Shown here one piece after another: positions 1 to 64,000 of a DNA stretch of 64,000 nucleotides. This stretch comes from Flavobacterium sp. (GTDB lineage Bacteria; Bacteroidota; Bacteroidia; Flavobacteriales; Flavobacteriaceae). Each line of letters opens with the position of its first letter. Within the stretch, counting starts at the first letter, position 1. The notes below the pieces were generated by a model. The model searched no databases and was not told where the DNA came from. It saw only the letters and a program-made list of their open reading frames with translations. The translations under genes were made by a program, and so were the position numbers. Where the stretch lies: positions 3,704 through 67,703 of the forward strand of contig NZ_DASWYK010000243.1 of NCBI RefSeq assembly GCF_036405015.1. Direction: 5' to 3'.

Positions 1-1152
1 TGGATTGGCGGGCTATTTAGTAATATTCATATTTCATTTGGTTCTGGAGATTATTATAGTGGTGGAGATTACTACGCTGGGGACTATTTTCTTAGCATAA
101 GCCCTCCTAACGGAGGAGGTGATTATTATTTAGGTCATGGAAATTCTTATTATGGTAATAGTAGTAGTGGTACTAGTTCCAACCCTGTAGTTTTCGTTCC
201 CACTCAGGCACAATCGGAGTATCATCGTATGCAAGTTAGAGATATTGTTAGAAAGTTAGGTACTACAGATTCTATAGTATTATTATGGATGATGGATTAT
301 AATAATATTGAGAATGTTAACAATATATATTATTTTTTAAATAAGTTTGAAAATACACCTGAAACATTAGATTTTTTTAGAGAAGCTGTTTTTGCTCTTA
401 AAGATGGTGGAGGAGTTGATTACGGGTTTAGAATAATTGAAGACAAATCGTTTACAGAAAATCCATGTCTTAGCGGGGTTTATAGTAAACTTGGAGAAGG
501 ATCAAAATTTGATAGTTATTTAAAAAAATTTGATGGAGATTTTTCAGTAGCTAATTTAATGCTGAGTGCGGTTAAGGATTCTAATTATCCAAAAGCAAAT
601 GCAGTAACTTATTCTCCAGTTGATTATTTAATTGAAATAAAATTTAATCCTGAAAATTTACATAGACCAGCATTGGATATTGCAAGAACATTTATTCATG
701 AATTGATTCATGCTGAAATTTACAGAAAATTATTAAGCTGCTCCAGATTGCCTCATGTTAATGTTGGTAAAATGACAGATTCGCAATGGCAGATTTACAT
801 TTATAATTTGAAAAATGATTTTCCAGGTCTTTTTGAGTACTATATGAGGTATAAGTATAATGTTCCTCCCAATCAACAGATTTCAGATCCGCACCACGAA
901 TTAATGGCGCAGCATTATAGACAAATTGTTGTTCAGGTGTTGAAGCAATATGACGGTAATGCCCATTCAGATGAATTTTACAATGCATTAGCCTGGATTG
1001 GGCTTATGGGAGAAGGAGAGTTGCCGATTGATAGCCCGACTGGATTACCGCCAGTTCCTACCGTTGTATGGAAGAATGTGCCTCAATCTCAAAGACTACA
1101 AATTTTGTCTATTTATAAAAACTTTTTAAATACTAATGCGCCATGTCAATAA
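1..1152 (+). CDS. 5'-truncated HExxH zinc-metallopeptidase-like protein with Gly/Tyr/Asp-rich linker (polymorphic-toxin-like)
   Basis: Frame of ORF 229..1152 is open back to base 1 (WIGGLFSNIHISFGSGDYYSGGDYYAGDYF...); contains FIHELIHAEIY (HExxH) and a later HHELMA. Confidence 0.75.
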   Translation, partial: WIGGLFSNIHISFGSGDYYSGGDYYAGDYFLSISPPNGGGDYYLGHGNSYYGNSSSGTSSNPVVFVPTQAQSEYHRMQVRDIVRKLGTTDSIVLLWMMDYNNIENVNNIYYFLNKFENTPETLDFFREAVFALKDGGGVDYGFRIIEDKSFTENPCLSGVYSKLGEGSKFDSYLKKFDGDFSVANLMLSAVKDSNYPKANAVTYSPVDYLIEIKFNPENLHRPALDIARTFIHELIHAEIYRKLLSCSRLPHVNVGKMTDSQWQIYIYNLKNDFPGLFEYYMRYKYNVPPNQQISDPHHELMAQHYRQIVVQVLKQYDGNAHSDEFYNALAWIGLMGEGELPIDSPTGLPPVPTVVWKNVPQSQRLQILSIYKNFLNTNAPCQ

Positions 1153-1595
1153 TCAAGCAAATATTTATTTGTGCTATGATGATATCATCAAATATGATTT
1201 CTTCACAAATTGTAAGCTCCAATAAAAATCGCCCATTTCTTGTGATCTTAGATGACCCTTTGATAGCTCATTATTCGGTGAGTAAAGATACTTCTAGAAT
1301 GTCTATAAGCTTTTATGTAAATGGATATGAATCGAAGCAAAAAAGAGAGAAAGCAATTAAAGCACGTCAAGACGAATGGAATAAACAGAAGAGGAGAGAA
1401 TATGTTAGACTTCCAACCTTTTATGTTAATTATTTTGACACTGAAAAACCAGAAAGAATGTCAAGTTTAGACTGTGATTATCGAAATCTGAATGAGTTAT
1501 TTGAAAATAATACTGAGTTTTTGATATATCTAATAATAAAGCAAGATGACGGAACTTATTTAAAATGGTCACCTGTACTTTTGCCTGAAGAGTAA
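1143..1595 (+). CDS. Hypothetical secreted protein, candidate partner of upstream gene
   Basis: 150 aa, N-terminal signal-like stretch ending SS-Q; overlaps upstream stop by 10 nt. Confidence 0.7.
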   Translation: MSIIKQIFICAMMISSNMISSQIVSSNKNRPFLVILDDPLIAHYSVSKDTSRMSISFYVNGYESKQKREKAIKARQDEWNKQKRREYVRLPTFYVNYFDTEKPERMSSLDCDYRNLNELFENNTEFLIYLIIKQDDGTYLKWSPVLLPEE

Positions 1596-1661
1596 TTAAT
1601 AAGAAAAATATATAGAGGTGAATGATATTTTTCTGAACCTCCAATTAAAATAATTAATAGT

Positions 1662-2072
1662 ATGAAAAGAATTATAATAATAGCACTAATTTGTTTAAGT
1701 TCGTGTATTAGCTATCAAAAATTTGATTACAACAAGGATAATAATAGTTGGATACGTGCATTTCAAGATAATGTGTTTTTATGGAGCTTAAAAGAGAGTG
1801 GCCAGAACGATTCTATTTTTCAAATGGAAAGGAAAAATCTTTACAATTCCTACGGGGTTTTAAGTCTGGATGAAATGAACGAAACGAGAAGACTTGCAAA
1901 GGATTTTGTTAAAACCATTCCAAAGCCACTTATCTGTGAAAATTGTAAGGAGGATGAATATTACTATTTGAAAAATTGTTTGCATTATTATGCTAGTTGT
2001 GAGTTAGAGTTTATTGCAAAAGAAGCTTATAAAAAACATTTGAGCATGCAAACTGAATCTCTTGCAAAGTAA
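1662..2072 (+). CDS. Hypothetical lipoprotein (possible Tai4-like immunity fold)
   Basis: MKRIIIIALICLSSC lipobox; C-terminal KNCLHYYASCELEFIAKEAY. Confidence 0.7.
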   Translation: MKRIIIIALICLSSCISYQKFDYNKDNNSWIRAFQDNVFLWSLKESGQNDSIFQMERKNLYNSYGVLSLDEMNETRRLAKDFVKTIPKPLICENCKEDEYYYLKNCLHYYASCELEFIAKEAYKKHLSMQTESLAK

Positions 2073-2168
2073 ATGGTTTCTCTATTAAAGATACTTTGGA
2101 AACAGAGCAAAACACAGGCTAGAGTTAAGTGAAACTATGTTGCAATAGTGCTTATCTAGTTAAAATTC

Positions 2169-2216
2169 AATCCTTTTACTGTTCTTTCAAGAGAATAGTA
2201 AAGGGATTTTTCTTTT
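2169..2216 (+). terminator. Rho-independent terminator closing the left island
   Basis: aatccttttactgttct-ttcaag-agaatagtaaagggatt hairpin followed by T-rich tract. Confidence 0.7.
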
Positions 2217-2299
2217 GGTTTTATTTTTACGAAATCGTTATAATTTCATCTAAAAATCTTATTTTTATCAAAAATATTCAGCAATAAAGATAGTTTGTT

Positions 2300-3001
2300 A
2301 TGATAACAAAAAAAGTAAATAACGTTCAGGATGCTATAAACGGAATTGAAAGTGGCATGACCATCATGTTTGGAGGTTTCGGATTGTGTGGTATTCCTGA
2401 AAATACAATTGCAGCTTTGGTAAACACATCGATTTCAGATTTAACTTGTATTTCTAACAATGCAGGAGTTGATGATTTTGGTTTAGGATTATTGTTGCAG
2501 AAAAAGCAAATTAAAAAGATGATTTCTTCTTATGTGGGAGAAAACGCAGAATTCGAACGTCAAATGCTTTCAGGAGAATTGGAAGTTGAATTAACGCCAC
2601 AAGGAACTTTGGCAGAACGTTGTCGTGCAGCTCAAGCGGGAATTCCTGCTTTCTTTACACCAGCAGGTTACGGAACCGAAGTTGCCGAAGGAAAAGAAGC
2701 AAGAGAATTTAATGGAAAAATGCACATTATGGAAGAAGCTTTTAAAGCCGATTTTGCAATTGTGAAAGCTTGGAAAGGCGATGAAGCCGGAAATCTGATT
2801 TTTAAAGGAACCGCAAGAAACTTTAATGCGCCAATGGCTGGAGCTGCAACAATCACAATTGCCGAAGTTGAGGAACTGGTTCCTGTTGGAACATTAGACC
2901 CAAATCAGATTCATATTCCGGGAATTATGGTACAGCGAATCTTTCAAGGAGAAAAATTTGAAAAGAGAATCGAGCAACGCACTGTGAGAGTTAGAAATTA
3001 G
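2300..3001 (+). CDS. scoA: 3-oxoacid CoA-transferase subunit A
   Basis: [33 protein letters not shown] motifs. Confidence 0.95.
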
Positions 3002-3022
3002 ATAATTGACACATTTAGAAAT

Positions 3023-3676
3023 ATGTTGACAAAAGAAGATATAGCAAAACGAATTGCAAAAGAAGTAAAAGACCGATATTTCGTAAACCTTGGTATCGGG
3101 ATTCCGACTTTGGTTGCGAATTACGTTCGAGAAGATATAGCAGTTGAATTTCAAAGTGAAAATGGTGTTCTCGGAATGGGACCTTTTCCGTTTGAAGGAG
3201 AAGAAGATGCCGATATTATTAATGCAGGAAAACAAACTATTACTACGCTTCCAGGTGCCAGTTTCTTTGATTCGGCTTTTAGTTTTGGAATGATTCGAAG
3301 CCAAAAAGTAGATTTGACTATTTTGGGAGCAATGGAAGTTTCAGAAAACGGAGATATTGCCAACTGGAAGATTCCAGGAAAAATGGTAAAAGGAATGGGA
3401 GGTGCAATGGATTTGGTAGCTTCTGCCGAAAATATCATCGTAGCCATGATGCATGTGAACAAAGCAGGAGAGTCAAAAATCTTAAAAAGATGCACTTTAC
3501 CATTAACCGGCGTAGGATGCGTTAAAAAGGTTGTAACGGAGCTTGCGGTTCTCGAAGTAACTAAAAAAGGTTTTAAGCTCTTAGAACGAGCGCCAGGTGT
3601 GTCAGTCGAGCACATCATCGCCTCAACCGAAGCTGAATTGATTATTGAAGGCGAAATTCCTGAAATGGCAATTTAG
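3023..3676 (+). CDS. scoB: 3-oxoacid CoA-transferase subunit B
   Basis: VNLGIGIPT, FQSENG (catalytic Glu), KGMGGAMDL. Confidence 0.95.
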   Translation: MLTKEDIAKRIAKEVKDRYFVNLGIGIPTLVANYVREDIAVEFQSENGVLGMGPFPFEGEEDADIINAGKQTITTLPGASFFDSAFSFGMIRSQKVDLTILGAMEVSENGDIANWKIPGKMVKGMGGAMDLVASAENIIVAMMHVNKAGESKILKRCTLPLTGVGCVKKVVTELAVLEVTKKGFKLLERAPGVSVEHIIASTEAELIIEGEIPEMAI

Positions 3677-3685
3677 TTTTTTATT

Positions 3686-3719
3686 AGGTTCAAAGGCTCA
3701 AAGATACAGAGGTTCAAAG
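3686..3719 (+). repeat. 8-nt-period intergenic repeat arm (AGGTTCAA family)
   Basis: aggttcaa aggctcaa agatacag aggttcaa; relatives at 15953-15986 and 61926-61960, reverse orientation at 13543-13577, 48185-48220, 62152-62185. Confidence 0.8.
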
Positions 3720-3848
3720 TTGAAATGCTGTAGTGAGATTTAGATAGAGAGAACTTTCTTAATTGAAGGTTCTCTTTTATTTTAATCAATTTCGAACAGT
3801 TTAAATAGTCTTTTATTTACATTTGCTGTGATTTAAAAAAAGAGACAT

Positions 3849-4283
3849 TTGGAAAAGTTTGAAATCGATATTAAATGGGGAAGTTATTTGTTTGTTACAT
3901 ATACGGCGACTTCAATTGTAATATCACTTTTAATGTTATTAGTTGATTATGATAGATATTTGTACAATGTTCTTGTACTACTTTTTGTCGTTCAATTAAT
4001 ATATTTTACTAGTAAAGCGATATCCGAAAACAAAAAAAATGATTTAAGTAAAGGCTATAGAAAGTTCTTTGTTTGTATTAGGCTTTTATTTTTCTACTAC
4101 CTTCTTACGTCATTTTTGAATGGAAGCGCAATTACAAATACAGGTAGTTGGTACTTGTCTCTATTTACGCCATATAGGGAAAAAGACATTTCAGAATTAA
4201 TAGCTGAGGATGATCCAAATGATAATAGCATCACTCTTAATGAGTTTATGTTGGCATTAAAAAGAAAGTTTGCCAGAGCATAA
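3849..4283 (+). CDS. Hypothetical membrane protein (TTG start)
   Basis: About 3 hydrophobic segments; TACATTTG promoter-like element upstream; terminator downstream. Confidence 0.65.
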   Translation: MEKFEIDIKWGSYLFVTYTATSIVISLLMLLVDYDRYLYNVLVLLFVVQLIYFTSKAISENKKNDLSKGYRKFFVCIRLLFFYYLLTSFLNGSAITNTGSWYLSLFTPYREKDISELIAEDDPNDNSITLNEFMLALKRKFARA

Positions 4284-4297
4284 AGTATGTAAAAAAT

Positions 4298-4327
4298 AAA
4301 AAACCGCCCAATTTAGGCGGTTTTTTT
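4298..4327. terminator. Bidirectional terminator
   Basis: aaaaaaccgcc-caattta-ggcggtttttt between convergent genes. Confidence 0.8.
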
Positions 4328-4334
4328 ATTTTTT

Positions 4335-4412
4335 AAACTTTGCGACTTAGCGTCTTTGCGAAAAAAAAATCTTGCGAACTTAGCGTAAAACTTTGTGTTC
4401 TTTGCGGTTAAA
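4335..4412. repeat. Two CTTTGCG-family repeat arms
   Basis: 4371-4412 matches 7670-7711 at 37/42; 4335-4361 resembles 38156-38184. Confidence 0.85.
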
Positions 4413-4419
4413 TTGCCAA

Positions 4420-4947
4420 TTATAAGTTGAAAGAAGCTCCTAAACTAAAAGTAGCTTGATTATTCAAATGATAAAAAGGATCATTGTTTGAACCATATTT
4501 TGCAATTGGGAATCCGATTTCTGTGAAAACACCAAATCCGTCAGTAAAGAAATAACGACCACCAACGTGACCTCCAAAATTATGTAAACCTAAGCTTAAA
4601 CCAGGGTAAACATCCAATTGTTCTACACCAATTACACTAGATAAGTTAGCGTTGATTCTTGCTTTTGCATCAAAACGGTCACCGAAATCTGGTGTTGCAT
4701 CATTGTAAGCGGCAGTGCTTCCGTGATAGAAACCATTAAAATTATCAACGCCTAATAAATAATTTGCAACAAAACCAAATGAGAAGTTTTCTCCTAAACC
4801 AAAATCAATAGAACCCTGAATTCCAGAACCACCATCTTGTAAATTAGCACCAACATTTACCCTTGTGTCACCTTTACCTGTAAAGGCGCTTTGTGCATTA
4901 ATAAATCCGAATGATACTAAAAACAAGAGTGTAATAACCTTTTTCAT
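4420..4947 (-). CDS. Outer-membrane beta-barrel-like protein (DUF6646-like)
   Basis: Signal peptide MKKVITLLFLVSFGFINA-Q (start 4947), alternating Gly/aromatic strands, terminal LGASFNL. Confidence 0.75.
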   Translation of the reverse strand: MKKVITLLFLVSFGFINAQSAFTGKGDTRVNVGANLQDGGSGIQGSIDFGLGENFSFGFVANYLLGVDNFNGFYHGSTAAYNDATPDFGDRFDAKARINANLSSVIGVEQLDVYPGLSLGLHNFGGHVGGRYFFTDGFGVFTEIGFPIAKYGSNNDPFYHLNNQATFSLGASFNL

Positions 4948-4998
4948 AAATTTTAAAATATTAATTATTTTGAAGAGCAAAAATAAAATTTAAACAAA

Positions 4999-5733
4999 TT
5001 AATTCCTACCCTTTTCATTAAAATACAATTCGTTTAACGGTTCACTTTGCCAGTATTCCTTAGTGTCGACATCCATAATGGTAAGCGGACCTCTAAAGGC
5101 AGCACCTGTATCGACATTCCAAACGCAGGCTTTGTTTACAGGAACCGTTTTTCCTATTCGTGTAACAGGAGTATGTCCGATGTAAACTTCTTTATAAACG
5201 GTAAATCTTTTAGGATAGTGTAAATCGTCTTCCTTTAATTTTGGATCTAATGAAAGAGCTGTTTCCCAAAGTGTTCTGTCCCAATAAAATAGTTTAGAAA
5301 AATATTCCCATTTTACACCATTTAAATTGGTAAATCCAGCATGAACAAACAAACGATTTTGGTCATCAAGGTAATAATCCTGAAGATTTTCCAAGAATTC
5401 GATATGAGCTTTCTTTTTATCAGCCGAAATTTTGGCATAACCTTCAACAGTTGCTTTTCCGCCGTGTTTGTACCACATTTCTTCATCAAAGTCATCATTT
5501 CTCTCTTCTAGCCAGTCTAGTGCCAGCTGATCGTGATTCCCTCTTATGCAGATGCAGTTTTGTTTGCTTTTTAAATCAATCAAATAGTCGATTACTTCAA
5601 CAGACTGACTCCAGCCGTCAACATAATCGCCCAAAAAAATTAGAGTATCTTCTGTGGTAACTTCGGCTCTCTTCATCACTTGTTCAAGTGCAAGTAATCC
5701 GCCATGAATGTCACCTATAACAAATGTTCGCAT
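4999..5733 (-). CDS. Calcineurin-like metallophosphoesterase (Ser/Thr phosphatase family)
   Basis: GDIHG, GDYVD, RGNHD, GHT, DTGA motifs. Confidence 0.92.
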   Translation of the reverse strand: MRTFVIGDIHGGLLALEQVMKRAEVTTEDTLIFLGDYVDGWSQSVEVIDYLIDLKSKQNCICIRGNHDQLALDWLEERNDDFDEEMWYKHGGKATVEGYAKISADKKKAHIEFLENLQDYYLDDQNRLFVHAGFTNLNGVKWEYFSKLFYWDRTLWETALSLDPKLKEDDLHYPKRFTVYKEVYIGHTPVTRIGKTVPVNKACVWNVDTGAAFRGPLTIMDVDTKEYWQSEPLNELYFNEKGRN

Positions 5734-5872
5734 TATTTAATTTTTCGAGTAGAAGAACAAAAATAAAAAGAATTATTGGTTTGCACTCACCTAATTTATA
5801 TTCTTTAAAAATTGATACTATTTATAACTATTTGAAATCCTTTTTTATTGCTTTCCGCTGTAAATTTGTAGC

Positions 5873-6955
5873 ATGTCTGAAACACCAACATATCGCAAAA
5901 TTATTCATATTGATATGGATGCTTTTTATGCATCGGTCGAGCAGATGGATAATCCTGAGCTGCGTGGAAAACCTGTTGCAGTTGGCGGTTCAGAAAATAG
6001 AGGAGTAGTTTCAGCAGCAAGTTACGAGGCAAGAAAATTTGGTGTAAGAAGTGCAATCAGTGGCGTTTTGGCAAAAAAATACTGTCCGCATATTATTTTT
6101 GTTCGTCCAAGATTTGATCGTTATAAAGAGATTTCATCCAAAATTCATAAAATTTTTAATGAATATACCGATTTAGTTGAACCTCTTTCGCTAGATGAAG
6201 CTTATCTGGATGTTACTCATAATAAAAAAGGAAATCCGAGCGCAAGTTTATTGGCGCAGGAAATCAGAATGAGAATTTTTAATGAAGTTGGTTTAACGGC
6301 TTCTGCGGGAATTTCGATTAATAAATTTGTGGCTAAAATTGCCAGTGATTACAATAAACCAAACGGACAGAAAACGGTAAATCCAGATGAAGTAGAAGCT
6401 TTTTTAGAAGATTTGCCTATTCGGAAGTTCTATGGAGTCGGAAAAGTAACTACAGAAAAAATGTATCAGCTTGGCATTTTTACTGGAACAGATCTCAAAA
6501 GTAAATCCTTGGAGTTTTTAGAGAAACATTTCGGAAAATCGGGTATATTTTATTATCATGTAGTACGTGGAATTCATAATAGTGAAGTAAAATCATCCAG
6601 AATTACCAAATCCGTCGCTGCAGAACATACTTTTGACGTCAATCTTTCTTCTGAAATTTTTATGATTGAGCAACTGGAAAAAATTGCAGCTTCTTTAGAA
6701 AAACGACTCGAAAGACATAAACTTTCAGGAAAAACAATAACGCTTAAAATAAAATACAGTGATTTTTCGCAACAAACCAGAAGTAAAACGATTCCTTATT
6801 TCATCTCCGATAAAAAATTGATTATGGAGAATATACAGGAATTATTATATCAGGAAAAAATGAAAGATTCTGTGAGATTGCTTGGTATTTCGTTAAGTAA
6901 TCTTAATAATGAAATTAAAAAAGAAGTAGTGGTTCAGTTAAAATTTACGTTTTGA
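5873..6955 (+). CDS. dinB: DNA polymerase IV
   Basis: HIDMDAFYASVE, SYEARKFGVRSA, SLDEAYLD. Confidence 0.97.
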   Translation: MSETPTYRKIIHIDMDAFYASVEQMDNPELRGKPVAVGGSENRGVVSAASYEARKFGVRSAISGVLAKKYCPHIIFVRPRFDRYKEISSKIHKIFNEYTDLVEPLSLDEAYLDVTHNKKGNPSASLLAQEIRMRIFNEVGLTASAGISINKFVAKIASDYNKPNGQKTVNPDEVEAFLEDLPIRKFYGVGKVTTEKMYQLGIFTGTDLKSKSLEFLEKHFGKSGIFYYHVVRGIHNSEVKSSRITKSVAAEHTFDVNLSSEIFMIEQLEKIAASLEKRLERHKLSGKTITLKIKYSDFSQQTRSKTIPYFISDKKLIMENIQELLYQEKMKDSVRLLGISLSNLNNEIKKEVVVQLKFTF

Positions 6956-7057
6956 TAACATTTTCGATTCTTAAAAGAGTATTAATGATACTTATTGGGA
7001 GGATTTTTCCTCTATCTTTGGATAAAATATTTATTGATCATTTAAATTGTATTTTAC

Positions 7058-7558
7058 ATGAAAAATAAAAATTCCGAAGATTTTTTACAACGAAATACAG
7101 TTCCAATTCTTTCATGGGACTTTCATCATGAATATATGAAAGAACTGAAAGATTTAACCTATGATCTGGAAAGAGTAAGTAAAATTTCAAGTGAGTTTAC
7201 TTGGGATGAAAAAAAACTGAATATCAGTGAGAGAATCAAAGAAGAAGTCGTTTTGATTACGGATTTGGATTTAAAGATTGTTTTCGCGTCAAGCGGAATC
7301 AAAAAAATGACGGGTTACAAAGAAGAAGAGATTCTCGGAAAAACGCCAAAAATGTTTCAGGGGCCTGCAACTTCTAAAAAAGATTTAAGAGAAATTAGAG
7401 CGGCAGTAAAAAAGAAAATTCCTTTTGAAAAAACACTCGAAAACTACCGAAAAAACGGTAAAACTTATAAATGCAAAATTGATGCTTCGCCAGTTTATAA
7501 ATTAAACGGAGAAATATCACATTTTATAGCTTTTGAAAAACAGGATTTGAGCGCTTAG
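7058..7558 (+). CDS. Stand-alone PAS domain protein (LOV-like, lacks photoactive Cys)
   Basis: MTGYKEEEILGKTPKMFQGP...ENYRKNG; no output domain. Confidence 0.85.
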   Translation: MKNKNSEDFLQRNTVPILSWDFHHEYMKELKDLTYDLERVSKISSEFTWDEKKLNISERIKEEVVLITDLDLKIVFASSGIKKMTGYKEEEILGKTPKMFQGPATSKKDLREIRAAVKKKIPFEKTLENYRKNGKTYKCKIDASPVYKLNGEISHFIAFEKQDLSA

Positions 7559-7564
7559 ATTTTG

Positions 7565-7711
7565 TTTAACCGCAAAGAACGCAAGGATTTACGCAAGGCA
7601 CGCTAAGATAAAAAAAGGAAAAACCGTCCAAATAGGACAGTTTTTCCTTTTTTTATAAATAAATTTTTCTTTGCGAACTTTGCGTAAATCCTTGCGTTCT
7701 TTGCGGTTAAA
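7565..7711. repeat. Perfect 32-bp inverted repeat enclosing a bidirectional terminator
   Basis: tttaaccgcaaagaacgcaaggatttacgcaa (7565-7596) is the exact reverse complement of 7680-7711; terminator hairpin about 7610-7654 inside. Confidence 0.95.
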
Positions 7712-7716
7712 GAAAA

Positions 7717-9321
7717 TTACAAATCAGCAAAGAAATCATTTCCTTTATCATCTGTGATAATAAATGCTGGGAAATCTTTAACGGTGATTTTACGAACAGC
7801 TTCCATTCCTAATTCTTCAAAATCAACTACTTCAACTTTTAGAATGTTGTCCTGAGCTAAAATAGCAGCTGGACCTCCGATAGAACCTAAGTAGAATCCG
7901 CCGTATTTGTTGCAGGCATCAGTAACTTGTTTGGTACGGTTTCCTTTTGCCAACATAATCATACTTCCGCCATTTTTCTGGAATTCATCTACATAAACGT
8001 CCATACGTCCAGCAGTTGTTGGTCCGAAACTTCCTGAAGCCATTCCGTCTGGAGTTTTTGCTGGACCAGCATAATAAACTGGGTGATTTTTAAAATATTC
8101 CGGCATTGGTTTTCCAGCGTCTAACAATTCTTTGATTTTTGCGTGAGCAATATCACGAGCAACAATCACAGTTCCGTTAAGTTTTAAACGTGTTTTAACT
8201 GGATATTGAGATAATTTTGCTAAAATATCTGCCATTGGTTGATCTAAATCAATCTCTACAGGGGCTTCTAAATGTGGAGCTGTTTCTGGTAAAAATTGTT
8301 TCGGATTTACTTCTAATTGCTCTACGAAGATTCCGTCTTTCGTAATTTTTCCTTTGATATTTCTATCAGCAGAACAAGAAACACCTAATCCAACCGGACA
8401 AGAAGCCGCGTGACGAGGCAAACGGATTACACGAACGTCGTGCGTGAAATATTTTCCTCCAAATTGTGCTCCAATGGCACTTTCTTGACAGATTTTTTGA
8501 ACTCTTTCTTCCCATTCAAAATCACGGAAAGCCTGACCAGACATGTTTCCAGTAGTTGGAAGATGATCATAATATCCTGCGGATGCTTTTTTTACAGCGC
8601 TTAAGTTGGCTTCTGCAGAAGTTCCGCCAATTACCAAAGCTAAGTGATATGGAGGACAAGCAGAAGTTCCTAAATCTTTGATTTTATTGCGAATGAATTC
8701 ATCTAAAGACTTTTCGTTCAACAAAGATTTTGTCTGTTGGTATAAATAAGTTTTGTTTGCAGATCCTCCGCCTTTTGCCATAAACAAAAAGTCGTAAGAA
8801 GTTCCTTTTTTAGCATAAATATCAATTTGTGCCGGAAGATTTGATCCTGAATTTTTCTCTTCAAACATCGAAATCGGAACAATCTGCGAATAACGTAGGT
8901 TTCTTTTTTGATAAGTATTAAAAATTCCACGGCTTAACCATTCTGCATCATCAACACCCGTAAAAATGCTTTCGCCTTTTTTTGCCATTACAATCGCTGT
9001 TCCAGTATCCTGACAGCTTGGTAACTGACCTTCGGCAGCAACAGAAGCATTTTGAAGTAAATTGTAAGCTACGAAACGATCATTATCTGTGGCTTCTGGA
9101 TCATCAAGGATTTTTCTAAGTTTTTGCAAATGAGTCGTTCTTAGCATAAACGAAACATCTGTTAATGCCTCTTCTGCTAGTAATTCTAAACCTTTTGGAT
9201 CAACAGTTAAAACTTCGCGTTCTCCAAATTGTTCCACTTTCACAAAATCTGAGGTGATTTTGCGGTACTGCGTATCATCCTTTAAGATCGGATAAGGATC
9301 TTGGTATATAAAATCAATCAT
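7717..9321 (-). CDS. fumA: Class I (Fe-S) fumarate hydratase
   Basis: [30 protein letters not shown]. Confidence 0.95.
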
Positions 9322-9391
9322 TGCTTTGTTTTTTCACAAAGTTAGAAAGAATTTATTTTAGAAAGAGTTTGAATAAGGGTTCTGCAGCAGT

Positions 9392-10141
9392 TTATTCCTG
9401 ACTGTTAAACTGATCAAAGGTCATCTTCTTTTTGAAGTAAGCTTTGTCTTTTGCAGATAGTAATTTCTTACTCCATTGGTTGCCTTTCAATTCAAAAGAA
9501 ATTGAATCAGAATGTGTTAGGATTCCCATGTCCATGTTTTCATCTTCATCTGCTGGTACAAATGCAACAGTTTTGCAATAAAAAGATTTTGGATCTGAAC
9601 TCTTGGATGGATTTGCGATTTCTACCCAACTTCCCCAACCACTGTCGGACATTGTATTCCATTGATGAACAAGTTGTAAGCTATTATTTTTTAAGTAATA
9701 TAAGTAGTTGTCATGTGTATAACCACAAGCAGGATATCCTACAGAAATATGTATGAAAGGCGAATTTTTAGAAGTTTCAGATGTCAATCCATAAGAAGCC
9801 ATCCAGTCTGATCCTTTTTCAAAACCTTTGATTGTAACTTTTGAAGATCCTGTTTTGTTTTTATTCTGATAGAAATCCAATCTATATTTTACGGTTACCA
9901 CGCTGTCTTTGTCAGCTTGTTGTTCTACTAAATTGGCTAGAATGTAATCTTTTGAAGATTCTTCGCCATTAACATAAATTGCAACGGTATCGGTTTTAAT
10001 GATTTTTTCGTCAGCTGAATTGTCAACGGCTTCCATTGGAATTTCCTGAACAACGGGTAATGCTGCGATTTCAGAATCTGTGTTTTTTGTTTTTTGGCAT
10101 CCGATTAGTAGGATTGAGAAGAGGAGGGCTTGTATTTTCAT
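9392..10141 (-). CDS. Hypothetical lipoprotein
   Basis: MKIQALLFSILLIGC lipobox; 4 nt downstream of TNT-like gene. Confidence 0.8.
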   Translation of the reverse strand: MKIQALLFSILLIGCQKTKNTDSEIAALPVVQEIPMEAVDNSADEKIIKTDTVAIYVNGEESSKDYILANLVEQQADKDSVVTVKYRLDFYQNKNKTGSSKVTIKGFEKGSDWMASYGLTSETSKNSPFIHISVGYPACGYTHDNYLYYLKNNSLQLVHQWNTMSDSGWGSWVEIANPSKSSDPKSFYCKTVAFVPADEDENMDMGILTHSDSISFELKGNQWSKKLLSAKDKAYFKKKMTFDQFNSQE

Positions 10142-10145
10142 GGTA

Positions 10146-10832
10146 TTATTGTTCTAATAGTAAAACTAAAAGTTTTTTCTTTTGATAAAGTTCTGCCAGT
10201 GATATTTTTTCGCCTTCGAAATAAAAAAGTTGGTCTTCAAATTTTACTTCATTAGGATCAATAAGAAAACAGTAGTTATCACGATCGTTTAGAACACTCA
10301 AATTATCAAAATTCAATTCGATTACTTCAACATATTTGATAATGTTTAGCTTATGTGCTTCTTCTAAAGTAACAGGCGTGCTTTCATCATATCTAAAAAA
10401 GAATTTTTCACCACCGCCAGGCATTCCAAACCAAGGCATTGCTTTTCCTGAAACCAGGTTGATGTATTCGGGAGCTTCATTAATCACAAATAAACGTTGG
10501 TTCATTGTTTGAAAGAATTCAGGAAGAGATTTGTTCTCAAAAGCTTCTTTTTCTCTCCAGAAATAAATTCCCTGATTTTGCCAAGACGGATTCTGAAAAT
10601 CTTTTTCGGTCTCAGAATCAGAATAATGCATATACAATTCTCTTGGCATAAAAGTCAAGATAGAATCATTTATAAGCCAGTCAATTTTATTGGGTTCAAA
10701 CTGGTTTTCTTCAGATGGTGCGTTTTCTTCAGGTTGTGGTTCTTCTGTAAATTGAGTTGTTTCAAAAGAAGGCTCTTCTTTGATTGTTTTAAGATCTTTT
10801 TCCTTGCCGAATAATTTTTTAAATAAATTCAT
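10146..10832 (-). CDS. TNT (NAD glycohydrolase toxin)-related domain protein, apparently degenerate
   Basis: GIYF...FENKSLP...GKAMPWFGMPGGGEKF resembles the TNT G-x-x-APWFGQPGGG-x-QY signature; likely start MNLFKKLFGK. Confidence 0.65.
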   Translation of the reverse strand: MNLFKKLFGKEKDLKTIKEEPSFETTQFTEEPQPEENAPSEENQFEPNKIDWLINDSILTFMPRELYMHYSDSETEKDFQNPSWQNQGIYFWREKEAFENKSLPEFFQTMNQRLFVINEAPEYINLVSGKAMPWFGMPGGGEKFFFRYDESTPVTLEEAHKLNIIKYVEVIELNFDNLSVLNDRDNYCFLIDPNEVKFEDQLFYFEGEKISLAELYQKKKLLVLLLEQ

Positions 10833-10856
10833 GTTTTGAGCTTTTATCAAATGAAA

Positions 10857-12296
10857 TTAAAAGAACCAAGTTGCCACAAATATTGCTGTAATAACGCAGA
10901 TTAAATCTACTAAAAGCATTGTGCCTAAAGCATATCTTGTATTTTTGATGTTTACTGAACCAAAATATACCGCAATTACGTAAAACGTGCTTTCTGCACT
11001 ACATTGGAAAATACTGCTTAATCTGGCAGTTAAAGAATCGGCACCAAATGTATTCATCGAATCAATTAAGAAACCTCTAGATCCGGCAGAACTAAAAGGA
11101 CGAAGCATTGCAACAGGAAGTGCATTGGTGATTTCTTTGCTTACGCCCAAATTCGCAAATACAAATCCGATTCCGTCGCTAATGATTTCAAATAAACCGC
11201 TGTTTCTGAATAGTGAAATCGCTACTAACATTCCTAAAACGTACGGGAAAATAGTAACTCCGGTTTTAACTCCATTATTTGCTCCAACTACAAAAGTGTC
11301 GAAAACAGTGGTATTTGCATCTTTAAACTTTTGCTCATGTCTAAAAGAAAAAATCAGCGTAAAAGCAATAATCGCCAACAAGATTAATCCAGAAAGGTTT
11401 GATGTAAAATAGTTTTTTCCAATTAAATCCAAATGATTTACATACATCAGCAAACCAACAATAGCAGCAATTAATCCCATTAAACCAATTAGAAGTGAAG
11501 CACTTTTAAAATTGATTTTTTGTTTGATTCCGACAATTAAGAAAGCAGCAATAGTCCCGATAAATGAAGTAATAATACACGGAAGCATAACATCGGCTGG
11601 ATTACTAGCATTTGCAGCAGCACGATAGCCAATAATCGAAGTTGCAATCAAAGTCAAACCAGAAGCGTGAAGACACATAAACATGATTTGTGCATCGCTG
11701 GCTTTGTCTTTGTCAGGGTTTATTTCTTGTAAACTTTCCATGGCTTTCAATCCAAAAGGTGTTGCAGCCGAATCCAATCCTAAGAAATTGGCAGCAAAGT
11801 TCAAGGTCATGTACGATATTGAAGGGTGGTTTTTAGGAATACTTGGAAACACTTTTACAAATACTGGACTTAATCCTTTTGCCAATTTTCCAGAAGCTCC
11901 AGAAATGATTAGAAGTTCCATTAAACCACAGAAAAAGGCCAAGTAAGCAATAAGAGGCAGAATTAAATCGACTAAAGTGCTTTTACAAGTTGGCAATAAA
12001 CCGTCAGATTTTTGAAGTCCGCTGTAGATTTTTACCGTTTTGTTTTTAAAAACGTAAGTCGTGTCGGCATTCAACGTATCACGATTGATAATCATGGTTT
12101 GATCTGGCGCTTTTTTAATGCTGTCTTTGATGAAAGCAGGAAGTTCTTCAATGTATTTTTCAGAAACTAAAATCGGATCATCTTTCTTCCCATTTAAAAC
12201 AGAATCAATGGTATAAGTATTGGCAGTAAATAAACTGACTACAATAAAAAGAATCGAAGAAATAAAAATAACTAACCAAAATCTGCTCAATACCAT
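10857..12296 (-). CDS. Nucleoside-recognition (Gate) domain membrane protein, SpmA/SpmB fusion type
   Basis: NFAANFLGLDSAATPFGLKAM, LRPFSSAGSRG, AESTFYVIAVYFGSV. Confidence 0.9.
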   Translation of the reverse strand: MVLSRFWLVIFISSILFIVVSLFTANTYTIDSVLNGKKDDPILVSEKYIEELPAFIKDSIKKAPDQTMIINRDTLNADTTYVFKNKTVKIYSGLQKSDGLLPTCKSTLVDLILPLIAYLAFFCGLMELLIISGASGKLAKGLSPVFVKVFPSIPKNHPSISYMTLNFAANFLGLDSAATPFGLKAMESLQEINPDKDKASDAQIMFMCLHASGLTLIATSIIGYRAAANASNPADVMLPCIITSFIGTIAAFLIVGIKQKINFKSASLLIGLMGLIAAIVGLLMYVNHLDLIGKNYFTSNLSGLILLAIIAFTLIFSFRHEQKFKDANTTVFDTFVVGANNGVKTGVTIFPYVLGMLVAISLFRNSGLFEIISDGIGFVFANLGVSKEITNALPVAMLRPFSSAGSRGFLIDSMNTFGADSLTARLSSIFQCSAESTFYVIAVYFGSVNIKNTRYALGTMLLVDLICVITAIFVATWFF

Positions 12297-12417
12297 AATT
12301 ACATTTTTTTGTAAATGTAATTATTTAGCGATAAAATGCATAAATATTTTGTTTCTGATGAATAATTTGATGGGCTGTGATTTTGAAATATTTATAAAAC
12401 GGTTTAAAAATTCAATT

Positions 12418-13491
12418 TTATTCAATGACAATTTTGGTTTCCATATAATGCTCAAAAGCTTTAATTCCTTCAAACAAAATCTCTTTTCTAGAATTTTCGG
12501 TTTCATTAAAAAATTCCGTTTCTATCTTGACATGATCTTTTTTAATGGTTCTTTTCCAAATTCCAATCACTTTTCCGTTTTCTAAAATAATGGGTTTAAA
12601 AATGCCATTATTGGTAAAAACTTTAGATTGATGTTCTGTATTGAAAGACGCTTCACGTGTTTTATACGAAATTAAAATCTCATCAAACGCAGGAAGAAAA
12701 TGTACGCTTTCGCGAAAGTCATTCTCTTTAGTGTCCTCTTTTTTAAACCAATATAGCTGATTATCAATAGAGATAGAGTTTAATTGCAACTCTATTGCGT
12801 TAATTGCATTCTTGCAGATTGTTGGCGCAAAACCAGACCACCAAGAGAAATCAAGCAACGTTGCGGGACCATGACTTTCAAAATAACGTTGTGCAAGTTT
12901 TGCCAGCGCTTCCTCTTTGCTTAATTTGAATTTTGGTTTAGAAACCCTTTCTTCGAGCAAAGCATACGTAATTTGTTTGCCTTTCATTCTTCCGTTGCAG
13001 ACTAAGCCATCCAATTCGGCATTCATCATAATGGCAGCACTTAGAAAATCTTCCTTTGAGGTTTTTTTGATATTAAGTTCCTGCATGATTTCATCGCGAG
13101 TCAAATGATTGTTTCCTGCCAGTAACTTTTCTATAGAAGAATTGACCTGATTTAGCTTTTTCTCATCATAACCAAATTTTTTTGCTGCAGAATTGGTGAA
13201 ACGTTTTACCTGCGGAGCAGAAAGCTCAAGCATCCAATAAATGTCATCTGAAGCAACAAAATGCCAAGTTGGACGCAAAATATGGGTTCGAATAATCTTA
13301 GCCGAATTTACAGCTTCTTCAATCTCTTTTTCTGATGAATCGCAACGAGAACCAATCGCCCATTTTGCCATCGCATAATCCTGCGCCTGCATCGCACCAA
13401 AATGTTTTACCACTTCTTGTGGCGTACAAGTGCTCGTTTTATACAAATTTTGAGCAACCAAACGATGATGTGAAATTTCCTCGTGCGTCAT
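12418..13491 (-). CDS. AlkZ/YcaQ-family (HTH_42) DNA glycosylase
   Basis: AMQAQDY (QxQ), RTHILRPTWH, FLPAFDE; probable start MTHEE at 13491. Confidence 0.85.
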   Translation of the reverse strand: MTHEEISHHRLVAQNLYKTSTCTPQEVVKHFGAMQAQDYAMAKWAIGSRCDSSEKEIEEAVNSAKIIRTHILRPTWHFVASDDIYWMLELSAPQVKRFTNSAAKKFGYDEKKLNQVNSSIEKLLAGNNHLTRDEIMQELNIKKTSKEDFLSAAIMMNAELDGLVCNGRMKGKQITYALLEERVSKPKFKLSKEEALAKLAQRYFESHGPATLLDFSWWSGFAPTICKNAINAIELQLNSISIDNQLYWFKKEDTKENDFRESVHFLPAFDEILISYKTREASFNTEHQSKVFTNNGIFKPIILENGKVIGIWKRTIKKDHVKIETEFFNETENSRKEILFEGIKAFEHYMETKIVIE

Positions 13492-13497
13492 TTTTTT

Positions 13498-13577
13498 AAC
13501 CATATAAGTGATATAAGTTAATTTTAGATTGCTATTGCAAAACCTTTGTAGCTATGAACCTTTGCAACTTTGAACCT
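13498..13577. repeat. Chimeric repeat site: 9-nt-period left arm plus 8-nt-period right arm
   Basis: aaccatataagtgatataagt (13498-13518, identical to 15039-15059) and ctttgtag ctatgaac ctttgcaa ctttgaac (13544-13575). Confidence 0.8.
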
Positions 13578-13583
13578 TAAGAT

Positions 13584-14297
13584 CTAAACATGAATAATCT
13601 CCTCCTCAATCAATAAATCTTCTCTTCTTAAACGAAGAAAAACCTGAGCTACGGCAATTGTATCTTTTTCGCAGTAAGTTATGATTCGGTCAATGTCTTT
13701 TTCAACATAAAAAACATGCGCTACCTGACTTCCATCAATATCGCCTTTTGGCGATGGGACACCGAGAATCTTGGTTAATAGCTTTAAAGAAGTAAAATGT
13801 TTATAATCGCCGAACTTCCATAATTCTAAAGTATCCAGATGTGGAATTTCCCAAGGTTTTTTGCCAAAGAGGTTTAATTTGTCTGGAATGGGCATTTGAT
13901 TAATAATCATTCTTCTGGCAATAAACGGAATATCAAACTCTTTTGAGTTATGTCCGCACAACAAATGCTGTGGTTGATTGAAATGATTGTTGATCAGATT
14001 AGAAAAATCTTTTAGGATTTTCTTTTCTTCACCAAAAAAGGAAGTCACTCTAAAGTTTCTAACATCTCCTTTGATGGTGAAAAAGCCAACAGAAATACAG
14101 ATTATCTTTCCGAACTCAGCCCAAATTCCGGCGCGTTCGTAAAATTCTTCAGGTGAGAACTCGTCCTTTCGTTGATATTGTGTTTTCAAATCCCAAAGTG
14201 ATTGCATTTCTGCATCAAGCGAATTGAAATTCTCTTCTTCAGGAACAGTTTCTATATCAAGAAAGAGAATGTTATTGAGGTTTATTTTTTCAATCAT
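13584..14297 (-). CDS. DnaQ/PolB-type 3'-5' exonuclease
   Basis: FLDIET (ExoI), GHNSKEFDIPF (ExoII), YCEKD (ExoIII); probable start MIEK. Confidence 0.9.
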   Translation of the reverse strand: MIEKINLNNILFLDIETVPEEENFNSLDAEMQSLWDLKTQYQRKDEFSPEEFYERAGIWAEFGKIICISVGFFTIKGDVRNFRVTSFFGEEKKILKDFSNLINNHFNQPQHLLCGHNSKEFDIPFIARRMIINQMPIPDKLNLFGKKPWEIPHLDTLELWKFGDYKHFTSLKLLTKILGVPSPKGDIDGSQVAHVFYVEKDIDRIITYCEKDTIAVAQVFLRLRREDLLIEEEIIHV

Positions 14298-14314
14298 AAT
14301 TTTGTTATGGGTTT

Positions 14315-14504
14315 GCCACGAATTCACGAATTGAACAAATTCTTAATTTGATATAAATGTACACAAATTTGATTTTATTATTTTTTGAAAATTAAAATAG
14401 AGTGAATTTTCTTATATTTAAAATATTGAAGAAATAATTGATTGTATTTTAGTTAAAGAAAATTCGTGAATTGCTACGCCAGTCGCTATCGCTCGAGTCG
14501 TGGC
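14315..14504. repeat. GCCACGAATT-family inverted repeat pair, right arm interrupted by a 26-nt insert
   Basis: Left gccacgaattcacgaatt (14315-14332, identical copy at 27498-27515); right aattcgtgaatt[insert]cgtggc. Confidence 0.85.
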
Positions 14505-14511
14505 GAAAAAA

Positions 14512-14988
14512 CTAAAACAAACTTTGCTGTTGAGATGGAGATTCGTGTTCCAAAAGCCATTTTTTGCGCGACAATCCGCCAGCATATCCTGTTAAAGATC
14601 CATTCGTGCCGATAACACGATGACACGGAACAACAATCCAAAGCGGGTTTTTTCCATTTGCAGATGCTACGGCGCGAATCGCTTTTACATCACCCAGTTT
14701 TTTGGTCTGATCCATGTAACTTACCGTTTTTCCATATGGAATCTCTAATAATGCTTTCCAGACTTTCTGCTGAAATTCGGTGCCTTTTGGATTTAGTTTT
14801 AAATCAAAATTGGTTCTTTTGCCTTCAAAATATTCATTTAACTGTAAAACGGCTTCCTTCAAAACTTCTGGAATTTCATCGGAAACTTCATTTGTTCCAA
14901 CATCAGAAACAGAAATTACGGAAATACCATTTTCATCTCCAATTATTTTGGTGATTCCTAAAGGCGAATTGATGAAGACTGTTTCCAT
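14512..14988 (-). CDS. ogt: Methylated-DNA-protein-cysteine methyltransferase
   Basis: IPYG, RAVASANGKNP, VPCHRV active site. Confidence 0.97.
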   Translation of the reverse strand: METVFINSPLGITKIIGDENGISVISVSDVGTNEVSDEIPEVLKEAVLQLNEYFEGKRTNFDLKLNPKGTEFQQKVWKALLEIPYGKTVSYMDQTKKLGDVKAIRAVASANGKNPLWIVVPCHRVIGTNGSLTGYAGGLSRKKWLLEHESPSQQQSLF

Positions 14989-15038
14989 ATTTTTTGAACC
15001 GTAAAGAGGTTAATAGCAAAGTTCGCGAATTTTTTTTG

Positions 15039-15110
15039 AACCATATAAGTGATATAAGTTCATTTAATTAATTCTTTAAAATTTAAATTACTTATATCAC
15101 TTATATGGTT
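15039..15110. repeat. Perfect 21-bp inverted repeat with AT-rich spacer
   Basis: aaccatataagtgatataagt / acttatatcacttatatggtt. Confidence 0.92.
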
Positions 15111-15124
15111 TAATAATATGTGGT

Positions 15125-15940
15125 TTAATAATTGTTCATTCTAAATTTATAATCTAAAACGGTTTCAATTTTTTCGCTAGAAATTACTTTTTTGATATTA
15201 GATTGCTGTGAACTGAATTTCGGTAACGGCAAATTCATTTCAATTGCTTTTTGAGTATAATAGTTTTCTCTTGTAGGATGAAAAGGCGCTACGGCATTAA
15301 GAACTTCATTCCATTTGGATTGATTGATGATGGCTTCAATGATTTCGATACAATCGTTTTGATGAATTAAATTTACAGGCGCGTCTGGATTTTCAATGTT
15401 TTCCTTTCCTGATAAAAATTTGATAGGATGACGATCTTCACCGATTAATCCGCCGAAACGTAGAATTGTCGTTTCGAAGTTTTTATTTTTTAGAAGAAGA
15501 TTTTCTGCCAACAGCAATTGTTTTCCGCTGTCTGTTTCGGGATTTGGAATGCTTTCTTCTGTGATTTTACTGTTATCATCGCCATAAACCGATGTTGAAC
15601 TTACAAAGAGCACTTTCTTGATTTTTGATTTTTCTATGAAAGGAATTAGATTTTCGATTTTTTCTACAAAAAGTTTCCTTTCAGAATCAGGATTTGCAGC
15701 TCGCAATTTTGGCGGAATGTCGATAATTAGAATTTCGCTTTGCGCTAAAAAATCAGCGATATTTTCAGAAATACTTTCGCTTTTAACGGTTATTAAAAAC
15801 GGATTTATTCCAACATTATCTAAAATAGAAAGTTTATGTTCAGAAGTTGTTGATCCATTTACTGAATTTCCATTTTCAATTAGCTTTTTTGCTAAAGGAA
15901 ATCCGAGCCAGCCACATCCTAATATGCTTATTTGTTTCAT
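15125..15940 (-). CDS. NAD(P)-dependent epimerase/atypical SDR (YeeZ-like)
   Basis: ILGCGWLG, FVSSTSVYG, LRFGGLIG. Confidence 0.9.
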   Translation of the reverse strand: MKQISILGCGWLGFPLAKKLIENGNSVNGSTTSEHKLSILDNVGINPFLITVKSESISENIADFLAQSEILIIDIPPKLRAANPDSERKLFVEKIENLIPFIEKSKIKKVLFVSSTSVYGDDNSKITEESIPNPETDSGKQLLLAENLLLKNKNFETTILRFGGLIGEDRHPIKFLSGKENIENPDAPVNLIHQNDCIEIIEAIINQSKWNEVLNAVAPFHPTRENYYTQKAIEMNLPLPKFSSQQSNIKKVISSEKIETVLDYKFRMNNY

Positions 15941-16037
15941 TTTTTTGTTTTGAGGTGCAAAGTAACAAAGGTACAGAGTTGCAAAGTTTTTTGAGCTATA
16001 AAGAAAAAGGCAGATTTAAAATCTGCCTTTGTTTATA

Positions 16038-18428
16038 TTATTCTGGTGTTACAACCGGTTTTATACTGTCTTTCGGAATCGCCAAACTGTCTTTAACGAC
16101 TACAGGTTCAATAGGTTTTATTGGTGCAACATATCTTTTTATTTTCTGCTGAATTAGAACGGCATCATTTAAAACAAAAGGAGTTGGCATCATCCAGTTT
16201 TCTCTTGGTTTGACACTTAATAGAGGATTTGTCATCAAATCGAACGAACTTTCGATTAAATCCATATCAAAAATAGACGATTTGTTGATGTAGAATTCCA
16301 TTTCCAGCGGTTCATTTCCGACAACATAATAGCACAAAATTTTGCTGTCTTCTCTTTGTAAACGATTTCCTTTTTCTCCCGAAGTCGTTACTCCGTTTGC
16401 TTTAAAGTTGTAAAACGTCATTTTTGGGTTGGCATAAATGTCGTAACGGTTTACTTTTCTGTTTGGCGTAATTTTGATTTTTAGATATCTATTGTTTCCA
16501 ATAACGCTGTCTCTTAAGAATTGAATTGTAGGTTTTGGAACATCAACAACAGGTGCAATTGAGCTGTAAGTGAATGTTGAATTGTATTTACTTGCCAACG
16601 GAAGCGAATTTAAACCAACTGCTTTCTGATTTTTCTCTCCTAAATAAGATTTTGTCCAGTCGTCAAGATTTTTATCGTAAGTCGCCCAGACTGCAGAATT
16701 GTTATCTGCATTGTAAATATACAGTAAGCTGTTTGATTTTGCTTTTCCATATTCATAACCCGAATTGTATCCGGCGTAGATGAAAAATGAAATAGAAGCC
16801 AGGAAGAAAACAACTGTCCAGATTCCTTTTTTGGCAAAATCTCCAAATATTGGCAGTAACAATCCGAACAATAAAACGGTTAGAATGGCACTTCCAAACA
16901 AAATTTTAAGACCTAAACCAATTGGAAACATTACGATAAATGGTGCAATGATAGCCAAAGCTGGAATACTGAAAATCAGATTTACTCCTAAACTGTAATG
17001 TTGTGTGAAAACGAATATTCCGAATAATAATATTCCGAAATAAACAGGAATAATTAAAAATCCTGCTCCCGTTAAACTGTTTGCTAAAAACCCATTGATG
17101 ATGATCCAAAGTAACAATGGCGCCACAAAATGGTTCATTGTGATTTTGGTATCAGAAAAATGATGGTAGAAAGCAAAACAAATTGCAATACTTAGAGTGA
17201 CAAAGGCGCCGATATAAGCGTGTCCGTTATAAGTAAAGCCGTTTAATAGGTCAGAATATTGAGGGTAAATTTCTAAAATAAGTTTCCATCCTAAAAAAGT
17301 TACTAATCCTGCAATAATTATAGAACCTAAAAGAGGTACAAATCCTCTAAATATTTCTCTAAAAGTGATAATTCGTTTAACTTTTCCGATGAAAATAAAT
17401 AAAGCCAATAATCCAAAAGCAATTAATGTCATTGGCATTACCCAAGTAAAAGGGTAATTAATGAATGAAAATGGAGCACTGAAATAAACATTATCTTCAG
17501 TAGATTCTGTTTGGTTTAAGTCAATGTTGGTTAGGTATTTTAATAAAGGCATCAAGTATGTACCTTGATGAGCTAAAGTGGTTTTGCTTAAGTGTTGTAC
17601 ATCATCTTGTTGTGTATGATAGTTGAAATGCCCATCAATAAAAGCAAAATTAAATCCTTGAATGTTTCCTTGCTCTCTAAAAACAGTCAAATCGGTATCA
17701 TTCGGAAGCATTTTATAAATGCTATACATCAAGGAATTGGAAACAGGGTGAGATGTTTTTGCTTCAGAAAATTCTTTTACAAGAGCTTCATTTCCTTTAG
17801 TGGTTTCCATTAACATGTAACTTTGACCAGAAGAGCCTCGTGCTTCAAAATTCAAAACCAAGCCAACGTCTTTTGCCCAAGGATGTTTATTTACAAACAG
17901 AGCGGCACCGTTTAGTCCTAATTCTTCTGCATCTGAAAAGAGTATGATTATATCATTTTTCTGAGGATGTTTAGAGTATAAAAAGGCGCGAACACCTTCT
18001 AAGATTGTTGCGACACCAGAAGCATCGTCGCTTGCCCCTTTTGAGAAAGAATGCGGAGCACTATCGTAATGAGAAAGAAGTAAAAGCGCTTTGGTATTGT
18101 TTGTTCCTTTAATTCGGGCTAAAATATTTTTAGACTTTACTAAAAGACCTTTATCGTTTAGAGTAAAACCTTCCTGAACGCTCGTTTCTAAACCGATTCT
18201 GTTTAATTCAAGTTTCAGATAATTGGCAACCAGTTCATGATTTGTAGATCCGACGTAATGTGGTTTCTGTGCAATAATTTCGACTTGGTTTAAAGCCCTT
18301 TCGGTTGAGAATTCTGCGAGTGCTTCGTCGTCTTTATTGATTCCTTGCGGCATCATTGTGGCGTATATAATGCCTAGCAAAGCTAAAACGCAGGCAATTG
18401 CGAGAATGGAGGTTTGGTTTTTTCTCAT
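16038..18428 (-). CDS. Membrane-bound M28 metallopeptidase
   Basis: SHYDS, GASDDASG, DAEELGLNGA, NFEARG, HFNYHT plus a multi-TM central region. Confidence 0.92.
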   Translation of the reverse strand: MRKNQTSILAIACVLALLGIIYATMMPQGINKDDEALAEFSTERALNQVEIIAQKPHYVGSTNHELVANYLKLELNRIGLETSVQEGFTLNDKGLLVKSKNILARIKGTNNTKALLLLSHYDSAPHSFSKGASDDASGVATILEGVRAFLYSKHPQKNDIIILFSDAEELGLNGAALFVNKHPWAKDVGLVLNFEARGSSGQSYMLMETTKGNEALVKEFSEAKTSHPVSNSLMYSIYKMLPNDTDLTVFREQGNIQGFNFAFIDGHFNYHTQQDDVQHLSKTTLAHQGTYLMPLLKYLTNIDLNQTESTEDNVYFSAPFSFINYPFTWVMPMTLIAFGLLALFIFIGKVKRIITFREIFRGFVPLLGSIIIAGLVTFLGWKLILEIYPQYSDLLNGFTYNGHAYIGAFVTLSIAICFAFYHHFSDTKITMNHFVAPLLLWIIINGFLANSLTGAGFLIIPVYFGILLFGIFVFTQHYSLGVNLIFSIPALAIIAPFIVMFPIGLGLKILFGSAILTVLLFGLLLPIFGDFAKKGIWTVVFFLASISFFIYAGYNSGYEYGKAKSNSLLYIYNADNNSAVWATYDKNLDDWTKSYLGEKNQKAVGLNSLPLASKYNSTFTYSSIAPVVDVPKPTIQFLRDSVIGNNRYLKIKITPNRKVNRYDIYANPKMTFYNFKANGVTTSGEKGNRLQREDSKILCYYVVGNEPLEMEFYINKSSIFDMDLIESSFDLMTNPLLSVKPRENWMMPTPFVLNDAVLIQQKIKRYVAPIKPIEPVVVKDSLAIPKDSIKPVVTPE

Positions 18429-18443
18429 GGTTAATAAAACTAT

Positions 18444-18791
18444 CTATATTTCTTTTTTAACAAGCATATAATAATCATTGTCCAAGGAACGGTAGCCTTG
18501 GTCATACAAGAAATAATATGTATTTCCTGTCTTAGTTTGTAAAATATTAGTAAAGAACTCAAAATCAAAGCCTTTGTTTAACATTTTCTCACGCGTTGCT
18601 TTCGATTTTCCCTCTGTATTTAACTCTGCCAAAATACGGTAATTTTTGCGTAACTTGTTGTTTATATTTCGCATGAAATTCGTACTATCTTTATTTATTT
18701 TGTTATTGTATGCATTTCGGCAACCATCCGAGCAAAATTTCTTGTCTTCACGACCAACAATTTTAATAGAACATTCGAGGCATGTTTTCAT
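18444..18791 (-). CDS. Zn-ribbon protein (DUF2116-like)
   Basis: CLEC...GREDKKFCSDGCR. Confidence 0.8.
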   Translation of the reverse strand: MKTCLECSIKIVGREDKKFCSDGCRNAYNNKINKDSTNFMRNINNKLRKNYRILAELNTEGKSKATREKMLNKGFDFEFFTNILQTKTGNTYYFLYDQGYRSLDNDYYMLVKKEI

Positions 18792-18806
18792 GTGATGCTA
18801 TTTAAT

Positions 18807-19133
18807 TTATTGAAAATCAGGTTTTTTATTAATTGTTTGATTGACCTCATAGATTAAAACTTCAACTTTTTCAATATTACAGTTAGTCAAAAGAATGTCT
18901 TTAAAACCATTTTCCATATTTATTCTCAGTTTATTAGATTTTGGAGGATAATGTAAACCAATCATAATTTCAATGATTTTATTGAAGAAAGATAAATCCC
19001 GAATTAGTTCTAAACTTTCAATGTCTTCTATCGCAATTGCTCTGCTATCTTTTTCATAATCAGTATTATTAATTGTTAAATGACCATCTTTTGTGTAAAT
19101 TTCAAATAAAGGATTTTTTCTAATGATGGCCAT
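18807..19133 (-). CDS. Hypothetical protein
   Basis: 108-aa ORF within a co-oriented gene run. Confidence 0.65.
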   Translation of the reverse strand: MAIIRKNPLFEIYTKDGHLTINNTDYEKDSRAIAIEDIESLELIRDLSFFNKIIEIMIGLHYPPKSNKLRINMENGFKDILLTNCNIEKVEVLIYEVNQTINKKPDFQ

Positions 19134-19152
19134 TTTAATAATTAAATATTTA

Positions 19153-20682
19153 TTACGAATTCATTTTTTTAATTTCGTAAAGATCAGATCTACGGTCTTT
19201 TAACGTTTTAACGCTTCCATGTTCGTGAAGTTCTTTCAATAAATCGACATCAACGTCAACAATTAGAGTCATTTCGGTATTTGGAGTAGCCTCTGCTTTG
19301 ATTCCGTTACTTGGAAAAGCAAAATCAGATGGTGTAAATACAGAAGATTGCGCATATTGAATATCCATATTGTTCACTTTCGGAAGATTTCCAACACAAC
19401 CTGCTATGGCTACATAACACTCATTTTCGATGGCGCGAGCCTGCGAACAATGTTTGACACGTGTATAACCGTTTTGTGTATCTGTTAAAAAGGGCACAAA
19501 TAATATGTTCATTCCTTCATCTGCCAAAAGTCTTGAAAGTTCTGGAAACTCGACATCATAACAAATTAAAATTCCAATTTTACCGCAATCGGTATCGAAG
19601 GTTTTAAATTCTGAACCGCCTTTCATTCCCCAATGAATTACTTCGTTTGGTGTAATATGAATTTTGGTATACATTTCTGAAGTTCCGTCTCTTTTACATA
19701 AGAAACCGACATTATACAGATTTCCACTTTCTACATAAGGCATACTTCCAGTAATAATATTGATGTTGTATGAAATCGCAAATTCTTGGAATTTCTTTTG
19801 AATGGGATCAGTATGACGAGCCAGTTCACGAATGGCTTCAGCTTCAGATAAATGATTGTAATCGGCCATTAAAGGAGCTGTAAACAATTCCGGAAATAAA
19901 GCAAAGTCAGATCCATAACCAGAAACAGCATCGATAAAGAATTCGGCTTGTTCAAAAAGAGCTTCAACATTGTTCAACGGACGCATTTGCCACTGAATTA
20001 ATCCTAAACGAATGATGTTTTTCCTTAGGTTAATCAGTTTCGGACTTTCTTCATAATAAATATTGTTCCATTCCAGTAAAACAGCAAATTCTTTAGATTC
20101 TTCGTCACCTTCCAAATAATTTTTGATGATTCTTAAAACGTGAAAATCGTTGCTCAATTGGAAAGTCAATACTGGATCATATAATTCTTTGGTTCGAACT
20201 TTTTCAATATACGCTTTAGGAGACATTTTTTTAGCATGCTCTCTATAACTCGGAATTCGGCCAGCAAATACAATGGCTTTTAAGTTCAGTTGTTCGCAAA
20301 GTTCTTTTCTCGCGTCGTATAAACGTCTTCCTAAACGTAAACCTCTATAGTTTGGATGAATAAAAACATCAATTCCGTATAAAATTTCTGCACTTGGATT
20401 ATGAGTAGAGAAGGTGTAGTCGCCACTAATTTGCTGATAATTATGTCTTTTCTCTACTAATTTTTCATCGACAATAAGCGATAATGCCGAGCCCACTACC
20501 TTTCCGTCCACCAAAATTACGAGCTGTCCTTCTGGGAAAATAGAAAGAAGTCTTTCAATATCATCAGATCCCCAATACGAATCGGCCATTTCTGGATACG
20601 ATTCAATCATTGATTTTTTTAACTGTTTGTAATCTTCAATTTCTAAATTTCGTAATTCTACTTTTTTGATTTTTGCCTGCAT
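19153..20682 (-). CDS. GNAT acetyltransferase / carbon-nitrogen hydrolase fusion
   Basis: N-terminal YRGLRLGRRL; nitrilase triad FPE, YTKIH, ICYDVEFPE. Confidence 0.92.
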   Translation of the reverse strand: MQAKIKKVELRNLEIEDYKQLKKSMIESYPEMADSYWGSDDIERLLSIFPEGQLVILVDGKVVGSALSLIVDEKLVEKRHNYQQISGDYTFSTHNPSAEILYGIDVFIHPNYRGLRLGRRLYDARKELCEQLNLKAIVFAGRIPSYREHAKKMSPKAYIEKVRTKELYDPVLTFQLSNDFHVLRIIKNYLEGDEESKEFAVLLEWNNIYYEESPKLINLRKNIIRLGLIQWQMRPLNNVEALFEQAEFFIDAVSGYGSDFALFPELFTAPLMADYNHLSEAEAIRELARHTDPIQKKFQEFAISYNINIITGSMPYVESGNLYNVGFLCKRDGTSEMYTKIHITPNEVIHWGMKGGSEFKTFDTDCGKIGILICYDVEFPELSRLLADEGMNILFVPFLTDTQNGYTRVKHCSQARAIENECYVAIAGCVGNLPKVNNMDIQYAQSSVFTPSDFAFPSNGIKAEATPNTEMTLIVDVDVDLLKELHEHGSVKTLKDRRSDLYEIKKMNS

Positions 20683-20858
20683 ATAGTAAGATTTATCTCA
20701 AATATACAAAAAAAGAGTTCCATTTACAAACGTTTACAAATAGTTACAGTCGATAGTAAATAGTTAATAACCGACTGTCGTTTAAGGGTTTTCTCATCTT
20801 TGCATCGTTGAAGTTGACGAATAATTTCAATTTATATAACCTTAAAATAATATACGCC

Positions 20859-21185
20859 ATGAATGCAATGAAAAACAGAGTACAGTTAATCGGGAACGTA
20901 GGGAATGATCCAGAAATTAAAACATTAGAAAGCGGTAAAAAGCTAGCACATTTAACAATTGCCACACACGATGTTTACAGAAACGAAAAAGGTGACAAAG
21001 TAGAGCAAACCGAATGGCATCGTGTAACAGCTTGGGGGAAAACTGCCGAAATTATCGAAAAATTTGTTGTAAAAGGGAAAGAGGTTGCAATAGAAGGAAA
21101 GTTGACCCACAGAAGTTACGATGATAAAAACGGAGAGAGAAAATACATTACAGAAGTTGTTGTAAATGAGATTTTATTGCTATAA
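20859..21185 (+). CDS. ssb: Single-stranded DNA-binding protein (short, no acidic tail)
   Basis: NRVQLIGNVGNDPE, TEWHRV, KGKEVAIEGKL. Confidence 0.93.
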   Translation: MNAMKNRVQLIGNVGNDPEIKTLESGKKLAHLTIATHDVYRNEKGDKVEQTEWHRVTAWGKTAEIIEKFVVKGKEVAIEGKLTHRSYDDKNGERKYITEVVVNEILLL

Positions 21186-21209
21186 ATAATCTTTGACTAA
21201 ACGCCACGA

Positions 21210-21507
21210 AATACAATTAAACCCGACAGGCTTTTAAAACCTGTCGGGTTTTAAATTTTGAATGATTCATTCCGTAGGAATGTTTGGTCGGTAGAATTAG
21301 ATTGAGGTTTGCAGTGGTACGTTCCGTAGGAACGTTTGATTATTTGTGTGTCGTAAATCAAGTGTTCCTATGGAGCACAATTCCCAACCATGCTATTTTT
21401 TCTACCGACGAGATATTCCTACGGAATATTGAAAATTGTAATTAATATTCTTTTTTCTGTATAGCAAACCCGACAGGTTTTTAAAACCTGTCGGGTTTAA
21501 TTGTATT
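21210..21507. mobile_element. REPIN/MITE-like composite: palindrome doublet with nested 159-bp element
   Basis: Outer 42-bp inverted repeats (40/42) 21210-21251 and 21466-21507; inner arms 21269-21296 and 21400-21427. Confidence 0.75.
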
Positions 21508-21521
21508 AATTATAATCCATT

Positions 21522-22217
21522 TTATAAAACAGACGCCCCATTTATATCAGTCGTAAGCACTTCACTCATATAATCAAAAAAGGGCCTCATGTTTTTAAAA
21601 GCATCCAAAGCCATTTCTAAAAATTGCGGACTCAATACTTCTTCATCCGTAAAGCGTTTTATGACTAGAAATTGTTTGTAACGAAGTAAATCAATTGCTG
21701 GATGGTCTAAATCAAAACCTTTTGGTTTGGTTTTGAGTTGTTCGCCCTGAAGGGTTCCGAAATTGCTTTTAAAGGATTTTGAATTTAATATTTTTTGAAA
21801 GCTTTCGGGATCTTGAGCAAATTCTGCTCTTATTCTTTTTAAATCTGCAGCGCTTGGTCCCCAGAAGGCTCCGGCGAAAAAGCTGTTTCCTCCTTTTTCG
21901 AGGTGAAAATAATAACCGCCACGTCTTGCTGCGGTTGCACGCGTAAAACTGCCTCCCCAATAATCTTTGAAAGGAGTTTTATCTTTAGAAAAACGAATAT
22001 CACGATAAATTCGGTAAACGCTTTTCTTGCCAGAAGTATTTTCTAACACATCTGTTTTAGAAAGCTCTTTTAGCAAAGCACCTGCAAAATTTTCGATATG
22101 ATTTAATTCGATTAAATATTTTGATTTATTGGCTTCAAACCAAGGTTTGTTATTGTTTTCTTTTAGCTGAACCAAGAAATCGAGGCTTGATTTCGGGATT
22201 GTAATATTGTTTTCCAT
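21522..22217 (-). CDS. DUF2461 (TIGR02453) family protein
   Basis: NNNKPWFEANK, YRIYRDIRFSKDKTPFK, PKGFDLDHP. Confidence 0.92.
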   Translation of the reverse strand: MENNITIPKSSLDFLVQLKENNNKPWFEANKSKYLIELNHIENFAGALLKELSKTDVLENTSGKKSVYRIYRDIRFSKDKTPFKDYWGGSFTRATAARRGGYYFHLEKGGNSFFAGAFWGPSAADLKRIRAEFAQDPESFQKILNSKSFKSNFGTLQGEQLKTKPKGFDLDHPAIDLLRYKQFLVIKRFTDEEVLSPQFLEMALDAFKNMRPFFDYMSEVLTTDINGASVL

Positions 22218-22300
22218 AATGAATTTTAAGAATCGAAAGAGACTGCAATTTAAAACTAAAAAAACCACCAGAGAAATCTGATGGTTTTTTCTATATTTTG

Positions 22301-22486
22301 TTAAGCAGTTTTTTTGAATAAATCAAACATAGGACAACGTGAGCAACGCTTCTTTTCGCTTTTTTTATATTTCTCACAGCAAGAAGATTTACAGTTTTCA
22401 ATCTTCTTAATCTTCTCAAGGATAACTTTATTTTTTTTGTCTTTTTTATCCTTTTTCTTCTCCTTGTCTTTTTCTTTCTTGCCCAA
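22301..22486 (-). CDS. Small Lys-rich, Cys-cluster protein
   Basis: 61 aa, CKSSCCEKYKKSEKKRCSRCP; own promoter and downstream terminator (about 22259-22292). Confidence 0.7.
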   Translation of the reverse strand: MGKKEKDKEKKKDKKDKKNKVILEKIKKIENCKSSCCEKYKKSEKKRCSRCPMFDLFKKTA

Positions 22487-22513
22487 TTTTCCTCTGTATT
22501 ATAAAAACAGAGA

Positions 22514-22555
22514 CAAATATAAATCAAAAAAGTTATTTTTACATATTCTAAATAA
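22514..22555 (-). promoter_or_regulatory. sigma70 -7 element (TATATTTG) with overlapping Fur-box-like palindrome
   Basis: caaatata at 22514-22521; atttttacatattctaaat at 22535-22553 (15/19 to the recalled consensus ATTTAGAATTATTCTAAAT). Confidence 0.6.
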
Positions 22556-22568
22556 ACTTTAACTTTTT

Positions 22569-23087
22569 TTATTTTGGATTGATAGCAATTGAACTTGTAA
22601 CCGTTAATTGCTGAATATCACGGTCAAACAAATAAAGTCCACCTTTGTCATCACCAATCAAATTGATTTTATCTAAGATAGATTTTGCTGTAGCTTCTTC
22701 TTCAATTTGTTCCGAAACGTACCATTGTAAGAAATTGTGAGTTGCATAATCTCTTTCTTCAAAAGTGATATGTACCAATTCGTTGATAGATTTTGAAACA
22801 AAAAGTTCATGATTATAAAGTTCCTCAAACATTTCTTTAAAAGTAGAATAAGTTGTTTTAGGTGCTTTAAGATCTGTAACCTGAGCGTGTCCGCCACGTT
22901 CATTTACATATTTAACCAGTTTAAGCATGTGTGCACGCTCTTCGTCTGATTGTGTGTACATAAATTGAGCAATTCCTTCTAATCCTTGTACTTCAGCCCA
23001 ACAAGCCATTGAAAGATAAGTTTGTGAAGATTCTGCTTCTATTCTGATTTGCTTATTTAAAGCCGATTCTATATTGTTTGATAGCAT
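22569..23087 (-). CDS. ftnA: Non-heme ferritin
   Basis: QIRIEAESS, EERAHM, LQWYVSEQIEEE ferroxidase residues. Confidence 0.96.
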   Translation of the reverse strand: MLSNNIESALNKQIRIEAESSQTYLSMACWAEVQGLEGIAQFMYTQSDEERAHMLKLVKYVNERGGHAQVTDLKAPKTTYSTFKEMFEELYNHELFVSKSINELVHITFEERDYATHNFLQWYVSEQIEEEATAKSILDKINLIGDDKGGLYLFDRDIQQLTVTSSIAINPK

Positions 23088-23183
23088 AATATGTGTGTTT
23101 TTGGTAAAATTAAGAAAAAATAATCGAAATCGCTTTTTGAAAACCGCGAAAACATTACACTTTTGGATCAGCTTTCACTAATC

Positions 23184-24635
23184 TCAATGTGATTTTATAT
23201 CGCCAAAAGTGAACGGTTTCGAAAATTCAGATTTATTCATAATTGGATTTCCAATATCCTGCGTCATAATACCGTCTGTAAATTTTCGCATCAAAAATTG
23301 TTGAGAGGCACTTTCATAATAACTCAAAACATAATAATCTTTCAATCGTAATATATCATATATTCTGATTTCCTTATTGCTATTTAAATAATAAAATAAG
23401 TTATCAATAGCCAAAGGTCTTGATTGATAGTCTCTTGTGAAATTTAAATTTTGGTTTAACATAACATCAAAGTAAACGGCTTTCGTTAACGAATATGGAG
23501 TACGTTCTCCAAAATCACTTGAAGAATTGAATGAAAAATAAAAATCGGAATATTCTCCAAAACCGCTAAAAGTGATAAAACTATTTTGGTGGTTTTTAAA
23601 AATAGAAATACCAGCAGGAAGCCCGTTTATGCTTTTCAGGAATTTTTCAGTGGTTTTTAATTGACGAGGAGAATTGTTGTCAATTTGCATTGTAAAAGGC
23701 GAGTTCATAAAAGGAATCGTGTCATTTTTTGAGAATGTATAATTCTTAATGCCTTTCCCTGAATCAAAGTCTTTGATTTCAAACAAAAGGAATTCTTTAT
23801 TTGCCTTCATTTGAAATATTTTATTATCGCTATAAAATGAATTCGTTGTTCGGAACGGAGTTTCTGAAGCTGGCAGATCAAAAGTTTTTTCTTTTATATC
23901 GCCAGTATTAATGTTAAGATCGAAAGCTTGTGTTTTGGTAAGCGTATTGTCGAATGTCAAAATAATATGGTCTTGAACAACATACATTTTGCTTATGCTT
24001 GAAGCCAATTCTATAGGAGTGTAAATATCTGGGTCTATTTTGTTTATCGGGAAATATTTAATAAGTGCATTAAAAGAGATTTGTACATTCCTTTCATTCT
24101 TGAAAATAAATGACGAAAAATCAAACATTTTAATTTCACATTTTCCATCTTCGAATTTGTAAAGAAGCAAATGTTCAAAATCTTTTTCTTTTACCAGCAT
24201 ATAAAACTTGTTAAGTTGCTGGAAACAGCTGATGATATACTCGTGATTTTTAGGAAAATCAAATTTTAAGGATTCTGAGGTTTTGTTATCGAGATCATAG
24301 GTTGTAATTAAAATGTTTTTATAATTTTCTGAACTCCAGTACAACGATGGTTTTTTATGCTCATTGATACTGTAACCAATTAAATCACGACTAATTTCAT
24401 GTTTTAGAGAATCTTTAAATTGATTCGTAAGGAATAAAGACGAATTGTATTTTAAAATATTTACATTTTTATTATCCCAATTAAAAATATAAATATCCTT
24501 GGTTTTTTCGTCTTGAGCATTTAAAATCTGGGTTTTTCCTAGAAAGTTCAGATTTAATGGCAAAGAATTTAGCACTGTTTGGCTAAACAATATTGTTTTA
24601 GAAAACAAAAGAAAGAGGAGTAGCAGTTTTTTCAT
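23184..24635 (-). CDS. Secreted hypothetical protein, paralogue 1 of 4
   Basis: Signal peptide FS-Q; NSFY, PLAIDN, RKFTD motifs shared with the other three. Confidence 0.85.
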   Translation of the reverse strand: MKKLLLLFLLFSKTILFSQTVLNSLPLNLNFLGKTQILNAQDEKTKDIYIFNWDNKNVNILKYNSSLFLTNQFKDSLKHEISRDLIGYSINEHKKPSLYWSSENYKNILITTYDLDNKTSESLKFDFPKNHEYIISCFQQLNKFYMLVKEKDFEHLLLYKFEDGKCEIKMFDFSSFIFKNERNVQISFNALIKYFPINKIDPDIYTPIELASSISKMYVVQDHIILTFDNTLTKTQAFDLNINTGDIKEKTFDLPASETPFRTTNSFYSDNKIFQMKANKEFLLFEIKDFDSGKGIKNYTFSKNDTIPFMNSPFTMQIDNNSPRQLKTTEKFLKSINGLPAGISIFKNHQNSFITFSGFGEYSDFYFSFNSSSDFGERTPYSLTKAVYFDVMLNQNLNFTRDYQSRPLAIDNLFYYLNSNKEIRIYDILRLKDYYVLSYYESASQQFLMRKFTDGIMTQDIGNPIMNKSEFSKPFTFGDIKSH

Positions 24636-24706
24636 AGGTAAATATCCATCAAATTTTATTCCATTATATGCATTGAAAGTGAAACAAAAAAGTACTTAAG
24701 AACTTA

Positions 24707-26101
24707 CTAATCAAATCCGTCGGTGAATTTGCGTAAAACATATTCTTTGGCAATTGTATCATAATAACCTAAAATAGAATAATTGCTCAGTTTTAGAATA
24801 TTTGGAAAAAATATTTCCCGATGATTGTCTATAAAATAATAAATCTTGTCTGCTGCCAGAGGTTCATGAGTTTCGGTAGTTAATTCCAGTTTTTTTGTCC
24901 AAACGCTTTCCAAAAACACAGAATAATTGCTTTCTATGCTGTAATTATTGGATGGAAAGTCTCCAAAAAAATCATCAAACATATTAAAACCATTCATAGA
25001 TACGGTTCTCGAATTACTACCAGAACCTCCCAACGTGATAAAAAGATTCTTTTTGTTTTTGAATACTGAAAGTCCTGCATCAACAGAAGCTAATTCTTTT
25101 ATAAAACTGGCGGTTTTCTTGATTACTTTCGGTTTTCGATTTTCAATCTGCATCAAAAGTGGCGAATTGTTAAAGCGAATGGTATCTTTTTTTGTTACGT
25201 TAAATGATTTTAAAATTTCACCAGAATCGTAATCTTTGACGTCAAATAAAAGTTCATTCGAATTTACAGTAAGTTGATAGAGCTTATTTTCGTGATAAAA
25301 AGAATTAGAAGTTCTTGGATTTTTCTGGCCTAAAGGCTTTATAAATGTCTTTTCTTTTATCTCAGAATTTTCCAGATTTATATCAAAAAGCTGAGTTTTT
25401 CTGGGACTTTGGTCTAAAGTCAGAATTAAACGATTTGGAAGTGTATATAATTTGTTTTTTGCCACAACCCGATACAGTGGATTGTATTCTCCTGAATCCA
25501 TTTTCTCAATCGGATTTTCATTTAAAATCTGATTGAAGGTTTTCTGCTGGGTTTTTCGATCTCTAAATGTAAAAGAAGAGAAATCGAGAAACTTTTCGTC
25601 GGCAATTCCGTTTTTAAAAGTATATGCGGTTAATGCCTGTTTGTCTTTGTATTTCAGAATCAGATAAAAATTATTGTCTTTCTGATATTGTGCAATAATA
25701 GTTTGATTTTCAGTAGGAAAAGTGAATTTTAGTGCTTTGGTCGTTTTAGTTTCAAAATAGTATTTTATGACAATGATGTTCTTTTCTACAGGCGAAAACC
25801 AATAAACGGTCGGATTACCGTCTTCACTGAAGCTATATCCCATCATAGATCGGTTTTCAACATATTGACGTGTAGCCACAAACTGATCGTTTAGAAACAA
25901 AGCGCTATTGTATTTGAGAATCGTAAAATTATTGGGCGATGCTATAAAAACAAAGACATCATGTGTAATGGTGTTTTCTGCATTTAAAGTTTCACATTCT
26001 TCCTTTGGTGTTTTTAAATCTATTGGATAAGAAGTTAGTACTGTTTGACTTATCGAAACAGTACTATAGATTATAGCCAAAAAAAGGAAGATTTGTTTCA
26101 T
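24707..26101 (-). CDS. Secreted hypothetical protein, paralogue 2 of 4
   Basis: Signal IS-Q; SNSFYHENKLYQ, PLAADK, GYYD...RKFTD. Confidence 0.85.
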   Translation of the reverse strand: MKQIFLFLAIIYSTVSISQTVLTSYPIDLKTPKEECETLNAENTITHDVFVFIASPNNFTILKYNSALFLNDQFVATRQYVENRSMMGYSFSEDGNPTVYWFSPVEKNIIVIKYYFETKTTKALKFTFPTENQTIIAQYQKDNNFYLILKYKDKQALTAYTFKNGIADEKFLDFSSFTFRDRKTQQKTFNQILNENPIEKMDSGEYNPLYRVVAKNKLYTLPNRLILTLDQSPRKTQLFDINLENSEIKEKTFIKPLGQKNPRTSNSFYHENKLYQLTVNSNELLFDVKDYDSGEILKSFNVTKKDTIRFNNSPLLMQIENRKPKVIKKTASFIKELASVDAGLSVFKNKKNLFITLGGSGSNSRTVSMNGFNMFDDFFGDFPSNNYSIESNYSVFLESVWTKKLELTTETHEPLAADKIYYFIDNHREIFFPNILKLSNYSILGYYDTIAKEYVLRKFTDGFD

Positions 26102-26134
26102 ATGTTTTTTTGAACAAAAATTATTTCATTTAAT

Positions 26135-26764
26135 TTATTGATTCATAAGCTCTTGAAATAAATCTACAAATTGGCCAAGATGCATTCCATCCATCAAACC
26201 GTGATGTACATAAACAGCCATTGACATAGTTCTTTTTCCAGTTTCAGAAACCATCATTTTGCCAAAAGAAACTTTAGGGCAACTGTCAGGATAGGTAAAA
26301 CTTCTTGCGTGTGTAAGCGATGTAAAGTTTAACCACGGAATCGCCGAAAAATGAATCAGATTGTCATTGTCAAAAGATCTGGTGAAAAGTCCGGTTGTGT
26401 TTTGAATGCGTTCGATTTCTGTTAATGTATTTTGTTTGAAGATTTTAAAATCGGGATGATATTCAATTAATGAAAAACCAAAAGTACCGTCTTCACGTCC
26501 AATTGTTGCCGAAGCATCAACACGATCATTAATATAAATCTGATCTCCTGAAATTCGGTATTTAAAATTTTCAATTGCGTTTACCGCAGTTAAAGTTTTG
26601 TGTAAATAGAAAATGAAAAAAGAAGCGTTTAAACTTTTGGCCGTTTGATAGGCTTTGGTACAATCGATTTCTACAGTTGCGCCAAAGAAAGGTTCTTCCA
26701 TTTGTTTAAAATGAGCAAAATGCTCTTTTCTATTCCAGTTTTCTAAGTCTAAAAGTGTTTTCAT
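26135..26764 (-). CDS. cat: CatA-like (chloramphenicol) O-acetyltransferase
   Basis: WNRKEHF, FSAIPW, VHHGLMDG catalytic motif. Confidence 0.9.
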   Translation of the reverse strand: MKTLLDLENWNRKEHFAHFKQMEEPFFGATVEIDCTKAYQTAKSLNASFFIFYLHKTLTAVNAIENFKYRISGDQIYINDRVDASATIGREDGTFGFSLIEYHPDFKIFKQNTLTEIERIQNTTGLFTRSFDNDNLIHFSAIPWLNFTSLTHARSFTYPDSCPKVSFGKMMVSETGKRTMSMAVYVHHGLMDGMHLGQFVDLFQELMNQ

Positions 26765-27471
26765 TATAGTAAATTCGGAACCACTTCTGCAATAGTTTCA
26801 AATGAACTAAAATGCTCGTGTTCTATGGTATGATTAATTTTTTCGTGTTCCCAAGTGGTGTGAAACGGAATATGAACGGCATAACCTCCAATTCCTAAAA
26901 CCGGAAGAACATCTGATTTTAATGAATTTCCGATCATCAAAAACTCATGCGCCTGAATATCCAAACGACCCAACAGTTTTTGATAATCAATTTCTTGTTT
27001 GTCTGACATTACTTCAATATGGTGAAAATAATGACCCAAACCAGAACGATGTAGTTTGCTGTGTTGGTCTTTCAAATCGCCTTTTGTAGCCACAACCAAT
27101 TTGTACTTTCCTTTTAAAGCTTCAAGTGTTTCTTCGATTCCGTCTAAAAGTTCGATTGGTTTCTCCAATAATTCTTTTCCATATTGAATGATTTTTTCAA
27201 TCACTTCAACTGGAATAGTATTGTTTGAAATGTTCATTGCCGCTTCGATCATCGAAAGAATATAACCTTTGATTCCGTATCCGTATAAAGGCAGATTGGC
27301 AATTTCAATTTTAAATAATTCCTGCGAAATGCCTTGATGCGAAAGATAATCTTCCATTAAAGCACAAAATTTATGTTCGGTTTCTTGGAAATACGGTTCG
27401 TTTACAAACAAAGTGTCATCGGCATCAAAGGCGATTACTTTTAGATTTGGTATTTTAGTTTTATGTAACAT
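26764..27471 (-). CDS. HAD-superfamily hydrolase
   Basis: FDADDTL, TKGD, MIGNSLKSD; probable start MLHK. Confidence 0.92.
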   Translation of the reverse strand: MLHKTKIPNLKVIAFDADDTLFVNEPYFQETEHKFCALMEDYLSHQGISQELFKIEIANLPLYGYGIKGYILSMIEAAMNISNNTIPVEVIEKIIQYGKELLEKPIELLDGIEETLEALKGKYKLVVATKGDLKDQHSKLHRSGLGHYFHHIEVMSDKQEIDYQKLLGRLDIQAHEFLMIGNSLKSDVLPVLGIGGYAVHIPFHTTWEHEKINHTIEHEHFSSFETIAEVVPNLL

Positions 27472-27497
27472 GATGTTTTTTGTTTCAAGTTTTATTA

Positions 27498-27725
27498 GCC
27501 ACGAATTCACGAATTTTTTATTTGCGATAGCTAATGAGATAAATTATTTTAAAATCTAGAAAAGTAATTTCACGAATTTTTTCTGTTAAGATAAAAAATA
27601 AATCTGCTCAATCTGCGAGAGACTTTTTTACCACAAATTCCGCAAATTAGCACAAATTGCTTTCTGTTAAGATACAAAAATAAATCTGTGTAAATTCGTT
27701 TAAATCCGCGTCATCCGTGTTCCAT
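27498..27725. repeat. Mosaic of short-period repeat arms with a duplicated 27/28-bp spacer
   Basis: tttctgttaagata(c)aaaaataaatctg at 27580-27606 and 27661-27688. Confidence 0.8.
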
Positions 27726-27728
27726 TCT

Positions 27729-28616
27729 TTAACTCTTAGAAAATAAACTTTTTAAAGAAATGGTTTTATCGTAAAAAGTAATTCGGATTCCGAAAAGCAA
27801 AACGATTCCGCCGAAAACCATTTGTAAAGTTATTTTTTCTTCTAAAAACAACCAAGCCAAAAGCGAGGTAATTACAGCCTGGCTCAATAAACTCAAAGAA
27901 ACTCTCGTTGCACGCATGTGCTGTGTGGCATAACTAATCGAAAGCCAGGCACACAATTGACAAATGACTGCTTGTAAAACTAATACAAACCAGCCTTCAT
28001 TTGAAAATCCAGTAAAAGGTTCGTTTTGCGAATAGCATAAAATTCCCAAATAAATACTGGAAGACGTTAAACTGATTGTCATAAACGAAAGAACATCAAC
28101 CTGTGATAAAACATTTTTGCTAATTAAAAGATAAATCGAATATAATATTCCAGATAAAACCGCAAAAAGAAACGCTTTGTCAAAGTTCAGATCCACAAAA
28201 AATTCAAAGCCAACCAAAGTGATCATTCCGAAAAGTGAAACCACAGTTCCGATCCAAAAATTAGTTGCTGGACGAACTTTTAAAAAGAAAAAGGAACCAA
28301 TTCCAACCCAAACAGGAGATAAATTAGTCAAAAGTGAAGCTTGTGTCGCGCTTGATTCTTGAATGGCGATATTCCAAACAGCAACATCCGACGAGAATAT
28401 AACACCACAAAGTGCTGCTAAAAGCAAAAATTTTGGTTTTGGAAGTTTAAAATTCCCCGTAACAATGACATAAGGTAAAAGTAAAGTAACTGCAAAAGCC
28501 ATTCGGTAAAATGCCGAAATTAACCCTGGAGTTAAACGTAATTTTACCAAGATTGGAAAGATTGAAATACAAAGTATTCCAGCAATTAAGGCTAATCTTG
28601 GTTTGGTAATTTTCAT
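27729..28616 (-). CDS. DMT/EamA family transporter
   Basis: About 10 TM segments in two EamA halves; LLAWLFLEEK. Confidence 0.9.
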   Translation of the reverse strand: MKITKPRLALIAGILCISIFPILVKLRLTPGLISAFYRMAFAVTLLLPYVIVTGNFKLPKPKFLLLAALCGVIFSSDVAVWNIAIQESSATQASLLTNLSPVWVGIGSFFFLKVRPATNFWIGTVVSLFGMITLVGFEFFVDLNFDKAFLFAVLSGILYSIYLLISKNVLSQVDVLSFMTISLTSSSIYLGILCYSQNEPFTGFSNEGWFVLVLQAVICQLCAWLSISYATQHMRATRVSLSLLSQAVITSLLAWLFLEEKITLQMVFGGIVLLFGIRITFYDKTISLKSLFSKS

Positions 28617-28677
28617 TATGAATTTTATTCGTAAATTATTTTTCAAAGATAGTTTAGAAAGTCACTATTTTGAAAGC

Positions 28678-28717
28678 AAAAAGCGCGAATCAATTAAAAA
28701 TCTTAATCGGTTCGCAC
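28678..28717 (-). terminator. Terminator after flotillin gene, homologous to 30939-30978
   Basis: Hairpin plus U-tract on minus strand; 31/40 identical to the second copy. Confidence 0.8.
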
Positions 28718-28742
28718 TTTTTTATTTTAAAAAGAAGTTTTT

Positions 28743-30263
28743 TTACTCTTTCGTTTCTTCTACTTGTACAGTTGGAGGAACTTCAGGAGCTACATCTTCT
28801 CCTTTTAAATAAGTTGGAAGATTTAATCCTGCCATATTGAATAAGTCATTTAATGGCGGAACTGTTTTCATCATTCCAGAAACAAAGTTGGCTGTAGAGC
28901 CATTTTCGCCTTGGCCATTTCCAGAATCCCAAACCGTGATTTTGTCAATTTTGATATTTTTAACCGCTTCAACTTGAGTTTTAACCAATTCAGGAAGTTT
29001 TTCCAATAATAAAAGCTGGAATGCTTTGCTAGGATCTCCGCCTGCAGCCGCCACAACATCTTTGTAACCTTCGGCTTGTTTGGTTAAGATTTCAAATAAA
29101 CCTTTTGCTTCTGCTTCCATTTTAGCGAAAATAGCATCGGCTTCTCCTTTTGCATTTTCTCTGATGGTTTCTGCAGCAGCTTGTGCCTCGATAATTGCTC
29201 TTTGTTTAGCAATTTCAGCCGGAACTACAATGTTGGCAATTTGTGTAGAACGCTCTCTTTCAGAACGCGCCAACTCGGCTTTTTGTTCTGCAAGATAAGA
29301 TTCTTCTAATGCTTTTGCTTGTTGTACTTTTTCTGCTGCTATTGCAATACGCAAAGATTCTGCTTCTCTTTCTCTACGAATAGCTTCAGAATTGGCAATG
29401 GCAATTTTAGCCTCATTTTCTCCTTGAATCGCAATCGCATTAGCTTCAGAAGTTTTTACCCTTGTATCTCTTTCTGCTTCTGCTTTACCAATAGTTTCGT
29501 CTTTAGAAGCAGTTGCAATACTAATTTCTTTATCTTTTTGAGTAATAGCGATTTTTACGTCACGATCTCTGTGTGTTTCTGCGATTTGAGTATCTTTTTC
29601 TCTATCGGCAAGAGCTTTACCAATTTCTCCGATTTTTTCCTGCTCAGCAACACTAATTTTAGCTTCGTTGATAGCTTTTGCAGCAGCCTCTTTTCCTAAA
29701 GCTTCGATATAACCAGATTCGTCACGAATATCGGTAACGTTTACGTTGATTAACTTCAAACCGATCTTCTTCAATTCACTATCAACGTTTTTAGAAATGT
29801 TATCTAAGAATTTATCTCTGTCTGAGTTGATTTCTTCAATAGTCATTGTAGCGATAACCAAACGCAACTGACCAAATAAAATATCTTTTGCCAATTCCTG
29901 AACTTGTTCTGATGACAAACCTAACAATCTTTCAGCAGCGGTATTCATACTGTCAGATTCTGTAGAAATTGCAATAGTGAATCGACATGGAACATCAACT
30001 CGAATGTTCTGACGGCTTAATGCATTCGTTAAATTAGCTTCAATAGAAAGCGGTTTTAAATCCAGAAAAGAATAATCCTGAATAACGGGCCAGATAAAAG
30101 CACCTCCACCATGCACACATCTTGCTGAGGTTCCGCCGGTACGACCGTAAATAACTAAAATTTTATCTGAAGGACAACGTTTGTACCTCGAGATTAATGC
30201 TGAAATGGTTACGAATAGAACGATTGCCGCAACTGCAATCAAAATAATTGGGTTCATTATCAT
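28743..30263 (-). CDS. Flotillin / SPFH-domain protein
   Basis: N-terminal TM, SPFH core (GLKLINVNVTDI), long Ala/Glu coiled coil. Confidence 0.93.
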   Translation of the reverse strand: MIMNPIILIAVAAIVLFVTISALISRYKRCPSDKILVIYGRTGGTSARCVHGGGAFIWPVIQDYSFLDLKPLSIEANLTNALSRQNIRVDVPCRFTIAISTESDSMNTAAERLLGLSSEQVQELAKDILFGQLRLVIATMTIEEINSDRDKFLDNISKNVDSELKKIGLKLINVNVTDIRDESGYIEALGKEAAAKAINEAKISVAEQEKIGEIGKALADREKDTQIAETHRDRDVKIAITQKDKEISIATASKDETIGKAEAERDTRVKTSEANAIAIQGENEAKIAIANSEAIRREREAESLRIAIAAEKVQQAKALEESYLAEQKAELARSERERSTQIANIVVPAEIAKQRAIIEAQAAAETIRENAKGEADAIFAKMEAEAKGLFEILTKQAEGYKDVVAAAGGDPSKAFQLLLLEKLPELVKTQVEAVKNIKIDKITVWDSGNGQGENGSTANFVSGMMKTVPPLNDLFNMAGLNLPTYLKGEDVAPEVPPTVQVEETKE

Positions 30264-30273
30264 TGTATTTATG

Positions 30274-30837
30274 TTATATGGTTTCTACGATTAAAATATT
30301 GTTTTCGATTTTAATGACTTTTACAGCACTTCCAGACGGAATTCTGTTATTTTCAGTCATGGCTTCCAACTCATGAAAAGCGCCGTTAACGCTAATCATA
30401 ATTTTACCTTTTCCAGTTTTATTTTCTGGAATGGTCAGGTAAACTTCGGCAGTTTTATCGAGTGTATTGGTAATTTTAAAAGAATTGTCTTCGGCTAGTT
30501 TTTGTACTTGTTTAATCACGAAGAAAAACAGAAGCACAAAGAAAACTCCAACAACAAAAGCGAGCGTAATGAGAAACCAAGGCTGTTCGCCAATGGTAGA
30601 ATAGAACGAAATTCCAGTCCAGCTAAATCCTAAAAGAAAGTTGATTAGATTTCTTAAAGAAAAGAACTGAAAATCGCCTCCATCATGCAGATGTGCATCA
30701 AAATCAGTGTCAAAACCATCGGCAATGTCAAGACCCGAAAAGGTGATAATGGTTTGAATAAGAAAAATTAAACTTGTTGGAATAGCGATATACCAAAAAG
30801 ATTTAAGCAACGTAGGTAAACTTTCTAATACTTCCAT
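30274..30837 (-). CDS. NfeD-like partner of flotillin
   Basis: TM segments, FSLRNLINFLLGFSW, C-terminal OB fold VYLTIP...GKI. Confidence 0.85.
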   Translation of the reverse strand: MEVLESLPTLLKSFWYIAIPTSLIFLIQTIITFSGLDIADGFDTDFDAHLHDGGDFQFFSLRNLINFLLGFSWTGISFYSTIGEQPWFLITLAFVVGVFFVLLFFFVIKQVQKLAEDNSFKITNTLDKTAEVYLTIPENKTGKGKIMISVNGAFHELEAMTENNRIPSGSAVKVIKIENNILIVETI

Positions 30838-30938
30838 AATTGTCGGTTTTTCGAATAACTTCTGGCGCTAATATCTCATTTTTTTTGTAAGAAAACTAAT
30901 TTTAAAGAAAAATGTATGTACAGCTATTTGTAGAATGA

Positions 30939-30978
30939 AAAAAGCGTGAATCAATTGAGAAATTCAATCGATTCACGC
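30939..30978 (-). terminator. Terminator after paralogue 3
   Basis: gcgtgaatcaattga-gaaat-tcaatcgattcacgc with A5 (U-tract on minus strand). Confidence 0.8.
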
Positions 30979-31000
30979 CTGGTTTTTGATAATTTAGAAT

Positions 31001-32440
31001 TTAATCTACAAATTTTCTAATAGTATATTCTTTGGTTTTACTATCATAATACCCTAAATAATAAACAGATCCTATTTTGAATAAGGTTTGCGAAGAAACA
31101 TTTTTGTTTTCTTCAAAGAAAGTACCGATTTTATCAAATGCAAGAGGTTGTATTTCGCCTTCTACATGATTTCCATTAGTATCAATTAAACTTTCGAATT
31201 TATTTACTTTTCTGTTTTGATAAGTATTAAAACTTTCAACCGACGGACTAAACGCGATTGCTCCAATCAAAGCACCAACAAATCCGAAGTTGTTCATTAC
31301 AGCTTGGCCAGCAGTCATTTGTTCAGTAGAAATACCCCCAAAAGTCATCAAGTTGTTTTGACCAAGTTTGTAGCAAGAAAGACCTATGTAAACGTCGTTT
31401 ATTTTGTATATAAATTGAGAGGTGTTTTCTAGAGTTTTTTTGTCTCCAGCATCATTTTTCTCCTTAATTGATGATAATGGGTTTTTGAAATCAATTTTTT
31501 TACGGGAACTAGCATCGTATTCTTTTAAAGTTTTACCATCTAAATCTTTTATCGAGAAATAAAATTGATCCATTGAGGTTTTTAATTGATACAGATTATT
31601 TTCAAAATAAAATGAATTCGAACTTAAGTAAAAACGATCTCCTGTGATTACACGTTGTTTAACTGTTTTTTCGGTAATAGTAAAACTTCCTAAATCAATT
31701 GTAAAAACTTGCGTAAAATCTATGTTGGTGTCAAGTGTTATTGTGATTTGCTTTTCATTAAAATAACATTTTCTTTTTTTGGCACTATAAACAAGTGAAG
31801 TAGGATTTTTAGAATCGATTTTTAACAATGAAAAAGAACGTTCAAGTGGAGCCAAACTTTCTTTGAAAACACCGTATAAATCTGATTTTGTGTTGTCTGA
31901 TTTTAAAAAGTTTGCGCCATTTACATCAACTATTTTTTCGGAATAATTTCCATCTTTATCAAAAACATGAAGTTTGAATTGATTTCCATTTTTGAGAACA
32001 GATAAAATGTAGAAATTTCCATTTCCGCTGAAATTTTCCAGAACTTGTTCCTCTTTTAGATTAAGTGTATATTGTTGTGTAACAACTTTATGATTTGGAA
32101 TATCGTAGAACTGAGAAAATATTTGCTCATAGTTAGCAGATGACCAAAATAAACGGGTGTTATTAGTATTGATATTATAACCAAGCATGTTGTCATATAT
32201 TTTTGCATTGGGTTTTTCTGCAGAAATACTATCAACAATTTTCATGTTTTCGTTAAGTTGAATTGCCTTTATTTTGTTTTTGTCGCTAAAGAATAAAGTA
32301 ACATCTTTCTTTTCATTATTTACAACTTGAAAAATAGTAGTATTCTTTTTTAATTCAAGAGGAACAGAATTTACAATGTCTTGTGAAAAGGAAGTTAAGC
32401 TCTGTAGTAATAAATAAGTGCAGAATAGTTTTTTTAGCAT
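31001..32440 (-). CDS. Secreted hypothetical protein, paralogue 3 of 4
   Basis: Start MLKK; SNSFYFENNLYQ, PLAFDK, GYYD...RKFVD. Confidence 0.85.
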   Translation of the reverse strand: MLKKLFCTYLLLQSLTSFSQDIVNSVPLELKKNTTIFQVVNNEKKDVTLFFSDKNKIKAIQLNENMKIVDSISAEKPNAKIYDNMLGYNINTNNTRLFWSSANYEQIFSQFYDIPNHKVVTQQYTLNLKEEQVLENFSGNGNFYILSVLKNGNQFKLHVFDKDGNYSEKIVDVNGANFLKSDNTKSDLYGVFKESLAPLERSFSLLKIDSKNPTSLVYSAKKRKCYFNEKQITITLDTNIDFTQVFTIDLGSFTITEKTVKQRVITGDRFYLSSNSFYFENNLYQLKTSMDQFYFSIKDLDGKTLKEYDASSRKKIDFKNPLSSIKEKNDAGDKKTLENTSQFIYKINDVYIGLSCYKLGQNNLMTFGGISTEQMTAGQAVMNNFGFVGALIGAIAFSPSVESFNTYQNRKVNKFESLIDTNGNHVEGEIQPLAFDKIGTFFEENKNVSSQTLFKIGSVYYLGYYDSKTKEYTIRKFVD

Positions 32441-32517
32441 AATTTGAAATTTTGAATCTGTTTTTGTGATTAAAAACAGAGGTAGCATTTTGTAAAGGTT
32501 TAAAATTTGATTTTAAT

Positions 32518-33903
32518 TTAATTCACAAATTTTCTAATTGTAAATTCTTTAGCGCCGTTATTGAAATAGCCCAAATAATATGAGTCGGTACTTTTAAATA
32601 AGATTTTAGAATCAATGCTTTTATTTTCCGTTAAGAAAATCTCAACTTTATCTAACGCGATACGCTGCAAATCTCCAGGAATATGATTTCCCTGATGATC
32701 AAACAGACAATTTATTGTATTTGCTGTTTTGTCACTTGAAGAGCCAAGAGCTACAGCTGCGATACCTCCAAGAGCTCCAAAACTCATCATTGCAGCCTGA
32801 CCGATAGATGGATTTTGAGAAACCGAACTAATTGTTGTTAAGGTATTGTCATTTATATCGTAACAAGAAATTGATAATGGTGATTGATTGGAAAAAATGA
32901 AATTTCTAAAAAACGCAGTTGATGATTTATTAACCGTTCGGTTTTTGGGAGAATTTATAAAATCGATCTCGCTGTCTTTTTCTAATATGTATTCTTTAAT
33001 CAAATTATTGTTTAAATCTTTAATAGCCAGATACATCTTTTTTGAAGACATTTTGCCCTGATACAATTGATCTTTGATAAGAAACGAATTGTATTTTACA
33101 TCTGTAGTGCTAAAATTTTTAAAAGGTGGCTGTAAAAAGTTTTTCGAAGTCACCATATAAGTATTTAAATCAATATAAATGAGTTGTGTATAATTTTGAT
33201 TACTATCAAATGATATAACAATTTGATTTCCTAGTATATAACTTTTCCTTTTTTTACCAGCAATAGTTGGAGTTGTAATGGTTTCGGGTGTAATTTTGGC
33301 TAAGGAAAATTGTCCTTCATAAGGCATAAAATCTTCCAGAAAGGTATCATACAAATTCGTTCTGTGATAAAATTTCACACCGCTTAAATCGATATCTTTT
33401 ATTTCTAAATTACCCGATTCGTCAAAAACGTATAATTTGAAAATATTGCTTTTTTTGACAATGGACAACATGACGAATTTATTTCCAACAGAATAATCCT
33501 GAAGGTAAACCTCGTCTTTAAATTCTAGATTAAAAGTTTTGTCTGTGATTTTATTGTTCTTTAAATCAAAAGATTGAAATAATATTTTCTTTTTGTTTGA
33601 TGAAAAAAGTAAAGCCGTAATGTTGTCTGATGCAATACTTCCAATAATCGAAGGATAACTTTTATCTGCTTTTTCAGTAGAAGCCGAATTAATCACCTGC
33701 ATTTTTTCATCCAATTGAATGGCTTTAATCAGGTTTTCATTGTCATTAATGGCAAAGAGGGTGGTTTGTTTATTACTATCATTTAAAACTTGAAAAAAAC
33801 GACTGTTTTGGTGCGTTTCTACAGGGATAGTATTGATTATTTCCTGTGAAAATGAATGTATACCACAAAAAATAAGACCAAGAAAAATGTATTTTTTGAA
33901 CAT
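32518..33903 (-). CDS. Secreted hypothetical protein, paralogue 4 of 4
   Basis: Start MFKK; YNSF...LYQ, IALDK, YYLGYF...RKFVN. Confidence 0.85.
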   Translation of the reverse strand: MFKKYIFLGLIFCGIHSFSQEIINTIPVETHQNSRFFQVLNDSNKQTTLFAINDNENLIKAIQLDEKMQVINSASTEKADKSYPSIIGSIASDNITALLFSSNKKKILFQSFDLKNNKITDKTFNLEFKDEVYLQDYSVGNKFVMLSIVKKSNIFKLYVFDESGNLEIKDIDLSGVKFYHRTNLYDTFLEDFMPYEGQFSLAKITPETITTPTIAGKKRKSYILGNQIVISFDSNQNYTQLIYIDLNTYMVTSKNFLQPPFKNFSTTDVKYNSFLIKDQLYQGKMSSKKMYLAIKDLNNNLIKEYILEKDSEIDFINSPKNRTVNKSSTAFFRNFIFSNQSPLSISCYDINDNTLTTISSVSQNPSIGQAAMMSFGALGGIAAVALGSSSDKTANTINCLFDHQGNHIPGDLQRIALDKVEIFLTENKSIDSKILFKSTDSYYLGYFNNGAKEFTIRKFVN

Positions 33904-34027
33904 GAATAGATTTGTTTTTTCGAAAGTTTTTTCTCTTACAAAACTAAACACTTTTGGATATTATAAAAGTAAAATACCTGAAATTCAAAGTTAAATTTCA
34001 GGCATTTTTATATTAAATAGAACTAGC

Positions 34028-36163
34028 TTAGTTTACAGTAGCTCCATTAGGTGCATCAGCATCTGGATTTACGAAAACCAGTTTCCCTTCTGCATTGGTT
34101 GTCATCAAAATCATACCTTGACTTTCAACGCCGCGTAAAGCTCTTGGAGCTAAGTTCGCTAATACAGAAACTCTTTTTCCGATGATTTCTTCTGGAGAAA
34201 AACTCTCAGCAATTCCCGAAACAATGGTACGAACATCGATTCCAGTATCTACTTTCAAAACTAAAAGTTTATTTGCTTTTGGCATTTTTTCAGCTTCTAA
34301 AATAGTTCCGATACGGATATCCATTTTGGCGAAATCCTCAAACTGAATTAAATCTTTTTGCGGTTCTGCTTGTTTGTTTTCAGCCAGATTTGCTGTTTTA
34401 GTTGCTTCCAATTTATCTATTTGTTTTTGTATTTCTTCGTCTTCGATTTTAGCGAAAAGCAATTCTGCTTCACCAATTTTGTGTCCTGCTGGCAATAAAT
34501 CTGAATGCTCAGAAATATCATTCCAACCTAATGTTTTATCCAAAACAACATCTGTAGAACCAGGGTGATTTAGTTGCAAATACTTACTGAATCCTTTAAA
34601 GTGTTCTTTCAAATCACCTAAATTCAAGATTCTTGACAATTTAGCAGCTGTAAACGGTAAAAATGGTTCAGCCAAAACACTTAAAGCAGCTGCAATTTGT
34701 AAAGCTACATACATTTGAGTTTTTACACGCTCTGGATTGTCTTTCATTACTTTCCAAGGCTCTTCGTCTGCCAAATATTTATTTCCTAAACGAGCGACAT
34801 TCATTAATTCGCCTAAAGCTTCACGGAATCTGTAACGCTCAACCGAACTTGCAATTACTGCTGGATACGCTTTTAATTCGTTTAAAGTAGCTTCGTCAAT
34901 TTCTGTCAATTCGTTTGGAGTCGGGATTACACCATCGTAATATTTGTTGGTTAAAACCACAACACGATTTACGAAGTTTCCGAAAACGGCAACCAATTCG
35001 TTGTTATTTCTAGCCTGGAAATCTTTCCAAGTAAAATCATTATCTTTTGTTTCAGGTGCATTTGATGTTAAAGCGTAACGCAAAACATCTTGCTTGTCTG
35101 GGAATTCTTCTAAATATTCGTGCAACCAAACTGCCCAGTTTTTAGAAGTCGAAAGTTTATTTCCTTCCAAATTCAAGAACTCGTTTGCTGGAACGTTGTC
35201 TGGTAAAATATAGCTTCCTTCAGCTTTTAACATCGCTGGGAAAATGATACAGTGGAAAACAATATTGTCTTTTCCGATAAAGTGAACCAATTTCGTTTCT
35301 TCATCTTTCCAATACGGTTCCCAATCTTTTCCTTCGCGTGCAGCCCATTCTTTTGTAGAAGAAATGTAACCAATTGGTGCATCAAACCAAACATAAAGTT
35401 TTTTGCCTTCAGCACCTTCAACTGGAACATCAATTCCCCAATCTAAGTCACGAGTTACGGCGCGAGGTTCTAATCCTGCATCGATCCAAGATTTTACTTG
35501 TCCATAAACATTGGTTTTCCAGTCGTTTTTATGTCCAACTAAAATCCACTCAGTTAAGAAATCAGAATATCTGTCTAAAGGTAAAAACCAGTGTTTTGTT
35601 TCTTTAAGAATTGGAGTTTCTCCAGTAATTGTCGATTTTGGATTGATCAAATCTGTCGCATTCAAAGTAGATCCGCATTTTTCGCATTGATCTCCATAAG
35701 CTTCCGGATTATCACATTTCGGACAAGTACCTACCACAAAACGATCTGCCAAAAACTGATTTGCTTTTGCATCGTACAATTGTTCAGTTACTTCTTCGAT
35801 AAAATCGCCTTTATCATATAATGTTCTAAAGAATTCCGAAGCCGTATCATGATGAATTTTAGCCGAAGTTCTTGAGTAATTATTGAATGAAATTCCGAAA
35901 TCTTCAAACGATTTGCGGATAATTCCATCATATTTATCAATAACCTGTTGTGGTGTAACTCCTTCTTTTTTGGCTTTCATAGAGATTGCAACCCCGTGTT
36001 CATCGCTTCCGCAAATAAATGCTACATCTTTTCCTTGCAATCTTAAATATCTCGAATATATATCTGCAGGCACGTAAACCCCAGCCAAGTGACCAATATG
36101 GATAGGTCCGTTGGTGTAAGGCAATGCCGCCGTGATTGTATATCTCTTTGGATTCTGTGTCAT
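34028..36163 (-). CDS. metG: Methionyl-tRNA synthetase
   Basis: ALPYTNG, HIGH, Zn knuckle CPKC..CEKC, KLSTS, C-terminal tRNA-binding domain; start MTQNPK. Confidence 0.98.
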
Positions 36164-36181
36164 TATATGAATTTTAGAGTG

Positions 36182-36189
36182 CAAAAATA
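36182..36189 (-). promoter_or_regulatory. metG -7 promoter element
   Basis: TATTTTTG on minus strand 18 nt upstream of ATG (TAnnTTTG consensus). Confidence 0.65.
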
Positions 36190-36295
36190 AGCAATAGAAT
36201 TGAGATTTTAATATTACACAGAGATGCGTGGAGGATTTTTCGCAGAGATTCGCTAAGTTTTTTTTTGAATTTGGTTCTCGCAATGTCTAAAAGGT

Positions 36296-36455
36296 TTACG
36301 CAGAGAACGCAAAGATGTATTTTATTAAAGATTAAGAAGATCTAAATATTGAGTTCGCTAAGCTGTATTTACACAAAGCTTTGTGAACTTTTCATTTTGT
36401 AAAAACTCAAAAAAACTTCGTGCTCTTTGCGTAAATCTTTGCGTTCTCTGCGTAA
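36296..36455. repeat. CTTTGCG-family inverted pair (21-bp perfect arms)
   Basis: ttacgcagagaacgcaaagat (36296-36316) / atctttgcgttctctgcgtaa (36435-36455). Confidence 0.9.
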
Positions 36456-36527
36456 TTAACCCAACAAAATTTTCCTCAATTAAAACCTTATGGTCTTTTT
36501 GACTATATTTGAAGAAAATATCAAAAC

Positions 36528-38027
36528 ATGAAAAAAATATATCTAACTTTTTTAATACTGTTTTCGTTTTGTGGATATTCTCAATCGCAATCAGCAGAAA
36601 ATCTAAAACAAGGACAATATTCCAATCCGATTTTTGCGGGTGATTATCCCGATCCGAGTTTACTGCGCGATGGAAAAGATTATTATGTCGTGCATTCTTC
36701 TTTTGATTATTATCCCGGACTTTTGATTTGGCATTCTACCGATTTAATGAATTGGGAACCTGTAACCAATGCACTTCATAAATATGTTGGAGCAGTTTGG
36801 GCGCCCGATTTAATCAAATACAACAATAAATATTACATCTATTTTCCTGCCAATAATACCAATTTTGTCGTTACGGCAGATTCTATAAATGGTCCATGGA
36901 GCGAACCTGTAGATTTGAAAATCGGAAATATTGATCCGGGACATGTTACTGACGATAAAGGAAACCGCTTTTTATATTTCAGCAATGGAGGTTATGTAGC
37001 GTTATCCAAAGACGGACTTTCTGTAACCAGCGAATTAAAACATGTTTATGACGGATGGAAAATTCCGAGCGAATGGAGTATTGAATGTTTTTGTATGGAA
37101 GGGCCAAAATTATTCAAGCGAGGAGAATATTATTATTTGACGGTTGCCGAAGGTGGAACTGCTGGCCCAGCAACAAGTCATATGGTTATTTCGGCAAGAT
37201 CAAAATCGCCTTTTGGACCTTGGGAAAACTCACCTCATAATCCGATTGTGAGAACGAATAGCAGTTCTGAAACTTGGTGGTCTAAAGGTCACAGCACCGT
37301 TTTTGAAGATGTAAACGGAAAATGGTGGATGATTTTTCACGGCTATGAAAAAGATTATTACAATTTAGGACGTCAGACTTTGTTACAACCAGTTGAATGG
37401 ACAAAAGACGGTTGGTATAAAATTCCTGATAACATACAGACCGATAAACCAATTAAAAAACCAGAAGGGAAAACACTTCCTGAATTTTCTTTAAGTGACA
37501 ATTTTGCTGGTTCGGCTCTTAAACCGCAATGGAAGTTTTATAGTGGAGTAGAAAGCTCAAGATTTAAAGTTGCCAATAATACTTTGACTATTCAAGGAAA
37601 AGGCGATGGAGTAGGAAACAGTTCTCCGCTTGTTGTGGTTCCAGGTGGACATTCGTATTCTGCTGAGGTTGAAATGGAAATTGAAGGCGATGCAACTGGA
37701 GGTTTGGTACTTTTTTATGACAACAAATACTATTCTGGAATTCTGGCCGATCAAAACAATATTTTGGCAAATTTGAGAGGTTGGCAATTTCCAACAGAGA
37801 AAAATACACATACGCGAAAAGTCTTTCTTAAACTAAAAAATATCAAAAATACCGTCGACATGTTTTACAGCATTGATGGAAAAGACTGGAAGAAAATCGA
37901 AAACTCGGTAGAAGTTTCAGGATATAATCATAACGTTTTGAGTGGTTTCTTAGGATTAAGAATTGGTTTGTGTTCTTTCGGAAAAGGAAGTGTCAAGTTT
38001 AAAAATTTCGTTTATAAGACACTATAG
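36528..38027 (+). CDS. Secreted GH43 glycoside hydrolase (beta-xylosidase/arabinofuranosidase-like)
   Basis: NPIFAGDYPDPS, VWAPD, IDPG, MEGP; C-terminal beta-sandwich. Confidence 0.93.
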   Translation: MKKIYLTFLILFSFCGYSQSQSAENLKQGQYSNPIFAGDYPDPSLLRDGKDYYVVHSSFDYYPGLLIWHSTDLMNWEPVTNALHKYVGAVWAPDLIKYNNKYYIYFPANNTNFVVTADSINGPWSEPVDLKIGNIDPGHVTDDKGNRFLYFSNGGYVALSKDGLSVTSELKHVYDGWKIPSEWSIECFCMEGPKLFKRGEYYYLTVAEGGTAGPATSHMVISARSKSPFGPWENSPHNPIVRTNSSSETWWSKGHSTVFEDVNGKWWMIFHGYEKDYYNLGRQTLLQPVEWTKDGWYKIPDNIQTDKPIKKPEGKTLPEFSLSDNFAGSALKPQWKFYSGVESSRFKVANNTLTIQGKGDGVGNSSPLVVVPGGHSYSAEVEMEIEGDATGGLVLFYDNKYYSGILADQNNILANLRGWQFPTEKNTHTRKVFLKLKNIKNTVDMFYSIDGKDWKKIENSVEVSGYNHNVLSGFLGLRIGLCSFGKGSVKFKNFVYKTL

Positions 38028-38038
38028 TTTTTTTTGCT

Positions 38039-38184
38039 GCTAAGGCACTAAGGCGCAAAGTTTTATTGTTTCACGCAGATTTTTAAAGATTTAGGCAGAT
38101 CATGCAGATCACTTGTTTGAGAAATTTCGATTTATATTCTTCGATTCTTAATAAAAAAACTTTGTGCCTTAGCGTCTTCGTGGC
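38039..38184. repeat. Imperfect inverted pair of 8-nt-period arms with another family's arm inside
   Basis: gctaaggcactaaggcgcaaagtttt / aaaactttgtgccttagcgtcttcgtggc; gcagat units at about 38071-38110. Confidence 0.75.
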
Positions 38185-38280
38185 AAAAACACACATAAAA
38201 TAGAACCAGTTTAAACTACGTTTCCCGCTTATAAATGAGAATATATTTCGCAATCTTTGCATCCGAAAAAAACAAAATTT

Positions 38281-38508
38281 ATGAGCAAGACTAAATTAAT
38301 CATCAATAAAAACGGTTCTATCAAGATCGAAGGAGATTTTGAAATCATGGATCCAGAAGGAGCGCTTTACGGTTTACAAGGAAGATCTGCACTAGGACTT
38401 TGTCGTTGCGGATTATCAAATAACAAACCATTCTGCGACGGAGGTCACAGAAACAATTTCGAACACGATTCAGTTGCGTTCGATTTACCACCAATGAAAA
38501 CGAACTAA
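38281..38508 (+). CDS. CDGSH iron-sulfur domain protein
   Basis: LCRCGLSNNKPFCDGGH. Confidence 0.93.
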   Translation: MSKTKLIINKNGSIKIEGDFEIMDPEGALYGLQGRSALGLCRCGLSNNKPFCDGGHRNNFEHDSVAFDLPPMKTN

Positions 38509-38561
38509 TAAGTTTTCTAGTTTTAAATAATTTAAACCGCATTCTGCCAGATGCGGTTTTT

Positions 38562-39305
38562 TTATATCTTTTTTAGTTGAGGTTTTACTTTTTCAAAAAA
38601 AACTTTGTAATCATTTTTATATTCCGGCTTAGTAATTCTTGAAAAACCACAGTTCTCAAAACAGATTCTTAAGTAATTGATAAAATAAGTATCGTTTTCT
38701 TCATATAAAAAAGGAGCATCAATACTTTTGTTAGGAGTAATTTGAAGTGAGTAAGAAGGTCCGCCGCTAATATCGTCTTTATGAAAATAATCTCTTGAAA
38801 GATCTAACGACGTAAAACCATCTTCATTATAGCTATCTTCAAGGAATTCAAGATTATCAGCATTTGCTACTTGAGAAACAAGATCATCCAGACTTATAAT
38901 TTCAATAGGGTCAGCACAATCCCAGATAAAATTATAATTAGTGTCGTAATCCCAACCAAAATTACAAGCCCCAACAATTTTATAAAACATTTTTAAGGAT
39001 TCTGGAACATAACCAAAAGGCTCAACTAAATTTTCAAGTTTGTCTAATAATTGATTTGTATTAGAAAGAGGTTTTACCAATGGACAGTCAGAATTAAATT
39101 TAAAGCTGGTTTTAAAAAGATAGTTTATATCGGTAAGTTCTTTATAAATAACATTCAGATTATATGAAACTCTTTCAAAAGTTTCTATTAATACTTTTTC
39201 AATATCAATAATATTCTCGGTTAGAAATGCCTTTTCTCCTAATTTATGAATGTCATCATAAACTTCTTTGGTTTCACCATTTAAATATCTCTCGTAAAAT
39301 GTCAT
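38562..39305 (-). CDS. Hypothetical protein (possibly SUKH/SMI1-KNR4-like)
   Basis: YVPESLKMFYKIVG, HKDDISGGPSY, FINYLRICF. Confidence 0.65.
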   Translation of the reverse strand: MTFYERYLNGETKEVYDDIHKLGEKAFLTENIIDIEKVLIETFERVSYNLNVIYKELTDINYLFKTSFKFNSDCPLVKPLSNTNQLLDKLENLVEPFGYVPESLKMFYKIVGACNFGWDYDTNYNFIWDCADPIEIISLDDLVSQVANADNLEFLEDSYNEDGFTSLDLSRDYFHKDDISGGPSYSLQITPNKSIDAPFLYEENDTYFINYLRICFENCGFSRITKPEYKNDYKVFFEKVKPQLKKI

Positions 39306-39485
39306 GATTATTTTTAGATTCAAATTCTTGTAAAAGTAAGAATTGTCTTTAGTTTATCTGTTTGAAAATCTAAAATTTAAAGCATTAGATTGTAAAGGTT
39401 TTAATAAAAGGAAAAAATAAAATGTAATTGTTTCATTTTGAATTAATTCAGCTAATTTTAATCCCGTTAAATAACGTTGCAGTTT

Positions 39486-41039
39486 ATGATGTTTAAAAGA
39501 CTTTTGATTGGATTCTTTTTTCTTGTTCTGATGCATGAAGGAATGGCTCAAAACAAGATTAATCTGTTTTCTGAAATCAATTACAATTCGATTCCAGCTG
39601 TTAATTTAAATGAATACAAATCGGTTCAGGATCGTGACAGCCGACTTCAAAATCCTAATATTGCTTTGGGAGTTGGAATTTCAGGCGGCGGATCCAGAGC
39701 TCAGTTTTTTAGTATGGGAGTTCTTTTGGGTTTGGAAGAAATTCAGGAAGACAAGTCAAATCGTAATTTTTTGAATGAAATCGATTATTTCTCCACTGTT
39801 TCAGGAGGATGTTATTCGGCAGGATATTATTTGACGATTCTGAAAAACAAACTGCAATATGATAATTGTACTTTCAACGAATTTTACTTTTCCAAAGCCG
39901 ATGCTTTTAAATCTGATGTCAATAAATCGGCTACGCTTTTTTCTCTTTTGAATAATAGCAGAAACGAAAAAGGAGAAAAAGTCTCAATGGCACAGCGATT
40001 AGATTTGGAAGTTTTACAATACGACAGCACCAATCCGGAGAATCAGAATAAGTTTAAAACCCAAATGTTATTGTCTGATTTCTTTATTCCGAAAGACAGT
40101 AAATTAAATCCGCAATTGCCCATTATGGTGGCCAACGGAACGGCTTATAACAATGGAGAACGTTTTCCGTTTATGCCGCATATTATTCGAGCTTTAAAAA
40201 TCAATTCGTCTTTAGCACCCAATAAAGCGTCACTTTCGCTTGACGAAAATCAAATTAATAATGGTTACGATTTTCCGCTTACCTATGCTATTACAGCAAG
40301 TTCTGCTTTTCCTGGTGTTTTACCAAAAACCAAATTCGGAATCAAAAATCAGGATAAGATTTTATGTGTGATTGATGGCGGAGCATCGGACAATATGGGA
40401 TATGAAACGTTGGTAGAATTGCTTCATAACGATAAAGTAAATGACAAAAACAAAAGAGCACTTTTTATTGATTGTTTAGGCCAAGGAAAAAAGGCTCCTT
40501 TTATAAATGACGGAAAGATCGGATTACTTTCTTTGTTGGAAACGGCTTCTTTATATACAGTTCAAACGCGATATATGACTTTTGAAAAAGATGTAGAAAA
40601 TATTTTGGAGAGATATAAGATTCCGACTTCCAACTATCAGATTATTGGTTTTACAACTTTACGCGATTATTTGCTAACGCTAAAAAAAGATCAGACTTAT
40701 GATGATTTGGCCGCAGAGTTAAAAAGTATGGATGATGAAGCAGCAAGCTGGCTCAAACTACACAATGATTTTAGAGAAAAACTGATTGAAAAATTTGGCG
40801 CTGACCGTTTCAAAAAAGATAAAATAGGAGAGCCATTACTTTCTAGTTTAGACAAAGAAACGTTTAAGGATTTTGGTGCCAGTGAACTTTTAATGTTGTA
40901 TGAATACACTTCGCACGTTGAAACCAAATTAAAAATAACTCCCGAAGAAAAAGAAATGTTATTGCTGTCTGGACGTTTTGCAGCGTATTTGAAAACCAAT
41001 GAATTGAAAGGTTTGCTGGTAGAGAATAAAGGGTTTTAA
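39486..41039 (+). CDS. Secreted patatin/cPLA2-like phospholipase
   Basis: Signal peptide; SGGGSRA oxyanion loop, STVSGG nucleophile, IDGG Asp. Confidence 0.88.
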   Translation: MMFKRLLIGFFFLVLMHEGMAQNKINLFSEINYNSIPAVNLNEYKSVQDRDSRLQNPNIALGVGISGGGSRAQFFSMGVLLGLEEIQEDKSNRNFLNEIDYFSTVSGGCYSAGYYLTILKNKLQYDNCTFNEFYFSKADAFKSDVNKSATLFSLLNNSRNEKGEKVSMAQRLDLEVLQYDSTNPENQNKFKTQMLLSDFFIPKDSKLNPQLPIMVANGTAYNNGERFPFMPHIIRALKINSSLAPNKASLSLDENQINNGYDFPLTYAITASSAFPGVLPKTKFGIKNQDKILCVIDGGASDNMGYETLVELLHNDKVNDKNKRALFIDCLGQGKKAPFINDGKIGLLSLLETASLYTVQTRYMTFEKDVENILERYKIPTSNYQIIGFTTLRDYLLTLKKDQTYDDLAAELKSMDDEAASWLKLHNDFREKLIEKFGADRFKKDKIGEPLLSSLDKETFKDFGASELLMLYEYTSHVETKLKITPEEKEMLLLSGRFAAYLKTNELKGLLVENKGF

Positions 41040-41048
41040 ACTCGATGC

Positions 41049-41081
41049 AGCTTTGTCAAAGTTTTAAACTTTGACAAAGCT
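41049..41081. repeat. REP-like palindrome / bidirectional terminator
   Basis: agctttgtcaaagttttaaactttgacaaagct. Confidence 0.8.
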
Positions 41082-41122
41082 TGAAACGTTTTTAGTTAAA
41101 GTTGGGGTAATTCAAAACAGCT

Positions 41123-41572
41123 TTATTCCTCAAAAATAACCTTTTTGTCTGTTTTGTCTGTTTTGATAATGTCGTAAGGTCTGGATACTTTTAAGGTACT
41201 ATTACCGTTTTTTAATCTTTCGACTTTTACAATTATAGTATTTCGATTTTCGGTAATTTCAACAATATCTATAGAATGTCCTTCGGTGTTTTGAGTTTTG
41301 TCTATAACAGCAATCACTTGATATTTACTAAAATCAATGTTTATTTCTTTAAAGTCTTTAGATAAATTGGTAGAAACATTCATTTCTGCAATTAATTTAT
41401 CCCAAGCTTTTTGATCTTTAATAATTAAATGTATTGGTGCAAGAGTTTTATTATTTGGAAAAGAATCTCCCTTAGCTATTAACGAATATTGCACATCAGA
41501 ATTTGGCAAATCGTCTTTGTCACAGCTTGTCAAAGCTAGCAATATGCTAAATATTAGTATAATTCTTTTCAT
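41123..41572 (-). CDS. PrcB C-terminal-domain lipoprotein
   Basis: LALTSC lipobox; IDFSKYQVIAV, GHSIDI, RPYDIIK. Confidence 0.8.
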   Translation of the reverse strand: MKRIILIFSILLALTSCDKDDLPNSDVQYSLIAKGDSFPNNKTLAPIHLIIKDQKAWDKLIAEMNVSTNLSKDFKEINIDFSKYQVIAVIDKTQNTEGHSIDIVEITENRNTIIVKVERLKNGNSTLKVSRPYDIIKTDKTDKKVIFEE

Positions 41573-41761
41573 GTTTTGTGGTTTTGGTTGGGAGAACTTT
41601 GTAAAGTTCTGTTTATTAAAAAGATGCTATTCTTTTTAAATGGTTGCGTTCAGGTGAAATTAACTTCTAGATCGCTTCCCGATATAACGTAAGTTTTGAT
41701 TAAAAATTGTATTGAAGACCAGAAAAAAGATAAAAAAGTTTTTTATATGTGATGGTATCTC

Positions 41762-42169
41762 TTATGTTTGAGATTGGTGTGCCTTTAATTTCTTTTTAAG
41801 AGTAAAAAAAATCGCAATAGGAATAATAAAATTAAAGATCAAATACAATTCGACTAATGCATCCCGTAAATTTAATACTTCAAGAATATTACTTAAAACT
41901 AGGAGTAGTAGAAAGAAAAAATTAAGAATACCCATAGTGGAAAGTAGGAAAACTTTTTGTTGGTTAGATTTCCAAATTTTCAGAAATGATATTAAGATTG
42001 CTAAACCTCCAACGCCAGAAGTAATCCAGCAACTGAATAAGAAAAAAGTTAATGTTTTAAAACCACTGAACAGACCGTGTTCGAAATAATACATAAAAAA
42101 GATAGTGACACTCCAAATATTGGTTATTAAAAGAGAGAAAATCGAGCTTTTGTAAATAGTAATTTTCAT
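41762..42169 (-). CDS. Hypothetical 4-TM membrane protein
   Basis: Four hydrophobic segments in 135 aa. Confidence 0.65.
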   Translation of the reverse strand: MKITIYKSSIFSLLITNIWSVTIFFMYYFEHGLFSGFKTLTFFLFSCWITSGVGGLAILISFLKIWKSNQQKVFLLSTMGILNFFFLLLLVLSNILEVLNLRDALVELYLIFNFIIPIAIFFTLKKKLKAHQSQT

Positions 42170-42312
42170 AATGGGTTTGTTTTTAAAATTATATACTTCA
42201 AAAACTTATCCAAAAAAGATGATTTCTATTTTTTCTTTTGTTTTAATTTGAAAAGGAATTTCTCAAATTTTTCCCTCAACTTTGCAAAAGCAATCTTTAA
42301 ACAAAAACTCAA

Positions 42313-42852
42313 ATGGAATTCGGTAAAATCATTATTTCAGAAACTGCAGCAAACAGCGAAAATCCTCAAGACGTTGTTAATTCGAATATTTCGGTAATCA
42401 ATCTAATGCGTGAAGAAAAAATAGACGATGATTTGATTCACGAAGATGCTTTAATGAGTTATTATTTGGATTTTTATGCGTCTAAATATACAGAAGGGAA
42501 TTTTTCGAAATTTGTTCATGATTCTGGTTGGAATAAAGAATTGAATGAATTGATTGAAGAAGGTCTGGCTTTAATTGGTGCCGAAAAACATTTGGAATTA
42601 TTTAAAGAACAAAGCAGAAAATTACGTTTACAGAGTACTATTAAACTTGGAAAATTTCTACAGGCAAAGTTCGAAACCCCAAATCCGTTGCGTGATCTTT
42701 TAAATAATAATACTTATTTTGAACTGGATGAAAATCTAGTCGAATTAAATGCAACTTTTTTAAAATCACATCCAGATACAGAAGTGCTTTCGGTAGAAGA
42801 AATGTTTAAAACTCTAGAAGAATTTGTTGGTCACGAAATCAAAAGAGATTAA
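42313..42852 (+). CDS. DMP19/DUF4375 family acidic protein
   Basis: EGNFSKFVHDSGW, EGLALIGAEKH; Asp/Glu-rich. Confidence 0.75.
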   Translation: MEFGKIIISETAANSENPQDVVNSNISVINLMREEKIDDDLIHEDALMSYYLDFYASKYTEGNFSKFVHDSGWNKELNELIEEGLALIGAEKHLELFKEQSRKLRLQSTIKLGKFLQAKFETPNPLRDLLNNNTYFELDENLVELNATFLKSHPDTEVLSVEEMFKTLEEFVGHEIKRD

Positions 42853-42999
42853 GATTTTAAACAACAAAATTCAATTTTAGATAAGAAAAATAGATTCTTT
42901 TTATCGCATTGATTTGATGTTTTAATTTTTTTAAGATGTTTTGTGAGAAAAGTATATATTTGGAGAACCCAAAATAATCTACAAAACAAATCAATGCCT

Positions 43000-43920
43000 A
43001 TGAGAAAAATTATACTTTTAAGTGGAGTTTTTATCCTTTTATTCGCTTGCGGCAAAAGCGAGAAGGCTAAGAACGAAGCAGAAATTCAGAATCAGGAACT
43101 TCTTTCGCTGATTGAAACAGATACGAATGTGAATAAAAAAGAGTTTAAAAAACTCATTTTTAAAAATCTGGATAATATAGAAGATTCGCAAGAGTTGAAT
43201 CTTCCGTTGCTTTCAAAAGTCGCATCCAATCTAAAAATTAAATATTCAAATATTAAAATTGATGAGACTAGTTCTATAAACTATGATGATAAGACTGCTT
43301 TTTTTGTCTTAACCATTGTGGAGCATAATAGAAAAAAGCAACATCCTGATGATTACGAAAATTTAGGTAATTATTTTCAACGTAAATATTTGTTTGTAGA
43401 TCGTGAAAGCGGGAATGTGATTGCAGAAGAGTTTGATGCTAATTTAGGATATTATCATAATGAAGCCATTCGTTTTTCTAAATCTCATATCCTGAAAAAT
43501 CTGGTTTATCTTAACGAAAATACTCCTGCTGTCGGGTTTTATACAGAAGCAAGCGCAAGCAGCAGAATTGTGTTGTACAACGAGCAGAAATTTACTTTGA
43601 TTACTCTGGCGGATAACGAAATTAAGAAAGTTTTATACGAATATCCAATTCGACTGACTAATGGAGATTCGAATGGAAGCGGAACCTATCAGATCGAAAC
43701 TCTGGAGACGGGTATGAGTTTGGGAGATCAGAAAACAAATGGTTTTTTTGATCTGATTGTTACTAAAAACTTCTCTTACGAAGAAGCTGTCGAAGATAGT
43801 TTAGAAAACGAAATGGAAGACAACAAAGAGCTCAAAACCAAAAAAGAATCTGAAAAACTAAAGTTCAACGGCAGAGAATACGCGTTTCACAGAGATGACA
43901 GACATCGTTTTCTGGAATAA
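43000..43920 (+). CDS. Hypothetical lipoprotein
   Basis: MRKIILLSGVFILLFAC lipobox. Confidence 0.8.
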   Translation: MRKIILLSGVFILLFACGKSEKAKNEAEIQNQELLSLIETDTNVNKKEFKKLIFKNLDNIEDSQELNLPLLSKVASNLKIKYSNIKIDETSSINYDDKTAFFVLTIVEHNRKKQHPDDYENLGNYFQRKYLFVDRESGNVIAEEFDANLGYYHNEAIRFSKSHILKNLVYLNENTPAVGFYTEASASSRIVLYNEQKFTLITLADNEIKKVLYEYPIRLTNGDSNGSGTYQIETLETGMSLGDQKTNGFFDLIVTKNFSYEEAVEDSLENEMEDNKELKTKKESEKLKFNGREYAFHRDDRHRFLE

Positions 43921-44079
43921 AAATTTAGAAATTTCAAAATAACACAAAGGCACTTTTAAGGTGCTTTTGTTGTTTATAAGAGATTTCAGTTTTACTGCAA
44001 AACTTTGACCTATTGTTAACAAACATTTCCTTAAATTTGCTTCCGTTATAAAAAATACAATAGTTATAAAAATCAAGCT

Positions 44080-45351
44080 ATGTTACAAATTGCATTTATT
44101 AGAGAAAATCAAGAGAAAGTAATCAAAGCTTTAGCAAAACGAAATATCGATGCTAAAAGCGTTGTTGAAGAAGTGGTTCAATTAGACGAAAATCGTCGTG
44201 CTGCACAGGTAGAATTAGACAATACTTTATCAGAATCTAATAAATTGTCCAAAGATATTGGTGAATTGATGAAAGCTGGAGAGAAAGCTAAAGCGGCAAT
44301 CTTAAAAGAAAAAACAGTTTCACTAAAAGAAAAAAGTAAAGAACTAAGCGAAAAAGCAGAAGCTTTGGCTGTTGAGTTGACCAATAAATTATACACTTTA
44401 CCAAACCTTCCTGCTGATATTGTTCCTGAAGGAAAAACTCCAGACGATAACTTAAATGTTTTTCAAGAAGGAGATATTCCTGTTTTACATGAAGGAGCAC
44501 AACCGCACTGGGAATTGGTGAAAAAATACGATATCATCGATTTTGAATTGGGTGTAAAAATCACTGGTGCAGGTTTTCCTGTTTATAAAGGAAAAGGAGC
44601 TCGTTTACAACGTGCTTTAATTAACTACTTTTTAGATAAAAATACTGCTGCAGGATATAATGAAGTTCAGGTTCCTCATTTGGTAAACGAAGCTTCAGGA
44701 TTTGGAACAGGACAATTGCCAGACAAAGAAGGACAAATGTATCATTCTACAATTGATGATTTATATTTGATTCCGACGGCTGAGGTTCCGGTTACAAACT
44801 TGTTCCGTGATGTTATTTTAAACGAAAGTGATCTTCCTGTTTTGCATACAGCGTATACACCATGTTTCCGTCGTGAAGCAGGTTCTTACGGAGCACACGT
44901 TCGTGGATTAAACCGTTTGCACCAATTTGATAAAGTAGAAATTGTTCGTGTAGAACATCCTGATAATTCTTATGCGGCACTTGACGGAATGGTGGAACAC
45001 GTAAAAGAGATTCTTCAAGAATTGAAATTACCATACAGAGTTTTACGTCTTTGCGGAGGCGATATGGGATTCACATCTGCTTTGACTTACGATTTTGAAG
45101 TATTTTCTACAGCACAAGATCGCTGGTTAGAGATTAGTTCTGTTTCTAACTTTGAAACTTTTCAGGCTAACCGTTTGAAATTGCGTTTTAAAGACAAAGA
45201 CGGAAAAAATCAATTGGCTCACACGCTTAACGGAAGCTCATTAGCGCTTCCACGTGTTTTAGCTGGAATTATTGAAAACTACCAAACTCCAGAAGGAATC
45301 GTAATCCCAGAGGTTTTACGTCCTTACTGCGGATTTGATATTATAAACTAG
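44080..45351 (+). CDS. serS: Seryl-tRNA synthetase
   Basis: N-terminal coiled arm, LIPTAEVP, FRREAGSYG, EISSVSN, NGSSLALPR. Confidence 0.98.
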   Translation: MLQIAFIRENQEKVIKALAKRNIDAKSVVEEVVQLDENRRAAQVELDNTLSESNKLSKDIGELMKAGEKAKAAILKEKTVSLKEKSKELSEKAEALAVELTNKLYTLPNLPADIVPEGKTPDDNLNVFQEGDIPVLHEGAQPHWELVKKYDIIDFELGVKITGAGFPVYKGKGARLQRALINYFLDKNTAAGYNEVQVPHLVNEASGFGTGQLPDKEGQMYHSTIDDLYLIPTAEVPVTNLFRDVILNESDLPVLHTAYTPCFRREAGSYGAHVRGLNRLHQFDKVEIVRVEHPDNSYAALDGMVEHVKEILQELKLPYRVLRLCGGDMGFTSALTYDFEVFSTAQDRWLEISSVSNFETFQANRLKLRFKDKDGKNQLAHTLNGSSLALPRVLAGIIENYQTPEGIVIPEVLRPYCGFDIIN

Positions 45352-45356
45352 TTTTT

Positions 45357-45433
45357 AGTTTACAGTCACAGTCTCAGTTTTCGGTAAAGAAAACTGGGGC
45401 GGCGACTGAAAACTGAGACTGAAAACTGACACT
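45357..45433. repeat. CAGT/ACTG 6-7-nt-period inverted element, copy 1
   Basis: agtttacagtcacagtctcagt ... gactgaaaactgagactgaaaactga. Confidence 0.85.
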
Positions 45434-45435
45434 AA

Positions 45436-46278
45436 ATGAAAAACGGTATCTTAAACTGGAACGTGGATCCCGTTATATTCTGGATTACAGATAGTTTTCC
45501 TCTTAAATATTACGGAGCGCTTTTTGCCTGCGGACTTCTTCTCGGGTTTTACATTGTCAGAAACATTTACAAAAAAGAAAATCTTTCCTTAGACAATCTC
45601 GATTCTTTACTTATTTATGTCATTGTCGGAACCGTTTTAGGTGCGAGACTTGGACATTGTTTCTTTTACGAACCTGATTATTTTCTCAAACATCCGATAG
45701 AAATTCTTTTACCAATTCAAAAAATAAAAGGAGCTTATCAATTTGTAGGTTATCAAGGTTTGGCAAGTCATGGAGGTTCGATTGGAGTGATTACGGCGAT
45801 GATTTTATATTGTCGAAAATATAAAGTACAATTCTTAGGACTTTTGGATAAAATGGCGGTTGCAGTTCCTGTAACGGGCGCTTTTATCAGAATGGGGAAT
45901 TTTATGAATTCTGAAATTTATGGAAAACCAACCAACGGAAATTGGGGAGTAGTTTTTCAAAGAGACGATTTGATTCCGAGACATCCAACACAATTGTATG
46001 AAGCTTTTGCTTATGTAATGATTTTCGTAATCCTGTTTTATATGTATAAATCGGAGAAAATTAGAAATGCGCAGGGATTAATCTTTGGAACTTTCTTAAC
46101 TTTATTATTTACAGCTCGTTTTATAATTGAATTTTTCAAAGAAAATCAAGAAGCTTTCGAGAATGATATGCTGATTAATATGGGACAGATTTTAAGTATT
46201 CCCTTCATTTTGATTGGTTTAGGATTGATTTTTTGGAAAAAGAGAATAGTCACAGTTGACAGTGACAGTTTACAGTAA
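45436..46278 (+). CDS. lgt: Prolipoprotein diacylglyceryl transferase
   Basis: GARLGHC, GLASHGG, IRMGNFMNSEIYG, HPTQLYE. Confidence 0.96.
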   Translation: MKNGILNWNVDPVIFWITDSFPLKYYGALFACGLLLGFYIVRNIYKKENLSLDNLDSLLIYVIVGTVLGARLGHCFFYEPDYFLKHPIEILLPIQKIKGAYQFVGYQGLASHGGSIGVITAMILYCRKYKVQFLGLLDKMAVAVPVTGAFIRMGNFMNSEIYGKPTNGNWGVVFQRDDLIPRHPTQLYEAFAYVMIFVILFYMYKSEKIRNAQGLIFGTFLTLLFTARFIIEFFKENQEAFENDMLINMGQILSIPFILIGLGLIFWKKRIVTVDSDSLQ

Positions 46279-46314
46279 GCTTAGACTGAAAACTGCGACT
46301 GCGACTGAAAAACT
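46248..46314. repeat. CAGT/ACTG element, copy 2 (overlaps lgt stop)
   Basis: agtcacagttgacagtgacagtttacagt ... gactgaaaactgcgactgcgactgaaaaact. Confidence 0.85.
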
Positions 46315-46321
46315 AAAAAAT

Positions 46322-48103
46322 ATGAGAAACATATTAATCTGTATCGTTTTATTATGTTCTGGTTTTGCATTTGGACAAAACGAGCAGCTGGCGCAATATT
46401 ACTACGATAAAGGCGACTTCGAAAAAGCTAAAATTAGTTACGAAGAACTTTTAAAAGCAGCGCCTTCTAATACTCAATATTTTTTGCGAACTGTAGATTG
46501 TTATCAGCAATTGCAGCAATATGCAAATGCTGAAAAAGCAATTCAGGATCGTTTTAATCGTTACAAACAAGGCGTTTTTTTAGTGGAGTTAGGATATAAC
46601 TTTCAATTACAAAAAAACGAATCGAAAGCCAAAAGTTACTACGAACAAGCAATCGAAAAAATAAAAACAAGTCCGAATGATGTTTACGGAATTGCAAGTT
46701 CATTTGAGAAAAAAGTATTGCTGGAATATGCTTTAAAAGCCTATCAAACGGCAATGCAAGTTCAGCCGAACTTTAATTTCAATTTCCAAATTGGAATGTT
46801 GTACGGTCAGTTGGGGAAAACCGATTTAATGATCGATTTATTATTGACAGAATCTTTTACCAATCCGCAGAATACGAATTTGATTCAGACACAATTGTCT
46901 CGATTCATGAATGGCGAGACAGATAATACCGCTTTCAAAGATGCGATGCGAAAAGCATTAATCTTAAAAACTCAAAAAGATCAAGATGTTTTTTGGAACC
47001 ATTATTTGAGCTGGTTTTATGTTCAACAAAAAGAATTCGGAAAAGCTTTTATTCAGGAAAAAGCGATTTATAAGCGTGAACCAGAATCTTTGATGAGCAT
47101 CGTTAATCTGAGTCAGTTTGCTATGAATGAAGATGATGACGAAACAGCGACAGAAATTTTAAATTTTATTCTTCAGAATACAAAAGATTTAAATCTCTTG
47201 ATTCAGTCCAATGCGTATTTAATGCAGATTAAAATTGATAATGCACAGGAAAAAGATTATCCAGCAATCAGTCAGGAGTTGCAGCAATTGTTGACAACTT
47301 ACGAAATCAATCCTTTTACCTTATCTTTGCAAATTATTCAGGCCCATTTTCTGGCTTTTAATTTGAAAAAAACAGAAGAAGCAAAGGCGGTAATCAAAAA
47401 AGCTTTAGAATTAAATTTAAACGAATATCAAAAAGCCGATGCAAAAATGGAATTGGCTGATATTTTGCTTTTAGAAGAAAAATACAATCAGGCGCTTATT
47501 TATTATTCGCAGATTCAATTGGATTTAAAGAATGATGTAATGGCGCATGAAGCGAGTTTAAAAGCAGCCAAAACGAGTTATTATAAAGGTGATTTTGAAT
47601 GGGCAAATAAACAATTTAAAGAATTAAAAGCCGCAAACACGCAGTTAATTGCCAACGACGCTTTGGAGTATTTTTTATTAATTAATGACAATACCGCTGC
47701 AGATTCGACTCAGGTTGCTCTGAAGCAGTTTGCAAAAGGAGATTTTTTAATTTATCAGAATAAAAAACAAGAAGCGATAACACAGTTTCAAAATATTTTA
47801 AAAACCTATAAAGGTCAGGAAATAGAAGCCGTAACGTTACTTCGTTTAGGGAAAATTTACGAAAGTCAGAAAGATTTTGCTTCAGCTTTAAGCCAATATC
47901 AGCAGATAATCGATAACCATAGTGACGGAATTTATGTAGATGAAGCGCTGTTTTTCTCAGCAGAAATTTATAATGACGAATTAAAAGAAACAGAAAAGGC
48001 AAAGCCTTTATATGAAAAGGTAATTTTTAACCATCAAGACAGTATTTACTTTGTTGATGCCAGAAAAAAATACCGCGAATTGAGAGGGGATAAGAATTTA
48101 TAA
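46322..48103 (+). CDS. Exported tetratricopeptide-repeat protein
   Basis: Signal MRNILICIVLLCSGFAFG-Q; multiple TPR-like helical repeats. Confidence 0.9.
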   Translation: MRNILICIVLLCSGFAFGQNEQLAQYYYDKGDFEKAKISYEELLKAAPSNTQYFLRTVDCYQQLQQYANAEKAIQDRFNRYKQGVFLVELGYNFQLQKNESKAKSYYEQAIEKIKTSPNDVYGIASSFEKKVLLEYALKAYQTAMQVQPNFNFNFQIGMLYGQLGKTDLMIDLLLTESFTNPQNTNLIQTQLSRFMNGETDNTAFKDAMRKALILKTQKDQDVFWNHYLSWFYVQQKEFGKAFIQEKAIYKREPESLMSIVNLSQFAMNEDDDETATEILNFILQNTKDLNLLIQSNAYLMQIKIDNAQEKDYPAISQELQQLLTTYEINPFTLSLQIIQAHFLAFNLKKTEEAKAVIKKALELNLNEYQKADAKMELADILLLEEKYNQALIYYSQIQLDLKNDVMAHEASLKAAKTSYYKGDFEWANKQFKELKAANTQLIANDALEYFLLINDNTAADSTQVALKQFAKGDFLIYQNKKQEAITQFQNILKTYKGQEIEAVTLLRLGKIYESQKDFASALSQYQQIIDNHSDGIYVDEALFFSAEIYNDELKETEKAKPLYEKVIFNHQDSIYFVDARKKYRELRGDKNL

Positions 48104-48227
48104 AATTCAATTTATAAATTCCAAATTCCAAAAAAGAAAGATTAGAAATAGGAGGAAATCTGTTTGTAAGTTCCGAGAGATAACCTCAGAACCTTAGCAT
48201 CTCAGAACCTCAGAACCTTAAAAAAAA

Positions 48228-48539
48228 ATGATTATTTACAACGTTACCACCAATATACACGAAAGCGTTCATGAAAAATGGTTGAAATGGATGCAGGAAA
48301 AACACATACCAGAAATTCTGGCAACTCAGAAATTTTCTTCGGCAAGAATTGTCAAAGTTTTAGTTGAAGAAGAAATGGGCGGAATTACTTATTCTACACA
48401 GTATGTGACAGACAGTAAAGAAACTCTGGATAGATTTTATATCGAAGACGAACCGGAATTTCACAGAGAAGCACTGAGTTTGTTTGCAGATAAAATGCTT
48501 TCTTTTAGAACAGAATTAGAGGTTGTTTCAGAACACTAA
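48228..48539 (+). CDS. DUF4286 family protein
   Basis: MIIYNVT...WLKWMQEKHIP...TYSTQY. Confidence 0.9.
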   Translation: MIIYNVTTNIHESVHEKWLKWMQEKHIPEILATQKFSSARIVKVLVEEEMGGITYSTQYVTDSKETLDRFYIEDEPEFHREALSLFADKMLSFRTELEVVSEH

Positions 48540-48685
48540 TTTTGAGTAGTATTCTTTAATTAGAAATGTACATAATTTGTATTAAGATTAAAATTAACAG
48601 GTCTATCTGCTTAATACCTAAAAAAAGTATATTTGCAAAAAATTAATTTCTAATTAAAAATTGTGCTTGTTCACGCCCCTTATTT

Positions 48686-49339
48686 ATGAAACACCTTTAC
48701 ATAAAACTTGTTTTATTTTTATTGCTAAGTCTGAATGTTTGCTGTCAAAGTAAAAATGGCGTGTGGAATGAAGAAGAAACCTCAAAATCTATTGTTTTAC
48801 AACTGAATGAGTTTAGGGAAATTAGTAATACTTCGAAAGAAATTTTAAAGAATACTGTTTTTTCTAAATATGAGGTGTTGAAAGTGAAAAATGAAGATTC
48901 GCCTAAATCATTTGGAGAAATGATGAAGTTTGCAACACAGATTTATGATACAGGTAATGAAATTAACGATTACATTGAGGAAATTAAAGCAGAAATCTCA
49001 GAAGAAGATTGTTTTGTGACAAATGATACTGCGCTTTACGATGCATTTGTAAAACAAAAATATGCTGTTTTGAAAAGTAAAATAGATAAATTTTACAAAC
49101 AAAATAAAGTAATTACATCTTCTGGAGGAGTTTATTCTTCTTTTAAAGGAGAAAATGAAAAACTATTTAACACCAATAAAACCTTCATTAATAAGGAAAA
49201 TAAAAGTGTAGATTTTTTAAACTATAGATTTGGTTACAAAGCCAATATTGGACTGTTGACAGGTTTAGAAAAAATTCAATTTGACGTTATTCATTTTCAA
49301 TATATGTTTATGAATACGATTATAGGATCTGCTCATTAA
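48686..49339 (+). CDS. Exported protein resembling the GldM/PorM N-terminal (D1) domain
   Basis: LNE..ISNTS, NEINDYIEEIK, DFLNYRF, IQFDV in GldM_N order; signal peptide. Confidence 0.65.
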   Translation: MKHLYIKLVLFLLLSLNVCCQSKNGVWNEEETSKSIVLQLNEFREISNTSKEILKNTVFSKYEVLKVKNEDSPKSFGEMMKFATQIYDTGNEINDYIEEIKAEISEEDCFVTNDTALYDAFVKQKYAVLKSKIDKFYKQNKVITSSGGVYSSFKGENEKLFNTNKTFINKENKSVDFLNYRFGYKANIGLLTGLEKIQFDVIHFQYMFMNTIIGSAH

Positions 49340-49372
49340 AATAATACCAAAAGCAGAAAGCGAATAACGAAT

Positions 49373-50158
49373 ATGGAAAAAGTAAAAGCTAAAAAACATT
49401 TAGGACAGCACTTTCTTAAAGACGAAAGTATTGCAAAAGCAATTGCAGATACATTGACTCTTAAAGGATATGATGAGGTTTTAGAAATAGGACCAGGGAT
49501 GGGTGTGCTTACTAAGTATTTGCTTGAAAAGCCAATTAATACACACGTTATTGAAATCGATACCGAATCGGTAGCGTATTTGGATGCCAATTATCCAAAA
49601 TTAAAAGACAAAATTATCTCTCAGGATTTCCTGAAGTATAATATAAATGAAGTTTACGAAAATAAACAGTTTGCCATAATAGGTAACTTTCCGTATAATA
49701 TTTCTTCTCAGATTGTTTTTAGAACATTAGATCTTAAACATCAGATTCCTGAATTTTCGGGAATGTTTCAGAAAGAAGTAGCCGAGCGTATCTGCGAAAA
49801 GAAAGGCTCGAAAACTTACGGAATATTATCAGTTTTAGCCCAGGCTTTCTATACTACTGAGTATCTGTTTACGGTTGATGAAAACGTTTTTATTCCTCCG
49901 CCCAAGGTGAAATCGGGTGTGATGAGAATGACCCGAAAGGAAGATTATAGTCTTCCTTGTAGCGAAAAGTTGTTTTTTACTGTTGTAAAAACCGCTTTTC
50001 AGCAGAGACGAAAAACATTACGTAACAGTTTGAAAACATTAAATTTATCAGACAATCTGCGAGAAGACACTATCTTTGATAAACGTCCGGAGCAGCTTAG
50101 TGTCGATGAGTTTATTGAACTAACTCAAAAAATAGAAACCGATGGAGTTCAAAGTTAG
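49373..50158 (+). CDS. rsmA: 16S rRNA dimethyltransferase
   Basis: [33 protein letters not shown]. Confidence 0.97.
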
Positions 50159-51491
50159 TAAAGAATTTATACACCAGTTAGAAGAGCTAATCAATAGTAA
50201 AAACGACAACGAACTTGAAGTTTTACTTAATGATTTGCACCACGCTGATATTGCCGAAATCTTAGAAGAATTAGATTTCGATGAGGCAACTTACATATTC
50301 AAGGTTTTAGATAGTGATAAAACAGCCGAAATTCTTCTGGAATTGGAAGAAGATCTGCGAGAAAACATCTTAAGCCGACTTTCACCAAAGGAAATCGCGG
50401 AAGAGCTTGATGAGCTCGAAACCAACGATGCTGCCGATATTATCGCAGAACTTTCGCAGGAAATAAAAGCCGAAGTAATCTCCGAATTAGTTGACGTTGA
50501 ACACGCCAAAGACATTGTTGATCTTTTGCGTTACGACGAAAACACGGCCGGTGGTTTGATGGGAAAAGAGTTGGTGAAAGTAAATGAAAACTGGAATGTC
50601 TTAACCTGCGTGAAAGAAATGAGAATTCAGGCAGAAAATGTATCTAGAGTACATTCAATTTATGTAGTTGATGATGAAAACCGCTTAAAAGGAAGACTTT
50701 CTCTAAAAGATTTATTGACTTCTTCTACCAAAACGCAAATTGGCGATGTTTATATTCGAAAATTAAACTTTGTAAAAGTAGATACTGAAGACGTTGAAGT
50801 TGCTCGTATCATGCAAAAATACGACTTAGAGGCAATTCCAGTTGTGGACGAATTAGGTCGTTTGGTTGGAAGAATTACCATTGACGACATCGTGGACGTA
50901 ATCAAGGAAGAAGCCGACAAAGATTACCAGTTGGCGGCGGGTATTACGCAAGACGTTGAATCTAATGACAGCGTTTACGAATTGACAAAAGCGCGTTTGC
51001 CATGGCTTTTAATCGGAATGGTAATCGAAATTGTAGCTTCGTTTGTTTTGAAAGGAAACGAAAGTACTTTTCAAAAATATTCTACTTTAATTATTTTTGT
51101 ACCATTATTATCTGCAACTGCAGGAAATATTGGGGTTCAAGCTTCCGCAATTGTGGTACAAGGTTTGGCAAACGGAACTTTAAAAGATTTCAGCCGCGGT
51201 TATTTTACCAAAGAAATTACCGTTTCTATGATTTCAGGAAGTATTATTTCGTTACTCTTATTGGGATATCATTCTATAATGTACCAACAGTATTTGGTTG
51301 GATTTGCCATTTCAATCTCAATGATTGTTGTGATTTTGTTTGCAGCGACTTTAGGAACTTTGGTACCGCTTTTCTTGAATAAAAACAAAATTGATCCCGC
51401 AATTGCGACTGGTCCTTTTATCACGACGACCAACGATGTATTTGGAATTATGCTATACTTCGGAGTAGCAAATCTGATTCTTGGATTCTAG
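50142..51491 (+). CDS. mgtE: Magnesium transporter
   Basis: CBS pair, [24 protein letters not shown]. Confidence 0.96.
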
Positions 51492-51602
51492 ATTTTTGCC
51501 ACAAATTAACGGATTGCAGTGATTTAAGATCTCTAAAATCTGCGTAATTTACAGGCGAAAAATATACTGTTAATTTGCCATCATAAATTCAAACCAAGAA
51601 GT

Positions 51603-52379
51603 ATGAATGTACACATTATTGGAGGAGGAAACCTTGGGGTTTCTATCGCCTTGGGAATTGCCAAATTCTCGAAAAACAACCAAGTTACTGTCACAAGAAG
51701 AAACATTGCAAGTATTCAATATTTATCAGAATACGGAATTACGGTTTCTAACGATAATAAACACAATATTCAGCAAGCTGATGTGGTGATTTTAACCATA
51801 AAACCGTATCAGGTTGATACCGTTTTGGCTGAAATTCTACCATTTATTCAAAATAAAACCATTGCTTCTGCAGTAAGCGGATTGTCTTTGGAAATGCTTC
51901 AAACCAAAACAAATTACGAATATCCAGTTGTTCGCATTATGCCAAATATTGCGGCGCAGTTTGGAGAGTCGGCAACTTGTATTTCTTTTCCAGAAAAATA
52001 CAAAGAAAATGCTGCGCCAGTTGTTGATTTGTTCCAAAACTTAGGAACTGCTCCTGTAATCGATGAAAAATTGATGGATGCAGCAACTGTTTTAGGCGCT
52101 TGCGGAACTGCATACGCATTGCGTTATATTCGTGCGTCTATGCAAGCAGGAATCGAAATCGGATTTGATTCTAACACTGCTTTAGCAATTGCTGCACAAA
52201 CGGTAAAAGGAGCTGCTAAAATGCTTTTAGAAGAACGAGTACACCCAGAACAATTAATTGACCGCGTTACAACGCCGCAAGGTTGTACAATTGTTGGTTT
52301 AAATGAAATGGAGCACAATGGTTTCAGTTCTTCATTAATTAAAGGAATCAAGACTTCTTTGAAGCAAATCAAAGGTTAG
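51603..52379 (+). CDS. proC: Pyrroline-5-carboxylate reductase
   Basis: IGGGNLG, RIMPN, VTTPQGCT. Confidence 0.95.
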   Translation: MNVHIIGGGNLGVSIALGIAKFSKNNQVTVTRRNIASIQYLSEYGITVSNDNKHNIQQADVVILTIKPYQVDTVLAEILPFIQNKTIASAVSGLSLEMLQTKTNYEYPVVRIMPNIAAQFGESATCISFPEKYKENAAPVVDLFQNLGTAPVIDEKLMDAATVLGACGTAYALRYIRASMQAGIEIGFDSNTALAIAAQTVKGAAKMLLEERVHPEQLIDRVTTPQGCTIVGLNEMEHNGFSSSLIKGIKTSLKQIKG

Positions 52380-52472
52380 ATTTAAAGAAATTCCAATATT
52401 TTAAATTCCAAATTCCAATTTTCTTATTGGGATTTGGAATTTTTTGTTTTACGAAGATTGAATGGTCTGGTT

Positions 52473-52565
52473 TGTCATTCTGAGGAACGAGGAATCTCAC
52501 TAGTAATTCAACAAACAATCACACGATGGATATTCGATTGTGATTCTTCGTTCCTCAGAATGACA
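52473..52565. repeat. REP-doublet-like inverted repeat (93 bp)
   Basis: tgtcattctgaggaacgaggaatc / gattcttcgttcctcagaatgaca (one mismatch). Confidence 0.88.
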
Positions 52566-52582
52566 AAAAAGGTTAGGTATTT

Positions 52583-53740
52583 TTATAAATCGAGTGTACT
52601 ATTTTGTTTTTTATTCAAAACATATTTTAGAAAAAGAAACCCCATAAGTCCAGCTAAAAACGATGCAATCAAAATCGCTATTTTAGAAAAAACAATAATC
52701 TCCGGATTTTTAAAAGCCAGAACCGTTATAAAGATTGACATGGTAAAACCAATTCCGCCCAACATTCCTGCGCCCAAAATGTGCGCCCACTTTAAGTTTT
52801 TTGGAAGCATGCACAAGCCAGAAGTTACGCCGACAGAAGAGAAAAGTAATATTCCAAGCGGTTTTCCGACTACGAGTCCAAGAATAATTCCGTAAGTATT
52901 GGAATGGTTCAAACCTTCGTGCCAGTTTTCGGTAATAGTTAATGCTGTGTTTGCAATAGCAAAAAGTGGTAAAATGAAAAAGGCGACTGGCTGATGTAAA
53001 AAATGCTGCAGTCTAAATGATGAAGTTTTTTCTCCGCCATCTCCAAACGGAATTACGAAAGCCAAAATAACTCCAGTAATCGTAGCATGAACACCAGAAT
53101 TAAGCATAAAATACCACATAATAACACCACCAATCAGGTACGGAATTAGATTATGAATTTTCATTCGATTTAAAACAAATAGAATAATCCAGATTCCAAG
53201 TGCGATTCCGAGGTTTAAGAAAGAAATCGAAGTGGTATAAAAAATGGCAATAACAATAATTGCTCCTAAATCATCAATCACAGCCAAAGCGGTCAGAAAT
53301 ACTTTTAAAGATGCAGGAACTTTATTTCCGAGAAGAGACAAAATTCCGATTGCAAAAGCAATATCTGTTGCCATTGGAATTCCAGCTCCATTTTGAGTAG
53401 TCGTTCCGTAATTTAAAACCAAAAAGATGGCAGCAGGAACCAACATTCCGCCAAAAGCGGCCATTATCGGTAGCGAAGCATTTTTAAAATTGGATAATTC
53501 ACCATGATAAATTTCTCGTTCCAGTTCTAATCCGATTAAAAGAAAAAATATTGTCATCAGTCCATCATTAATCCAATCGGTTATGGTGTGTCCTGCAATT
53601 TCTTTTTCCCAAAAAGCAACGTATGGAACTTGAAATGAAGAATTAGCGAGATAAAGCGATAAAAGAGTGACAACAAGCAAGATAATTCCTCCTGATTTTT
53701 CGTTTTCAAAAAAGGCTGTAAAAGTCTTAGTTAGTTTCAT
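52583..53740 (-). CDS. nhaA: Na+/H+ antiporter
   Basis: WINDGLM, ATDIAF, AVIDDLG, GKPLG, GIGFTMS. Confidence 0.96.
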   Translation of the reverse strand: MKLTKTFTAFFENEKSGGIILLVVTLLSLYLANSSFQVPYVAFWEKEIAGHTITDWINDGLMTIFFLLIGLELEREIYHGELSNFKNASLPIMAAFGGMLVPAAIFLVLNYGTTTQNGAGIPMATDIAFAIGILSLLGNKVPASLKVFLTALAVIDDLGAIIVIAIFYTTSISFLNLGIALGIWIILFVLNRMKIHNLIPYLIGGVIMWYFMLNSGVHATITGVILAFVIPFGDGGEKTSSFRLQHFLHQPVAFFILPLFAIANTALTITENWHEGLNHSNTYGIILGLVVGKPLGILLFSSVGVTSGLCMLPKNLKWAHILGAGMLGGIGFTMSIFITVLAFKNPEIIVFSKIAILIASFLAGLMGFLFLKYVLNKKQNSTLDL

Positions 53741-53982
53741 TTGGGAATATTTTCAGAAGATTTATGACGGATTTTTGGTAATCCTTGCACTTTCAAAGTT
53801 AAAAAAAAATCGGTGTAATAAAAAGTGATTTGCTATGAAGGCGAAAAGGCTCGAAGTTTTTTTGTGTTTTTTAGCTGTTGAATTTTTTCTTTGCGACTTT
53901 CTGTCTTGACGAGATAAACTAAGACGTAAACAAAAATCTTAAACATTTCCCGTATTTTTGTCATTATAAAATTCAATACAAA

Positions 53983-54930
53983 ATGAGTGTAAAAATTCTT
54001 CATATCGACAGTAATAATCCAATTTTATGGAATCAATTGGAGGAAGCTGGTTTCGAAAATCATGCTGATTTCAAATCTTCAAAAGAAGAAATCGAAGCAA
54101 AAATACAAGACTATAACGGAATCGTAATTCGCAGTCGTTTCAAGATTGACAAGACATTTTTAGACGCTGCAACAAAGTTGCAATTTATTGCAAGAGTCGG
54201 CGCAGGTTTGGAAAGTATTGATTGTGAGTATGCTTCTTCAAAAGGAATTCATCTTATTGCGGCTCCAGAAGGAAATCGCAACGCTGTTGCAGAACATTCG
54301 CTTGGTGTAATTTTATCATTGTTCAATAATTTAAATCAGGCTGATGCCGAAGTAAAAGCGGGACAATGGAATCGTGAAAGCAATCGAGGACATGAATTGG
54401 ATTTGAAAACCGTCGGAATTATTGGTTACGGAAATATGGGAAAGGCTTTTGCTAAAAAACTAAGAGGTTTTGAAACTGAAGTTCTCTGTTATGATATTTT
54501 GGACCATGTTGGCGACGAAAATGCCAGACAAGTTTCTTTAGAAGAATTACGTGAAAAAACAGATGTTTTAAGTCTTCACCTTCCTTGGACACCAGAAACT
54601 GATAAAATGGTCAATAAGGAGTTTATAAATGCGTTTAAAAAGCCTTTTTGGATTATTAATACTTCTCGAGGTAAAAATATTGTTACAGCTGATTTGGTTG
54701 AAGCTATGAAAACTAAAAAAATACTTGGAGCAGGTTTGGATGTTTTAGAGTATGAGAAGCTTTCTTTTGAAACGCTTTTCCAAGATAAAAATACACCAGA
54801 AGCTTTTCAATATTTATTAGAATCGAAAAATGTTTTACTAACACCTCATATCGCGGGATGGACTTTTGAAAGTCACGAACGTTTGGCGCAAGTAATTGTA
54901 GATAAGATAAAAGCGGTTTATAATATGTAA
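53983..54930 (+). CDS. D-isomer 2-hydroxyacid dehydrogenase (SerA-like, no ACT domain)
   Basis: RVGAG, GIIGYGNMG, INTSRG, LDV, TPHIAG. Confidence 0.92.
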   Translation: MSVKILHIDSNNPILWNQLEEAGFENHADFKSSKEEIEAKIQDYNGIVIRSRFKIDKTFLDAATKLQFIARVGAGLESIDCEYASSKGIHLIAAPEGNRNAVAEHSLGVILSLFNNLNQADAEVKAGQWNRESNRGHELDLKTVGIIGYGNMGKAFAKKLRGFETEVLCYDILDHVGDENARQVSLEELREKTDVLSLHLPWTPETDKMVNKEFINAFKKPFWIINTSRGKNIVTADLVEAMKTKKILGAGLDVLEYEKLSFETLFQDKNTPEAFQYLLESKNVLLTPHIAGWTFESHERLAQVIVDKIKAVYNM

Positions 54931-55102
54931 TTTTGTTTGTAGGATTTAAACTGAAATTCTTTTATTTTTAATTGTAAACGGAATTAGTTTTGTATGTTAA
55001 TTTTTAATAATATTGTTTCGATTTTTTAACAAAACATTTGAAATGTTGAGTTGAATAATTCCCAAAAACAAGAAAAATTTAACCTATAAATCTAAAAAAC
55101 GT

Positions 55103-55750
55103 ATGATTATTTACGGAAGAAAAACAGTTCAAAGTACTATTAAATCTGGAAAATTCGATTGTCCAAATTGCAGAAGACAAGAAAGTTATCAATTAAAAAA
55201 TTATCAGCTTTATTTTCATATTTTCTTTATCCCATTACTTAAAATTAGAGAATTGGGAGATGAGTTAAACTGTTTTTTCTGTAATACAACTTATGTTCCA
55301 GGATCTGTTTTGTCTTCGCATGAATATGATACAAGAAACAGATTAGGAAATACTTCGCAAGAGGAAAACACTGCAATTGGTCTTGTACCTTGCGATTTTG
55401 GTAAAAGAATTGGGGCGTTCGTTATTGATTTGTTAATTATCTATGCTCTAAATCTTGCCATTGCTTTTATTTCGCCTGAAGCTTCTTTGTTCGTTATATT
55501 ATTTGCATTTATCTATTTTATTGCTTGTGATCTTTTATTGAAGGGGTCTTCTTTAGGGAAATTAGCTTTGTCAATCAAAACAGTTAACTATGAAGAGAAT
55601 GGAGAAATCCTTGCCTTTAATGTTATTTTGAGAAATCTGATAAAAGGTATTTGTGCCGTGTTTCCTCTAATTTATTTGACATCATTGTTAAATCAAGATA
55701 AAAGAGCTCTTCATGATTTGGCTGCCAGAACAATGGTTGTAGATAAATAA
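55103..55750 (+). CDS. Zn-ribbon plus RDD-family membrane protein
   Basis: CPNC...CFFC then KRIGAFVIDLL...RALHDLAARTMVV. Confidence 0.88.
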   Translation: MIIYGRKTVQSTIKSGKFDCPNCRRQESYQLKNYQLYFHIFFIPLLKIRELGDELNCFFCNTTYVPGSVLSSHEYDTRNRLGNTSQEENTAIGLVPCDFGKRIGAFVIDLLIIYALNLAIAFISPEASLFVILFAFIYFIACDLLLKGSSLGKLALSIKTVNYEENGEILAFNVILRNLIKGICAVFPLIYLTSLLNQDKRALHDLAARTMVVDK

Positions 55751-55831
55751 AACAGATTTTTTGTCTGGGCGAATTTAATCTGAAGTTTGATTGTTTGTAA
55801 AACTATATTATTAACTATAAAGGGAATAAAA

Positions 55832-56104
55832 ATGGAGAATACAAGAAGAGAAGATTGGAATAACCCTCGCCATCAGCAGGAAAACAAAAAAATTGTAGCC
55901 GGAATTCTAGCTATTTTACTGGGATATTTGGGAATTCATAAATTCTATCTGGGTTATACCAAAGAAGGTTTAATTCAGCTGCTTCTGGGACTACTATTAG
56001 GACTGGGAGGTATAATAGGAATTATAGAAGGAGTCATTTATTTGACAAAATCTGATGAAGACTTTTATCAAACATATCAAAAAGGCTACAGAGGCTGGTT
56101 CTAA
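55832..56104 (+). CDS. TM2 domain protein
   Basis: LAILLGYLGIHKFYLG. Confidence 0.9.
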   Translation: MENTRREDWNNPRHQQENKKIVAGILAILLGYLGIHKFYLGYTKEGLIQLLLGLLLGLGGIIGIIEGVIYLTKSDEDFYQTYQKGYRGWF

Positions 56105-56301
56105 GTCAAAATATATTCAAATTATAAAACCATTCAGAAATGAATGGTTTTTTTATTGCTCAAAAATGTCTTTTTCTGATACAATTATAGCTTATACGTC
56201 CTTAAAATAAATTCAACAGTAGGTAATCTTGCTTTTTGTTAGTAAGCAATGGAGTAACCGAAAATCCTTAAGAGTAGGATAATTGAAAAAAAAAAGAAGA
56301 T

Positions 56302-56634
56302 ATGTTAGAAATGTACAAAAAGGTAGTTTTTGAGAACTACGTAAATTTTAAAGGAAGAGCAAGAAGAAAAGAGTTTTGGATGTTCTTTTTAGTAAACGTA
56401 ATTATTAGCACTGTTCTTAGTGTAGTTACAGGATTAATTTCGCCAAGTTTGGTAATTATTGCAAATATTTACAGTTTAGCTGTTTTACTTCCAGGTATTG
56501 GTGTAGCTGTAAGAAGAATGCAGGATATTAATAAAGAATGGTGGTATATTTTAATTCCTTTCTATAATATTTATTTGTGCACAATTGAAGGCGATAAAGG
56601 TTCAAACCAATATGGTGCAGATCCTAAAAACTAG
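56302..56634 (+). CDS. DUF805 membrane protein
   Basis: FKGRARRKEFW, AVRRMQD, NQYGADP. Confidence 0.92.
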   Translation: MLEMYKKVVFENYVNFKGRARRKEFWMFFLVNVIISTVLSVVTGLISPSLVIIANIYSLAVLLPGIGVAVRRMQDINKEWWYILIPFYNIYLCTIEGDKGSNQYGADPKN

Positions 56635-57000
56635 AAAAGCCATTTAATTGAAAAAATAGAATGCCAATAGATTTAAATAAAAATTGTTAATTAAAAAGTC
56701 CCATTCGCATTTGCATTTGGGGCTTTTGTTTTTTCTGGTATTTATTTAAAATGACCCCTCAGAATCAAACGAAAACTTCGTTATAGGTTAAAAGGAGCTT
56801 CTGCGTTTTTAGTAGGGTGTGATCATAGGTTTCTGAGGGTTTATATTGTTCTTCAAAAATTTTCAAACAGTAAATAAATATTTTTATCGAAGGAGTTTTT
56901 TAGTTAATAGGGAAAACTTTTTGTTTTATTATATGGAGTTTTTCTAAATAAAATTGTTACTTGAATAAAGTTTAAATCTAAAAATAATAGTAATAAAATT

Positions 57001-58098
57001 ATGGGATTATTTAGTAGAAATAATAAGATTGAAAAACCTGAGGTTGTTCTTGAATTAAGAAGTCCTAGTTGCCCAATAACAGCAATTGTAGAACAAGATA
57101 ACAGAACGGCTTATTTTTATTTGTTTGGAGATAATGAAGATTTTGGTGTTAAAAGCTGCTGGATACGAAATTTAACTGTGGCACCAGAGGAGATAGAGGT
57201 AAAATTAATGGAAAAAGGTGTGCCTCCAATGTTAACTAAAGAGTTTTGCAAATTTCCGCAAGGACAGGAAACACTTAATAAAGATAATCTGGAAATAGTC
57301 TGGCTCGAAGAAGGAGATGGAGCCGCATTACTTGAAAATGGAGAGGTTTTATGTGTAATTCCGAGCTGGGGTGGCGGCGGAGAATTTTATGGATATGCTA
57401 GAGATTGTAAAGGAGAGGGGTACTTTGCCTGGGAGCTTTCAGTAGATAATGAAATGTACAAACGTGTTAAAAGCGCAATTTCTTTTGAAAAAGCTTGGGA
57501 CGACGAAAGAAATCCTTTTCAGTTACTGCAACCCAAAATTCTAGATTATTACGACGAAATATTTGGAAAAAGCGAAAAGTACTATGCAATCGATAATTCG
57601 GAGTGGCCACCAAAAGGACTGTATGTTTATGAAGGTCCTGAAAAGGTTGTATTTGCAACGGTAGCAGTATCATTACGATCTCAACCTAAGATCGAAATGT
57701 ATTTTGAAAACCCAAACGAAGTGAATAGAATCGAACTTGGAATTATTTTAAAGTCCGGATTAACAAATGAACAAACAAATAGTGTTGCAAGCTTTGTAAG
57801 TGGTATTACGGCAATTCCTTGGGATTATATTACTTTCTTGGCAGAAGGGCATACTATAGAGTTTCAGACATTAGTGAGTGAAAAATTTAAATACGGAGTT
57901 CTTACCAATAAATTAAAAGTTTTACCTCAGATGAATGTGCCTGCTTATGGAAATTCAAAAACCAATTTTTTATGGATCGTACCTGTTTCAGATACAGAAT
58001 GGGAGGTAATGAAAGAATCTGGATCGCAATTTATATTAGATAAACTGGATAATATTGGTGAAGAGATATTCAATTTGGAACGAGAAGAAGTTGTTTAA
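57001..58098 (+). CDS. Suppressor-of-fused (SUFU)-like domain protein
   Basis: C-terminal FATVAVS..Q, RIEL, EGHT, FLWIVPV..TE pattern. Confidence 0.75.
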   Translation: MGLFSRNNKIEKPEVVLELRSPSCPITAIVEQDNRTAYFYLFGDNEDFGVKSCWIRNLTVAPEEIEVKLMEKGVPPMLTKEFCKFPQGQETLNKDNLEIVWLEEGDGAALLENGEVLCVIPSWGGGGEFYGYARDCKGEGYFAWELSVDNEMYKRVKSAISFEKAWDDERNPFQLLQPKILDYYDEIFGKSEKYYAIDNSEWPPKGLYVYEGPEKVVFATVAVSLRSQPKIEMYFENPNEVNRIELGIILKSGLTNEQTNSVASFVSGITAIPWDYITFLAEGHTIEFQTLVSEKFKYGVLTNKLKVLPQMNVPAYGNSKTNFLWIVPVSDTEWEVMKESGSQFILDKLDNIGEEIFNLEREEVV

Positions 58099-58109
58099 GA
58101 ATACGGTAT

Positions 58110-58156
58110 AAAAAAGAAAAACTCATAAGATTTACGCTTATGAGTTTTTCTTTTTT
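58110..58156. terminator. Bidirectional terminator
   Basis: aaaaaagaaaaactcataag / cttatgagtttttctttttt 20-bp arms. Confidence 0.85.
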
Positions 58157-58167
58157 ATGATTAATTA

Positions 58168-59976
58168 TTAATCTTCCTTCTCAGATAATTTCTTTTCCAA
58201 TTCAATCTGAAATTCTTCAATAACCGGTTTCATTGTGCTTTCAGGAATATCAGCAATTCTAATGTACATTAAACCATCAATTGCATTGTTGAATAAAGGG
58301 TCAACGTTAAAAGCTACTACTCTTGCATTTTGTTTGATGTATTTTTTAATTAAAACAGGTAAACGTAAATTTCCTGGTTCTAATTCGTCAATGATTTTAT
58401 CAAACTTATTCAAATCAGATTCGGCTTCGTCGAAAATGAAATCTTTATCAGCGTCTTTTAGTTTTACTTTGTACGCTTTTTTCGGGTGAATATATTGCGC
58501 AATATACGGATCGTAGTAGTTTGATTTCATGAACTCAATCATCAATGATTTAGAGAAATCTGAAAATTGATTACTAATACTTACGCCACCAACCAAATAT
58601 TTATGTTCTGGATGACGTAAAGTAGTATGAATAATACCTTTCCACAATAAAAACAAAGGCATTGGCTTCTGCTGATATTCTTTTACAATAAAAGCACGGC
58701 CCATTTCGATCGACTTGTGCATCATATCGTGAAGCTCAGGTTCAAATCTGAAAAGATCTGTCAGATAGAAACCTTCAATTCCGTATTTTGGATAGATTTC
58801 AGAACCTAATCCCATACGATACGCTCCAGCGATTTTCTTAGTTTCATCGTCCCATAAAAACATATGGTGATAATATTGATCGTACTCATCTAAGTCAATA
58901 GATTCGTTTGTTCCTTCACCAACTTCACGGAAAGTGATTTCGCGAAGACGTCCAATTTCGTGTAAAATGTTCGGAATTTCTTTTGCGCTTGCAAAGAAAA
59001 CTTCGTAGTTTTTACTTTGTAAAAATCGGCTGTCACTGTTTCGTAAAGACTGAACTTCATCAATTAATTTTGATTCGTTTGCAGGCGTTACAATTTTTTT
59101 AGGCGCTTTTGTGATTTTAAGACTCGCCGTTGCAGTGTCAATCAATTTCGTGTCTTTTTCGAAAGGATTAGCCAGCATATAAGTTTTCTTTCTTAAGAAT
59201 TCTGAATATTCTTCGAAAGATTCTATCTCGTTTTGCTCATTGACAGAAATCGGTTTTCCAATACGAACTTTAATAACACGGTCTTTCTGCGTTAAAAGTT
59301 CAGATGGAAGTTTTGCTGTTCTTAACGTGTCATCAATTTTAGAAAGCCAATAGAATAATTTACTGTTTTTGGCATGAAAATAAATTGGAACCACAGGAAC
59401 TTTTGCTTTTCTGATTAATTTCAGCGCACCTTCTTCCCAAGGTTTATCAACAACTAATTTTCCATCTTTATAAGTCGAAACTTCACCAGCAGGGAAAATT
59501 CCCAAAGGTTTTCCGTCGCTTAAGTGACGTAAAGTTTCTTTAATTCCGATTACGCTCGATTTTGCATCCTTATGATTTTCAAAAGGATTAACCGGCATGA
59601 TGTATTTTTTCATCGGAACAATTCTGTGTAACAAGAAATTGGCAATGATTTTGAAATTTGGCTCTCTTTCAAGCATCAATTTCAATAATAAAATTCCATC
59701 AATTCCTCCAAGTGGATGATTGGAAATTGTAATATAAGCACCATCTTTTGGCAGACGTTTTAAGTCTTCTTCAGGGATTTCGAATTTGATTTCCATTTCA
59801 TCCAAAATTCCGTTCAAAAACGCAAGGTCTTCCAAATGTTTATTACGATCGTAAATTTTATTAAGGGTAGAGATCTTAAGAACTTTCATAAGAATCCAGC
59901 CAGAAAAAGTACCGAGAACCCCGTACTTTTCAACATTTATTGCCTTTGCAACTTCTTTCGCGGTAACTAAACCCAT
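58168..59976 (-). CDS. olsF: Bifunctional PlsC-type acyltransferase plus GNAT N-acyltransferase (OlsF-like)
   Basis: NHPLGGID and IFPAG (LPLAT); GRLREITFR, IAGAYRMG, IEMGRAF (OlsB-type GNAT). Confidence 0.7.
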   Translation of the reverse strand: MGLVTAKEVAKAINVEKYGVLGTFSGWILMKVLKISTLNKIYDRNKHLEDLAFLNGILDEMEIKFEIPEEDLKRLPKDGAYITISNHPLGGIDGILLLKLMLEREPNFKIIANFLLHRIVPMKKYIMPVNPFENHKDAKSSVIGIKETLRHLSDGKPLGIFPAGEVSTYKDGKLVVDKPWEEGALKLIRKAKVPVVPIYFHAKNSKLFYWLSKIDDTLRTAKLPSELLTQKDRVIKVRIGKPISVNEQNEIESFEEYSEFLRKKTYMLANPFEKDTKLIDTATASLKITKAPKKIVTPANESKLIDEVQSLRNSDSRFLQSKNYEVFFASAKEIPNILHEIGRLREITFREVGEGTNESIDLDEYDQYYHHMFLWDDETKKIAGAYRMGLGSEIYPKYGIEGFYLTDLFRFEPELHDMMHKSIEMGRAFIVKEYQQKPMPLFLLWKGIIHTTLRHPEHKYLVGGVSISNQFSDFSKSLMIEFMKSNYYDPYIAQYIHPKKAYKVKLKDADKDFIFDEAESDLNKFDKIIDELEPGNLRLPVLIKKYIKQNARVVAFNVDPLFNNAIDGLMYIRIADIPESTMKPVIEEFQIELEKKLSEKED

Positions 59977-60094
59977 GTAGTACTTTTAATTTATTAGAAC
60001 AGCGAACAAAGATAACAAAAAAGTCTACTTTTCATTGTTTCCAAGACAAACTTTGCACTTTTTTATTACATTTGAAATCCAAAAAAAATCACTG

Positions 60095-60856
60095 ATGAAA
60101 ATTATTTCTTATAATGTAAACGGAATTAGAGCCGCAATAAACAAGGGTTTTATTGAGTGGCTGAAACAAGCAAATCCTGATGTAATCTGTCTTCAGGAAA
60201 TAAAAGCTACTCAGGATCAAATTCCGGTTGACGATATAACGGCAGCTGGTTATCCTTTTCAATATTATTATCCTGCTACTAAAAAAGGCTACAGCGGAGT
60301 AGCTATTCTTTCTAAAACAAAGCCAAATAATATTGTTTACGGAACAGGAATTCATCATATGGATTTTGAAGGTCGAAATCTTCGTGCCGATTTTGACGAT
60401 GTTTCTGTGATGAGTTTATACCTTCCATCTGGAACGAATATCGAAAGATTAGACCATAAGTTTATGTTTATGGATGATTTTCAGAATTATATTAATGAAT
60501 TGAAAATTACGATTCCGAATTTGATTATTTGCGGTGATTACAATATCTGTCACGAAGCAATCGATATTCATGACCCAGTTCGCAACAAAACCGTTTCTGG
60601 ATTTCTTCCGGCTGAACGCGCTTGGTTAGATGCTTTTATGAAATCGGGATTTATTGATAGTTTCCGTCATTTTAATAAAGAGCCACATCATTATTCTTGG
60701 TGGAGTTACCGTGCAGGAGCAAGAGGAAATAACAAAGGCTGGCGTATTGACTACAATTTGGTGAGCAATGCATTAGAAAACAGATTAAAAAGAGCTGTTA
60801 TACTACCAGATGCTATGCATTCAGATCATTGTCCGATTTTAGTTGAGATTGACTAA
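60095..60856 (+). CDS. xth: Exodeoxyribonuclease III
   Basis: SYNVNGIR, LQEIK, GYSGVA, GDYN, WRIDY, SDHCP. Confidence 0.97.
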   Translation: MKIISYNVNGIRAAINKGFIEWLKQANPDVICLQEIKATQDQIPVDDITAAGYPFQYYYPATKKGYSGVAILSKTKPNNIVYGTGIHHMDFEGRNLRADFDDVSVMSLYLPSGTNIERLDHKFMFMDDFQNYINELKITIPNLIICGDYNICHEAIDIHDPVRNKTVSGFLPAERAWLDAFMKSGFIDSFRHFNKEPHHYSWWSYRAGARGNNKGWRIDYNLVSNALENRLKRAVILPDAMHSDHCPILVEID

Positions 60857-60981
60857 TTTTTGGTATTGTTCTTGCAGAGAAGAATTTCAGTTCTAAAAAT
60901 GACTGGAATTTAGAATTTCCTAAATTGCTTTTTAGACGAAAAAAGATTTATTAAACGCCCCAGAAATAAAAACAAAGAAAG

Positions 60982-61926
60982 ATGATAAAAAAAGCCTCCA
61001 TCGGATTGCTGGCATTAGCCTTGTCCACGACGTCTTGTGTTTCAAAGAAGATTTACAATGACTTAGAAACAAAGTATTCAGATTTGAAAAAAGAAAATCG
61101 TTCGATTACAGATGAAAATGAAAATCTGAAGAAAGCAAAAAATCAATTAGAGTTAGATCGTGATAAACTGACTAAAGATTTGGCGAGTACTAAAGATGAG
61201 TTGGCAAAGCAAAAAGCTGATCTTGCAGCTGAACAAAAGAAATATAAAGTTTTACAGGATTCTTATAATGCATTAGAGAAAAACAGCAACGACGCATTGG
61301 AGAAAAACCTAGCTAAAAACCGTGAATTGTTAGCGCAGTTAGAAGCAAAAGGTAAAGCTCTAGCAGAAGAACAAGCTCGTTTGGACAAAACAGCAAGTCG
61401 TTTGAAAGAATTGGAAGATATGATTGCGGCTAAAGAAGAAGCAATGCGTAAACTGAAAGAAACTTTATCTAAAGCCTTAACCGGTTTTGAAGGTAAAGGT
61501 TTAACAGTAGAACACAAAAACGGAAAAGTTTATGTTTCTATGGAAAACAAATTACTTTTCAATTCAGGAAGCTGGGCTGTTGGATCAGAAGGTAGAAAAG
61601 CGGTTGTAGAACTTGGAAAAGTCTTAGGTGACAATCCAGATCTTTCTGTTTTAATTGAAGGACATACAGATGATGATCCGTATGCAGGTTCAGGACCAAT
61701 TGCAAATAACTGGGATTTATCTACTAAAAGAGCCACTGCAATCGTAGCGATTTTAAGTGAAAACCCAAAAATCAATAAACAAAAACTAACAGCAGCGGGT
61801 AGAAGCGAATTTTCTCCTTTGGCAAGCAACGCAACTCCAGAAGGAAAAGCAAAAAACCGAAGAATCGAAATCATCTTGACGCCAAGATTGGATGAGATTG
61901 CTGAGATGTTGAATAGCATAAACTAA
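60982..61926 (+). CDS. Coiled-coil lipoprotein with OmpA/MotB peptidoglycan-binding domain
   Basis: STTSC lipobox; IEGHTD, NWDLSTKRA, NRRIEI. Confidence 0.9.
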   Translation: MIKKASIGLLALALSTTSCVSKKIYNDLETKYSDLKKENRSITDENENLKKAKNQLELDRDKLTKDLASTKDELAKQKADLAAEQKKYKVLQDSYNALEKNSNDALEKNLAKNRELLAQLEAKGKALAEEQARLDKTASRLKELEDMIAAKEEAMRKLKETLSKALTGFEGKGLTVEHKNGKVYVSMENKLLFNSGSWAVGSEGRKAVVELGKVLGDNPDLSVLIEGHTDDDPYAGSGPIANNWDLSTKRATAIVAILSENPKINKQKLTAAGRSEFSPLASNATPEGKAKNRRIEIILTPRLDEIAEMLNSIN

Positions 61927-62185
61927 GGGACAGAGGTTCTAAGGTGCAAAGGCTCAAAGGTTTTTACTTTTGAGCCTTTTTTAATTTACAATTTCTGGAA
62001 TTGTAATCCTGCAAGGTTTTTAAAACCTTGTAGGTTTAGCTTGTGTTTGGATTGAACTTATAAATACCTACAAGGTTTTGAAAACCTTGCAGGAAGGCGT
62101 AAAAATCTTGTACTTTTTTTAACCTTTCTCACATTTCTATTTGAAAAATCCCTTTGTACCTTTGTCTCTTTGCAACTTTGAACCT
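61926..62185. repeat. Nested repeat: 8-nt-period arms enclosing a palindrome doublet
   Basis: Outer arms 61926-61960 / 62152-62185; inner palindromes 62008-62034 and 62067-62093. Confidence 0.85.
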
Positions 62186-62195
62186 AAAGAAAAAA

Positions 62196-63233
62196 ATGAA
62201 ATACACTACATTACCTAACACCGATATAAAAGTTAGTAAAATCTGTCTTGGAACGATGACTTTCGGACAACAAAATACAGAAGCAGAAGGACACGAACAA
62301 ATGGATTATGCTCTTGAAAGAGGCGTAAACTTTTTTGATACAGCCGAAATGTATTCGGTTCCAGCGAGTGAGGCGACTTACGGAAGCACAGAAAAAATTA
62401 TTGGAACCTGGTTTAAAAAATCAGGAAACAGAGATAAAGTTATTTTAGCATCTAAAATTGCAGGTCCAAATCCGAATTTTGGGTATATGCGTGAGAAACT
62501 AGATTTTTCTCCAGCAAGTATTAAATATGCAGTTGAAAATAGTTTAAAAAGGTTGCAAACCGATTATATCGATTTATATCAAATGCATTGGCCAGAAAGA
62601 AAAACGAATAATTTTGGAACGCGCGCATTCCACGGACATGATGATGTTTGGGAAGATAATTTCAGAGAGATTTTAGAAACTTTCGACGGATTAATCAAAG
62701 AAGGTAAAATCAAACATATTGGGGTTTCAAATGAAAATGCTTGGGGAATGATGCGTCTTTTGGAAGAAAGCAAATACAACAATCTACCAAGAATCAAAAC
62801 CGTTCAAAATCCGTATTCTTTACTGAATCGTTTGTTTGAAGTGAATTCTGCAGAAGTTTCAAAATACGAAAATGTTGGTTTACTTGGATATTCACCTTTA
62901 GCCTTCGGAGTTTTGACTGGAAAGTTCTTAACTGGAGAAGCTCACCCGAAAGCGAGAATTAATCTTTTTCCGCAATACAAACGTTACAATAGCGACCAAT
63001 GTACCGAAGCGACGAAATTGTATCAGGAAATCGCTAAAAAACATGGTTTAACACTAACGCAATTGGCAATGGGATTTGTGTTACAACAGCCATTCTTGAC
63101 CAGTGCGATTATTGGAGCAACCACTTTGGAACAATTAAAAGAAAACATCGATACAATAGATGTTGTTCTTTCTAAACAAATTTTAGCAGAAATTGATGCA
63201 GTTCAGGCTATAATTCCTGATCCGGCGCCTTAA
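62196..63233 (+). CDS. Aldo/keto reductase (Tas-like)
   Basis: CLGTMTFG, FDTAEMY, YIDLYQMHWP, QNPYSLLNR. Confidence 0.95.
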   Translation: MKYTTLPNTDIKVSKICLGTMTFGQQNTEAEGHEQMDYALERGVNFFDTAEMYSVPASEATYGSTEKIIGTWFKKSGNRDKVILASKIAGPNPNFGYMREKLDFSPASIKYAVENSLKRLQTDYIDLYQMHWPERKTNNFGTRAFHGHDDVWEDNFREILETFDGLIKEGKIKHIGVSNENAWGMMRLLEESKYNNLPRIKTVQNPYSLLNRLFEVNSAEVSKYENVGLLGYSPLAFGVLTGKFLTGEAHPKARINLFPQYKRYNSDQCTEATKLYQEIAKKHGLTLTQLAMGFVLQQPFLTSAIIGATTLEQLKENIDTIDVVLSKQILAEIDAVQAIIPDPAP

Positions 63234-63254
63234 ATTCTTAAATCAAATAAAAAC

Positions 63255-63290
63255 AAAATCCCGATAACAACTAGTTATCGGGATTTTTTT
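63255..63290. terminator. Bidirectional terminator
   Basis: aaaatcccgataac / gttatcgggatttt. Confidence 0.85.
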
Positions 63291-63300
63291 TGAATAAGAA

Positions 63301-63924
63301 TTAATAATACATCACCAATAAAATTTTCTTTTTAGAATTATCAATTAGTTTTTCAATAACGCCAAAGAACTTTTCGTTTACCATTGGACATCCCAAACTA
63401 TTGCAAATTGGATAAGGTTGTTCTTCAAACGGAATGTCAACATACTTGTGCAGTACAATGTTACGGTCAAAAGCATTACTGTTGGTTTTATCCAGACCAT
63501 ACAATTTATATGCTTTTCCAAATGTTCCTATGTAAGATCCGCCAATAGAATATTTACCTAGTGAACTGCAATTGGAGTTTTTGACATTGCTGAATTTTAA
63601 TTCTCCATAGATTCCAGTTTCTGAGCCGGAGCCATGTCCAACCAAACCTTTATCTAGCAATTTGTTGTGTTTCAAATCATAAATAAAAAACCGATTTCTT
63701 CCAGATTCTATCCTCATATCTAAAAAGAAGGCAACATCTGAATTGTATTTCGGAGATTTCCCCAAGAAGCTCCTGATTTCAGCTATTTCACTTTTTAATT
63801 TCTCTTCATAAGAGTAAATCGGTTTTGAATTTTTAGTGTGTATTTTTTTCTCTTTTTTATTTTCGCAGCTTAAACAGATAAATGGAATTGCCACAAACAG
63901 CAGAAAGAAGATTTTCTTTTTCAT
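63301..63924 (-). CDS. L,D-transpeptidase catalytic-domain lipoprotein (YkuD_2 type)
   Basis: ICLSC lipobox; VGHGSG, SSLG, IVLH...SLGCP. Confidence 0.9.
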   Translation of the reverse strand: MKKKIFFLLFVAIPFICLSCENKKEKKIHTKNSKPIYSYEEKLKSEIAEIRSFLGKSPKYNSDVAFFLDMRIESGRNRFFIYDLKHNKLLDKGLVGHGSGSETGIYGELKFSNVKNSNCSSLGKYSIGGSYIGTFGKAYKLYGLDKTNSNAFDRNIVLHKYVDIPFEEQPYPICNSLGCPMVNEKFFGVIEKLIDNSKKKILLVMYY

Positions 63925-63933
63925 TGTTAATTC

Positions 63934-64000
63934 TTATTTCTCAACAGTATAGCCTTTTACTTTAGCGAAAGCCAAAATAGAAGAGTTTATCGTGTTTCCT
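63934..64000 (-). CDS. 3' end of a gene entering from beyond the window
   Basis: Minus-strand frame reads GNTINSSILAFAKVKGYTVEK-stop, just upstream of the next gene. Confidence 0.55.
   Translation of the reverse strand, partial: GNTINSSILAFAKVKGYTVEK

Follow-up and report, generated by a model that had tools for sequence, protein, structure and literature searches.

Intergenic tandem-unit inverted repeats of a Flavobacterium genome as probable derivatives of small hairpin-bounded cassettes

Introduction

Puzzling intergenic repeats with units of 7 to 9 bases occur in many bacteria, and arrays of this kind have been reported since 1990, without a mechanism, from cyanobacteria, Beggiatoaceae, Geobacter and Bacteroidetes. 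The intergenic heptamers of cyanobacteria, termed STRR, were reportedly described by Mazel et al. in 1990, and the small dispersed repeats (SDR) of Nostoc, mobile insertions of 21-27 nt, reportedly land at exact positions within other repeats and duplicate no target sequence (Elhai et al. 2008, Genome Res 18:1484, cited in PMC3116915). The intervening sequences of 23S rRNA carry a long stem around a four-helix-bundle open reading frame (PF05635), a stem that would be a natural substrate of RNase III. MITEs, Correia elements and the foldback elements of Drosophila have terminal inverted repeats, hairpin transcripts and gene-less copies in excess; the arms of the Drosophila elements are also made of short tandem units. 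TAACTGA repeats are known from Beggiatoaceae, cyanobacteria and five Bacteroidetes, and their patchy occurrence suggested horizontal spread with 'no mechanism evident' (MacGregor 2015, PMC4679880). For Geobacter metallireducens, the sections of Aklujkar et al. (2009, PMC2700814) dealing with such sites describe 3-5 tandem 7-9-nt units per site, in several classes with tens of intergenic copies; these sites are mostly paired, on opposite strands and at variable distance, and are interpreted there as sites bound by global regulators (IHF/HU) that had not been identified. REP/REPIN sequences and RAYT proteins form a further such system (Bertels and Rainey 2011, PMC3116915; Di Nocera et al. 2013, PMC3733652).

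The elements described here were analysed in a 64,000-nt stretch of a Flavobacterium sp. genome (the window) and throughout the assembly. Like the REP/REPIN system, they combine many gene-less intergenic hairpin doublets with a few small genes that lie between repeats of the same kind; each gene variant has its own repeat family, target duplications are lacking, and gene 3' ends are occupied. REP/REPIN sequences differ in that the flanked gene encodes a Y1 HUH transposase rather than a GxxExxY protein of the PD-(D/E)XK fold or a four-helix-bundle protein, and in that they are compact GC-rich palindromes with a GTAG or CGTC tag, whereas the cassette arms are arrays of 7-9-nt units. The paired sites of Geobacter, going by their description, have the same layout with different unit sequences, and the sections concerned draw no link to a small cargo gene. 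STRR and TAACTGA repeats are likewise intergenic tandem heptamers in fixed orientation to the next start codon, but they are described as direct repeats with one inverted case, whereas here inverted pairing is frequent, other units are used and a cargo gene has been identified. A 27-nt mini-insert described below resembles the Nostoc SDR elements, although sequence and host differ. The 23S rRNA intervening sequences lie within rRNA, whereas the cassettes lie between protein-coding genes and have stems made of heptamer arrays. The cassettes are set apart from MITEs, Correia and foldback elements by the lack of target duplications and of a DDE transposase with matching ends, and by long interiors that are not conserved. 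No published link between these intergenic repeats and GxxExxY or four-helix-bundle genes, and no published definition of a GxxExxY cassette, was found in the literature.

Results

Genome-wide mining for tandem-unit inverted repeats yielded 405 intergenic arrays of 6-9-nt tandem units, compared with 84-104 in dinucleotide shuffles (an excess of about 4-fold). Over the whole genome, array density was 0.67 per kb in intergenic and 0.07 per kb in coding DNA (about 9-fold). An inverted partner was present no more than 250 nt away for 107 of the 405 arrays (11 in the reversed-sequence control), and 71 of 855 intergenic hairpin arms were internally periodic (shuffled arms, 3/855). In the window, three CWRAG motifs at period 8 gave 13 matches and none in 100 shuffles; the genome contains 201 instances of triple CWAAG at period 8 and 0 at periods 7, 9 and 10. 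The tandem-unit arms are 18-54 nt long, consist of iterated units without a GTAG or CGTC tag and are multi-copy, with the same arm found in up to 60 gaps of the genome. A 43-nt AACCGCAAAG arm with irregular unit order occurs at more than 40 loci and at about 30 in each of 4 relatives. Spacers between long-range arms are unique, with no further copies found in the genome. Heptamer units include AGATTTT, AAATTCC, GTTTCAR and others, oriented in one way relative to the start codon that follows; neither TAACTGA nor a published STRR unit was present among the heptamer units of the genome's arrays. Together with other short repeats, the arrays account for about 13% of the intergenic DNA of the genome (some 2,000 segments), in which several palindrome families without tandem units coexist with them.

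Neighbouring arms of the same family less than 350 nt apart were arranged forward-to-reverse in 281 cases and reverse-to-forward in 14, and in 9 of 9 families tested forward arms occupied the left half of the gap and reverse arms the right half. A T-run precedes the left arm on its 5' side, and an A-run follows the right arm on its 3' side. The predicted start of a T-run followed by RCCRY holds for a subset, since T frequency reaches 0.55-0.94 immediately upstream of GCCAC, AACCGC and AACCAT arms, but is not universal (GCCAC opens only 53 of 1429 intergenic hairpins). Arrays adjoin stop codons and start codons, and divergent gaps, which hold promoters only, contain them 7 times less often than convergent gaps do. 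They are found at gene 3' ends, where several surround a true terminator that forms a separate inner hairpin; the arms themselves do not show the stem-loop with a 3' U-tract of intrinsic terminators.

All sites of the original prediction were present in the window to within 1-2 nt, among them the CAGT/ACTG (45354-45436, 46248-46314) and AAATTCC (48116-48129, 52388-52442) elements, the nnnCWRAG octamers (3686-3719, 15952-15986, 61923-61959, 62152-62180), CACGAATT (14315, 27498), CTTTGCG (4338-4412, 7559-7717), CATATAAGT (15033-15116) and AATCTGCTC (27598-27620). The cassette-like layout alone brought integron gene cassettes (IntI integrase, attC sites with R''-L''...L'-R' cores) into consideration; the genes around the elements belong to the core housekeeping set, and their order is conserved. 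Several arms stand alone. A forward array of four nnnCWRAG units (GGTTCAAAG GCTCAAAG ATACAGAG GTTCAAAG; 3686-3719, plus strand) lies directly 3' of a stop codon (3676) and a T-run, with an ordinary terminator hairpin 3' of it (3746-3777). Two reverse CGCAAAG-type arms (CTTTGCGACTTAGCGTCTTTGCG; TCTTGCGAACTTAGCGTAAAACTTTGTGTTCTTTGCGGTTAAA; 4338-4412, minus strand) without a left partner lie to the right of a terminator (4298-4326). The solo forward arm AACCATATAAGTGATATAAGTT (13498-13519, plus strand) includes, as CAT, the minus-strand start codon of the gene at 12418-13503, and is followed by a solo reverse array of CTTTG/CTATG nnn x4 (13541-13578, minus strand) that occupies the same place in the relatives G001 and G012 with different units (CTTTGTCC; CTTAGCAT). 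A degenerate forward CGCAAAG-type arm (GAACCGTAAAG...GCAAAGTTCGCGAA; 14990-15029, plus strand) has an intact orthologue in G012 (AACCGCAAAGGCGCAAAAG...), and the solo forward array GTGCAAAG TAACAAAG GTACAGAG TTGCAAAG (15952-15986, plus strand) adjoins the start of a minus-strand gene.

Other arms are paired. CTTTGCG arms of the AACCGCAAAG type (7559-7612 and 7664-7717; 89% complementary) surround a locus-specific terminator hairpin (7608-7656), and the whole gap (7559-7717) folds as a single hairpin of about 70 bp (-87 kcal/mol, z -16). At 14312-14511, an GCCACGAATTCACGAATT arm (14315-14332) and its inverted partner (14461-14504) flank a unique AT-rich spacer of 128 nt, and the right arm is interrupted by a 26-nt mini-insert (14473-14498). 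A complete AACCATATAAGT hairpin (15033-15116; arms 15033-15069 and 15080-15116), whose loop is also multi-copy, is missing from the orthologous site of G012. The gap at 27498-27661 is a mosaic of an GCCACGAATTCACGAATT forward arm (27498-27515), a reverse array of AATCTGCTC/AATCTGCGAG (27598-27620) and a forward arm ACCACAAATT CCGCAAATT AGCACAAATT (27630-27661); within its first arm, the 27-nt mini-insert is present in the related strain S and G012 and absent from the window. Outer arms GCTGCTAAGGCACTAAGGCGCAAAG and CTTTGTGCCTTAGCGTCTTCGTGGC (38031-38189) enclose a GCAGAT array (38072-38113), and the interior of this element is another palindromic element in strain S and G001. A CAGT/ACTG hairpin of period 6-7 fills the gap between serS and lgt (45354-45436) and is found with varying unit number in G001, G012 and strain S. 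A second such hairpin (46248-46314), with its left arm inside the last codons of lgt, is tandemly duplicated in strain S (+110 nt) and G001 (+51 nt). The mixed gap at 48116-48219, with two AAATTCC units (48116-48129) and a reverse array of CTCAGAAC/CTTAGCAT (48181-48219), gave no hairpin fold (z -0.6), and its site in G001 and G012 holds a different palindrome with TTAGA units. The hairpin GCCACAAATT...AATTTACAGGCG (51497-51570) is kept, spacer included, in strain S, G001 and G012. An AAATTCC/GGAATTT heptamer hairpin (52388-52442; arms 52403-52419 and 52426-52442; z -6) and a divergent gap with arms GCTATGAAGGCGAAAAGGCTCGAAG and CTTTGCGACTTTCTGTCTTGACGAG (53829-53913) follow, the latter keeping arms with different units in the same three relatives. 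At 61923-62188, a forward array (61923-61959) 3' of the stop codon of an ompA-family gene is followed after about 190 nt by a reverse array (62149-62188) that stops 7 nt before the next ATG; in G012 both arms change jointly, from CAAAG/CTTTG to CTAAG/CTTAG. Nested between them, and outside the tandem-unit class, is a palindrome doublet (CCTGCAAGGTTTT-AAAACCTTGTAGG; 62004-62094) that is missing in G001 and strain S. Also outside this class are the AAACCCGACAGG palindromes (21210-21251 and 21466-21498; element 21210-21498), which surround a REP doublet (21269-21427).

The expected layout of arm, spacer and inverted arm proved frequent but not obligatory, because solo arrays of the CWRAG family (114 gaps) outnumber paired ones (47 gaps). 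These arrays have a strict period of 8, a conserved core, free linkers and a sharp maximum of 4-5 units. All 116 five-slot arrays differ from one another, and the likeness of their linker combinations (0.736) does not exceed that of a column-shuffled null (0.732); CWRAG arrays are combinatorial and do not derive by copying from master elements. Likeness is greater between partner arms (0.61) than between random pairs (0.48). The uniqueness of the arrays, their conserved core and their limit of 4-5 units resemble the outcome of selection on a periodic motif, or of a generative process, more than that of copy-and-paste.

Relatives at 80-94% identity retain arms at orthologous positions and also show arm gain, loss and nested insertion. 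In the fumarase gap, F. reichenbachii has no arms, six other species carry different arm families and G008 has a right arm only. Filled and empty pairs at 14321, 14473, 27504, 27507 and 15035 revealed no target-site duplication. Substitution rates of the arms are close to those of other intergenic DNA, with identities of 87% versus 92% in the comparison with strain S and 87% versus 86% in that with G001. Comparison of relatives showed hairpin loops to be favoured insertion sites; hairpin modules were locally duplicated in tandem, and at some loci the change in unit number was confined to one arm.

Genes of the GxxExxY family were found between such arms on other contigs of the genome, the window containing none. 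The gene at C213:10587-10964 is enclosed by AACGCAAAG outer arms and AAGTTCACAAAGC inner arms, that at C125:41-412 by GCCACAGATTAAAAGGATT arms of the GCCACAGATT-AAAAGGATT type, and a third copy, broken at contig ends, adjoins AACCATATAAGT arms. The encoded class G proteins belong to TIGR04256/PF13366 and have a PD-(D/E)XK fold with invariant E, D and ExK; E27, D67 and E77xK79 of this nuclease motif were invariant in 10 of 10 proteins from two clades. Class G arms begin with RCCRY and have units of 8-9 nt (AAC(C)GCAAAG, GCCACAGATT-AAAAGGATT, GCCAC(A/G)AATT, AACCATATAAGT). Of 18 homologues of the C213 protein that were sampled, 13 had AACC(G/A)CA(A/G)AG arms, including those of Spirosoma, Brocadiaceae, Treponema and Calditrichia. 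In a sample of 18 homologues of the C125 protein, which is itself 32% identical to that of C213, 17 were enclosed by arms and the 18th adjoins the hairpin; homologues at least 76% identical had GCCACAGATT-AAAAGGATT arms, those at 63-70% identity GCCAC(A/G)AATT or AACCGCAAATT arms. Three arm types match three identity bands or clades of the protein, and the unit of gene plus arms is kept across phyla at 72-75% protein identity. A gene inside RCCRY arms and an arm specific to the protein clade are both observed here. At least 10 CWAAG arrays were present in 14 of 14 genomes with a GxxExxY gene and in 0 of 6 without, and array number did not scale with gene number. The assembly contains about 80 GCCACGAATT hairpins despite having no gene of the GxxExxY clade that pairs with such arms. 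Gene-less relics were also seen. In the window, the element at 36215-36455 combines an extra forward arm (36215-36256), outer left and right arms (36293-36314 and 36416-36455) and an inner palindrome GAGTTCGCTAAGC...GCTTTGTGAACTT (36351-36390); the right end of 36293-36455, at 36351-36455, aligns with cassette ends of contig C213 and of F. saccharophilum, and the gene is absent. On contig C6, five tandem units of 180 nt align with a cassette end, again without the gene.

A second class (class H) encodes a four-helix-bundle protein of TIGR02436/PF05635, the 23S-rRNA intervening-sequence family, which is related to DGR Avd. Four of the six such genes in the genome lie between heptamer-array arms (e.g. 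AGATTTT) that are 390-470 nt apart, whereas convincing arms are absent at two. Among the homologues sampled elsewhere, from more than 8 phyla, 17 of 18 have heptamer arms. The homologue with a solved structure, 2RLD, has five chains, and Avd is a pentamer. All genome matches to four-helix-bundle genes are on contigs other than that of the window. Three families to which a large part of the window's set belongs, nnnCWRAG (GGTTCAAAG-type), CAGT and AAATTCC (the last with the heptamer elements at 48116 and 52388), yielded no cognate or cargo gene.

The absence of a transposase from the window was borne out among the families tested, as two Y1_Tnp (PF01797) RAYT genes and one unrelated IS3-like rve gene all lie on other contigs; neither DDE_Tnp_1 nor TnpB was found in the genome, which is nearly free of transposases. 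Next to each RAYT gene lies a compact REP family of its own and no other (GTTCCnnnGGAAC plus GGTAG; GCTCCGCTGGAGC); neither family has tandem units or any likeness to the arm families. In the window, compact 20-40-nt palindromes with a GTAG or CGTC tag occur only at 21269-21427; this doublet belongs to the family flanking the RAYT gene on contig C121. The 281 forward-to-reverse, hairpin-forming doublets far exceed the handful of genes. No autonomous element with the same inverted ends and a transposase was found, nor a protein family with more than 2 copies. An origin as MITEs of a DDE insertion sequence is not supported, no target duplication having been seen at the five sites compared and no transposase with matching ends having been found.

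Discussion

The shared design of these elements is probably that of small hairpin-bounded cassettes of at least two classes, with most arms of the window being gene-less copies or half-copies; the cassette protein may drive their mobilisation. A full cassette opens with a T-run and a forward arm built of 2-5 iterated units of 7-9 nt, continues with about 400-570 nt that hold one small gene, and closes with an inverted arm and an A-run. The iterated units may be what the cassette protein recognises. Both cassettes and the hairpins derived from them would be copied into sites rich in T|A and into loops of other hairpins, the likely intermediates being single-stranded hairpins or cruciforms. Hairpins would be left behind when the gene between inner arms is lost, and later nested insertion, unit slippage and decay would produce far-apart arms, solo arms and mosaics. 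The elements are tolerated where a gene 3' end is present and may have a further, secondary function in mRNA processing or insulation. Weighing against this reading are the families that yielded no cargo gene, the GCCACGAATT hairpins that lack a gene of the matching clade, the combinatorial CWRAG arrays, the arms kept at orthologous sites with substitution rates near those of other intergenic DNA, the unique spacers, the array numbers that do not follow gene number and the two four-helix genes lacking convincing arms. The original prediction had attributed all elements to one mobilisation or recombination system, which does not agree with the presence of at least two cargo classes, two RAYT/REP families and palindrome families free of tandem units. 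Its assumption of diversified sequence specificity is supported by arm sequences that co-vary with the GxxExxY clade. Of the genes expected between arms, GxxExxY and four-helix-bundle genes were recovered, whereas the RAYT genes had their own REPs. The view of the elements as non-autonomous or empty sites is upheld by filled versions with a gene, but has no such counterpart for nnnCWRAG, CAGT and AAATTCC. Gain and loss among relatives speak against fixed elements.

A broader proposal, somewhat less likely than not, is that GxxExxY PD-(D/E)XK and Avd-like four-helix proteins would be specific partners of transposase-free hairpin cassettes across phyla, with the 7-9-nt units acting as a recognition code and the STRR, TAACTGA and Geobacter arrays representing gene-less relics. 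Given the five chains of 2RLD and the Avd pentamer, a pentameric binder might correspond to the 4-5 units that an arm usually has. Such a link could explain the 7- to 9-base intergenic repeats and, if true, would give a testable role to them and to the TIGR04256 GxxExxY and TIGR02436 four-helix families, which are very large and of unknown function. It would also make the fixed orientation of the repeats at gene ends explicable, give annotators reason to avoid regulator, terminator or small-ORF labels, and provide a new sequence-specific protein-DNA pairing with many natural arm and protein variants.

An unlikely alternative is that the arrays are selected regulatory or structural cis sites, the iterated targets of a host nucleic-acid-binding protein at translation starts, at mRNA 3' ends or in chromosome structure, in which small genes have merely lodged. 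Like roles are argued for in the pertinent sections of Aklujkar 2009 (PMC2700814) and MacGregor 2015 (PMC4679880). The position next to stop and start codons, the strict period of 8 with its kept core, free linkers and sharp limit of 4-5 units, the uniqueness of each CWRAG array, the likeness of partner arms and the orthologous gaps that keep arrays while the units of both arms change jointly are consistent with it. However, dozens of unrelated units would need dozens of binders, the closely related F. reichenbachii does without arrays at the same gap, divergent gaps are 7-fold poorer in arrays than convergent ones, and both the tight cross-phyla link to two selfish-looking gene families and the co-variation of arm and protein tell against it. 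It is also rather improbable that the hairpins came first, arising and spreading by host processes (slippage, template switching at palindromes, ectopic gene conversion), with the genes as passengers that home into loops, much like the open reading frames of 23S rRNA intervening sequences, and do not mobilise the arms. The preference for loops, the great excess of gene-less hairpins over genes, the local tandem duplication of modules, unit numbers altered in one arm only and a genome almost without transposases all suit such an origin; the arms nevertheless track the protein clade, and gene and arms stay together across phyla at 72-75% protein identity, which argues for co-transfer and specific recognition rather than opportunistic lodging.

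Two further readings fare worse. It is practically untenable that the arms represent intrinsic terminators of the usual kind, or AT-rich repeats that arose by chance, with no common origin: their location at gene 3' ends and the enclosure of true terminators by several of them would fit, but the stem is preceded by the T-run and followed by the A-run, and the arms are multi-copy, recurring in up to 60 gaps, so that they are not ordinary terminators; their RNA would form long stems without a U-tract and would therefore not terminate. The large excess over shuffles has already refuted this reading by counts, and the dispersed, dynamic nature of the repeats agrees with the original view that they are not unrelated terminators. 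Mobilisation of the arms as REPINs by the two RAYT (Y1 HUH) transposases is very improbable as well. The genome does encode two PF01797 proteins, and one REP doublet of the C121 family lies in the window (21269-21427), but the RAYT genes are flanked only by their own compact REPs, which have no tandem units and are unlike the arms.

Sequences and gene model

The assembly comprises 5.33 Mb in 265 contigs (33% G+C), and the window corresponds to C243:3704-67703. The window matched contigs of NCBI assembly GCA_035714145.1 at 99.6-100%, and its fumarase shared 97% identity with the F. reichenbachii enzyme. Genes were called with a rough model (ORFs with an ATG start and at least 70 aa, longest first, non-overlapping), which yielded 4,433 genes; the gaps of 30 nt or more between them numbered 3,059. 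No RNA family reached the gathering threshold when the window was scanned with Rfam. For comparison, the syntenic 64 kb of the relatives G001 and G012 (80-90% identity) were used, together with 39 kb of strain S (94% identical; ENA ERZ1029167), which were traced by exact-protein look-ups.

Abundance, folding and polarity of the arrays

Every gap of the window was inspected, and the repeat elements listed in the original prediction, which had ascribed them to one mobilisation or recombination system, were all found where it had placed them. Three CWRAG cores at period 8 occurred 13 times in the window and 0 times in 100 shuffles. Genome-wide, 405 arrays of period 5-12 were located between genes (84-104 in dinucleotide shuffles), at nine times the density of coding DNA, and 107 of the 405 had an inverted partner within 250 nt, compared with 11 in the control. 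Intergenic hairpin arms were internally periodic in 71/855 cases (shuffled, 3/855). Period 8 accounted for 201 CWAAG triplets, and periods 7, 9 and 10 for none. The region 7562-7711 folds into one hairpin (-87 kcal/mol, z -16) and four further paired-arm elements fold with z values of -3.5 to -9.4, while the mixed-family gap at 48104 showed no folding in this test. In an all-against-all comparison of gaps, 13.4% of intergenic bases matched at least three other gaps, and the repeat segments, about 2,000 in number, clustered into 30 or more families. Within the window it was the arms that matched, and the long spacers between them were unique. The repeat share was 26% in convergent, 13-16% in co-directional and 3.7% in divergent gaps.

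Arms lie at the edges of gaps, with a T-run on the side of the left gene followed by the arm, and an A-run between the other arm and the right gene, which is the reverse of a terminator arrangement. Each family tested had a single fixed orientation. Forward CWRAG arrays were positioned 128 times at the left and 14 times at the right of gaps, reverse arrays 26 times at the left and 117 times at the right, and neighbouring arms of the same family less than 350 nt apart were arranged forward-to-reverse in 281 cases and reverse-to-forward in 14. CWRAG arrays end sharply at 4-5 units, each composed of a strongly conserved 5-nt core and a nearly free 3-nt linker. No two of the 116 five-slot arrays were identical, and their linker combinations were no more similar than in a shuffled null; the A/T choice in the core was nearly always the same in neighbouring units (0.89 vs 0.52). 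The 43-nt AACCGCAAAG arm, unlike these combinatorial arrays, must have been copied, because its irregular unit order is kept at more than 40 loci here and at about 30 in each of four relatives.

Genes enclosed by arms

A first search for cargo, based on regular-expression arms and on ORFs of 70 aa or more with an ATG start, gave 21 forward-to-reverse and 62 reverse-to-forward pairs at gene-size distance; this result was a false negative. When inverted repeats of any kind that lie 150-1600 nt apart and enclose an ORF were scanned for, GxxExxY genes (TIGR04256/PF13366) were recovered between tandem-unit arms. Three such genes are present in the genome: C213:10587-10964, with outer arms of the AACGCAAAG type and inner arms AAGTTCACAAAGC; C125:41-412, enclosed by GCCACAGATTAAAAGGATT arms; and a third, split across two contig ends, which adjoins AACCATATAAGT arms. 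The arm start T-run plus RCCRY, noted in the original prediction, proved to be that of the three arm types of these genes. Among the genes for four-helix-bundle proteins (TIGR02436/PF05635), 4/6 lie between heptamer-array arms, and one of their arm families, AGATTTT, is the most frequent of the genome's heptamer families. Both the outer and the inner arms of the C213 cassette recur without a gene at 36293-36455 and in 180-nt units on contig C6; the right halves of these units and 36293-36455 align with the cassettes found here and in F. saccharophilum. The C6 units form five tandem gene-less relics of the GxxExxY cassette (C6:4440-5560), and a comparable tandem run with 85-nt spacing is found on contig C30 of the relative G003.

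Enclosure by arms was tallied by eye among sampled homologues from other genomes. AACC(G/A)CA(A/G)AG arms enclosed 13/18 homologues of the C213 protein, including those of Spirosoma, Brocadiaceae, Treponema and Calditrichia at 69-75% protein identity. Homologues of the four-helix-bundle protein lay within heptamer arrays of varying unit in 17/18 cases, ranging from Flavobacterium to Bdellovibrio, Planctomycetota, Anaerolineae, Acidobacteriota and Nitrospinota. Homologues at least 76% identical to the C125 protein had GCCACAGATT-AAAAGGATT arms, and those 63-70% identical had GCCAC(A/G)AATT-ACACAAATT or AACCGCAAATT arms, which are the arm types present in the window at 14315, 27498, 27630 and 51498. 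At least ten CWAAG arrays were detected only in genomes with a GxxExxY gene (14/14 vs 0/6, in a set of 30 genomes; one-sided Fisher p ~0.013, calculated by hand). Residues E27, D67 and E77xK79 were invariant in ten GxxExxY proteins from two clades about 30% identical, a pattern that is the signature of PD-(D/E)XK nucleases. The DGR protein Avd, which is related to the four-helix-bundle cargo, is a pentamer. The only solved homologue of this cargo protein, PDB 2RLD (E 1.6e-15), was deposited with five chains, beside which it may be set that arms usually have 4-5 units.

Gain, loss and change among relatives

Arms differ in the gap following the fumarase gene: F. reichenbachii has none there, those of F. 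saccharophilum are of the CACAAAGT family, those of F. cheonanense CACAGATT, those of F. myungsuense CGCAAATT and those of the relative G015 GGTTCAAAG; the relative G008 has a right arm only. The majority of arrays hold the same gap in relatives, with altered units. The arms at 61923 and 62149, about 190 nt apart, have jointly changed from CAAAG/CTTTG to CTAAG/CTTAG in G012, and at 36164 and 38028 a different interior lies between arms that were retained. An 89-nt AACCATATAAGT hairpin at 15035 is missing from G012, a palindrome doublet at 61987-62100 is missing from G001 and strain S, the entire hairpin module at 46265 is tandemly duplicated in strain S and G001, and at 41040 a half palindrome corresponds to a full one. 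Since elements were thus gained and lost between relatives, they are not the fixed set, free of polymorphism and of any associated gene, that the original prediction had named as speaking against it. A much faster evolution of arms than of other intergenic DNA was rejected (arm identity 87% vs 92% in strain S and 87% vs 86% in G001); substitutions were about as frequent in arms as elsewhere between genes, and indels about twice as frequent.

A constant mini-insert of 26-27 nt (A/C-C-Y-CGAGCGATAGCGAAC-W-GGCGAAGC; 24 copies in the genome), itself composed of GCGA units and resembling the 'small dispersed repeats' of Nostoc, interrupts arms of several families precisely at G^AATT or GA^AAT. It is located at 14473-14498 in the window, at the 27507 site in strain S and at the 14321 and 27504 sites in G012, so that the same arm occurs with or without it, depending on the relative. 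Its excision in silico restored an intact arm and left no target duplication, and none was found in any of the clean presence/absence events. Hairpins were nested in the loops of other hairpins at 21186, 38028 and 61927 and on contig C69. Partner arms showed moderate likeness (0.61 vs 0.48).

Repeat-rich gaps also act as sites at which small gene modules insert. In strain S, the region orthologous to 61927-62195 (L121:15480-16263) holds, inside the same outer arms, an AAATTCC hairpin together with the genes of an antitoxin and a ParE-family toxin; hairpin and gene pair are flanked by a directly duplicated terminator, GGCTCAAAGGTTTTTACTTTTGAGCC. A separate palindrome family, TTTGTCATT(T/C)CGA(C/G)GAAGGAGAAATCTCC..., comprises about 86 genome segments, including 52471-52567; it is also present in the gaps of strain S and G001 orthologous to 36164 and 38028. 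Its members come and go between relatives, and the 27-nt insert targets this family too.

Interpretation and alternatives

Arms are associated with the enclosed genes and co-vary with the encoded proteins. From the parallel with RAYT/REPIN and with transposase/inverted-repeat pairs, we infer that the cassette proteins may recognise and move the arms. A history of nested insertions would place old arms at the outer edges of gaps and would account for interiors that are unique or mosaic, for the fixed polarity, for solo arms and for the moderate likeness of partners. Given the combinatorial CWRAG arrays, the families for which no cargo was found and the conserved positions, a regulatory or structural role of the arrays, or a passenger status of the genes, is also in play. 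Paired tandem 7-9-mers of Geobacter were interpreted as regulator sites (Aklujkar 2009, PMC2700814), and TAACTGA heptamers were described with 'no mechanism evident' (MacGregor 2015, PMC4679880). A MITE census gives 713-2,579 conserved MITEs for Flavobacterium, and in the table of a REP census the candidate REPs of two Flavobacterium genomes run into the thousands. In the literature found, the repeats are thus partly described, and the arm-gene link is described in none; searches for the repeat words or GxxExxY returned nothing relevant.

Other identities fitted poorly. At each of the genome's two RAYT genes, the flanks carry a compact REP family that is particular to that gene and lacks tandem units; one of the two families is also found at 21269-21427. 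As both genes carry these other REPs, RAYT-mobilised REPs were rejected. DDE_Tnp_1 and TnpB were not found in the genome, nor were protein families with more than two copies, and the sole rve gene belongs to an unrelated IS3-like element adjoining a tRNA. A terminal motif common to all hairpins was dismissed, GCCAC beginning only 53/1429. An addition of arms around an old hairpin, with the central terminator as proof, was considered weak, since hairpins of the type AAAAACCGCC...GGCGGTTTTT were also seen elsewhere. Rho rut sites, promoter -33/-7 boxes, uptake sequences and invertible promoters, judged from sequence only, were set aside; each suits one unit family at most.

Individual loci

Single ordinary-looking genes lie between forward-to-reverse tandem-unit arms at C217:3102-4118 (PF09859 oxygenase), C36:14204-14816 (HopJ-family protein), C191:16110-16875 and C201:20988-21761 (two lipoprotein-like ORFs); they are either further cargo or genes bracketed by chance. 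The minus-strand gene 12418-13503 has its start codon inside an AACCATATAAGT arm (AACCAT|ATAAGT, 13498-13503), and the gene start is therefore supplied by the arm. The lgt gene ends inside a CAGT hairpin, whose left arm takes up its final codons and its stop codon (46248-46278), and the protein has 276 aa in strain S and 280 aa here. Because the gene order serS-lgt-TPR and the arrays in both gaps are retained in G001, G012 and strain S, lgt does not look like cargo that was inserted recently. The GCCACAAATT...CAGGCG hairpin 3' of an MgtE-family gene (51492-51602) is, unlike other elements, conserved together with its spacer in strain S, G001 and G012, and may have acquired a function.

Follow-up and report, generated by a model that had tools for sequence, protein, structure and literature searches.

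A Fur-box-controlled, cysteine-rich mini-protein gene beside a haem-free ferritin gene in Flavobacteriaceae: a candidate analogue of Bfd

In the window (the whole stretch of 64,000 nucleotides of Flavobacterium sp. DNA that was analysed), we found that a non-haem ferritin gene is followed by a gene for a 61-residue protein rich in lysine and cysteine, with a Fur box over the small gene's own promoter. Sequence and comparative analysis show that the gene is real, that its operator belongs to the Fur regulon, and that its synteny with ferritin holds. We put at about an even chance the proposal that its product is a metal-binding or Fe-S mini-protein that acts on ferritin in iron starvation and aids the recovery of stored iron. 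To our knowledge, haem-free bacterial ferritins have no known dedicated partner. A single-copy, Fur-box-controlled mini-protein gene behind ferritin in most genera is thus a concrete and genetically tractable candidate for such a partner, and a testable one for the missing helper that would act on a haem-free bacterial ferritin under iron shortage. The Flavobacteriaceae are major degraders in marine, freshwater, and soil environments and include fish pathogens. The gene would also add an unnamed small-protein family to the Fur regulon, and the comparison provides a well-supported Fur-box matrix for the Flavobacteriaceae.

A small coding gene behind ferritin and its family

On the minus strand, the ferritin gene (22569..23087) is followed by an 82-nt spacer, the 61-aa ORF, a hairpin terminator, and a DUF2461 gene (Table 1). 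The original prediction had placed a 61-aa gene directly downstream of ferritin, and the minus-strand ORF at 22301..22486, whose translation is MGKKEKDKEKKKDKKDKKNKVILEKIKKIENCKSSCCEKYKKSEKKRCSRCPMFDLFKKTA, bears this out. Because an in-frame stop lies four codons upstream, the TTG at 22484-22486 is the sole possible start codon. TTG or GTG starts were observed in 25 of 30 orthologues, each followed by G-K-K-K or a close variant. A scan of positions 22150-23300 detected no terminator-like site between ferritin and the small gene. The short inverted repeat in the leader of the small gene, CTCTG-N11-CAGAG, is loosely kept in the genus and missing in other genera, and its significance is doubtful.

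Table 1. Features of the ferritin and small-gene region (window coordinates)
Feature	Position	Strand	Evidence or remarks
Intrinsic terminator (strong hairpin), common to ferritin read-through and the small-gene transcript	22258..22291	-	Only terminator-like site in 22150-23300
Small-protein gene	22301..22486	-	61 aa, TTG start, 23 Lys, 5 Cys, pI 9.8
Conserved C-terminal cysteine module K33-L56, KSSCCEKYKKSEKKRCSRCPMFDL	22319..22390	-	Invariant residues in 72 sequences; hhalign against the FhuF C-terminal cluster motif
Short inverted repeat CTCTG-N11-CAGAG in the 5' leader	22492..22512	-	Sequence reading
-7 box TATATTTG (perfect Bacteroidota TAnnTTTG) of the small gene's own promoter	22514..22521	-	Sequence reading; 27 nt before the start codon
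Fur box, TTATTTAGAATATGTAAAAATAAC on the gene strand	22532..22555	-	24.1 bits, matrix from 30 orthologous promoters
Non-haem ferritin gene, 172 aa, pI 4.9	22569..23087	-	PF00210, E=6.7e-40
-7 box TAATTTTA of the ferritin gene's own promoter (probable)	23105..23112	-	Conserved block upstream of ferritin

Codon-level comparison across 30 genera points to selection on the encoded protein. Entropy was 1.17 bits at the third codon position versus 0.50 and 0.34 bits at the first and second, and codon differences comprised 4202 synonymous versus 2756 non-synonymous changes. Judged by these patterns, the small ORF is a real protein-coding gene evolving under purifying selection. A search of all ORFs with an HMM of the cysteine module found one copy of the gene in the host genome, and of 200 Flavobacteriaceae genera covered by a six-frame profile search, 81 have exactly one copy. 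When 401 genomes sampled across the phylum were searched, 17 matched, all of them Flavobacteriaceae, and the gene was not found in the other Bacteroidota families of that sample. Separately, we observed a ferritin and small-gene pair with a 35-nt gap, lacking the Flavobacteriaceae-type box, in a metagenome-assembled genome labelled Chitinophagales.

Among 5.8 billion proteins, we retrieved 73 relatives, nearly all of them Flavobacterium "hypothetical proteins" of 55-70 aa without a Pfam domain. A profile search of 1.84 billion representative proteins gave 42 matches, none of which tied the family to a larger known domain; most were shorter than about 140 aa and carried the same tail, the exceptions being a few repeat-like or multi-stretch sequences. 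No relative was detected in a profile search of the PDB, and Pfam and NCBIfam scans of the small protein returned only low-complexity or sub-threshold matches. We found no paper describing the protein and no Pfam or NCBIfam model for its family.

The original prediction had described a C-x3-CC-x10-C-x2-C pattern. This pattern is present, but its first cysteine, C32, is not conserved, being replaced by Y, A, R, P, L, and others in several sequences, and most other genera have a further, fifth cysteine in the tail C-P-C-F-D-L-L-K-K-V-A. Residues 36-51 (CCEKYKKSEKKRCSRC) contain the CC-x10-C-x2-C motif, whose four cysteines are invariant in 72 sequences. The complete set of invariant residues in these sequences is K33, C36, C37, K39, K42, R47, C48, C51, P52, D55, and L56, and the conserved core of the family reads K-S-x-CC-x-K-[YF]-x7-C-x2-C-P-[CM]-F-D-L, with K-K-[VT]-A kept at the C terminus. 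Among remote relatives, 8 to 11 residues separate CC from CxxC. Of the 77,056 six-frame ORFs in the host genome, only 4 contain the CC-x10-C-x2-C pattern with Y or F. AlphaFold2, run with the 72 sequences, predicted with low confidence (pLDDT 62.6) only a long N-terminal helix (residues 3-30) and helices at 35-41 and 52-60, leaving the cysteine region poorly defined. The computed pI of the small protein is 9.8 versus 4.9 for the ferritin.

A Fur box over the promoter of the small gene

A promoter belonging to the small gene had been predicted, and we located its -7 box, TATATTTG, at 22514..22521; in the 30 orthologous promoters, TAnnTTTG likewise follows the operator. The Fur box at 22532..22555, as elsewhere in the genus, extends over the -33 region and the greater part of this promoter's spacer. 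Within it lies the 19-mer of 22535-22553, whose gene-strand sequence is ATTTAGAATATGTAAAAAT. The palindrome had been described as covering the -33 region with one perfect half and TT/AA flanks, and all of these elements are present: the ferritin-side half is perfect and extended by the flanks, and the promoter-proximal arm is degenerate. The Riemerella sequence that had been cited for comparison, ATTTAGAATTATTCTAAAT, is indeed the Riemerella anatipestifer Fur box derived by Guo et al. 2017 (PMC5609570), and in that work Fur shifted promoter fragments carrying the box in EMSA. ATTTAGAATATGTAAAAAT matches ATTTAGAATTATTCTAAAT at 15 of 19 positions, as predicted. Alone, this match is not significant and constitutes weak evidence, because a site with three or fewer mismatches is already expected 0.36 times per 64 kb; the Fur-box reading is sustained through the matrix built from 30 promoters, against which the site in the window scores 24.1 bits.

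Alignment of the 120 nt upstream of 30 orthologues revealed a conserved block, cTTATTTAGAtTtAaTaAAAATAA, in all 30, followed by TAnnTTTG directly or after a few bases. The block is an imperfect palindrome, TTATTTA-N9-TAAATAA, and TTATTTAGAtTtAaTaAAAATAA was found in 30/30 promoters, adjoining the -7 box or a few bases upstream of it. These 30 operator-bearing promoters include 6 loci away from ferritin, and the operator is also kept at 10 of 11 further loci within the genus. The ATTTAGAATTATTCTAAAT 19-mer forms the core of the matrix motif, and the Fur-box reading is supported because the conserved palindrome contains this published box. In other genera, the -7 box directly abuts the Fur box. 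Both geometries, covering -33 or abutting -7, are those expected by position of a repressor.

The matrix, composed of the 30 orthologous promoter sites, was scanned over the 5.3-Mb host genome with five order-3 Markov genomes as controls. We counted 22 positions above 18 bits in the host genome versus 0-2 per simulated genome, and 11 positions above 24 bits versus none; no site as strong as the 24.1 bits of the window occurred in any of the five simulated genomes. On the contig itself, the scan gave no match of at least 12 bits other than 22532..22555. Matrix sites lie upstream of at least four or five Pfam-confirmed TonB-dependent receptor genes, of feoB, of a gene for a FecI-like ECF sigma factor, and of DUF4198 and DUF6607 genes, and Pfam also confirmed phosphate acetyltransferase and a DUF6686 protein next to sites. 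Several more receptor-like ORFs and one FecR-type-like ORF, so classed by appearance, also lie beside matrix sites. The genes of this regulon other than the small gene are scattered over the host genome, which encodes two Fur-family proteins. The excess of matrix sites, their iron-gene neighbours in the host genome, and the Riemerella match together support the Fur-box call as correct. By these comparisons, what overlaps the small gene's own promoter is a genuine Fur box of the Flavobacteriia type.

The matrix scan detected no Fur box over the ferritin gene's own promoter in the window. A block reading TAACTTTA(C), situated about 20 nt before the ferritin ATG, is kept in most of 24 genera and marks the probable promoter of that gene.

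The ferritin neighbour and the likeness of the cysteine module to Fe-S motifs

The ferritin of the window matched the non-haem ferritin model NF007638 with 137.6 bits (E=3.6e-40), below the equivalog cut-off of 178, so that its membership is at the family level and not that of an equivalog. Its translation has Arg51, not Met, at the position of the Bfr haem ligand. The two ferritin-family genes of the host genome both encode non-haem ferritins. This genome has neither a bfr scoring above cut-off nor a stand-alone Bfd, its BFD domains lying only within ORFs of 843 and 1175 aa.

Synteny with ferritin across the Flavobacteriaceae had been suggested as a check on the prediction, and it is extensive. 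In 57 of 82 genomes, each representing a genus, the small gene directly follows ferritin on the same strand, with gaps of 70-254 nt between the matched stretches. In the other 25, it is away from ferritin, which is elsewhere in 17 genomes and without a match in 8. The two genes tend to occur together (odds ratio 14.7, p=4e-14, kinship between genomes being ignored). Of 10 further loci in the genus, 9 keep the order of ferritin, box, and small gene, and at one same-genus locus only about 30 codons of ferritin remain next to the box and the small gene. A remote variant of the small gene is operonic with a histone-deacetylase-like gene and not with ferritin, and the neighbours at loci without ferritin showed no common functional theme apart from this recurrent histone-deacetylase-like gene.

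The original prediction had proposed a protein not homologous to Bfd. Consistent with this, PF04324 (Fer2_BFD) did not match the small protein even at E values up to 10, and by this comparison the small protein is not a Bfd homologue. We also considered YecH (DUF2492), the small protein encoded beside E. coli ftnA, and rejected it as unrelated to the family.

The only recurrent weak model matches of the family are to Fe-S cysteine motifs. Weak matches to the last 28 positions of TIGR03950, the model for FhuF-type siderophore ferric reductases, were observed for 68 of 72 members (best E=0.003), and TIGR03951 was matched by 4 members. TIGR03950 scored the small protein at 13-16 bits, relative to a cut-off of 137.9, and in a six-frame search of the genome it ranked the small ORF first at E=0.23. 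An hhalign comparison paired KSSCCEKYKKSEKKRCSRCPM with the E. coli FhuF tail RRTCCQRYRLPDVQQCGDCTL at E=0.0018 with a probability of only 14.6%. E. coli FhuF reads CCQRYRLPDVQQCGDC at the corresponding motif, and CC-x2-Y-x7-C-x2-C is common to both tails. In the six-frame genome search, PF11575 (FhuF_C) gave no match to the small ORF, and when the HMM of the module was run against all ORFs plus FhuF, FhuF scored 5.6 bits and ranked about 147th of 77,000, indistinct from background. The likeness to FhuF is a motif-level lead and not membership, because PF11575 gives no match, the TIGR03950 match has E=0.23, the HMM score is 5.6 bits, and the spacing is variable. Eight of 72 members also matched the CIAPIN1/anamorsin model PF05093 (best E=4.6e-4), none significantly.

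Proposed function, alternatives, and comparison with known systems

These features suggest a two-gene iron-storage module in which ferritin and the small gene would be regulated in opposite directions. The ferritin gene's own promoter, free of a Fur box, would drive ferritin transcription. Under ample iron, Fe-Fur on the operator would shut the internal promoter and probably block read-through from ferritin as well; when iron is exhausted, Fur would leave the operator and the mini-protein would be made. Its lysine-rich helix may dock on the acidic ferritin shell, and the C-terminal CC-x10-C-x2-C-P-[C/M] may be a metal site, most likely for an FhuF-type Fe-S cluster. The mini-protein would then help return stored iron to the cell, most likely as an electron donor to the ferric core. 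It would thereby take the place of Bfd, which performs this task on haem-containing bacterioferritin, in an organism whose ferritins are all haem-free and which lacks a stand-alone Bfd. The model includes four steps that we infer from sequence: repression in vivo, the binding of a metal, contact with ferritin, and iron release. Because a storage gene without a box is adjacent to a boxed gene for a cysteine mini-protein, as in bfd-bfr, we favour a starvation-induced partner for the recovery of ferritin iron. The small protein could represent, in the most specific form of the proposal, the first partner dedicated to releasing iron from a haem-free ferritin: a Fur-derepressed mini-ferredoxin that has retained only an FhuF-type [2Fe-2S] tail, docks by poly-lysine, reduces the core directly without a haem conduit, and is a convergent counterpart of Bfd. 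We offer this form tentatively and consider it rather unlikely in all its details. We know of no electron conduit in haem-free ferritin, which counts against redox release of iron. Nucleic acid would be an equally plausible ligand for a basic, lysine-rich protein, a point against a ferritin partner.

That point leads to an unlikely reading in which the small protein, basic and Fur-regulated, binds nucleic acid as part of an iron-sparing response, like FbpA, FbpB, or FbpC, with its cysteines forming a zinc knuckle and its adjacency to ferritin reflecting shared regulation. Its extreme basicity (23 Lys in 61 residues, pI 9.8), its Fur-box control, and the persistence of gene and operator away from ferritin, including the 8 genomes without a ferritin match, are consistent with such a role. 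However, adjacency to ferritin in 57 genera is far tighter than co-regulation needs, the other genes of the Fur regulon are scattered, and the Pfam and NCBIfam scans matched no nucleic-acid-binding family; the Fbp proteins are also not known to be cysteine proteins. We see no better prospect for a non-redox action on ferritin, likewise unlikely, in which poly-lysine would plug or gate the acidic channels or would mark ferritin for proteolysis, with the cysteines holding structural zinc. This reading draws on the same synteny and regulation as the favoured one and accommodates the complementary charges (pI 9.8 versus 4.9) and the conserved C-terminal K-K-[VT]-A, and the variable cysteine spacing suits a structural knuckle better than a tuned cluster. 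Nevertheless, both the invariant CC doublet and the Cys-Pro would be more usual in cluster ligands, and the weak model matches of the family are to Fe-S motifs and nothing else.

The synteny might instead be only historical, with the small protein serving as a general Fur-regulated metal or Fe-S factor, such as an iron chaperone or cluster carrier, that has no specific action on ferritin. We regard this as quite improbable given the strong co-occurrence and an order and strand fixed across many genera, even though the two genes are apart in 25/82 genomes, a same-genus genome has the small gene and operator beside only a ferritin remnant, and the remote variant sits with another gene. Least probable, and very much so, is that the product is mainly an RNA, a short Fur-repressed transcript acting like RyhB on mRNAs of ferritin or other iron proteins, with the ORF secondary or the transcript dual in function. 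The unit does combine a Fur box and a strong intrinsic terminator with a transcript of about 230 nt, and the weak TTG or GTG starts in 25/30 orthologues would fit this idea. Conservation is at the amino-acid level with third-position wobble, however, and across 24 genera we observed no excess complementarity to the translation-initiation region of ferritin (mean z +0.3). On both counts, a mainly RNA-based function is unlikely.

Returning to the favoured ferritin partner, its separate features resemble those of several known systems. The operator is like the Riemerella anatipestifer Fur box in that the same 19-bp palindrome centres the 23-24-bp element here and TonB-dependent receptor and feo genes lie downstream in both cases; it differs in the degenerate promoter-proximal arm of the predicted site in the window (15/19). 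With FhuF (PF11575; TIGR03950/TIGR03951), the small protein shares CC-x2-Y-x7-C-x2-C at the extreme C terminus and a place in the Fur regulon. In contrast to FhuF, it has no FhuF body of about 200 residues, all scores are sub-threshold, and the CC-to-CxxC spacing is unfixed in its remote relatives. FbpA, FbpB, and FbpC of Bacillus subtilis are likewise small, strongly basic, and Fur-repressed, but they are not known to be linked to ferritin or to have a conserved cysteine module, and they act with the sRNA FsrA. Gaballa and colleagues reportedly provided in 2008 this B. subtilis precedent for Fur-regulated small basic proteins in the iron-sparing response.

The closest functional parallel proposed here is with Bfd (PF04324), the bfr partner in E. 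coli and Pseudomonas aeruginosa. There are differences: the cysteine pattern is CC-x10-C-x2-C here versus C-x-C-x31-35-C-x2-C in Bfd, the small protein is very basic with a lysine-rich helix and no sequence relationship to Bfd, its partner would be a haem-free ferritin, and the gene order has ferritin first. Bfd mobilises iron by electron transfer through the Bfr haem, which is required (PMC11303784). Because the neighbour here is a haem-free ferritin, this route cannot apply. The two proteins are nonetheless alike in being about 60-70 aa long with four ligand cysteines (putative ones in the small protein), in being encoded beside an iron-storage gene, in their low-iron (Fur) control, which for the small protein is predicted from its operator, and in their role, which for Bfd is the release of stored iron in starvation (PMC11303784) and is proposed to be the same for the small protein. 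On the strength of its regulation, synteny, and cysteine motif, the small protein may therefore function as an analogue of Bfd, a non-homologous counterpart of the Bfd type of storage-protein partner.

Initiation and leader of the small gene

Among the 30 orthologues of the small gene (L004-L033), 25 begin with TTG or GTG, and the start codon is always followed by G-K-K-K-like residues. This pattern suggests that weak or regulated initiation of the small gene is under selection. The 5' leader of the gene also carries a short inverted repeat immediately ahead of the start codon, the conservation of which is loose within the genus.

Variation at ferritin loci

A gene of the histone-deacetylase family (PF00850) recurs in the neighborhood (L005, L009, L012, L023, and L039), lying 5' of ferritin in some genera and adjoining the small gene where ferritin is missing. 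On a metagenome contig, the PF00850 gene forms an operon with the gene for a remotely related variant of this small protein, and a gap of 4 nt separates the two. In a congeneric species (L043), ferritin is reduced to about 30 codons, yet both the small gene and its Fur box are intact. The genome of the window also encodes a second non-heme ferritin, and a Fur-box-like sequence, TTATTTAGATTCTTACTTAGATTAAAT, lies about 70-95 nt 5' of its ATG, outside the core promoter. Some genera (L006 and L011) have comparable half-boxes upstream of their main ferritin gene.

Other Fur boxes and genes

The top-scoring Fur box of the genome in our matrix scan (29.1 bits) precedes the gene for a Cys-rich DUF6686 protein containing NSCCEACEMKYSC, downstream of which is encoded a 403-aa protein with numerous CxxCH heme-binding motifs. 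At another site (28.2 bits), the phosphate acetyltransferase gene (pta) starts 1 nt past the end of the Fur box. pta is an uncommon kind of Fur regulon member, and its presence there suggests a metabolic switch when iron is limited. Within the window, both tandem paralogues upstream of ferritin have signal peptides, and a Pfam scan of the 483-aa member returned no match.

Features at the small-gene locus and elsewhere
Feature	Location	Strand
Leader repeat, CTCTG-N11-CAGAG	window 22492-22512	-
Secreted paralogue, 483 aa	window 23184-24635	-
Secreted paralogue, 464 aa	window 24707-26101	-
Fusion of GNAT acetyltransferase and carbon-nitrogen hydrolase (nitrilase-superfamily) domains, 509 aa	window 19153-20682	-
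Second non-heme ferritin, 35% identical	contig C180, 5940-6557, outside window	
29.1-bit Fur box and DUF6686 protein, 118 aa	contig C36, about 9940, outside window	
28.2-bit Fur box and pta	contig C26, about 1123, outside window	
Ferritin remnant	L043, about 1764-1853	
Ferritin-small gene spacer, 35 nt	L035:3933-3967	

A divergent spacer

In a MAG labeled Chitinophagales (L035), the spacer between ferritin and the small gene contains a perfect inverted repeat, AATATCATT-N8-AATGATATT, in place of the Flavobacteriaceae box, and the arms of this repeat are similar to classical proteobacterial Fur half-sites.
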